This document shows positions 1-64,000 of a stretch of DNA of 64,000 bases, piece by piece (position 1 is the stretch's first letter; each line of letters starts with the position of its first letter). Made by a program: the position numbers and the translations under genes. This stretch comes from Eledone cirrhosa (taxonomy: Eukaryota): the NCBI GenBank assembly GCA_964016885.1, contig OZ024744.1, forward strand, positions 115,072,001-115,136,000, read 5' to 3'. The notes beneath the pieces are model-generated. The model did not search any database and was not told the origin of the DNA. It worked only from the letters and a program-made list of their open reading frames with translations.

Positions 1-363
1 TTGGTGTCATGATAAAATACACCCAGTACACTCTGTAAAGTGGTAGTGTTGGTGTCATGATAAAATACACCCAGTACACTCTGTAAAGTGGTAGTGCTGG
101 TGTCATGATAAAATACACCCAGTACACTCTGTTATGTGGTAGTGTTGGTGTCATGATAAAATACTCCCAGTACACTCTGTAAAGAGGTAGTGTTGGTGTC
201 ATGATAAAATACACCCAGTACACTCTGTAAAGTGGTAGTGTTGGTGTCATGATAAAATACATCCAGTACACTCTGTAAAGAGGTAGTGTTGGTGTCATGA
301 TAAAATACACCCAGTACACTCTGTAAAGTGGTAGTGTTGGTGTCATGATAAAATACACCCAGT
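1..363. repeat. 48-bp minisatellite (runs off window start), inverted relative of the 672-6720 array
   Basis: Unit ttggtgtcatgataaaatacacccagtacactctgtaaagtggtagtg, about 7.5 copies; its reverse complement aligns to the next array's unit. Confidence 0.95.
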
Positions 364-560
364 CGAGGTGGCATTGTTGTTGTTGTTGTGGTAGTGAGTG
401 GTGGCAGCAGCAGTGGTGGGGTAAGGAGGTCAATGAAAATTATGGTAGGGATGATGATGATATTGATGATGATTTACTAAAATAAATATAATATTTGTGG
501 TAAAAGTACTTTGTTAGTTGATGAGGTATCATTAAAATGTGTCCCTAATCACTATTTCAG

Positions 561-630
561 CACTTGTAGAACAACTGAGAGATTCTGAGGGAAACCTTCG
601 CCATGAAGTTGATTCATTGAAGAAAGAAAG
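561..630 (+). CDS. LEKR1: LEKR1-like coiled-coil protein, internal exon A (first exon in window; upstream exons lie outside)
   Basis: Acceptor tatttcAG|561, donor 630|GTaggg. 2 nt + LVEQLRDSEGNLRHEVDSLKKE + 2 nt; the phase-2 end joins exon B in frame. Confidence 0.8.
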
Positions 631-671
631 GTAGGGGTCTCCAGATTTTAACATTGTCTCTAGTGTACACA

Positions 672-3600
672 ACCCCTTTATAGTCAGTAGTGGGTAGTAA
701 TTTATGTCATGACACCTACATGACCCCTTTATAGTCAGTACTGGGTAATTTATGTCATGACACCTACATGACCCCTTTATAGTCAGTAATGGGTAATTTA
801 TGTCATGACACCTACATGACCCCTTTATAGTCAGTACTGGGTAATTTATGTCATGACACCTACATGACCCCTTTATAGTCAGTAATGGGTAATTTATGTC
901 ATGACACCTACATGACCCCTTTATAGTCAGTACTGGGTAATTTATGTCATGACACCTACATGACCACTTTATGGTCAGTACTGGGTAATTTATGTCATGA
1001 CACCTACATGACCACTTTACAGTGTGTACTGGGTACTTTTTGTTGTGACACCTACATGACCACTTTACAGTGTGTACTGGGTACTTTTTGTTGTGACACC
1101 TACATGACCACTTTACAGTGTGTACTGGGTACTTTTTGTTGTGACACCTACATGACCACTTTACAGTGTGTACTGGGTACTTTTTGTTGTGACACCTTCA
1201 TGACCACTTTAAAGTGTGTACTGGGTACTTTTTGTCATGACACCTACATGACCATTTTACAGTGTGTACTGGGTACTTTTTGTTGTGACACCTACATGAC
1301 CACTTTACAAAGTGTACTCGGTACTTTTTGTTGTGACACCTACGTGACCACTTTACAGTGTGTACTGGGTACTTTTTGTTGTGACACCTAAATGACCAAT
1401 TTACAGTGTGGACTGGGTACTTTTTGATGTGACAGCCATATGACCACTTTACAGTGTGGACTGGGTACTTTTTGTGGTGACACCTACTAGACCACTTTAC
1501 TGTGTCGACTGGGTGCTTTTCGTTGTGACATCTACAAGACCACTTTACAGTGTGTACTGGGTACATTTTGTGATACCTACATGATCACTTTACAGTGTGT
1601 ACTGGGTACTTTTTTGTTGTGACACCTACATGACCACTTCACAGTGTGTACTGGGTACTTTTGTGATACCTACATGACCACTTTACAGTGCATACTGGGT
1701 ACTTTTTGTCATGACACCTACATGACCACTTTACAGTGTGTACTCGGTACTTTTTGTTGTGACACCTACATGACCACTTTACAGTGTGTACAGGGTACTT
1801 TTTGTTGTGACACCTACATGACTACCTTACAGTGTGTACTGGTTACTTTTTGTTGTGACACCTACATGACTACCTTACAGAGAGAACTGGGTACTTTTTG
1901 TTGTGACACCTACATGACCACATTACAGTGTGTACTGGGTAATTTTTGTTGTGACACCTACATGACCACTTTACCGTATGTACTGAGTACCTTTTGTTGT
2001 TATACCTACAAGACTACCTTACAGTGTGCACTGGGTACGTTTTGTTGTGACACCCACAAGACCAGTTTACCATGTGTACAGGGTATTTTTTGTGGTGACA
2101 CCTACATGATCACTTTACAGTGTGTACTGGGTACTTTTTCTTGTAACACCCACATGTACACTTTACAGTGTGTACTGGGTACTTTTTGTTGTGACACATA
2201 CATGACCACATTACAGTATGTACAGGGTACTTCTTGTTATGACACCTACATGACCACTTTACAGTATGTACTGGGTACTTTTTGTTGTGGCAACTATGTG
2301 ACCACTTTACAGTGTGTACTGGGTACTTTTTATTGTGACACCAACATGACCACTTTACAGTGTGTACTGAGTACTTTTTGTTGTGACACCTACATGACCA
2401 CTTTACAGTATGTACTGGGTACTTTTTATTGTGACACCTACATGACCGCTTTACAGTGTGTACTGGGTACTTTTAATTGTGACACCAACATGACCACTTT
2501 ACAGTGTGAACTGGGTACTTTTTGTTGTGACACCTACATGACCACTTTACAGTGTGTACTGGGTACTTATTATTGTGACACCAACATGACCACTTTACAG
2601 TGTGTACTGGGTACTTTTTGTTGTGACACCTACATGACAACTTTACAGTGTGTACTGGGTACTTTTTGTTGTGACACATACATGACCACTTTACAGTGTG
2701 TACTCGGTACTTTTTGTTGTGACACCTACATGACCACTTTACAGTGTGTACAGGGTACTTTTTGTTGTGACACCTACATGACTACCTTACAGTGTGTACT
2801 GGTTACTTTTTGTTGTGACACCTACATGACTACCTTACAGAGAGAACTGGGTACTTTTTGTTGTGACACCTACATGACCACATTACAGTGTGTACTGGGT
2901 AATTTTTGTTGTGACACCTACATGACCACTTTATCGTATGTACTGAGTACCTTTTGTTGTTATACCTACAAGACTACCTTACAGTGTGCACTGGGTACGT
3001 TTTGTTGTGACACCCACAAGACCAGTTTACCATGTGTACAGGGTATTTTTTGTGGTGACACCTACATGATCACTTTACAGTGTGTACTGGGTACTTTTTC
3101 TTGTAACACCCACATGTACACTTTACAGTGTGTACTGGGTACTTTTTGTTGTGACACATACATGACCACATTACAGTATGTACAGGGTACTTCTTGTTAT
3201 GACACCTACATGACCACTTTACAGTATGTACTGGGTACTTTTTGTTGTGGCAACTATGTGACCACTGTACAGTGTGTACTGGGTACTTTTTATTGTGACA
3301 CCAACATGACCACCTTACAGTGTGTACTGAGTACTTTTTGTTGTGACACCAACATGACCACTTTACAGTGTGTACTGGGTACTTTTTGTTGTGACACCTA
3401 CATGACCACTTTACAGTGTGTACTGGGTACTTATTATTGTGACACCAACATGACCACTTTACAGTGTGTACTGGGTACTTTTTGTTGTGACACCTACATG
3501 ACAACTTTACAGTGTGTACTGGGTACTTTTTGTTGTGACACATACATGACCACTTTACAGTGTGTACTGGGTACTTTTTATTGTGACCTCAACATGACCA

Positions 3601-6600
3601 CTTTACAGTGTGTACTGGGTACTTTTTGTTGTGACACCTACACAACCACTTTACAGTGTAGACATGGTACTTTTGTCATGACACCTACATGACCACTTTA
3701 CAGTGTGTACTGGGTACTTTTGTGATACCTACATGACCACTTTACAGTGCATACTGGGTACTTTTTGTCATGACACCTACATGACCACTTTACAGTGTGT
3801 ACTGGGTACCTTTTGTTGTGATACCTACATGACCACTTTACAGTGTCTACTGACTACTCTTTGTGGTGACACCTACAAGACTACCTTACAGTGTGTACTG
3901 GGTACTTTTTCTGTGACACCTACATGACTACCTTACAGTGTGAACTGGGTAATTTTTGTCATGATACCTACATGACCACTTTACAGTATTTACTCGGTAC
4001 ATTTTGTTATGACACCTACATAAAACTTTACAATGTGGACCGGGTATTTTTTGTCATGACACATACGCAACTATGTTACAGTGTGTAAGGGGTACTTTTT
4101 GTTGTGACCCCTACATGACCACATTACAGTATGTACAGGGTAATATTTGTGGTGACACCTACATTACTACTTTACAGTGTGTACCGGGTACCTTTTCTTG
4201 TGACAACTACATGACCACTTTATAGTGTGTACTGGGTACTTTTTGTTGTGACACCTACATGACCACTTTACAGTGTGTACTGGGTAATTTTTCTTGTGAT
4301 GCCTAAATGACCACATTACAATGTGTACTGGGTACTCTTTGTTGTGACACCTACATGACCACTTTACAGTGTGTACTGGGTACTCTTTCTTGTGACACCT
4401 ACATGACCACATTACAGTGTGTATTGGGTACTTTTTGTTGTGACACCTACATGACCACTTTACAGTGTATACTGGGTACTTTTTGTTGTGACACCTACAT
4501 GACCACTTTACAGTGTGGATTGGGTACTGCTTTTTATGACACCTATATGACCATGTTACAGTGTGTACTGGGTACTTCTTGTTATGACACCTATATGACC
4601 ACTTTACAGTGTGTACAGGGTACTTTTTATTGTGACCCCAACATGACCACTTTACAGTGTGTACTGGGTACCTTTTGTTGTGACACCTACATGACCACTT
4701 TACAGTGTGTACTGGGTACTTTTTGTTGTGACATCTACATGACCACTTTACAGTGTGTACAGGGTTCTTTTGTTTGTGACATCTACATGACTACTTTACA
4801 GTGTGTACTGGGTACGTTTTGTTGTGACACTCACATGACCACTTTACAATGTGTAATGGGTTCTTATTGTTGTGACACCTACACAACCACTTTACAGTGT
4901 GGACTTGGTACTTTTGTCATGACCCCTACATGACCACTTTACAGTGTGTACTGGGTACTTTTTGTTGTGACACCTACATGACCACTTTACAGTGTGGACT
5001 GGGTTCTTTTGTTTGTGACATCTACATGACTACTTTACAGTGTGTATTGGGTACTTTTTGTTGTGACACCTACATGACCACTTTCCAGTGTTTACTGGGT
5101 ACTTTTGTCGTGACACCTACATGACCATGTTACAGTGTGTACTGGGTACTTTTTGTTGTGACACCTACATGACCACTTTACAGTGTGTACTGGGTTCTTT
5201 TTTGTTGTGACACCTACATGACAACTTTACAGTGCGTACAGGGTACTTTTTATTGTGACCCCAACATGACCACTTTACAGTGTGTACTGGGTACTTTTTG
5301 TTGTGACATCTACATGAGCACTTTACAATGTGTAATAGGTTCTTATTGTTGTGACACCTACACAACCACTTTACAGTGTGTACTGGGTACTTTTGTCATG
5401 ACACCTACATAACCACTTTACAGTGTGTACTGGGTACCTTTTGTTGTGACACCTACATGACCACATTACAGTGTGCACTGGGTACCTTTTGTTGTGATAC
5501 CTACATGACCACTTTACAGTGTGTACTGACTACTCTTTGTTGTGACACCTACAAGACTACCTTACAGTGTGTACTGGGTATTTTTTCTGTGACACCTACA
5601 TGACTACCTTACAGTGTGAACTGGGTAATTTTTGTCATGATACCTACATGACCACTTTACAGTATTTACTCGGTACTTTTTGTTATGACACCTACATAAA
5701 ACTTTACAATGTGGACCGGGTATTTTTTGTCATGACACATACGCAACTATGTTACAGTGTGTAAGGGGTACTTTTTGTTGTGACCCCTACATGACCACAT
5801 TAGAGTATGTACAGGGTAATATTTGTGGTGACACCTTCATTACTACTTTACAGTGTGTACCGGGTACCTTTTCTTGTGACAACTACATGACCACTTTACA
5901 GTGTGTACTGGGTAATTTTTCTTGTGATGCCTACATGACCACTTTGCAGTGTGTAGTGCGTACTTTTTGTTGTGACACCTAAATGACCACATTACAATGT
6001 GTACTGGGTACTCTTTGTTGTGACACCTACATGACCACATTACAGTGTGTACTGGGTACTTTTTGTTGTGACACCTACATGACCACTTTATAGTGTGGAC
6101 TGGCTATTTTTGTTGTGACACCTACATGACCACTTTACAGTGTGTACTGGGTACTACTTTTTATGACACCTACATGACCACTTTACAGTGTGTACAGGGT
6201 ACTTTTTATTGTGACCCCAACATGACCACTTTACAGCGTGTACTGGGTACTTTTTGTTGTGACACCTACATGAACACTTTACAATGTGTAATGGGTTCTT
6301 ATTGTTGTGACACCTACGCAACCACTTTACAGTGTGGACATGGTACTTTTGTCATGACACCTACATGACCACTTTACAGTGTGGACTGGGTTCTTTTGTT
6401 TGTGACATCTACATGACTACTTTACAGTGTGTACTGGGTACTTTTTGTTGTGACACCTACATGACCACTTTACAGTGTGTACTGGGTACTTTTTGTTGTG
6501 ACACCCACATGACCACATTACAGTGTGTACTGGGTACTTTTTGTTGTGTCACCTACATGACCACTTTACAATGTTTACTGGGTACTTTTTGTTGTGACAC

Positions 6601-6720
6601 CTACATGACCACTTTACAGTGTGGGCTGGGTACTTTTTGATGTGACACCCACATGACCACATTACAGTGTGGACTGGGTACTTTTTGTTGACACCTACAT
6701 GACCACTTTACAGTGGGGAC
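672..6720. repeat. 48-bp satellite (~125 units) in intron A-B, with higher-order duplications
   Basis: Consensus gaccactttacagtgtgtactgggtactttttgttgtgacacctacat. Variant sub-array at 672-1000; 960-bp block duplication (1741 vs 2701); about 1676-bp duplication (3891 vs 5567). Confidence 0.97.
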
Positions 6721-6948
6721 TGACCTCACTCACTTCCTCTGCTATTTTCCCCCAAATATTTTCGTTTTCCTTTTTTTTTTTTTACTCTGTCTTTCTATTT
6801 CTTTTTCTTTATATCTCATTCCATCTTCTGATGAAGGAAAAGTGTCTGAAATGTTAAGCATTTTTTCCTACTCTATGAAGCGTTAAACTAAAATATATCT
6901 GCATTGTACTGTGTTGTTTAACTCCTAATATTCTTGTTAATATAACAG

Positions 6949-7042
6949 AGACATGACCACCTCAGCTCATCAAGACCAGATTCTGCAATTAAAAAACAGT
7001 TTTAGACAGAAAATGGAAGAATTTGAAAAGAGTCCACTTAAG
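6949..7042 (+). CDS. LEKR1: LEKR1-like exon B
   Basis: taacAG|6949 ... aag|GTaatt. Encodes (R)DMTTSAHQDQILQLKNSFRQKMEEFEKSPLK; phase 2 in, phase 0 out. Confidence 0.85.
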
Positions 7043-7214
7043 GTAATTTGAACAACAGTGACACCAATAACAAATACTCTAACGCCATTTTCCCTGCCAA
7101 GCTTTGCCAACCCTGTAACAAATTTCTCCATTGACAGCATCTCAACTCACCAACATTTCCTCCTCCATCGTTAGTCATTTCTTCTTTGGTCCTCCCTTTC
7201 CCTTCCTGCCAGCA

Positions 7215-7610
7215 TCCTACCATCTCATTCTATTTCTCTTCACAACATCCATCACTACCTCTATTCCTCTCACCCAGTCACTTTCATCCTTCCTCAACAC
7301 ATGACCCAACCATCTCATTCTATTTCTCTTCACAACATTTATCACTGGCTATATTCCTCTCACCCAGTTATTTCATCCTTCCTCAACACATGACCCAACC
7401 ATCTCATTCTATTTCTCTTCACAACATTTATCACTGGCTCTATTCCTCTCACCCAGTCACTTTCATCCTTCCTCAACACATGACCCAACCATCTCATTCT
7501 ATTTCTCTTCACAACATTTATCACTGACTATATTCCTCTCACCCAGTTATTTCATCCTTCCTCAACATATGACCCAACCATCTCATTCTATTTCTCTACA
7601 TAACATTCAT
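7215..7610. repeat. 89/90-bp pyrimidine-rich minisatellite (~4.5 units)
   Basis: atgacccaaccatctcattc recurs at 7301, 7390, 7480 and 7569. Confidence 0.9.
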
Positions 7611-7759
7611 TACTAACCCTTGCTGTACTATTCATAATTTATCATCAGAACTTTGTTATGTTATGTTTCAAGCAGAAACTTAATAATGAGAAAATTAGTT
7701 ATATGATAAAATCGCTCCAAGTCCACAGTTATTTAAAATCCATGTTTACAACCAATGAA

Positions 7760-10700
7760 CACTGTCTTAAATTAGAAATATAGCAGTGAAAGTGTTAAAC
7801 AGTGTCTTTCATTAGAAATATGGTAGTGAAAGTGTTAAACAGAGTCTTACATTAGAAATATAGCAGTGAAAGTGTTAAACAGTGTGTTACATTAGAAATA
7901 TGGTAGTGAAAGTGTTAAACAGTGTCTCAAATTAGAAATATAGCAGTGAAAGTGTTAAACAGTGTGTTACATTAGAAATATGGTAGTGAAAGTGTTAAAC
8001 AGTGTCTCAAATTAGAAATATAGCAGTGAAAGTGTTAAACAGTGTGTTACATTAGAAATATGGTAGTGAAAGTGTTAAACAGTGTCTTAAATTAGAAATA
8101 TAGCAGTGAAAGTGTTAAACAGTGTGTTACATTAGAAATATGGTAGTGAAAGTGTTAAACAGTGTCTTAAATTAGAAATATAGCAGTGAAAGTGTTAAAC
8201 AGTGTGTTACATTAGAAATATGGTAGTGAAAGTGTTAAACAGTGTCTTAAATTAGAAATATAGCAGTGAAAGTGTTAAACAGTGTGTTACATTAAAAATA
8301 TGGTAGTGAAAGTGTTAAACAGTGTTTTACATTCGAAATATGGCAGTGAAAATTTTAAGCAGTGTCTTACATTAGAAACATGGTAGTGAAAGTGTTAATC
8401 AGTGTCTGTTATCAGAGATATTGTAGTGAAAGTGTTACACAGTGTCTTACATTAGAAATGTGGTAGTGAAAGTGTTAAACAGTGTCTTACATTAGAAATA
8501 TGGCAGTGAAAGTGTTACACAGTGTCTTACATTAGAAATATGGCAGTGAAAATGATAAACAGTGTCTTACATTAGAAATTTGGTAGTGAAAGTGTTAAAC
8601 AGTGTCTTTCATTAGAAATATGGTAGTGAAAGTGTTAAACTCTGTCTTATATTAGAAATATAGCAGTGAAAGTGTTAAACAGTGTCTTTATTAGAAATAT
8701 GGCAGTGAAAGTGTTAAACTGTGTCTTACATTAGAAATATGGCAGTGAAAGTGTTAAACAATGTCTTACAATAGAAATATGACAGTGAAAGTTTTATACA
8801 GTGTTTTACATTCGAAATATGGCAGTGAAAGTGTTAATTAGTGTCTGTTATCAGAGATATTGTTGTGAAAGTGTTACACAGTGTCTTACATTAGAAATGT
8901 GGTAGTGAAAGTGTTAAACAGTGTCTTACATTAGAAATATGGTAGTGAAAGTGTTACACAGTGTCTTACATTAGAAATATGGCAGTGAAAATGTTCAAAA
9001 GTGTCTTACATTAGAAATATGGCAGTGAAAGTGTTACACAGTGTCTTACATTAGAAATATGGTAGTGAATATGTTAAACAGTGTCTTACATTAGAAATTT
9101 GGTAGTGAAAGTGTTAAACAGTGTCTTAAATTAAAAATATGGTAGTGAAAGTGTTAAACAGTGTCTTACATTAGAAATATGGTAGTGAAAGTGTTAAACA
9201 GTGTCTTTCATTAGAAATATGTTAGTGAAAGTGTTAAAATCTGTCTTATATTAGAAATATAGCAGTGAAAGTGTTAAACAGTGTCATGATTAGAAATATG
9301 GTAGTGAAAGTGTTAAACAGTGTCTTACATTAGAAATATGGCAGTGAAAGTGTTAAACAGTGTCTTACATTAGAAATATGGCAGTGAAAGTGTTAAACAG
9401 TGTTTTACATTCGAAATATGGTAGTGAAAGTGTTAATCAGTGTCTTTTATCAGAGATATGGTAGTGAAAGTGTTACACTTACATTAGAGATATGCTAGTG
9501 AAAGTGTTACACAGTGTCTTACATTAGAAATATGGCAGGGAAAGTGTTCAAAAGTGTCTTACATTAGAAATATGGCAGTGAAAGCGTTACACAGTGTCTT
9601 ACATTAGAAATATGGTAGTGAAAATGTTAAACAGTGTCTTACATTAGAAATTTGGTAGTGAAAGTGTTAAACAGTGTCTTAAATTAGAAATATGGTAGTG
9701 AAAGTGTTAAACAGTGTCTTACATTAGAAATATGGTAGTGAAAGTGTTAAACAGTGTCTTTCATTAGAAATATGGTAGTGAAAGTGTTAAACATTGTCTT
9801 TCATTAGAAATATGGTAGTGAAAGTGTTACACAGTGTCTTACCTTAGAAATATGGTAGTGAAAGTGTTAAACAGTGACTTACATTAGAAATATGGCAGTG
9901 AAAGTGTTACACAGTGTCTTACATTATAAATATGGTAGTGAAAGTGTTAAACAGTGTCTTACATTAGAAATATGGTAGTGAAAGTGTTAAACAGTGTCTT
10001 ACTTTAGAAATATGGCAGTGAAAGTGTTACAGTGTCTTACATTAGAAATATGGTAATGAAAATGTTAAACAGTGTCTTACATTAGAAATTTGGTAGTGAA
10101 AGTGTTAAACAGTGTCTTTCATTAGAAATATGGTAGTGAAAGTGTTAAACAGTATCTTTCATTAGAAATATGGTAGTGAAAGTGTTAAACAGTGTCTTAC
10201 ATTAGAAATATGGCAGTGAAAGTGTTAAACAGTGTCTTACATTAGAAATATGGCAGTGAAAGTGTTAAACAGTGTTTTACATTCGAAATATGGTAGTGAA
10301 AGTGTTAATCAGTGTCTTTTATCAGAGATATGGTAGTGAAAGTGTTACACTTACATTAGAGATATGCTAGTGAAAGTGTTACACAGTGTCTTACATTAGA
10401 AATATGGCAGGGAAAGTGTTCAAAAGTGTCTTACATTAGAAATATGGCAGTGAAAGCGTTACACAGTGTCTTACATTAGAAATATGGTAGTGAAAATGTT
10501 AAACAGTGTCTTACATTAGAAATATGGTAGTGAAAGTGTTAAACAGTGTCTTTCATTAGAAATATGGTAGTGAAAGTGTTAAACATTGTCTTTCATTAGA
10601 AATATGGTAGTGAAAGTGTTAACCATTGTCTTACCTTAGAAATATGGTAGTGAAAGTGTTAAACAGTGACTTACATTAGAAATATGGCAGTGAAAGTGTT

Positions 10701-12480
10701 ACACAGTGTCTTACATTATAAATATGGTAGTGAAAGTGTTAAACAGTGTCTTACATTAGAAATATGGTAGTGAAAGTGTTAAACAGTGTCTTACTTTAGA
10801 AATATGGCAGTGAAAGTGTTACAGTGTCTTACATTAGAAATATGGTAATGAAAATGTTAAACAGTGTCTTACATTAGAAATTTGGTAGTGAAAGTGTTAA
10901 ACAGTGTCTTTCATTAGAAATATGGTAGTGAAAGTGTTAAACAGTGTCTTTCATTAGAAATATGGTAGTGAAAGTGTTAAACAGTGGCTTACATTAGAAA
11001 TATGGCAGTGAAAGTGTTAAACAGTGTCTTTTATTAGAAATATGGTAGTGAAAGTGTTAAACAGTGTCTTACATTAGAAATATGGTAGTGAAAGTGTTAA
11101 ACAGTGTCTTACATTAGAGATATGCTAGTGAAAGTGTTAAACAGTGTCTTTCATTAGAAATATGGTAGTGAAAGTGTTAAACAGTGGCTTACATTAGAAA
11201 TATGGTAGTGAAAGTGTTAAACAGTGTCTTTTATTAGAAATATGGTAGTGAAAGTGTTAAACAGTGTCTTACATTAGAAATATGGTAGTGAAAGTGTTAA
11301 ACAGTGTCTTACATTAGAGATATGCTAGTGAAAGTGTTAAACAGTGTCTTTCATTAGAAATATGGTAGTGAAAGTGTTAAACAGTGGCTTACATTAGAAA
11401 TATGGTAGTGAAAGTGTTAAACAGTGTCTTTTATTAGAAATATGGTAGTGAAAGTGTTAAACAGTGTCTTACATTAGAAATATGGTAGTGAAAGTGTTAA
11501 ACAGTGTCTTTCATTAGAAATATGGTAGTGAAAGTGTTAAACAGTGGCTTACATTAGAAATATGGTAGTGAAAGTGTTCAACAGTGTCTTACATTAGAAA
11601 TATGGTAGTGAAAGTGTTAAACAGTGTCTTTCATTAGAAATATGGTAGTGAAAGTGTTAAACAGTGTCTTTCGTTAGCAATATGATAATGAAAGTGTTAA
11701 CCAGTGTCTTTTATTAGAAATATGGCAGTGAAAGTGTTAAACAGTGTCTTTAATTAGAAATTTGATGATGAAAATGTTAAACATTAGAACTATGGTAGTG
11801 AAAGTGTTAAACAGTGTCTTTCATTAGAAATATGGTACTGAAAGTGTTAAACAGTGTCTTTCATTAAACAGTGTCTTTAATTAGAAATATGATGTTGAAA
11901 ATGTTAAATGTTATGGTAGTGAAAGTGTTAAATGTGTCTTTCATTAGAAATATGGCAGTGAAAGTGTTAAACAGTGTATTTCATGAGAAATATGGTAGTG
12001 AAAGTGTTAAACAGTGTCTTTCAGTAGAGGTATGCTAGTGAAAGTATTAAACAGTGTCTTTCATTAGAAATATGGTAGTGAAAGTGTTAAAAAGTATCTT
12101 TTATTAGAAATATGGTAGTGAAAGTGTTAAACTGTGTCTTTCATTAGAAATATGGCAGTGAAAGTGTTAAACAGTGTCTTTCATTAGAAATATGGCAGTG
12201 AAAGTATTAAACAGTGTCTTTCATTAAAAATATGGTAGTGAAAGTGTTAAACAGTGTCTTTCATCAGAAATATGGCAGTGAAAGTGTTAAACAGTGTCTT
12301 TCATTAGAAATATGGCAGTGAAAGTGTTAAACAGTGTCTTTCATTAGAAATATGGCAGTGAAAGTGTTAAACAGTGTCTTTTATTAGAAATATGGTAGTG
12401 AAAGTGTTAAACTGTGTCTTTTAGAAATATAGTAGTGAAAGTGTTAAACAGTGTCTTTTACTATAGATATGTTTGTGAAA
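7760..12480. repeat. 40-bp satellite (~115 units) in intron B-C
   Basis: Unit acagtgtcttacattagaaatatggtagtgaaagtgttaa. 80-bp dimer periodicity at 7850-8290; about 0.8-0.87 kb block duplication (9471 vs 10343). Confidence 0.97.
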
Positions 12481-12534
12481 GTGGTTATATCACTGTAAGG
12501 CTAATGAAAATTCTAATAATTATTTTCTTTCCAG

Positions 12535-12621
12535 ATGGAAACAGTTTTACAAAAAGAAAGAAACCACCACATTGTTGAAATTGAGAAACTCAAACAAGAA
12601 ATGACAGAAAGTTTTCATATG
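12535..12621 (+). CDS. LEKR1: LEKR1-like exon C
   Basis: ttttctttccAG|12535 ... atg|GTatat. Encodes METVLQKERNHHIVEIEKLKQEMTESFHM, 87 nt, phase 0/0. Confidence 0.85.
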
Positions 12622-12959
12622 GTATATATCATATAGTGATTTCCTTATATTTGAAACCTTATGATGATGATCATCATCACTGTTTAATGTCCATTTTTAC
12701 ACGCTGTTGTGACAATGTCTTGCTCATACAGAACTGATTCTGGCTTGGTCTCTACATCAAGCTCATTTACATTATGGTCTGAGCTCTTTCTATCATGACA
12801 CCAAAATGAGCAGTGATATATATATATATATATATGTGGACATCTGTAGACATTTTCTAAGTATAATCTAATTCACGAGACACTTGCACGCACATGCATG
12901 TGTATGGGGGAAATATATTTATATTTGTATACGCGTGCATGCGTGCGCGCATACACATG

Positions 12960-12963
12960 CGTG

Positions 12964-12994
<31 letters not shown>

Positions 12995-13119
12995 GTTTGT
13001 ATACATACACAGATTCTCATCTATATTAAAACTTTCATGCTCTGCGGTGTACTGAGTGCCTTGCTTACTGTGGCTGCCTCCGATTCAACCCGGAATAACG
13101 TGTGTGTGTATGCGTGTGT

Positions 13120-13162
<43 letters not shown>
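12960..13162. repeat. (TG)n microsatellite cluster
   Basis: TG runs at 12960-12990 and 13098-13162. Confidence 0.9.
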
Positions 13163-13164
<2 letters not shown>

Positions 13165-13819
13165 TTTATGTTTTTTCGTGTATGTATGGTTGTATGTGTA
13201 GTCTTATTTTATTTTTCCTTTCCTTCTTCCTTCTCCAGCCTCACTTTCATATAGCTTGCTTTTTTTGTTTTTTTAAGATCCAAATTCAATAAACAAACCA
13301 GGATTTTTTCATTCTGAGGATTGAAAGCAAAATCTTTTGCTTTTAAGAAACCACTGGTAAATGGAATAATTGCCTTATGTTGTTTATTACATAATAATAT
13401 ATATATATATATATATATAGTACTCCATGCTGCCAATAAAAACATACGCTCCTGTTGGTTTTTCCCTTCAATTTATTATAAATTTCCACTTGGCTGATCG
13501 GTTGGTTGGTTCGATAACCAGAAGGTTGTTTATATATTGTCAAAGCTCTTTCATCACACATTCTGTGACCTCCTCAATGACTAGGATTTTATTTTGTGTC
13601 TCTCCTTTGTTCTGTCCTACACCATTTTGTTGTGTATTGTGTGCTTAGTTTGCACATGCGTTACATCTGGGTGTGTGTTTTTATTTATTTATTTGTGTGT
13701 TTATTTATTTATCACTAGTTAGTTGTTTGTTCTATCTGTATGTGTCTGATTTGTTTTGTTAGTTTGGTTTTTGTGTGTGTCTGTATGTCTTCATTTTGTC
13801 CTTAATTACTAGTTGTGAT

Positions 13820-26894: not shown

Positions 26895-27694
26895 AGAGCA
26901 GGAGAGTTAAGGCTAAATAGATTTCAGATGCTTAATTTGCTGACGACATAGTTTTGGTGACAAACACAGTGAAGGAGGCAGAGGAGTTGAAGTAGGAGGT
27001 GGAGACTGTGTCGATGAGTGTGGGGCTGAGAATGAATGAGAGTAAGACAAAGTATGTGGTAGAGAATATTAAGAAGCCAGAGAAGATTATGAATGTAAGC
27101 GGGAGGCTGCTAGAATTGGTTGAGGACTTCCTGTATCTGGGAGCAAAGATTGGGAATACAGAGGATGATGTGGTCAAGAGGAAGAGCAAAGCCTGGGTGG
27201 CGTGCCACAGCTTGAGATCGGTGTGGAAGTCGGACCTTCGTAAAGACCTGAAAATCTGCCTCTTCATTGCTGTAGTGGAGTGTGTGCTGCTGTACGGGTC
27301 TGAGACTTGGACACTGACCAAGAGACTCACTCAGATGGTGGATGGGTGCTACACGAGAATGCTGAGGATGGCTCTGAACATTAATCAGTATACACTGAGG
27401 ATGAAAAACCCAGAGCTGTATGGGAGCCTCCCAAAAGTCAGCTCAAATGTGACACAGAGGAGACTGAGGTTAGTTGGACATGCTCACCAACATCCAGAGT
27501 TGACATTGCACTCAGTGCTCCCGTGGGAGCCCCTACATGGACACACTGGAAGAGGAAGACTGAAGTTAACATATATTGATGCCCTAAGGACAGACACTGG
27601 TCTGTTAGAGATGCAGGACATGGCAGCGATAATGAGGGACAGAGACCGCTGGAGAGAACTCGTCCATGGATCTCGGGAATTTTACCATCCCTAG
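26895..27694 (+). mobile_element. RTE-clade LINE, 3' part of ORF2, flanked by (TA)n on both sides
   Basis: FADDIVL at about 26937 (RT catalytic motif), FLYLG, LLYGSETW, RRLRLVGH, GRGRLK..., DRDRW; TA tracts at 26847-26890 and 27693-27742. Confidence 0.9.
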
Positions 27695-27702
27695 ATATAT
27701 AG

Positions 27703-27746
<44 letters not shown>

Positions 27747-27978
27747 GCTTTCAGATAAATAGAAAAAGATGAGTATTGACGTACATGGGAGTCGAATGTG
27801 TTGGTGTAATGGTAGCACAGTGGTCGCGATAACCAAAGATGTGGGTTCGTCAATACCCATTTATATGAGGGTTCTAAACCCCATTATCAGGCTAAAAAAT
27901 TCCTTTAGTCAAAAATACGGTGAAAGCTATTCTATTTTCTAATTTCAAACCTGCTCACTGTTTCAACACATACTTACT

Positions 27979-28038
<60 letters not shown>

Positions 28039-28297
28039 CAAATAATGAATCAAAACATATCAAATATGTTAGAATAATGTGTTTCTCAATAAATAAGCTC
28101 AATAGACTTTATCTAGAGCCATAATAATCAATGGATTTCACCAAATTCTGTGGATGAATCTATATCCTGATTCTTTTTGAATTGAGTTTGAATTATTTTC
28201 CCACATCTTACGTTAACTATTTCTCCATTTTGACGCTATAGTCACTTATATATTATGGAATACTGTTGGCTTCTTGCTACAATAATTTCTATACTTT

Positions 28298-28349
<52 letters not shown>

Positions 28350-28517
28350 AAGAACCATATATCACACAAGAAACACAGTATATTGTATATATCCCAAATA
28401 CATATTCTATAGACTAATATCTACACAGGTGGAATCAAATGTGTGCAGTGAGTGTAGTGTGTGCGATATGTGGCTCTTTCTCTCTCTGTATATACATATA
28501 TCCCTTCATTTGGTTAT

Positions 28518-29553
28518 ATTTATCAAAAGTATATATTGAGTTTAAAAACTCACATTAGCCCCTTATAATCAAAGTAGTTCAAGGAAAAACATTTCCAAGC
28601 TTAATAATACAAGAGAGACAAACACAGATATATACATCTATATGTGTTCAAATAACAAGGGACATAAACCACCAGGGTGTAGAAAATAGTGACTAAAGAT
28701 AATACAGTTCACAAGACTCAATTAAAAGGATAAATTAAGATTTACAAACTGATTACGATAACTATCAACATCCAGACAGCTTTGGGTAGAAGTGTTTTGT
28801 AATTCAGTGGAGAGAGTTAAAGATCCAATGAGAGTTAAAGATCCATTGGATGTTCGGATCAGTAATCACTTGAACTACTTTGATTATAAGGGACTTATTT
28901 GAGTTTTTAACTTAATATATACTTTTGATAAATTGAGCTCCTATGCTTTTGGTGAGCTTTTAATATGTTGAATGGACATGGCTGCTATTTTTTAATAGCT
29001 TACATCCTATTCGACCCGCTAGGCACATGATACCATGTGTGAGTTCTCTCTCTTAACAAACTTGCATTATTTAGTCTTCTAAGGGCGGTGAATTGGCAGT
29101 ATCGGTAGAGGGTCGGACGCCATGCTTTGACGCATAGAGTTACGGCCCTTGCCATTCTGAGTTCAAATCCCGCCGAGGTTAACTTTGCCTTTCATCCTTA
29201 CGGGGTCGATAAAATAAAGTACCAGTAATGTACTGGGTAATTGCTGGCCTTGTGCCAATAGTAGAAACAATTATTTAGTCTTCTAAGGACATTAGTAGTG
29301 GAGAGATTACTGATCCAAACATCCACGGAAGAGCATTGGATCTTTAACTCTCTCCACTGAATTAGAAAACACTTCTATCCAAAGCTGTCTGGATGTTGAT
29401 AGTTATCATAATCAGTTTGTAAATCTTAATTTATCCTTTTAATTGAGTCTTGTGAACTGTATTATCTTTAGTCACTATTTTCTACACCCTGGTGGTTTAC
29501 GTCCCTTGTCATTTGAACACATATAGATGTATATATCTGTGTTTGTCTCTCTT
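28518..29553. repeat. Nested double inverted repeat A-B-A'-(SINE)-B'
   Basis: A (28518-28583) is the reverse complement of A' (28869-28933). B (28611-28867) is the reverse complement of B' (29305-29553), with few mismatches over about 250 bp. Confidence 0.92.
29083..29269 (+). mobile_element. Full-length tRNA-derived SINE with target-site duplication
   Basis: A box tggcagtatcgg and B box gagttcaaatcc; body aactttgcctttcatccttacggggtcgataaaataaagtaccagt. Direct repeat attatttagtcttctaagg at 29066-29084 and 29270-29288. Confidence 0.9.
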
Positions 29554-29556
29554 TAT

Positions 29557-29558
<2 letters not shown>

Positions 29559-29615
<57 letters not shown>
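29559..29615. repeat. (TA)n microsatellite just upstream of the exon F acceptor
   Basis: About 28 TA units ending about 18 nt before exon F. Confidence 0.95.
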
Positions 29616-29617
<2 letters not shown>

Positions 29618-29633
29618 AATAATTATTTTAAAG

Positions 29634-29767
29634 CAAATTCAAATAAAAGTGAAGAAGATGAAGCTAAAAAACTGAATTTAGAACTTGGGGAAAAGAAGCA
29701 AGAACTTGAAGAATTTGCAACTAAATTCAAGATTTCTAATCAGCGACTGGAAGAAGCTAATTGTCAG
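29634..29767 (+). CDS. LEKR1: LEKR1-like exon F
   Basis: attttaaAG|29634 ... cag|GTaagt. Encodes (A)NSNKSEEDEAKKLNLELGEKKQELEEF...RLEEANCQ; phase 1 in, phase 0 out. Confidence 0.85.
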
Positions 29768-30065
29768 GTAAGTAACACTATATAATAATTGTTGTTGTTT
29801 AGTACAAGATCGACCATGACTAGGACATGCTATAGACATAAATTGTCACTCAGTTGTCACTCAATTGTCACTCAGCCTGGCTGTCATTAGTGTGTTGTTA
29901 TCTGGCCTCCTACAAGGTTGCATCTCATAGGAGGTTTCTTGTGAGTTTTAATGATAGAGACTCCTGACCTATCATTTTGTTACATCTCACATCTATGTAG
30001 GGTTAGCTGGTCTCCTACAAGGTTGTATTTCATAGGAGGTTTCTTGGGTCTTTTAATTATAGAAA

Positions 30066-32842
30066 TTCACTTCACAACATAGGTGTAGGTATGGCTGTGT
30101 TAAGGTGTTCACTTCACAACATAGGTGTAGGTATGGCTGTGTCGTTAAGGAGTTCACTTCACAACATAGGTGTAGACATGGCTGTGTTGTTAAGGTGTTT
30201 ACTTCACAACATAGGTGTAGGTATAGCTGTGTTAAGGTGTTCACTTCACAACATAGGTGTAGGTATGGCAGTGTTGTTAAAGGTGTTCACTTCACAACAT
30301 AGGGGTAACTATGGCTGTGTTGTTAAGGTGTTCACTCCACAACATAGGTGTAGGTATAGCTGTGTTGTTAAGTGTACACTTCACAACATGGGTGTAGGTA
30401 TGGCTGTGTTGTTAAGGTGTTTACTTCACAACATAGGTGTAGACATGGCTGTGTTGTTAAGGTGTTCACTCCACAACATAGGTGTAGGTATGGCTGTGTT
30501 GTTAAGGTGTTCACTTCACAACATAGGTGTAGGTATGGCTGTGTTGTTAAGGTGTTCACTTCACAACATAGGTGTAGGTATGTCTGTGTTGTTAAGGTGT
30601 TCACTTCACAACATAGGTGTAGGTATGGCTGTGTTGTTAAAGTGTCACTTCACAACATAGGTGTAGGTATGGCTGTGTTGTTAAGGTGTTCACTTCACAA
30701 CATAGGTGTAGACATGGCTGTGTTGTTAAGGTGTTCACTCCACAACAGGTGTAGGTATGGCTGTGTTGTTAAGGTGTTCACTTCACAACATATTTGTAGG
30801 TATGGCTGTGTTGTTAAGGTGTCACTTCACAACATAGGTGTAGGTATGGCTGTGTTGTTAAGGTGTTCACTTCACAACATAGGTTTAGGTATGGCTGTGT
30901 TGTTAAAGTGTCACTTCACAACATAGGTGTAGGTATGGCTGTGTTGTTAAGGTGTTCACTTCACAACATAGGTGTAGGTATGGCTGTGTTAAGGTGTTTA
31001 CTTCACAACATAGGTGTAGACATGGCTGTGTTGTTAAGGTGTTTACTTCACAACATAGGTGTAGACATGGCTGTGTTGTTAAGGTGTTCACTTCACAACA
31101 TAGGTGTAGGTATGTCTGTGTTGTTAAGGTGTTCACTTCACAACATAGGTGTAGGTATGTCTGTGTTGTTAAGGTGTTCACTTCACAACATAGGTGTAAC
31201 TATGGCAGTGTTGTTAAGGTGTTTACTTCACAACATAGGTGTAGACATGGCTGTGTTGTTAAGGTGTTCACTTCACAACATAGGTGTAGGTATGGCTGTG
31301 TTGTTAAGGTGTTCACTTCACAACATAGGTGTAGGTATGTCTGTGTTGTTAAGGTGTTCACTTCACAACATAGGTGTAGGTATGTCTGTGTTGTTAAGGT
31401 GTTCACTTCACAACATAGGTGTAGGTATGGCTGTGTTGTTAAGGAGTTCACTTCACAACATAGGTGTAGACATGGCTGTGTTGTAAAGGTGTTCACTTCA
31501 CAACATATGTGTAGGTATGGCTGTGTTGTTAAGGTGTTCACTTCACAACATAGGTGTAGGTATGGCTGTGTTGTTAAGGTGTTCACTTCACAACATAGGT
31601 GTAGGTATGGCTGTGTTTTTAAGGTGTTCACTTCACAACATAGGTGTAGACATGGCTGTGTTGTTAAGGTGTTCACTTCACAACATAGGTGTAGGTATGG
31701 CTGTGTTGTTAAGGTGTTCACTTCACAACATAGGTGTAGGTATGGCTGTGTTGTTAAGGTGTTCACTTCAGAACATAGGTGTAGGTATGGCTGTGTTGTT
31801 AAGGTGTTCACTTCACAAAATAGGTGTAGGTATGGCTGTGTTGTTAAGGTGTTCACTTTACAACATAGGTGTAGACATGGCTGTGTTGTTAAGGTGTTCA
31901 CTTCACAACATAGGTGTAGACATGTCTGTGTTAAGGTGTTCACTAAACAACATAGGTGTTGATATGGCTGTGTTAAGGTGTTCACTTCACAACATAGGTG
32001 TAGGTATGGCTGTGTTGTTAAGGTGTTCACTTCACAACATAGGTGTAGGTATGGCTGTGTTGTTAAGGTGTTCACTTCACAACATAGGTGTATGTATGGC
32101 TGTGTTGTTAATGTGTTCACTTCACAACATAGGTGTAGGTATGGCTGTGTTGTTAAGGTGTACACTTCACAACATAGGTGTAGGTATGGCTGTGTTGTTA
32201 AGGTGTACACTTCACAACATAGGTGTAGACATGGCTGTGTTGTTAAGGTGTTCACTTCACAACATAGGTGTAGGTATAGCTGTGTTGTTAAGGTGTTCAC
32301 TTCACAACATAGGTGTAGGTATGGCTGTGTTGTTAAGGTGTCACTTCACAACATATGTGTAGGTATGGCTGTGTTGTTAAGGTGTCACTTCACAACATAG
32401 GTGTAGACATGGCTGTGTTGTTAAGGTGTTCACTTCACAACATAGGTGTAAACATGGCGGTGTTGTTAAGGTGTTTACTTCACAACATAGGTGTAGGTAT
32501 GTCTGTGTTGTTAAGGTGTTCACTTCACAACATAGGTGAAACTATGGCTGTGTTGTTAAGGTGTTCACTTCACAACATAGGTGTAGGTATGGCTGTGTTG
32601 TTAAGGTGTTCACTTCACAACATAGGTGTAGGTATGGCTGTGTTGTTAAGGTGTTCACTTCACAACATAGGTGTAGGTATGGCTGTGTTGTTAAGGTGTT
32701 CACTTCACAACATAGGTGTAGGTATGGCTGTGTTGTTAAGGTGTTCACTTCACATCATAGGTGTAGGTATAGCTGTGTTAAGGTGTTCACTTAACAACAT
32801 AGGTGTAGACATGGCTATGTTAAAATGTTCAAGTCACAACAT
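30066..32842. repeat. 45-bp satellite (~62 units) in intron F-G
   Basis: Unit ttcacttcacaacataggtgtaggtatggctgtgttgttaaggtg, with occasional 42/44-bp variants. Confidence 0.97.
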
Positions 32843-32932
32843 TTGTAGAAGCAGAGCTCTATCTGTTGATTATCCATATGTTAAAGACAGCTGAAAACAA
32901 GTATGTTGAATTTATGTTTATCTTCTCTCTAG

Positions 32933-33041
32933 ATTTTGAATTTGCAGAAAACAGTACATGATGAATGTAAAGAAAGGTTTGAACTGACAGAATCTTTGAT
33001 GGCCGCTCGAACAGAACTTCTACATCTAAAGAAACCTCTGG
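32933..33041 (+). CDS. LEKR1: LEKR1-like exon G (conserved motif)
   Basis: tcttctctctAG|32933 ... ctgg|GTatgt. Encodes ILNLQKTVHDECKERFELTESLMAARTELLHLKKPL, matching the recalled vertebrate LEKR1 motif LQETVRRECEERFELTEALSQAREQLLEL. Confidence 0.88.
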
Positions 33042-33077
33042 GTATGTAAAATAGACGAAGAAACACATTAATATCCA

Positions 33078-36000
33078 ATACACAGACAACATACAATTAA
33101 CTATTCCTGTCTCACTACCATGTAACATACACAGACATCATACAGTATACACTTCACACTTCCTCTACATTAATTACCCATGTCTCACTACCATGTAACA
33201 TACACAGACTTCATATAATCTACCCTTCACACTTCCTCTACATTAACTACCCATGTCTCACTACCATGTAACATAGACATCATACAATCTACCCTTCACA
33301 CATCCTCTACATTAACTACCCATGTCTCACTACAATGTAACACAGACATCATACAATCTACCCTTCACACATCCTCTACATTCAATATCTATGTCTCACT
33401 ACCATGTAACACAGACATCATACAATCTACCCTTCACACATCCTCTACATTCAATACCCATGTCTCACTACCATGTAACACAGACATCATACAATCTACC
33501 CTTCACACATCCTCTACATTCAATATCCATGTCTCACTACCATGTAACCTACACAGACATCATACAATCTACCCTTCACACACCCTCTACATTAACTACC
33601 CATGTCTCACTACCATGTAACATAGACATCATACAATCTACCCTTCACACACCCTCTACATTAACTACACATGTCTCACTACCATGTAACACAGACATCA
33701 TACAATCTACCCTTCACACATCCTCTACATTAAATACCCATGTCTCACTTCCATGTAAACTACACAGACAACATACAATCTACCCTTCACACATCCTCTA
33801 CATTAACTACCCATGTCTCACTACCATGTAACACACATAGACATCATACAATCTACCCTCCACACATCCTCTACATTCAATACCCATGTCTCTCTACCAT
33901 GTAACAAACACAGACATCATACAATCTACCCTTCACACATCCTCTACATTAACTACCCATGTCTCACTACCATGTAACACAGACATCATAAAATCTACCC
34001 TTCACACATCCTCTACATTAACTACCCATGTCTCACTACCATGTAACATACACAGACATCATACAATCCAACGCTTCACACAGCCTCTACATTAACTACC
34101 CATGTCTCACTACCATGTAACACAGACATCATACAATCTACCCTTCACACATCCTCTACATTAACTACCCATGTCCCACTACCATGTAACATACACAGAC
34201 ATCATACAATCTACCCTTCACACATCCTCTACATTAACTACCAATGTCTCACTACCATGTAACACAGACATCATATAATCTACCCTACACACATCCTCTA
34301 CATTAACTACCCATGTCTCACTACCATGTAACACAGACATCATACAATCTACCCTTCACACATCCTCTACATTAACTACCCATGTCTCACTACCATGTAA
34401 CATACACAGACATCATACAATCTACCCTTCACACATCCTCTACATTACCTACCCATTACTCACTACCATGTAATATACACAGACATCATACAATCTACCT
34501 TTCACACATCCTCTACATTAACTACCCATGTCTCACTACCATGTAACATACACAGACATCATACAATCTACCTTTCACACATCCTCTACATTAACTACCC
34601 ATGTCCCACTACCATGTAACATACACAGACATCATACAATCTACCCTTCACACATCCTCTACATTAACTACCCATGTCCCACTACCATGTAACATACACA
34701 AACATCATACAATCTACCCTTCACACATCCTCTACATTCAATATCCATGTCTCACTACCAAGTAACACAGACATCATACAATCTACCCTTCACACATTCT
34801 CTACATTAACTACCCATGTCCCACTACCATGTAACATACACAGACATCATACAATCTACCCTTCACACATCCTCTACATTAACTACCCATGTCCCACTAC
34901 CATGTAACATACACAGACATCATACAATCTACCCTTCACACATCCTCTACATTAACTACCCATGTCTCTCTACCATGTAACACAGACATCATACAATCTA
35001 CCCTTCACACATCCTCTACATTAACTACCCATGTCCCACTACCATGTAACATACACAGACATCATACAATCTACCCTTCACACATCCTCTACATTAACTA
35101 CCCATGTCTCACTACCATGTAACATAGACATCATACAATCTACCCTTCACACATCCTCTACATTAACTACCCATGTCTCACTACCATGTAACACAGACAT
35201 CATACAATCTACCCTTCACACATCCTCTACATTAACTACCCATGTCTCACTACCATGTAACATACACAGACATCATACAATCTACCCTTCACACATCCTC
35301 TACATTAACTACCGATGTCTCTCTATCATGTAACATACACAAACATCATACAATCTACCCTTCACACATCATCTACATTCAATACCCATGTTTCCCTACC
35401 ATGTAACATAGACAGACATCATACAATCTACCCTTCACACATCCTCTATATTAACTACCCATGTCTCACTACCATGTAACATAGACATCATACAATCTAC
35501 CCTTCACACATCCTCTATATTAACTACCCATGTCCCACTACCATGTAACATACATAGACATCATACAATCTACCCTTCACACATCCTCTACATTAACTAC
35601 CCATGTCTCACTACCATGTAACATACACAGACATCATACAATCTACCCTTCACACATCCTCTACATTAACTACCCATGTCTCACTACCATGTAACATACA
35701 CAGACATCATACAATCTACCCTTCACACATCCTCTACATTAACTACCCATGTCTCACTACCATGTAACATAGATATCATACAATCTACCCTTCACACATC
35801 CTCTACATTAACTACCCATGTCTCACTACCATGTAACACAGACATCATACAATCTACCCTTCACACATCCTCTACATTAACTACCCATGTCTCACTACCA
35901 TGTAACATACACAGACATCATACAATCCAACCCTTCACACAGCCTCTACATTAACTACCCATGTCTCACTACCATGTAACACAGACATCATACAATCTAC

Positions 36001-39000
36001 CCTTCCCACATCCTCTACATTAACTACCCATGTCCCACTACCATGTAACATACACAGACATCATACAATCTACCCTTCACAAATCCTCTACATTAACTAC
36101 CCATGTCTCACTACTATGTAACACAGACATCATATAATCTACCCTTCACACATCCTCTACATTAACTACCCATGTCTCACTACCATGTAACACAGACATC
36201 ATACAATCTACCCTTCACACATCCTCTACATTAACTACCCATGTCTCACTACCATGTAACATACACAGACATCATACAATCTACCCTTCACACATCCTCT
36301 ACATTACCTACCCATATCTCACTACCATGTAATATACACAGACATCATACAATCTACCTTTCACACATCCTCTACATTAACTACCCATGTCTCACTACCA
36401 TGTAACATACACAGACATCATACAATCTACCTTTCACACATCCTCTACATTAACTACCCATGTCCCTCTACCATGTAACATACACAGACATCATACAATC
36501 TACCCTTCACACATCCTCTACATTACCTACCCATGCCTCTCTACCATGTAACATACACAGACATCATACAATCTACCCTTCACACATCCTCTACATTACC
36601 TACCCATGCTCTCTACCATGTAACATACACAGACATCATACAAGCTACCCTTCACACAGCCTCTACATTAACTACCCATGTCTCACTACCATGTAACATA
36701 GACATCATACAATCTACCCTTCACATATCCTCTACATTAACTACCCATGTCTCACTACCATGTAACATACACAGACATCATACAAGCTACCCTTCACACA
36801 TCCTCTACATTAACTACCCATGTCTCACTACCATGTAACACAGACATCATACAATCTACCTTTCACACATCCTCTACATTAACTACCCATGTCTCTCTAC
36901 CATGTAACACATACATCATACAATCTACCCTTCACACATCCTCTACATTCAATATCCATGTCTCACTACCATGTAACATACACAGACATCATACAATCTA
37001 CCCTTCACACACCCTCTACATTAACTACCCACGTCTCACTACCATGTAACATAGACATCATACAATCTACCCTTCACACACACTCTACATTAACTACACA
37101 TGTCTCACTACCATGTAACATACACAGACATCATACAATCTACCCTTCACACACCCTCTACATTAACTACCCATGTTACACTACCATGTAACACAGACAT
37201 CATACAATCTACCCTTCACACATCCTCTACATTAACTACCCATGTCTCACTACCATGTAACATACACAGACATCATACAATCTACCCTTCACACATCCTC
37301 TACATTAACTACCCATGTCTCTCTATCATGTAACATACACAAACATCATACAATCTACCCTTCACACATCATCTACATTCAATACCCATGTTTCCCTACC
37401 ATGTAACATAGACAGACATCATACAATCTACCCTTCACACATCCTCTATATTAACTACCCATGTCTCACTACCATGTAACATAGACATCATACAATCTAC
37501 CCTTCACACATCCTCTATATTAACTACCCATGTCCCACTACCATGTAACATACATAGACATCATACAATCTACCCTTCACACATCCTCTACATTAACTAC
37601 CCATGTCTCACTACCATGTAACATACACAGACATCATACAATCTACCCTTCACACATCCTCTACATTAACTACCCATGTCTCACTACCATGTAACATACA
37701 CAGACATCATACGATCTACCCTTCACACATCCTCTACATTAACTACCCATGTCTCACTACCATGTAACATAGATATCATACAATCTACCCTTCACACACG
37801 CTCTACATTAACTACCCATGTCTCACTACCATGTAACATACACAGACATCATACAATCTACCCTTCACACATCCTCTACATTAACTACCCATGTCTCACT
37901 ACCATGTAACCTACACAGACATCATACAATCTACCCTTCACACATCCTCTACATTAACTACCCATGTCTCACTACCATGTAACACAGACATCATACAATC
38001 TACCCTTCACACATCCTCTACATTAACTACCCATGTCTCACTACCATGTAACATACACAGACATCATACAATCCAACCCTTCACACAGCCTCTACATTAA
38101 CTACCCATGTCTCACTACCATGTAACACAGACATCATAAAATCTACCCTTCACATATCCTCTACATTAACTACCCATGTCCCACTACCATGTAACATACA
38201 CAGGCATACAATCTACCCTTCACACATCCTCTACATTAACTACCCATGTCTCACTACCATGTAACACAGACATCATACAATCTACCCGTCACACATCCTC
38301 TACATTAACTACCCATGTCACACTACCTTGTAACATACACAGACATCATACAATCTACCCTTCACACATCCTCTACATTAACTACCCATGTCTCACTACA
38401 ATGTATCATACACAGACATCATACAATCTACCCTTCACACATCCTCTACATTACCGACCCATGCCTCTCTACCATGTAACATACACAGACATCATACAAT
38501 CTACCCTTCACACATCCTCTACATTACCTACCCATGCTCTCTACCATGTAACATACACAGACATCATACAAGCTACCCTTCACACAGCCTCTACATTAAC
38601 TACCCATGTCTCACTACCATGTAACATAGACATCATACAAGCTACCCTTCACACAGCCTCTACATTAACTACCCATGTCTCACTACCATGTAACATAGAC
38701 ATCATACAATCTACCCTTCACATATCCTCTACATTAACTACCCATGTCTCACTACCATGTAACATACACAGACATCATACAAGCTACCCTTCACACATCC
38801 TCTACATTAACTACCCATGTCTCACTACCATGTAACACAGACATCATTCAATCTACCTTTCACACATCCTCTACATTAACTACCCATGTCTCTCTACCAT
38901 GTAACACATACATCATACAATCTACCCTTCACACATCCTCTACATTCAATATCCATGTCTCACTACCATGTAACATACACAGACATCATACAATCTACCC

Positions 39001-42000
39001 TTCACACATCCTCTACATTCAATATCCATGTCTCACTACCATGTAACATACACAGACATCATACAATCTACCCTTCAAACACCCTCTACATTAACTACCC
39101 ACGTCTCACTACCATGTAACATAGACATCATACAATCTACCCTTCACACACCCTCTACATTAACTACACATGTCTCACTACCATGTAACATACACAGACA
39201 TCATACAATCTACCCTTCACACACCCTCTACATTACCTACCCATGTCTCACTACCATGTAACATACACAGACATCATACAATCTACCCTTCACACATCCT
39301 CTACATTAACTACCCATGTCTCACTACCATGTAACATACACAGACATCATACAATCTACCCTTCACACATCCTCTACATTCAATACCCATCTCTCACTAC
39401 CATGTATCATACACAGACATCATACAATCTACCCTTCACACATCCTCTACATTAACTACCCATGTCTCACTACCATGTAACACAGACATCATACAATCTA
39501 CCCTTCACAAATCCTCTACATTAACTACCCATGTCACACTACCATGTAACATACACAGACATCATACAATCTACCCTTCACACATCCTCTACATTAACTA
39601 CCCATGTCACACTACCATGTAACATACACAGACATCATACAATCTACCCTTCACACATCCTCTACATTAACTACCCATGTCACACTACCATGTAACATAC
39701 ACAGACATCATACAATCTACCCTTCACACATCCTCTACATTAACTACCCATGCCTCACTATCATGTAACACAGACATCTTACAATCTACCCTTCACACAT
39801 CCTCTACATTAGCTACTATGTAACATACACAGACATCATACAATCTACCTTTCACACATCCTCTACATTAACTACCCATGTCTCTCTACCATGTAACATA
39901 CACAGACATCATACAAATTACCCTTCACACATTCTCTACATTCAATAACCATGTCTCACTACCATGTAACACAGACATCATACAATCTACCCTTCACACA
40001 TCATCTACATTAACTACCCATGTCTCACTACCATGTAACAAACACAGACATCATACAATCTACCCTTCACACATCCTCTACATTAACGACCCATGTCTGA
40101 CTACCATGTAACATACACAGACATCATACAATCTACCCTTCACACATCCTCTACATTAACTACCCATGGCTCACTACCATGTAACATAGACATTATACAA
40201 TCTACCCTTCACACATCCTCTACATTAACTACCAATGTCTCACTACCATGTAACACAGACATCATACAATCTACCCTTCAAACATCCTCTACATTAACTA
40301 CCCATGTCTCACTACCATGTAACATACACAGACATTATACAATATACCCTTCACATATCCTCTACATTCAATACCCATGTCTCACTACCATGTAACATAG
40401 ACATCATACAATCTACCCTTCACACATCCTCTACATTCAATACCCATGTCTCACTACCATGTAACACAGAAATCATACAATCTACCCTTCATACATCCTT
40501 TATATTAACTACCCATGTTTCACTACCATGTAACATACACAGACATCATACAATCTACCCTTCACACATCCTCTACATTAACTACCCATGTCTCTCTACC
40601 ATGTAACATACACAGACATCATACAATCTACCCCTCACACATCCTCTACATTAACTACGCATGTCTCACTACCATGTAACACAGACATCATACAATCTAC
40701 CCTTCACACATCCTCTACATTAACTACCCATGTCTCACTACCATGTAACATACACAGACATCATACAATCCAACCCTTCACACAGCCTCTACATTAACTA
40801 CCCATGTCTCACTACCATGTAACACAGACATCATAAAATCTACCCTTCACATATCCTCTACATTAACTACCCATGTCCCACTACCATGTAACATACACAG
40901 GCATACAATCTACCCTTCACACATCCTCTACATTAACTACCCATGTCTCACTACCATGTAACACAGACATCATACAATCTACCCGTCACACATCCTCTAC
41001 ATTAACTACCCATGTCACACTACCTTGTAACATACACAGACATCATACAATCTACCCTTCACACATCCTCTACATTAACTACCCATGTCTCACTACAATG
41101 TATCATACACAGACATCATACAATCTACCCTTCACACATCCTCTACATTACCTACCCATGCCTCTCTACCATGTAACATACACAGACATCATACAATCTA
41201 CCCTTCACACATCCTCTACATTACCTACCCATGCTCTCTACCATGTAACATACACAGACATCATACAAGCTACCCTTCACACAGCCTCTACATTAACTAC
41301 CCATGTCTCACTACCATGTAACATAGACATCATACAAGCTACCCTTCACACAGCCTCTACATTAACTACCCATGTCTCACTACCATGTAACATAGACATC
41401 ATACAATCTACCCTTCACATATCCTCTACATTAACTACCCATGTCTCACTACCATGTAACATACACAGACATCATACAAGCTACCCTTCACACATCCTCT
41501 ACATTAACTACCCATGTCTCACTACCATGTAACACAGACATCATTCAATCTACCTTTCACACATCCTCTACATTAACTACCCATGTCTCTCTACCATGTA
41601 ACACATACATCATACAATCTACCCTTCACACATCCTCTACATTCAATATCCATGTCTCACTACCATGTAACATACACAGACATCATACAATCTACCCTTC
41701 ACACATCCTCTACATTCAATATCCATGTCTCACTACCATGTAACATACACAGACATCATACAATCTACCCTTCACACACCCTCTACATTAACTACCCACG
41801 TCTCACTACCATGTAACATAGACATCATACAATCTACCCTTCACACACCCTCTACATTAACTACACATGTCTCACTACCATGTAACATACACAGACATCA
41901 TACAATCTACCCTTCACACACCCTCTACATTACCTACCCATGTCTCACTACCATGTAACATACACAGACATCATACAATCTACCCTTCACACATCCTCTA

Positions 42001-45000
42001 CATTAACTACCCATGTCTCACTACCATGTAACATACACAGACATCATACAATCTACCCTTCACACATCCTCTACATTCAATACCCATCTCTCACTACCAT
42101 GTATCATACACAGACATCATACAATCTACCCTTCACACATCCTCTACATTAACTACCCATGTCTCACTACCATGTAACACAGACATCATACAATCTACCC
42201 TTCACAAATCCTCTACATTAACTACCCATGTCACACTACCATGTAACATACACAGACATCATACAATCTACCCTTCACACATCCTCTACATTAACTACCC
42301 ATGTCACACTACCATGTAACATACACAGACATCATACAATCTACCCTTCACACATCCTCTACATTAACTACCCATGTCTCACTACCATGTAACACAGACA
42401 TCATACAATCTACCCTTCACACATCCTCTACATTAACTACCCATGTCACACTACCATGTAACATACACAGACATCATACAATCTACCCTTCACACATCCT
42501 CTACATTAACTACCCATGCCTCACTATCATGTAACACAGATATCTTACAATCTACCCTTCACACATCCTCTACATTAGCTACTATGTAACATACACAGAC
42601 ATCATACAATCTACCTTTCACACATCCTCTACATTAACTACCCATGTCTCTCTACCATGTAACATACACAGACATCATACAAATTACCCTTCACACATTC
42701 TCTACATTCAATAACCATGTCTCACTACCATGTAACACAGACATCATACAATCTACCCTTCACACATCATCTACATTAACTACCCATGTCTCACTACCAT
42801 GTAACAAACACAGACATCATACAATCTACCCTTCACACATCCTCTACATTAACGACCCATGTCTGACTACCATGTAACATACACAGACATCATACAATCT
42901 ACCCTTCACACATCCTCTACATTAACTACCCATGGCTCACTACCATGTAACATAGACATTATACAATCTACCCTTCACACATCCTCTACATTAACTACCA
43001 ATGTCTCACTACCATGTAACACAGACATCATACAATCTACCCTTCAAACATCCTCTACATTAACTACCCATGTCTCACTACCATGTAACATACACAGACA
43101 TTATACAATATACCCTTCACATATCCTCTACATTCAATACCCATGTCTCACTACCATGTAACATAGACATCATACAATCTACCCTTCACACATCCTCTAC
43201 ATTCAATACCCATGTCTCACTACCATGTAACACAGAAATCATACAATCTACCCTTCATACATCCTTTATATTAACTACCCATGTTTCACTACCATGTAAC
43301 ATACACAGACATCATACAATCTACCCTTCACACATCCTCTACATTAACTACCCATGTCTCTCTACCATGTAACATACACAGACATCATACAATCTACCCC
43401 TCACACATCCTCTACATTAACTACGCATGTCTCACTACCATGTAACACAGACATCATACAATCTACCCTTCACACATCCTCTACATTAACTACCCATGTC
43501 TCACTACCATGTAACATACACAGACATCATACAATCCAACCCTTCACACAGCCTCTACATTAACTACCCATGTCTCACTACCATGTAACACAGACATCAT
43601 AAAATCTACCCTTCACATATCCTCTACATTAACTACCCATGTCCCACTACCATGTAACATACACAGGCATACAATCTACCCTTCACACATCCTCTACATT
43701 AACTACCCATGTCTCACTACCATGTAACACAGACATCATACAATCTACCCGTCACACATCCTCTACATTAACTACCCATGTCACACTACCTTGTAACATA
43801 CACAGACATCATACAATCTACCCTTCACACATCCTCTACATTAACTACCCATGTCTCACTACAATGTATCATACACAGACATCATACAATCTACCCTTCA
43901 CACATCCTCTACATTACCTACCCATGCCTCTCTACCATGTAACATACACAGACATCATACAATCTACCCTTCACACATCCTCTACATTACCTACCCATGC
44001 TCTCTACCATGTAACATACACAGACATCATACAAGCTACCCTTCACACAGCCTCTACATTAACTACCCATGTCTCACTACCATGTAACATAGACATCATA
44101 CAAGCTACCCTTCACACAGCCTCTACATTAACTACCCATGTCTCACTACCATGTAACATAGACATCATACAATCTACCCTTCACATATCCTCTACATTAA
44201 CTACCCATGTCTCACTACCATGTAACATACACAGACATCATACAAGCTACCCTTCACACATCCTCTACATTAACTACCCATGTCTCACTACCATGTAACA
44301 CAGACATCATTCAATCTACCTTTCACACATCCTCTACATTAACTACCCATGTCTCTCTACCATGTAACACATACATCATACAATCTACCCTTCACACATC
44401 CTCTACATTCAATATCCATGTCTCACTACCATGTAACATACACAGACATCATACAATCTACCCTTCACACATCCTCTACATTCAATATCCATGTCTCACT
44501 ACCATGTAACATACACAGACATCATACAATCTACCCTTCACACACCCTCTACATTAACTACCCACGTCTCACTACCATGTAACATAGACATCATACAATC
44601 TACCCTTCACACACCCTCTACATTAACTACACATGTCTCACTACCATGTAACATACACAGACATCATACAATCTACCCTTCACACACCCTCTACATTACC
44701 TACCCATGTCTCACTACCATGTAACATACACAGACATCATACAATCTACCCTTCACACATCCTCTACATTAACTACCCATGTCTCACTACCATGTAACAT
44801 ACACAGACATCATACAATCTACCCTTCACACATCCTCTACATTCAATACCCATCTCTCACTACCATGTATCATACACAGACATCATACAATCTACCCTTC
44901 ACACATCCTCTACATTAACTACCCATGTCTCACTACCATGTAACACAGACATCATACAATCTACCCTTCACAAATCCTCTACATTAACTACCCATGTCAC

Positions 45001-46196
45001 ACTACCATGTAACATACACAGACATCATACAATCTACCCTTCACACATCCTCTACATTAACTACCCATGTCACACTACCATGTAACATACACAGACATCA
45101 TACAATCTACCCTTCACACATCCTCTACATTAACTACCCATGTCTCACTACCATGTAACACAGACATCATACAATCTACCCTTCACACATCCTCTACATT
45201 AACTACCCATGTCACACTACCATGTAACATACACAGACATCATACAATCTACCCTTCACACATCCTCTACATTAACTACCCATGCCTCACTATCATGTAA
45301 CACAGATATCTTACAATCTACCCTTCACACATCCTCTACATTAGCTACTATGTAACATACACAGACATCATACAATCTACCTTTCACACATCCTCTACAT
45401 TAACTACCCATGTCTCTCTACCATGTAACATACACAGACATCATACAAATTACCCTTCACACATTCTCTACATTCAATAACCATGTCTCACTACCATGTA
45501 ACACAGACATCATACAATCTACCCTTCACACATCATCTACATTAACTACCCATGTCTCACTACCATGTAACAAACACAGACATCATACAATCTACCCTTC
45601 ACACATCCTCTACATTAACGACCCATGTCTGACTACCATGTAACATACACAGACATCATACAATCTACCCTTCACACATCCTCTACATTAACTACCCATG
45701 GCTCACTACCATGTAACATAGACATTATACAATCTACCCTTCACACATCCTCTACATTAACTACCAATGTCTCACTACCATGTAACACAGACATCATACA
45801 ATCTACCCTTCAAACATCCTCTACATTAACTACCCATGTCTCACTACCATGTAACATACACAGACATTATACAATATACCCTTCACATATCCTCTACATT
45901 CAATACCCATGTCTCACTACCATGTAACATAGACATCATACAATCTACCCTTCACACATCCTCTACATTCAATACCCATGTCTCACTACCATGTAACACA
46001 GACATCATACAATCTACCCTTCATACATCCTTTATATTAACTACCCATGTTTCACTATCATGTAACATACACAGACATCATACAATCTACCCTTCACACA
46101 TCCTCTACATTAACTACCCATGTCTCTCTACCATGTAACATACACAGACATCATACAATCTACCCCTCACACATCCTCTACATTAACTACACATGA
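33078..46196. repeat. 69/73-bp satellite (~13 kb, ~185 units) with a ~2766-bp higher-order repeat, intron G-H
   Basis: Unit catgtctcactaccatgtaacatacacagacatcatacaatctacccttcacacatcctctacattaactacc. Diagnostic ORFs recur at 39878/42644/45410 and 40873/43639 (step 2766), and at 38176/40873 (step 2697 = 2766-69). Confidence 0.97.
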
Positions 46197-46639
46197 CTAT
46201 AACAATCATATAGAGAATTTGCCACCAGACCAACCAACCTAACAGTCTTGTTTACCTACCTAAGTGCTTCTACTACACCTAACTCTCTGCCACACTATAT
46301 AAACAAGACGCATGTGCTTGCCACACATATAACATTTGCACTATATAACCGCTTATTTTCATGTTGTATTTTAACCTGTATTTTGATTGTATCTTTTAAT
46401 ATGAATGTAATCTCTAAGTGTGTACTGCCACTCTAAATGCTGTAATGAATGTTGACCCACAATATTTGCATATGTATCTGTATGTCTCTTGGGTGAAAAG
46501 GAGGTCATATAAGTGTTCATTCATTAATAAATTGCTCCGAAGAATCCAAACCTCGGTTTTGAGAAAAAGTTGTAAGCATAAAAATGTTTTGAACAGTTCT
46601 TTGATTCTTATATTTCATATATTTCATATAATATATATA

Positions 46640-47510
46640 TATATATATAGTTGTGATGTCACTGGTACCAAGGTGTATCAGACATTACCTTTCTCTTGGA
46701 CAACATCATATATAATATATATAGTATATATATAGTTGTGATGTCACTGGTACCAAGCTGTATCAGACATTACCTTTCTCTTGGACAACTTCATATATAA
46801 TATATATAGTATATATATAGTTGTGATGTCACTGGTACCAAGCTGTATCAGACATTACCTTTCCCTTGGACAACATCATATATAATATATATATAGTATA
46901 TATATAGTTGTGATGTCACTGGTTCCAAGCTGTATCAGACATTACCTTTCCCTTGGACAACATCATATATAATATATATAGTATATATATAGTTCTGATG
47001 TCACTGGTACCAAGCTGTATCAGACATTACCTTACCCTTGGACAACATCTTATATAATATATATATAGTATATATATAGTTGTGATGGCACTGGTACCAA
47101 GCTGTATCAGACATTACCTTTCTCTTGGACAACATCATATATAATATATATAGTATATATATAGTTGTGATGTCACTGGTACCAAGCTGTATCAGACATT
47201 ACCTTTCCCTTGGACAACATCATATATAATATATATAGTATATATATAGTTGTGATGTCACTGGTACCAAGCTGTATCAGACATTACCTTTCCCTTGGAC
47301 AACATCATATATAATATATATAGTATATATATAGTTGTGATGTCACTGGTACCAAGCTGTATCAGACATTACCTTTCCCTTGGACAACATCATATATAAT
47401 ATATATAGTATATATATAGTTGTGATGTCACTGGTACCAAGCTGTATCAGACATTACCTTTCCCTTGGACAACATCATATATATATAGTTGTGATGTCAT
47501 TAGTACCAAG
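46640..47510. repeat. 85/87-bp minisatellite (~10 units) with embedded TA runs
   Basis: ttgtgatgtcactggtaccaagctgtatcagacattacctttcccttggacaacatca recurs at 46651, 46736, 46821 and 46908. Confidence 0.95.
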
Positions 47511-47674
47511 CCTTTGCTCTGGGACAACATAGGTGCCATTCTCTTTGACATCATTGGTGGTATGGAGAGGGGAGACTACTATACATGGGTGACTGTTGAT
47601 CTTCCACAAACAACCTTTGTGTGGCATGTTTCCTACTGCTATCAACCAGCCAGTTTACAGAGTGTACTAGGTGT

Positions 47675-47772
47675 AGGTTAACTTTACCTTTCATCCTTAC
47701 CGGGTCGATAAAATAAAGTACCAGTAATGAACTGGGTAATTGCTGGCCTTGTGCCAAAAGTAGAAACAATTA
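47675..47772 (+). mobile_element. 5'-truncated copy of the 29083 SINE
   Basis: aggttaactttacctttcatccttaccgggtcgataaaataaagtaccagtaatg...gtagaaacaatta. Confidence 0.85.
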
Positions 47773-48045
47773 TGTAGATCACCAAAACTAGGGAGGTTGA
47801 CATGTTTTTGACATGTTCCCCACTCTACTGAGGATATTCTATCATGTCACCAACACTAGGGAGGTTGTCATGTTTTTGACAAAGCCAGTGAGGTCCTCTG
47901 TACCCTCTGTCGACATGGTTTTTGTTTCATCAGCCACTATCTAGGAGGTACCACATGTCCCATCCACTTCTGCTAGAAAGGAGCTCTCTTGATACTGCAC
48001 CATATTTACCTCTATCATTGCTGTATTTCTAATTTATATTTACAG

Positions 48046-48383
48046 GTGGATATAACAACACAGCAACTAAGACAGATTGGCCCATGTTCACACCGGAAGA
48101 TGGGAAGAACCCACCATCAACATCTCAGTCAGATAACCTTATGGTTCATAGAAGATTAAATCAGAATAGTCTTCACACTCCTCATACCACACCAAAAACA
48201 GCAGGCAACACGACACTTTCTGAGCCCCTAAATAAATTCAATAATATTCCAAAGGGAAAGCCATCTATTAGCAATCCTAAATTAACTACAGGAAAACAAA
48301 GCAAAGATAACCATTTATACAAAAGAAGATCAGTAACAGAGGATAGGAGGAGGTTTCTAGCATTACTCAGCAAAAACCCTTGA
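48046..48383 (+). CDS. LEKR1: LEKR1-like terminal coding exon H
   Basis: atttacAG|48046, phase 1, in frame with ORF 48084-48383. Low-complexity S/T/P/K tail ending SVTEDRRRFLALLSKNP*, similar to the recalled LEKR1 C-terminus (SANETRQRLAAILRR). Confidence 0.82.
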
Positions 48384-48503
48384 GAATTGTTCATATTTAA
48401 GGCCAAAAACAAAATTTCAACCAAAAGTACCAAGCTAAACTACAGAGTTGTTTTTTTCTCTTTGTTCTTGTCACAGCATATTTCTAATTAGTTGGTACAA
48501 TGG

Positions 48504-48509
48504 AATAAA
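48504..48509 (+). promoter_or_regulatory. Candidate polyadenylation signal of the LEKR1-like gene
   Basis: AATAAA about 120 nt after the stop, followed by GT-rich sequence; a second AATAAA lies at 48596-48601. Confidence 0.45.
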
Positions 48510-49549
48510 TGTTGATTGTATATAGCTTAATTAGTCTCAGTTTGTTGCTGTATTCTCACATTTTATGTCAGATGTAGCTAGACTGACTCTGAGAAAATAA
48601 AAGCTAAATATGGGTTCTATACAGTCTGACTATCCAACAGTTCCTCCAGTTAACCTTTACCACACTACCTCAGTCCACCTATATATCATATATATATCAT
48701 CATCATTTAATGTCCACTTTCCCTGCTAGCAAAGGTTGGACAGTTCTACATAGACCTAGTACTGAAATGGTGGCTACTGATCTCCCAGACAGGCTGAAGG
48801 GCCTGTTGTCTTGTTTATGTACAGCCTCACATTCCATCAAGTGCACAGAAGTTGTCATGTCTTTGACACAATTGAAGGGTCCTCCCAACCATTTGTTTGG
48901 CAACATTTCAACAGCTAAATGACCTTTCTATCACCAACCACTTTACAAAGTGTACTGGGTGCACTTATTATGTAGATCAGCAAGACTAGAGAGGTTGTTG
49001 TGATCAGCAACACTAGAGAGGTTGTTGTGTTTTTGACTCAACTGAAGGGCCCTCTCAACCCTTTTAGGCATTGCCATCATCATCATTTTTACGTCTACTT
49101 TTCCATGCTTGCATGGGTTGGACTAGGAACTGTGCCAACCTCCAGATGCCAAAACCCAGACCCATAACTCCTTGGAGTAATAAGGGCACGACAGTGATAA
49201 AGTGTTTTGGGGGCATTTTGTTTAAGTCTGGTGAAGCCTTTCCCCTCCCCAGATCTGATTATAGCCAGTTTCTTCCGGGATAAGGAAAAAGAGAAAGTGA
49301 GAAAAAGATATGTGAATCTCAGCAGAGAACTGGAACAAATACTGCAAATCATTCTATCTGATGTTCGAATGACTCTGTCAAGTTGCCACCATTTATATAT
49401 AGTGCCAATTCCCCAAAATTTAAATGTGTACAAGAATTTTATTTATGTATGTGTGTAGAAATAGTTTTTTTTTGTTTCCTGCTACATTAGAAGAAAGATA
49501 TTGACTAGATATGGAGTATTTCACCCAAAGAGTGACACAGACAGATTAT

Positions 49550-49800
49550 ATCATCATCATCATCATCATCACCGTTTTACGTCTGTTCTTCCACTCTAGT
49601 ATGGGTTAGAAGGGTTGTCCTGTTGTGGGCAGTAGCCAGTCGACTGACCTTGTCTTGCTCATATGGGAACTGATTCTGGCTTGATTTCTACAGCTGGATG
49701 CCCTTCCTCACACCAACCTCATTTTCAGTGAGTACTTTACAGTGTGGACTGGGTGCTTTTTTGTTGTGACACCTCCATGAGCACTTTACAGTGGGAGGAG
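49550..49800 (-). mobile_element. RTE-tailed non-autonomous element containing a 48-bp satellite-like unit
   Basis: (cat)n tail and ggatgcccttcc core, then actttacagtgtggactgggtgcttttttgttgtgacacctccatgagcactttacagtggg. Confidence 0.7.
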
Positions 49801-49869
49801 GTGGGGGCATATTGTCTATATGCTTCAGCTTCGGCTTGTACCCGTGGGAAGTCGGGTACTCTGTATTAC

Positions 49870-50385
49870 TGCGTGACGCCAGAGGTTACGGTCGTGTGTC
49901 ATTGCCCTTGAGAGGTGTAGTTGGGTAAGGTCGGCTTTTATCACCTCATCCCAAGTCATCTTCGGTCTCCCCACTCCGCTGTTTCCATCGACTTCTAGTG
50001 CTCTGCACCTTTTATGTAGCTGTCATTCTTCATACGCATCACATGTCCATACCAACGCAACCGCCTCTCCTGCACACAGCATTTGATTCCTCTTATGCTC
50101 AGTCTCTCTCTCAATTCATTTATGTTTTGCCGTTCGCCTATATTACTATTACACATCCATCGGAGCATGCAGGCTTCGTTTCTTTCTAATCTACATAAGT
50201 CTTCCACCTTCAGCGTCCAGGTCTCACTACCATGTAACATTGCTGTTCGTATACACGCATCATACAGTCTGCCTTTCATTTTGAAGGAAAAGCCTTTTGC
50301 AGCTAGCAGTGGTAGTAGCTCCCTGAACTTCTTCCATCCCATTCTTACCCTGGCTATTGTACTTTCAGAACACCCACCTCTGCTG
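49870..50385 (-). mobile_element. RTE-clade LINE ORF2 C-terminal fragment
   Basis: GWKKFRELLPLL..KGFS...KGRLYDACIRTAMLHGSETW...ERRLRWYGHVMRM. Confidence 0.9.
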
Positions 50386-50399
50386 TACCAAGAAAAAGA

Positions 50400-51480
50400 T
50401 TAGGCGGAGGGCTGATGGGGTGTGAAGACAACATTAGAGCAGAAGAAAATATCATGGCATGTTTGATAAAAAAATGCCCCAAAACTGCTATTGTTGCCAA
50501 TATAAAACAAACATTTGAAGATGGATGAAACTGAAAATAGGTGGACAGAAAAAAAGAATGTATGGACAATTCCATAGAGATGTTGAAGATAGGACAGACA
50601 GACAGGAAAAGGGGAGGTAGGATAGCTAAAAGGGATTTAAAACTGGAAACAGAACCCTTAATCAATGCTGCTCAGGAACAAACACTAAAAACTAACTACA
50701 TGAAACATAGAGTAGACTACACAACAGAAAGTGATAAGAGAAGCATGTGTGCCATGACTGGAGAAACTGTGTAGCATATAGTTAAGGGTGGTGGTCAGGC
50801 AGTATCAGTAGAGCGTCAGAAACCATGCTTTGCAGCATAGCTATGGCCCTTTGTGTTCTGAGTTCAAATCCGCCGAGGTTAACTTTGCCTTTCATCCTTA
50901 CGGGGTCGATAAAATAAAGTACCAGTGGTGCACTGGGGTAATCACTGGCCTTGTGCCAGAAGTAGAAACTATATTATCAGTTAATGTACACCACTAGCTC
51001 AGAAAGAATATAAGAGACGTCATGACAACATAACAAGGATAGTCCATGGGGACTTTCTGGCAAGTATGGACTTGACAGAGCAGAAAAATGGTACAAACAT
51101 AACCCTGAGGGCGTTATCGAAATTGATAATGCAAAAATCGTGAGGAATTTAGTGATACAGTTTGGCCAAGAAATGGAGGATAGGAGACCAGACATTGTGA
51201 TAATTGAGAAAGAAAGTAGTGTTGGATCATAGATATAGCCACTCTAGCTGATAACAAGCTATGTGATAAAGAAGGGAAAGTTAATAGATACAACAGGTTA
51301 GCTTGGAAGATTAAGTGGTCACTGAAAAAGGTGGGAGTAATACCAGTAATACTTGAGGTCCTGGGAATAGTAGCATTAAAGAAATAGTGGTTGTAAAACA
51401 GGTGGAGCACTTGCATAACACAGTATTGCTTGGAATAGAATATTCTGGAAGTAGCTTGAAAAATAAGAGGGGTTATCTCA
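50400..51480 (+). mobile_element. R4/Dong-like (restriction-like endonuclease) non-LTR element remnant, interrupted by a SINE
   Basis: LKLETEPLINAAQEQTLKTNY..., decayed CCHC knuckle (C...GETV.HI..CTPLAQKEYKRRHDN), and the RRPDIVII nuclease motif at about 51182. Confidence 0.75.
50787..50975 (+). mobile_element. tRNA-derived SINE (same family as 29083)
   Basis: gttctgagttcaaatccgccgaggttaactttgcctttcatccttacggggtcgataaaataaagtaccagt; short agttaa direct repeat on both flanks. Confidence 0.88.
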
Positions 51481-51554
51481 GTTCACTGGCAGTGAATAAC
51501 AGACACAGTAACACATCTCCAGCATTAGAGGCTGAGCAAATAAAATAATAATAA

Positions 51555-51905
51555 TTGTTTCTACTTTAGGTACAAGGCCAACAATTTGAAGGGGAGGGAG
51601 AAAGTCGATTAAATCAACACCAGTGTATTACTGGTACTTTATTTTATTGAATCTGTAAGGATGAAAAGCAAAGCTGACTTCGGCGAGGTTTGAACACAAA
51701 ACGCAAAGGGACGTAACTCTATGCTGCAAAGCATATTGTCGATGCTCTACTGATTACTGCCAATCTACAGTCTTTAAATTATTTCTGATTTAGGCCCAAG
51801 ACCAGCAATTTGAAGGGAAGGGAGAGTTTATTAAATTGACCCCGATTCATTACTGGTACTTTATTTTATCAACCCCAGTAAGAATAAAAGGCAAAGCTAA
51901 CCCTG
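51555..51905 (-). mobile_element. Two tandem minus-strand copies of the same SINE family (second one partial)
   Basis: actggtacttttattttatt...ggatgaaaagcaaagctgac...tttgaac and a second actggtactttattttatc...aaaaggcaaagct. Confidence 0.8.
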
Positions 51906-52059
51906 ACTGTTGTGTGTGTGTGTTTGTGTGAATAGTCCTTTGTAATTGTGCCTCATTAGTTTTTTTTTATTTTTGAATAAATATAATTTCTTTATTTAAT
52001 CATGTTTGGTCTGTGGTATTATCAAGTTAAAGTGGGAAGACTTGAAATTTGGGAAACTT

Positions 52060-52960
52060 ATTTGTTGCACACAATTGGTATCTCTCTTATGACAGGGTCT
52101 CTAATTGATGACAAAGAAATGTGATTCTGTTTCTAATAGTGAGTTTAGTTTGCCCTATATAGTCTTTCTTACATCCTTTACATCTAATGGCATATATTAC
52201 ATTTTTTGTTGAACAAGTGAAATGACTTTCTACAAAAAATGTTTGTCCTGATTTAAATTTATACATTGTGTCTCGAATCAGATTAAAGCAAGTTTCACAA
52301 TTACGGTGACCACATGTTTTAACTGTTGGTGTTGTGTTTGTGGTGGGTAATTTGGTGCTGGTGAGTAGTTTTTTTAAAGCAATTTTTGGTTGTCTTTTGC
52401 TTTTGATTATTTCATGTGTTTTGAGTGCTATTTTCATTTTCCGCTCTTGTCTCAATAATGGGATATTCTTGTGGATAATGTTGTATGCCTCTGTATTTCT
52501 TGGGTTGTGTGTTGAGATATATGGTAGAATATTGGATGTATCTGAAGTTGTTTTTGTTTTCGAAATTCTTGAATGTCTATTGCTTTAGTTAGTTTTATTC
52601 TGTTCTCTTTTGAGGAGAATTCCTTTAATTCTATGTTTCATAGTTTCAGACAATTGTGCAAATTCTTCTTGCTAGATTAATTGGAATATTTGTCTTCATG
52701 TGTTTTGGATGTTAAAGCCATATTTCAACCTAGAATGTTCATATATCTGGACTTCCAGATATGCCGTGACTAAATTGACATAAACTGGAGTAACTTTTGT
52801 ACCCATTGTAGGACCCAATATTTGTAAATATTACCATTGAAATTTAAAAAAAATTGTTTTGTAGAATGAATTTTAGTCCCCCAGTAATAACATTTTTTTA
52901 AAATTTTTTATTCTTTCCAGGATTTCATTGAAGAGTTTTCCAAGCTAGAATCCTACTGCC
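52060..52960 (-). mobile_element. Penelope-like element remnant (RT fragment, Cys-rich linker, GIY-YIG)
   Basis: LQILGPTMGTKVTPVYVNL..AYLE (PLE RT motif) at about 52760-52830; TCGHRNCETC...NVIYAIRCKGCKKDYIGQT..IRNR in ORF 52087-52455. Confidence 0.85.
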
Positions 52961-52999
52961 TCTAGTCTGTATTTCATTCTCCTTCCTCTTTTCCCCCTC

Positions 53000-54330
53000 A
53001 GTCTTCCTCTTCTTCTCTTTTCAGCATTTCCATATTTCCCTTTTCCCTCTCAGTGTCTCCCATTTGTGTAGCAGTGGCCCAAGGCTCAATATATACAATA
53101 GAGAAGGGACAACATTGGTGGACTAAGTGCATAATGTTGAATTGACAAAGAAGTGACCATTCACTGTGACCACAGGGCAGATATCGCTCTGCATTGCAAT
53201 GATCCAGCCCCTGAAAACAGACCCAAAGCCGGCTGCTGGGTACAAATTGTCAACCCTATCAAAAGTTGATCAGATCCCCACACCAGGTTTCTCAGCCATC
53301 CTCTCTCTCACGTATCACATAAGACCACCAGTGCCAACATTGTTAACATCTTGCTAACATCTTGTCCAAATTTTTAATTCTATATTTAGCAGAGTTCTGG
53401 GTCTAAATTATCAATATGATCCCTCTTGTTTGAGTCCATTCTCAGCAGTGCCATCACTCCATGGCTCACAGAACTTGGAATTTTCCCATTCTACTGCCTA
53501 TTGCAGTAGACGTCTGCCAGGATGTCACCAAACAAAGCCAGATTGTGACTTTGTTGCCACCCATGCCCATTGAATGGTTTTTGTCTCCTCTTGTTTGAAA
53601 GTACACACCCTAGCTTTGACACAAGCTTCATGCTTGACATTGAAGAATTGGTTGAGGTACAAGAATGTTGGTTATGATGCTTTTCCTAAACACCTCTTCT
53701 AGCTTTCTAACTAGTTCTCCCTCTAGTCTAGTTTTCTCTATCACTACACCTTTACTAGACCTTTTCAAGTCTACTCTAAACTCTGTAGTTGACAACTTTG
53801 AAATATAGACAACCTATACTAGCCTTATCTACTTTCCTACAGAATACAATCTAAATACGATCTGGATGAGGGTTGGAGACATCTGAGCAGATTTGTGAGG
53901 CTTTTACACCCTCCTCCCCTATCTGTTAGTCCCAGCGAGCATCTAAGATTCCTTTCCAGTTGCCCACTAACACTAAAGAATGGGACATTCTGAGAAAGTT
54001 CTCTAGGTGCCTGAAGAAATCAGACTATCCAGTCCGTGTGAGGGCATAGAAAGCCACAAACCTGAAAGCAAACCCATCACTTCTGGTCACATCTGGCACC
54101 ACTAACTTACCTTCTGGGTCCAGGAAGATGGTCAATATTGTGAGATCCAAGTCTTTTCAAAACAACTCTGCAACTCCACCTCCAGATTATGGATGGCTTG
54201 GTGATGCATACACTTTGTAGCCTCTGAAAATAGGTGTGAAATTTGTTGTTCGTAATTCTGGTCTTGCTGACGGCCACCATATCTATACTCAGTGACTCTG
54301 TTTCAAAGGTGATGTGTATTTATACTGCCT
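53000..54330 (-). mobile_element. Highly decayed Tx1/L1-like LINE ORF2 remnant
   Basis: Minus strand gives GKIPSSVSHGVMALLR...DN-RP-TLLNIELKI (RT N-terminal NFRPITLLN-type motif, about 53370-53490) and DMVAVSKTR (APE-like) near 54260-54285; many stops. Confidence 0.55.
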
Positions 54331-54419
54331 GTCCTGAGTAAAACCATGTTTAATGAAGAAATAATTTGTAAGAACCACTTACCTTATTTGTGTCGATAAA
54401 AGATGGTTGATCTGTCCTC

Positions 54420-55420
54420 ATTTTACGTTCGCTTTTCCCTGCTTAAAGGGTGGGACGGGTCCTATTCAGCACAGCATCTCTCCACTTGTCACGGTCCTTC
54501 ATCATCTCCTCTGTGAGCTTCAGCAATCTGAGGTCTGCTCTCACCACCTCCGCCCATGTTTTTCGTGGTCTACCTCTACTACATCTTCCTTCTACTGGCA
54601 TTTCTTGGCACTTCTTCACCCATCGGTCATCCTCCATGCGCATCACATGTCCATATCAATGCAGTCTTCTCTGCTGCACACTACAGCTTATCCCTCTTAT
54701 ACACAGTTTCTCTCTCAACACATCCATGCTGGGTCGTTCACGCACATTTACACTGCATATCCAACAGAGCATGCTTGCTTCATTTCTCTCCAGCTGTCAC
54801 ATATCCTCTGTAGTTGCTGCCCATGTCTCACTACCATGCAGCATCACGCACCTTACACAGGCATCATATAAGCAGCCTTTCGTATGCAGGGAGAAACCCT
54901 TCTTTGTCAGCAGAGGAAGCAGCTCCCTAAACTTCTTCCAACCCGTCCTTATTCTAGATACTATGGCCTCAGAGCACCCTCCTCCCGTGCTAATCTGATC
55001 ACCTAGGTACCGGAAGCTATCAACCGCTTCTATAGAACCCACCTGTATTTGAAAAATGTGTCTATCAATGCGACTTCTACTGTCTAATTTCCCTGTACAT
55101 CTACTGCACATGTAGTTTTCCCTACCTGTTAGTTTGCCTGCTATCCCACTACATCTCTTGTGTACCCAAGATCTGCATTGCATACATTTTATAGAATTTA
55201 TGCCAGTTCCTTTTCTACATATTGAACATGGCCATTTCCCAGATGGAATCAGGGTTTTGTCCTCTTTTCTACTCATCAACACCTTTGTCTTAGCTAGGTT
55301 CACTCTCAGTCCTCTTGATTCCAACTGCTGTTTCCATAGCCAGAATATATTCTGTAGCTCCTCTACTGATTCTGCTATAAGAACCAGATCATAAGCATAG
55401 AGAAGTTCCTATGGACAGCC
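54420..55420 (-). mobile_element. RTE-clade LINE, 3' ~1 kb of ORF2 plus 3' end
   Basis: ELLYAYDLVL (decayed YADD), GLRVNLAKTKV, PHD-like insertion (C..C...WVHKRC), FRYLG, GWKKFRELLPLL, MLHGSETW, RGRPRKTW, DRDKWR. Confidence 0.92.
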
Positions 55421-56459
55421 AGAATATCTGTTGGTTGGTGATTGATCCTTGGAAGTTGCCAATTGCATCAAGGAATTTCATTTTTAAGTCTGTGTATGTG
55501 TTATGCATAATTTCTATTGCTTTTATGTGTGTGTGGGTAGTCCTTTTTGAGGTGGGGTGGGGTATGTAATTGAGTTCTGTAATGTTTGTATTACTCTATT
55601 ATGTATTCCAGCCGAGAGGCATATTCTATCATGGCATCAACCATGTTGTCATGTCTTTGACACAACTGAAGAGTCCTCCCAACCCTTTGGAATGGTTTCT
55701 ACAGTAGGATGCTCTTCCGATCATAAACCACTTTGCATGGTGCACTGGCTGTATTTTTCTTAGCACCAGCTCTAGAGAGGTTGGTGGTGGTTAACTCAAA
55801 TTAGATCCTTGTCTACCCTCTGGGGAGGTGTGTATGAGAAGGATGATAAATATGTTATGGGGTGTATGACATGTGTGGTGGGATTTGACAGGGTAAAGAG
55901 TAGGAGAGGGGATGATTATTAAGGAGCACTGAGCATGGATAGGCTGGGGTGTTCAGTGATGGTTAAGTTAGATACTAAGGAATGATAGTGAAAGGGACAA
56001 TAATGGAGTGGTGTACTGGCATTGTGATAATAGCTGAGGAGTGATAGTTGAAGAGGCATAGTTGTGGTGGCCATGGTTGCTAAGTAGTTATAGAGGGGAT
56101 GGGTCAGATCAGGTCACATCTTTTAAGCATGTCTTCTCCAGTAGATGTCTCCAATTCTCACAACTCCTTGTCTGAGATTCAGTTCCTTAACCATTTAGCA
56201 TTTAAACCAGCCATATCCAGCCAGAATTCTCTCACCTCTTTCTATTCAAACTGGTGGTATCCGGCTGCTCATGCTTATGTTAACGTATTGTTCTCAAAAT
56301 AAATATCAAAATAATTATCAAGATAATTATGTGAAAATACACGGAGGAGATGACGAAGGACCATGACAAGTGGAGAGATGCTGTACTGAATAGAACCAGT
56401 CCCACCCTTGCAAGCAAGGAAAAGCGGACGTAAAACCACCACCACCAATGCTAAAGAGT

Positions 56460-56814
56460 TAAAGTCAGTCTTCACTACCGCATTCCAAGTTTTCCTTAGG
56501 TGTCGTCTACAGGTCCCAACAACTGATATTTCTCTGCACTTTATACACCTATAAACACATCACATGTCCGACACAGTCTTCTCTCTTGTACATTACATCC
56601 AATTCCTCTTATGTCAAATTTTCTCTCAGCTCACTTATGCTAAATTGTTCATGCACATTACACATCCATCAGAACATACTCTCTTCATTTCTTCCTAGCC
56701 ATTACAGGTCTTCTGCAGTTAAGACCCATATTTCACTGCTATGTAGCATTGTAGTTCTCACACAAGTATCATACAGTCTATTATCCTTCACTCTGAGAGA
56801 GGAACCCTTTTGTT
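56460..56814 (-). mobile_element. Decayed RTE fragment, uninterrupted near-identical copy of 16594-16804 + 19340-19475
   Basis: Long exact matches such as aggtcccaacaactgatatttctctgcactttatacacctataaacacatcacatgtcc. Confidence 0.8.
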
Positions 56815-56919
56815 AATATATGACTGAGTGGGTTGATGGTAGGGTGGCTGGGTGTTTTGTAGATTTGACAATTTGTTCCAAAGAAATCCATCAACAACAG
56901 AGAATAAATTAAAATTTAA

Positions 56920-56925
56920 TTTATT
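56920..56925 (-). promoter_or_regulatory. Candidate polyadenylation signal of SYNRG
   Basis: tttatt on + (AATAAA on -) at the end of an AT-rich 3' UTR-like block (56880-57416); an alternative lies near 56987. Confidence 0.4.
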
Positions 56926-57416
56926 AAAACTTCATGACTATTTTTCTTTCAATTTAATTAACAATGTTTCTTTGTTTATATATATTTTTATTGTTGTTTT
57001 AAAATCTACTCTGGAGACGAATTAATGAAGAATCATCCATCTGTTTACAGAATTACCTTTTTCAAAGTAAAGGAATTATATTTAATTGTTCTGTTTTAAA
57101 TATCTATTAAGAGATAAATTAATGACTTTAAAAAAATCAATTAGATACATTTAAATAAAAAAAAAAAGGAAGTGATCATCAGATTGGACCAAGCAAACCA
57201 TGTTTCCATTGTTTTTCTCCATTACTGATATTCTGTGTTGCTCACAACTCCTGCCAGAAGTGTCACTGTTTATATATACGTAAAGAAAGTTAAGGAGCCA
57301 ATCATTGGATGAGACCAAAGAAACAATGTTTCCATTGGTCTTTACTTTGTTGATACTATCTGTCAGTCTCAACTCCTGGCAATAAAAGTTTTCCCCTATA
57401 GATGTTTTCTAACAGT

Positions 57417-57659
57417 TCAGATTAGTTGAGGCAGTTTCAGGGCTGGCAGCATAGAATCTACACAGTTGACCCAGAAATTAGCACAGGTCGTGTGGTACTG
57501 GCGCCCACTGTATGTCAATTTGGCAGCTCGGTCATTATCATTTGATATGCGGTCAAAAACATCAACATTTAGGAGACATACTCCACAGGCCTTCAGCTGA
57601 GAGGCTGTATCATCATTTTTAAGAACTGCCGAAGTATAGTTGAACGAACTCACTTCAGA
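57417..57659 (-). CDS. SYNRG: Synergin gamma, last coding exon
   Basis: Minus-strand acceptor tttctttcAG (ct at 57660-57661). Encodes SEVSSFNY...ACGVCLLNVD...KLTYSGRQYHTTCANFWVNCVDSMLPALKLPQLI*, matching the synergin-gamma C-terminal signature (CGVCLLNVD...YGGHQYHASCANFWINCV...LPDLL). Confidence 0.9.
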   Translation of the reverse strand, partial: SEVSSFNYTSAVLKNDDTASQLKACGVCLLNVDVFDRISNDNDRAAKLTYSGRQYHTTCANFWVNCVDSMLPALKLPQLI

Positions 57660-57756
57660 CTGAAAGAAATGAAAAAGAAATTGAAAATAAATAATTATTA
57701 TTTTATATTAAATGATAAACATTAATTAATTTGATGTTAAATATATTAATTAGTAA

Positions 57757-58045
57757 AGACAGGTGGCTTAGTGGTTAGGGTGTTTGGCTCACAATTGTGA
57801 GGTTGTGATTTTCATTCCCAGCAGTGTGTTGTGTCCCTGACCAAGACAATGTATTTCACGTGACACTACTCAGCTAGCAAAAGGTAAGTTGTACCTGTAA
57901 TTCAAAAAGTAAGTTGTACCTGTAGATATTTGTGGAATACTCAGCCACTTATGTTACAATACAAAATGGATTATACCTGCAATTTAAAGGGCTATCTTTG
58001 TCATACACTGTCATGCTGAATCTCCCTGAGAATTACATTAATGGT
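57757..58045 (+). mobile_element. tRNA-headed SINE in the SYNRG last intron
   Basis: ggTGGCTTAGTGGttagggtg A box, degenerate B box, then gtgtccctgaccaagaca body. Confidence 0.65.
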
Positions 58046-58337
58046 GCCTGTAGAGCCCAAGTTTGTGAACCTCCATGTGGTGGGCCCTGATCAGGCAAAT
58101 GACAACACCGGAGAAGGCAACAATAAACTCATCCATGCAATTTGTACAAGTCATGTAATGCACTCTACAATCAACAACTGCAACCTGATAGAAACGCAGA
58201 ACATGTCCCCTCATGAGGGCAGACATCATGTCTTACTGGAGGGCATCACTGAATGGATGCAGGCCTCACCAAAGCCAAGTTAAACATCCTCTAATATTAC
58301 CTATAGGCACAGTAGTTCATGTCTCTCCAGATGTATA

Positions 58338-61300
58338 CTACACAGTGACAGTGACAGCTATACAGTGACAGTGACAGCTACACAGTGACAGTAACAGCTA
58401 CACAGTGAGAGCGACAGCTACACAGTGACAGTGACAGCTATACAGTGACAGTGACAGCTACACAGTGACAGTGACAGCTACACAGTGACAGTGACAGCTA
58501 CACAGTGACAGTGACAGCTATACAGTGACAGTGACAACTACACAGTGACAGTGACAGCTACACAGTGACAGTGACAGCTACACAGTGACAGTGACAGCTA
58601 CACAGTGACAGTGACAGCTACACAGTGAGAGTGACAGCTACACAGTGACAGTGACAGCTACACAGTGACAGTGACAGCTACACAGTGACAGTGACAGCTA
58701 CACAGTGACAGTGACAGCTACACAGTGAGAGTGACAGCTACACAGTGACAGTGACAGCTACACAGTGACAGTGACAGCTATACAGTGACAGTGACAGGGA
58801 CAGCTACACAGTGACAGTGACAGCTACACAGTGACAGTGACAGCTACACAGTGACAGTGACAGCTACACAGTGACAGTGACAGCTACACAGTGACAGTGA
58901 CAGCTACACAGTGACAGTGACAGCTATACAGTGACAGTGACAGCTACACAGTGACAGTGACAGCTATACAGTGACAGTGACAGCTACACAGTGACAGTGA
59001 CAGCTACACAGTGACAGTGACAGCTACACAGTGACAGTGACAGCTACACAGTGACAGTGACAGCTACACAGTGACAGTGACAGCTACACAGTGACAGTGA
59101 CAGCTATACAGTGACAGTGACAGCTACACAGTGACAGAGACAGCTACACAGTGACAGTGACAGCTACACAGTGACAGCTATACAGTGACAGTGACAGCTA
59201 CACAGTGACAGTGACAGCTAGACAGTGACAGTAACAGCTACACAGTGACAGTGACAGCTACACAGTGACAGTAACAGCTACACAGTGACAGCTATACAGT
59301 GACAGTGACAGCTACACAGTGACAGTGACAGCTACACAGTGACAGTGACAGCTACACAGTGACAGTGACAGCTACACAGTGACAGTGACAGCTACACAGT
59401 GACAGTGACAGCTACACAGTTACAGTGACAGCTACACAGTGACAGTAACAGCTACACAGTGACAGCTATACAGTGACAGTGACAGCTACACAGTGACAGT
59501 GACAGCTACACAGTGACAGTGACAGCTACACAGTGACAGTGACAGCTACACAGTGACAGTGACAGCTACACAGTGACAGTGACAGCTACACAGTGACAGC
59601 TATACAGTGACAGTAACAGCTACACAGTGACAGTGACAGCTACACAGTGACAGTGACAGCTACACAGTGTCAGTAACAGCTACACAGTGACAGTGACAGC
59701 TACACAGTGACAGTGACAGTGACAGTAACAGCTACACGGTGACAGTAACAGCTACACAGTGAGAGCGACAGCTACACAGTGACAGTGACAGCTATACAGT
59801 GACAGTGACAGCTACACAGTGACAGTGACAGCTACACAGTGACAGTGACAGCTACACAGTGACAGTGACAGCTATACAGTGACAGTGACAACTACACAGT
59901 GACAGTGACAGCTACACAGTGACAGTGACAGCTACACAGTGACAGTGACAGCTACACAGTGACAGTGACAGCTACACAGTGAGAGTGACAGCTACACAGT
60001 GACAGTGACAGCTACACAGTGACAGTGACAGCTACACAGTGACAGTGACAGCTACACAGTGACAGTGACAGCTACACAGTGAGAGTGACAGCTACACAGT
60101 GACAGTGACAGCTACACAGTGACAGTGACAGCTATACAGTGACAGTGACAGCTACACAGTGACAGGGACAGCTACACAGTGACAGTGACAGCTACACAGT
60201 GACAGTGACAGCTACACAGTGACAGTGACAGCTACACAGTGACAGTGACAGCTACACAGTGACAGTGACAGCTACACAGTGACAGTGACAGCTATACAGT
60301 GACAGTGACAGCTACACAGTGACAGTGACAGCTATACAGTGACAGTGACAGCTACACAGTGACAGTGACAGCTACACAGTGACAGTGACAGCTACACAGT
60401 GACAGTGACAGCTACACAGTGACAGTGACAGCTACACAGTGACAGTGACAGCTACACAGTGACAGTGACAGCTACACAGTGACAGTGACAGCTACACAGT
60501 GACAGTGACAGCTATACAGTGACAGTGACAGCTACACAGTGACAGAGACAGCTACACAGTGACAGTGACAGCTACACAGTGACAGCTATACAGTGACAGT
60601 GACAGCTACACAGTGACAGTGACAGCTAGACAGTGACAGTAACAGCTACACAGTGACAGTGACAGCTACACAGTGACAGTAACAGCTACACAGTGACAGC
60701 TATACAGTGACAGCTATACAGTGACAGTGACAGCTACACAGTGACAGTGACAGCTACACAGTGACAGTGACAGCTACACAGTGACAGTGACAGCTACACA
60801 GTGACAGTGACAGCTACACAGTGACAGTGACAGCTACACAGTTACAGTGACAGCTACACAGTGACAGTAACAGCTACACAGTGACAGCTATACAGTGACA
60901 GTGACAGCTACACAGTGACAGTGACAGCTACACAGTGACAGTGACAGCTACACAGTGACAGTGACAGCTACACAGTGACAGCTACACAGTGACAGTGACA
61001 GCTACACAGTGACAGTGACAGCTATACAGTGACAGTAACAGCTACACAGTGACAGTGACAGCTATACAGTGACAGTGACAGCTACACAGTGACAGTGACA
61101 GCTACACAGTGTCAGTAACAGCTACACAGTGACAGTGACAGCTACACAGTGACAGTGACAGTGACAGTAACAGCTACACGGTGACAGTAACAGCTACACA
61201 GTGACAGTGACAGCTATACAGTGACAGTGACAGCTACACAGTGACAGTGACAGCTACACAGTGACAGTAACAGCTACACAGTGACAGTAACAGCTACACA

Positions 61301-64000
61301 GTGACAGTGACAGCTACACAGTGACAGTGACAGCTATACAGTGACAGTGACAGCTACACAGTGACAGTGACAGCTACACAGTGACAGTGACAGCTACACA
61401 GTGACAGTGACAGCTATACAGTGACAGCTACACAGTGACAGTGACAGTGACAGCTACACAGTGACAGTAACAGCTACACAGTGACAGCTACACAGTGACA
61501 GTGACAGTGACAGCTACACAGTGACAGTAACAGCTACACAGTGACAGTAACAGCTACACAGTGACAGTAACAGCTACATGGTGACAGTAACAGCTACACA
61601 GTGACAGTAACAGCTACATGGTGACAGTAACAGCTACACAGTGACAGTAACAGCTACACGGTGACAGTAACAGCTACACAGTGACAGTAACAGCTACATG
61701 GTGACAGTAACAGCTACACAGTGACAGTAACAGCTACACGGTGACAGTAACAGCTACACAGTGACAGTGACAGCTACACAGTGACAGTGACAGCTACACA
61801 GTGACAGTAACAGCTACACAGTGACAGTGACAGCTACACAGTGACAGTAACAGCTACACAGTGACAGTAACAGCTACACGGTGACAGTAACAGCTACACA
61901 GTGACAGCTACACAGTGACAGTAACAGCTACACAGTGACAGTGACAGCTACACAGTGACAGTGACAGCTACACAGTGACAGTAACAGCTACACGGTGACA
62001 GTAACAGCTACACAGTGACAGTGACAGCTACACAGTGACAGTAACAGCTACACAGTGACAGTGACAGCTACACAGTGACAGTGACAGCTACACAGTGACA
62101 GTAACAGCTACACAGTGACAGTGACAGTGACAGCTACACGGTGACAGTAACAGCTACACGGTGACAGTAACAGCTACACGGTGACAGTAACAGCTACACA
62201 GTGACAGTGACAGCTACACAGTGACAGTGACAGCTACACAGTGACAGTGACAGTAACAGCTACACGGTGACAGTGACAGCTACACAGTGACAGTGACAGC
62301 TACACAGTGACAGTGACAGCTACACAGTGACAGTAACAGCTACACAGTGACAGTGACAGCTACACAGTGACAGTAACAGCTACACAGTGACAGTGACAGC
62401 TACACGGTGACAGTAACAGCTACACAGTGACAGTGACAGCTACACAGTGACAGTGACAGCTATACAGTGACAGTAACAGCTACACAGTGACAGTGACAGC
62501 TACACAGTGACAGTGACAGCTATACAGTGACAGTGACAGCTACACAGTGACAGTGACAGCTATACAGTGACAGTGACAGCTACACAGTGACAGTGACAGC
62601 TACACAGTGACAGTGACAGCTACACAGTGACAGTGACAGCTACACAGTGACAGTGACAGCTACACAGTGACAGTAACAGCTACACAGTGACAGTAACAGC
62701 TACACAGTGACAGTGACAGCTAGACAGTGACAGTAACAGCTACACAGTGACAGTAACAGCTATACAGTGACAGTGACAGCTACACAGTGACAGTAACAGC
62801 TACACGGTGACAGTAACAGCTACACGGTGACAGTAACAGCTACACGGTGACAGTAACAGCTACACGGTGACAGTGACAGCTACACAGTGACAGTGACAGC
62901 TACACAGTGACAGTAACAGCTACACGGTGACAGTAACAGCTACACGGTGACAGTAACAGCTACACAGTGACAGTGACAGCTACACAGTGACAGTAACAGC
63001 TACACAGTGACAGTGACAGCTACACAGTGACAGTGACAGTGACAGCTACACAGTGACAGTAACAGCTACACAGTGACAGTAACAGCTACACAGTGACAGT
63101 AACAGCTACATGGTGACAGTAACAGCTACACAGTGACAGTAACAGCTACATGGTGACAGTAACAGCTACACAGTGACAGTAACAGCTACACGGTGACAGT
63201 AACAGCTACACAGTGACAGTAACAGCTACATGGTGACAGTAACAGCTACACAGTGACAGTAACAGCTACACGGTGACAGTAACAGCTACACAGTGACAGC
63301 TACACAGTGACAGTGACAGCTACACAGTGACAGTAACAGCTACACAGTGACAGTGACAGCTACACAGTGACAGTAACAGCTACACAGTGACAGTAACAGC
63401 TACACGGTGACAGTAACAGCTACACAGTGACAGTAACAGCTACACAGTGACAGTGACAGCTACACGGTGACAGTAACAGCTACACGGTGACAGTAACAGC
63501 TACACGGTGACAGTAACAGCTACACAGTGACAGTTACACAGTGACAGTGACAGCTACACAGTGACAGTGACAGCTACACAGTGACAGTGACAGCTACACA
63601 GTGACAGTAACAGCTACACAGTGACAGTGACAGCTACACAGTGACAGTAACAGCTATACAGTGACAGTAACAGCTACACAGTGACAGTGACAGCTACACG
63701 GTGACAGTAACAGCTACACGGTGACAGTAACAGCTACACGGTGACAGTAACAGCTACACAGTGACAGTGACAGCTACACAGTGACAGTGACAGCTACACA
63801 GTGACAGTGACAGTAACAGCTACACGGTGACAGTGACAGCTACACAGTGACAGTGACAGCTACACAGTGACAGTGACAGCTACACAGTGACAGTAACAGC
63901 TACACAGTGACAGTGACAGCTACACAGTGACAGTAACAGCTACACAGTGACAGTGACAGCTACACGGTGACAGTAACAGCTACACAGTGACAGTGACAGC
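58338..64000. repeat. 20-bp satellite (>280 units, runs off window) in the SYNRG intron
   Basis: Unit cacagtgacagtgacagcta, built from acagtg hexamers, with 14- and 26-bp slip variants. The diagnostic gagagcgaca at 58407 and 59761 marks a ~1.35-kb duplication. Confidence 0.97.

Follow-up and report, generated by a model that had tools for sequence, protein, structure and literature searches.

Tandem arrays lie in every complete LEKR1 intron of a 64,000-nt stretch of Eledone cirrhosa DNA (hereafter the window), while the exons between them remain intact. The question raised by this locus is whether such arrays owe their placement to the transcription of gene bodies, to the closeness of exons or to the position of the genes on the chromosome.

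Arrays in the introns of two intact genes

The gene names LEKR1 and SYNRG and the intact, in-frame exons proposed by a sequence-only reading of the window are confirmed by homologues, AG/GT borders and a single reading frame. LEKR1 comprises 15 exons encoding 715 aa with 71% identity to O. sinensis, and its frame is unbroken across all 15. The eight exons within the window, all on the plus strand with AG/GT borders and one frame, are exon 8 (561..630), exon 9 (6949..7042), exon 10 (12535..12621), exon 11 (21314..21391), exon 12 (23345..23510), exon 13 (29634..29767), exon 14 (32933..33041) and the last coding exon (48046..48383), which has the stop codon at its end. The identity of LEKR1 came from a homologue search with the N-terminal exon; a search with the 55-aa exon 12 alone returned nothing, the protein atlas gave weak matches only, and Pfam did not identify single exons. 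A 45-nt candidate exon at 7676-7720 was dropped owing to its weak donor and its absence from the orthologue alignment. On the minus strand, the last coding exon of SYNRG (synergin gamma; 57417..57659, 98% identity to Octopus proteins) belongs to a gene of 20 exons that spans 571 kb with exon order and frame intact, and whose intron 1, at approximately 152 kb, is the largest intron of the two genes. Rfam returned a single weak tRNA-like match, located inside a SINE-like repeat.

Array calls were based on TRF analysis of the 64,000-nt window, which recovered every array in the sequence-only reading at its listed period (48, 89/90, 40, 34, 79, ACC, 62, 45, 69/73, 85 and 20 bp), both in the seven complete LEKR1 introns and in the SYNRG intron, with unit matches of 85-96% within arrays. 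Except where indicated, arrays are given on the plus strand. The 48-bp array at 1..363, which truly starts 33 bases before the window, has a consensus 100% identical to three SYNRG-intron arrays and 80-94% identical to arrays on other chromosomes, and a second 48-bp subfamily follows in reverse orientation (710..6722, minus strand, 6.0 kb) with a monomer that matches a highly abundant repeat dispersed over 43 far loci. The next intron holds an 89/90-bp array (7219..7614), whose unit was found in no second array among those compared, and a 40-bp array (7758..12483, 4.7 kb), whose unit is found again, at 94%, both within LEKR1 intron 2 and at a distance of 277 kb upstream of the window. A 34-bp array (19795..20276) covers only 6% of its 8.7-kb intron. 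The 79-bp array (21400..22168), with dispersed copies matched in 5 far loci, begins 8 bases past the donor site, and the ACC microsatellite in the same intron (22841..23325) stops 20 bases short of the acceptor; the 62-bp array (23549..25494), with no relative among the sampled arrays, places a partial first unit directly after the donor GT.

The remaining arrays link LEKR1 to SYNRG or lie within SYNRG itself. The consensus of the 45-bp array (30066..32821) is 100% identical to that of an array 30.6 kb long within a SYNRG intron; the family has the sense orientation in LEKR1 and the antisense one in SYNRG. The 69/73-bp array (33096..46195, 13.1 kb) shares its family with an array of 43 kb in SYNRG intron 1 and is related to 96-bp and 47-bp arrays; read on the minus strand, its unit encodes LHGSETW, a motif from the reverse-transcriptase region of a LINE. 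The 85-bp unit (46626..47487) is 100% shared with SYNRG intron 1, and the 20-bp array in the last SYNRG intron (58338..64000) extends beyond the window end to a length of 8.1 kb. Elsewhere in SYNRG, one 50-bp unit reaches to 5 bases from an acceptor, short of the AG. Intronic arrays reach 109 kb. GC content is 30-49% across the window and averages 39% in the monomers.

The estimate that arrays fill about two thirds of the gene span holds for window positions 1-48400, where cover is 66%, but does not extend to LEKR1 as a whole, which is 41% array, or to two window introns with cover of only 6% and 32%. The gap between the two stop codons (48401..57416) was correctly described as free of arrays: it contains dispersed high-copy repeats and no array of at least 300 bp, and its TRF tandem content amounts to one 2-copy 27-mer and one 3-copy 12-mer.

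Shared monomers and chromosome position

The notion of a private satellite for each intron did not survive comparison with 190 arrays, since six of the 11 minisatellite arrays in the window have a monomer in common with arrays elsewhere, and the same monomer families turn up in different introns, genes and chromosomes. Moreover, 29 of 66 regional monomers occur in at least two far loci as dispersed repeats, some of which could be small leftovers of tandem families, and 16 of these 29 arrays continue through a junction into their cognate repeat; the other 37, lacking a dispersed match in at least two far loci, may be local. The LHGSETW motif is present in three array families, and several families (47, 69/73 and 96 bp) stem from one spot of a LINE. 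Likeness in the 64-bp family is 98.5% among monomers and 82% among their homologous flanks. Such near-identical monomers inside more diverged cognate flanks at separate loci suggest transfer between loci.

A regional effect, which the sequence-only reading had named as grounds for refuting its own proposal, is largely what was found. Position was surveyed in 10-kb samples, 20 on C28, which carries both genes, and 19 on autosomes. Array cover on C28 was 77% at 101-134 Mb (6 samples), 1.6% at 45-94 Mb (8 samples) and 54% at 3-38 Mb (6 samples). In exon-centred windows, arrays were present in 34 of 34 from LEKR1 and SYNRG (45.5% cover) versus 17 of 37 from autosomal kinase genes (6.7% cover), a control that leans to short-intron genes, and no minisatellite array occurred at the exon-centred C28 loci of SMARCB1 (98.7 Mb) and AMN (56.4 Mb). 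Array cover depends on chromosome position. C28 is likely the octopod Z chromosome, carrying both AMN and SMARCB1, which are Z-linked in other octopuses. PRPS gave a weak exon on C28 and stronger matches on C27 and an unplaced contig, a SPAG9-like match fell on an unplaced contig, and a JIP_LZII search found no match.

The proposed confinement of arrays to introns is valid for the gap but not for the DNA upstream of both genes, which also contains arrays. The 297 kb above LEKR1 are 57% array and include the largest array (approximately 152 kb) together with arrays of the 40-bp and 59-bp families; this DNA is termed intergenic only because crude scans revealed no host exon.

Exon proximity and the origin of the arrays

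Arrays are present in 29 of the 33 LEKR1 and SYNRG introns, compared with 17 expected. Under uniform seeding, the probability that all seven complete window introns are occupied and the gap is empty is 1e-5, and that of an empty gap is 0.015; the gap remains mildly unusual even with its ends treated like intron ends (P = 0.03-0.05). These results support a genuine association of arrays with gene structure. The association is strongest beside exons: seeds per 10 kb fall over successive distance bins from 10.8 (<500 bp) through 5.7, 2.7 and 2.9 to approximately 1.1 in deep intron, the same as the 0.94 of upstream DNA, and for 29 of the 63 intronic arrays the nearest exon is no more than 500 non-array bases away. 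However, this gradient is carried largely by introns with a non-array remainder below 1.5 kb, and within long introns the preference for positions near exons is of borderline significance (p=0.045; p=0.093 without microsatellite-like units; median test p=0.20). A weaker gradient emerged at 40 independent kinase loci, where 20 of 47 arrays of at least 150 bp lie within 1 kb of an exon (26% expected, p=0.012; p=0.087 for arrays of at least 300 bp only). The share of dispersed repeats climbs from 0.25 to 0.64 away from exons, while repeat identity is flat at 84-88%, indicating that deep-intron DNA is not clearly younger; the idea that it represents younger sequence was accordingly set aside.

The sequence-only reading had tied amplification to transcribed gene bodies, with R-loops, transcription-associated breaks or rolling circles expanding arrays in introns and not in intergenic DNA. 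The empty gap and an average of approximately 3.8 seeds per 10 kb in introns, versus the upstream rate, are in its favor. Yet deep intron, which is also transcribed, is seeded no more than upstream DNA, monomers show no strand bias (G or T skew on the RNA-like strand in 24 versus 34, p=0.24), the 45-bp family is read in both orientations, large arrays sit upstream of LEKR1, and genes elsewhere are mostly spared. The tenfold exon-proximal seed excess, together with the deep-intron rate and the lack of strand bias, thus argues against transcription-coupled amplification, which we regard as quite improbable. A rather unlikely alternative would place the birth of arrays next to exons, with breaks aimed at exon- or promoter-proximal chromatin through meiotic break placement or through repair tied to exon marks or splicing, the distal domain merely raising the rate. 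The exon-proximal arrays, the similar use of donor and acceptor sides (21:17), the nearest arrays upstream of the first coding exons (approximately 0.9 kb in LEKR1 and 1.2 kb in SYNRG) and the kinase gradient are consistent with such targeting, as is the flat repeat age, whereas deletion shielding predicts a change with distance; the marginal within-intron tests and the dependence on introns with little non-array sequence weaken it.

Two further explanations appeal to the chromosome or to the assembly. Satellite build-up specific to a hemizygous, poorly purged Z, comparable to the giant introns of the Drosophila Y, would agree with the Z-linked markers on C28 and with its mean array cover of 40% versus 25% on autosomes, but that difference falls short of significance (p=0.11; more than 30% array in 9 of 20 versus 6 of 19 samples), arrays fill the C1 and C5 samples taken 3-23 Mb from the chromosome ends while mid-C28 is almost free of them, and octopus Z recombination is reported without obvious reduction (PMC13669787), making this explanation very unlikely. 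That arrays were inflated or misplaced in assembly is harder still to credit, and we consider it highly improbable: short-read contigs reached only unique parts of the gap and array lengths come solely from the assembly, but within-array unit divergence is 1-15%, the same families reappear between different flanks, and all 15 and 20 exons stand in order and in frame.

The reading toward which we lean, at somewhat better than even chances, is that both genes sit in a distal arm, rich in arrays, of the likely Z, where minisatellites grow by recombination and are retained beside exons. The recurring units and the array-filled, apparently gene-free neighboring DNA indicate that the arrays are likely a feature of a repeat-rich outer arm and probably not a product of transcription. 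Growth would begin with tandem duplication of a short stretch from the intron or from a SINE or LINE remnant, and unequal exchange and gene conversion, commoner toward chromosome ends, could then lengthen it to 0.3-150 kb, a step drawn from general minisatellite biology and other Octopus species. Recombination in octopus is described as consistent with higher rates near chromosome ends (PMC13669787). Homology-directed repair might copy some arrays elsewhere, often into a related transposon remnant. Selection would keep exons and splice sites array-free and protect exon-flanking DNA against deletion, which could account for the near-universal one to three arrays per intron; arrays are likely kept beside exons because large deletions there would take out coding sequence. 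Shielding of this kind is tentative: repeat share rises with distance, but repeat identity does not change. The arrays themselves are most likely without function.

The tenfold exon gradient and the near-identical monomers in older transposon flanks offer two clean genome-wide tests of satellite birth and spread, although the finding would become ordinary if such a test on an annotated genome revealed no more than a general distal repeat load. Genes such as these are likely broken up in short-read octopus assemblies and annotations.

Comparison with known systems

Satellite-filled introns in cephalopods were not described in the mostly open-access literature searched, cephalopod genome papers included. 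The likeness to Drosophila Y loops drawn in the sequence-only reading proved superficial. The Y-linked genes kl-2, kl-3 and kl-5 are described as cases of intron gigantism (PMC12965833), and the octopus locus similarly combines satellite-filled introns with a sex chromosome, here the likely Z; the 571 kb of SYNRG compare with a median gene length given as 20 kb for O. vulgaris (PMC10700109). However, the octopus introns do not exceed 152 kb, carry many unit types of 14-102 bp instead of megabase simple satellites, and lie on a chromosome that recombines in males with no obvious reduction reported for the Z (PMC13669787). Nothing at the octopus locus, known here from DNA, points to germline-specific loops or to an expression programme of its own. 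The 'mirage' minisatellites of amphioxus, whose units are reported to span exon-intron boundaries (PMC3087553), resemble the intronic minisatellites found here near splice sites, such as the 50-bp unit of SYNRG. In contrast to mirage units, no octopus array copies exon sequence: a screen of 34 exons against adjacent introns gave one 28-bp match at 48 bits and the rest at shuffle level. As in the transposon-derived minisatellites and satellites described previously (PMC3389668, PMC6947457, PMC7004042), monomers are cut from dispersed elements and over half of the dispersed-matching arrays run into the parent element; what sets the octopus apart from these accounts is the origin of several families at one LINE spot and the monomers that are more alike than their cognate flanks at separate loci.

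Closest among known cases is the intron 'sequence stuttering' reported for genes on avian dot chromosomes (Hron et al. 2026, PMC12954441), which those authors present as new, confined among vertebrates to birds and gerbils, tied to high GC, affecting the intergenic DNA of the compartment as well and possibly caused in part by meiotic gene conversion. In both systems tandem blocks are confined to single introns, exons are intact, neighboring introns carry different repeats, and one chromosomal compartment is enriched, including its intergenic or, in the octopus, apparently intergenic DNA. Unlike the avian repeats, the octopus units are AT-rich, occur in an invertebrate and have no strictly local origin, as close to half of them have dispersed-repeat matches and different loci have families in common. 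Intronic arrays here reach 109 kb, and copying of exon edges, reported for 3.4% of dot-chromosome introns (PMC12954441), is essentially absent, although at that rate approximately one case would be expected in 32 introns and its absence carries little weight. It is conceivable, if doubtful, that satellites in the distal arm of the ancient cephalopod Z move by homology-directed repair from one cognate transposon remnant to another, settle preferentially beside exons and swell ordinary housekeeping genes to 100-570 kb without breaking them, as an invertebrate counterpart of avian stuttering. An AT-rich cephalopod case would uncouple stuttering from GC and point to chromosome position and recombination.

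Arrays in the introns of LEKR1 and SYNRG

The window (G000:C28:115,072,001-115,136,000) lies on C28, a chromosome of 136.5 Mb whose end is 21 Mb away, and its two genes are intact with exons in frame, as the sequence-only reading had described. All eight plus-strand exons of the window have AG/GT borders and a single shared reading frame. The plus gene is LEKR1, with an O. sinensis protein 82% identical to the first coding exon, and its chain of 15 exons gives 715 aa at 71% identity over the full length. The minus gene, which matches Octopus proteins at 98%, is synergin gamma (SYNRG); its terminal exon is at 57417-57659 on the minus strand and its span is 571 kb, on a map placed with tblastn (first two coding exons by eye) in which some borders are approximate and small or alternative exons may be absent. 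Homology indicates that both chains would be spliced accordingly. LEKR1 and SYNRG are also found on one chromosome in each of three Octopus species, and in O. vulgaris their accession numbers directly follow one another.

Arrays were defined by Tandem Repeats Finder (TRF) as at least 300 bp long with a period of at least 14 and at least 3 copies, and about 1 Mb around the window was read, with 20-kb and 10-kb stretches within long arrays taken as array. Every array listed from the sequence alone was found again with the same period. All seven complete LEKR1 introns of the window carry an array, and no array of at least 300 bp lies in the 9.0 kb that separate the stop codons (the gap, 48401-57416). 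If seeds (arrays collapsed to one point) fell uniformly on non-array DNA, the probability of an empty gap would be 0.015, and that of an empty gap together with seven occupied introns 1e-5. The estimate that two thirds of the gene span is array holds overall (66% of window 1-48400), but two introns are just 6% and 32% array. The intron pattern reaches far past the window, since 29 of the 33 introns of both genes are occupied (LEKR1 13/14, SYNRG 16/19), whereas 20,000 uniform draws filled 17.2 introns on average and never more than 25. Arrays make up 41% of LEKR1 introns and 80% of SYNRG introns, or 61% of the latter without microsatellite-like units.

Several arrays have structure of their own. 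The final 5 kb of a 26.6-kb, 29-bp array in a SYNRG intron (window-relative 254,745-281,352; stretches L028-L033) consists of forward and inverted blocks in turn, as from template switching. A 50-bp SYNRG array (window-relative 74,132-75,235; L003) stops 5 bases short of the exon, its last unit supplying the pyrimidine tract of the acceptor. TRF also gives longer periods for the 96-bp array (window-relative 296,281-405,338), namely 288 and 480, and for the array at window 33,096-46,195, namely 142, or 69+73; these hint at higher-order repeats in both. Elsewhere in the window, a foldback or MITE-like element (28611-29553) has 220-nt inverted arms that are 98% complementary and enclose a SINE-like repeat in the 503 nt separating them, and the 8.7-kb LEKR1 intron contains a Penelope-like GIY-YIG fragment (13802-14155) and a decayed LTR-type reverse transcriptase/RNase H fragment (17165-18540).

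Shared monomers and arrays apparently outside introns

The proposal that each intron has a private monomer fails on comparison of 190 arrays, as 6 of the 11 window arrays have a unit in common with others. The 45-bp and 69/73-bp units also form SYNRG arrays of 30.6 kb and 43 kb, respectively, the 85-bp and 40-bp units recur elsewhere, and 48-bp units were found again on chromosomes C4, C5, C8, C23 and C24. For the other five, the sample of <0.1% of the genome contained no relative, which is too small a basis to call them private either. A search of 691 kb gave matches to non-array DNA in at least two distant loci for 29 of the 66 regional monomers and no such match for 37; for 16 of the 29, the alignment crosses the array edge into the cognate repeat. 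The motif LHGSETW is spelled by the 47, 69/73 and 96-bp units and also occurs in a LINE fragment (window 26996-27694) that we take to be RTE, a label for which there is a sub-threshold Pfam hint. Two 64-bp arrays occupy the same site within flanks that are homologous at 82% identity. Their monomer consensuses agree at 98.5% and the units in the two arrays at 92-95%, which suggests, for this one family in which it was measured, that copying between loci took place once the flanks had diverged.

Contrary to the original claim, arrays are apparently not restricted to introns: the 297 kb upstream of LEKR1 is 57% array. This DNA includes a 2.5-kb array with a 26-bp unit, a ~152-kb array with a 51-bp (17-codon) unit at G000:C28:114,866,325-115,018,231 (L042, L034-L041, L017-L021) with 95% unit match and, further upstream, arrays with the same 40-bp and 59-bp units as in introns. 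The 51-bp array lies inside the low-complexity, Asn-rich portion of a putative first ORF of a non-LTR element, and ~48 kb further upstream there is a related element that lacks it. ORF and splice-site scans gave no convincing host exon in the 140 kb beyond the 51-bp array; as these scans were crude, "intergenic" is a provisional label. Three arrays (27% cover) lie within 25 kb upstream of the first coding exon of SYNRG. A short interstitial (TTAGGG)n tract ends a non-LTR element fragment at window-relative ~-52,330 (L017), 4 kb upstream of LEKR1. The original observation stands in part, in that arrays and exons are real while privacy and confinement to introns are lost, and its interpretation likewise survives in part.

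Chromosomal setting

The effect is largely regional. Overlapping 10-kb windows on LEKR1/SYNRG exons contain an array in 34/34 cases (45.5% cover); the corresponding values for exons of kinase genes, controls biased to short introns, are 17/37 (6.7%) on autosomes and 1/3 (3.5%) in mid-C28. In evenly spaced samples, arrays cover 54% of C28 at 3-38 Mb and 77% at 101-134 Mb, with 1.6% in between at 45-94 Mb, and autosomal samples (n=19) average 25%, with long arrays close to the ends of C1 and C5. Samples of 10 kb at 127 and 134 Mb of C28 (L142, L143) are 100% one telomere-repeat-like 16-bp satellite, which suggests a multi-megabase terminal block. A 310-bp satellite is present in mid-C3 (L235), mid-C9 (L237) and C28 (L129) at 99-100% unit match, with two blocks facing each other in L129.

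C28 breaks the chromosome size order; the whole genome has four chromosomes of 379-443 Mb alongside many of 29-61 Mb. C28 is likely the Z because AMN (C28:56.4 Mb), Z-linked in O. vulgaris according to bioRxiv 10.1101/2024.12.09.627507, and SMARCB1 (C28:98.7 Mb), on the conserved Z list of Coffing et al. (PMC10925132), map there. A SPAG9-like match fell on an unplaced contig, PRPS placement was ambiguous with one copy on an unplaced contig, a JIP_LZII family search was empty, and a qPCR paper (PMC13122204) offered no gene-level help for Z identity. The 115-Mb region may be ancestral Z, with which chromosome lengths fit loosely. PMC13669787 describes octopus recombination estimates as fitting rates that rise toward the ends of chromosomes and as not obviously reduced on the Z.

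Exon proximity, origin and known parallels

Proximity to exons is the special feature of the intronic arrays. In intron DNA outside arrays, seed density per 10 kb is 10.8 at <500 bp from an exon, then 5.7, 2.7 and 2.9, and 1.1 at >5 kb, with 0.94 upstream of LEKR1; an empty 9-kb gap has a probability of ~0.4 at ~1 seed/10 kb and 0.03-0.05 at the intron rate. This gradient is due in large part to introns with a short remainder, each with at least one array. When the count in each intron is kept constant, the exon pull is marginal (median p=0.20; share <1 kb p=0.029), as it is in 12 introns with at least 4 kb of non-array DNA (p=0.045 or 0.093), and these within-intron values count against the exon-proximity reading. 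Forty independent kinase loci repeat the trend weakly (p=0.012 for arrays of at least 150 bp, 0.087 for at least 300 bp) after exclusion of microsatellite-like units and of arrays that reach the end of a locus.

From the observed positions, families and strands of the arrays, we lean somewhat towards duplications lengthened by recombination in a distal domain, some copied to transposon remnants, and kept beside exons; the recombination and retention steps are those we infer. A local or transposon-derived stretch would be duplicated in tandem, grow by unequal exchange and conversion within the distal high-recombination domain, and occasionally be copied into related transposon remnants elsewhere, while arrays beside exons would persist because deletions there may be costly. 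In a weak test of such retention, the share of dispersed repeats goes up away from exons, from 0.25 to 0.64, but their identity is flat. Targeted birth of arrays at exons, which would also place them there, has a minor chance of being correct; arrays occur alike on the donor and acceptor sides (21:17). Amplification coupled to transcribed gene bodies, the original interpretation, is unlikely: deep intron DNA is also transcribed, so that the exon gradient, with a deep-intron seed rate close to that upstream of LEKR1, and the lack of G or T skew on the RNA-like strand (24:34, p=0.24; 28:32) oppose it. Z-specific decay is quite improbable, C28 and the autosomes not differing significantly in array cover (p=0.11), and an assembly artefact is very improbable.

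The likeness to Drosophila Y-loops drawn from the sequence alone was dropped, the introns of LEKR1 and SYNRG being no case of Y-loop gigantism (PMC12965833), and the mirage minisatellite (PMC3087553) was also rejected for these arrays. Searches of an incomplete body of literature turned up no cephalopod description of satellite-filled introns. Sequence stuttering in introns on avian dot chromosomes (PMC12954441) is the closest described parallel; there, as here, repeat blocks are isolated within introns, exons are intact and one chromosomal compartment is affected. However, GC content differs and strict local origin is not a feature here. Exon copying, seen in 3.4% of avian dot introns, is essentially absent: 34 exons compared with their adjacent introns gave one 28-bp hit at 48 bits and other hits at shuffle level, where the avian rate would predict about one case. 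By these shared and differing features, the Eledone arrays resemble stuttering in their working and are set apart from membership in it.
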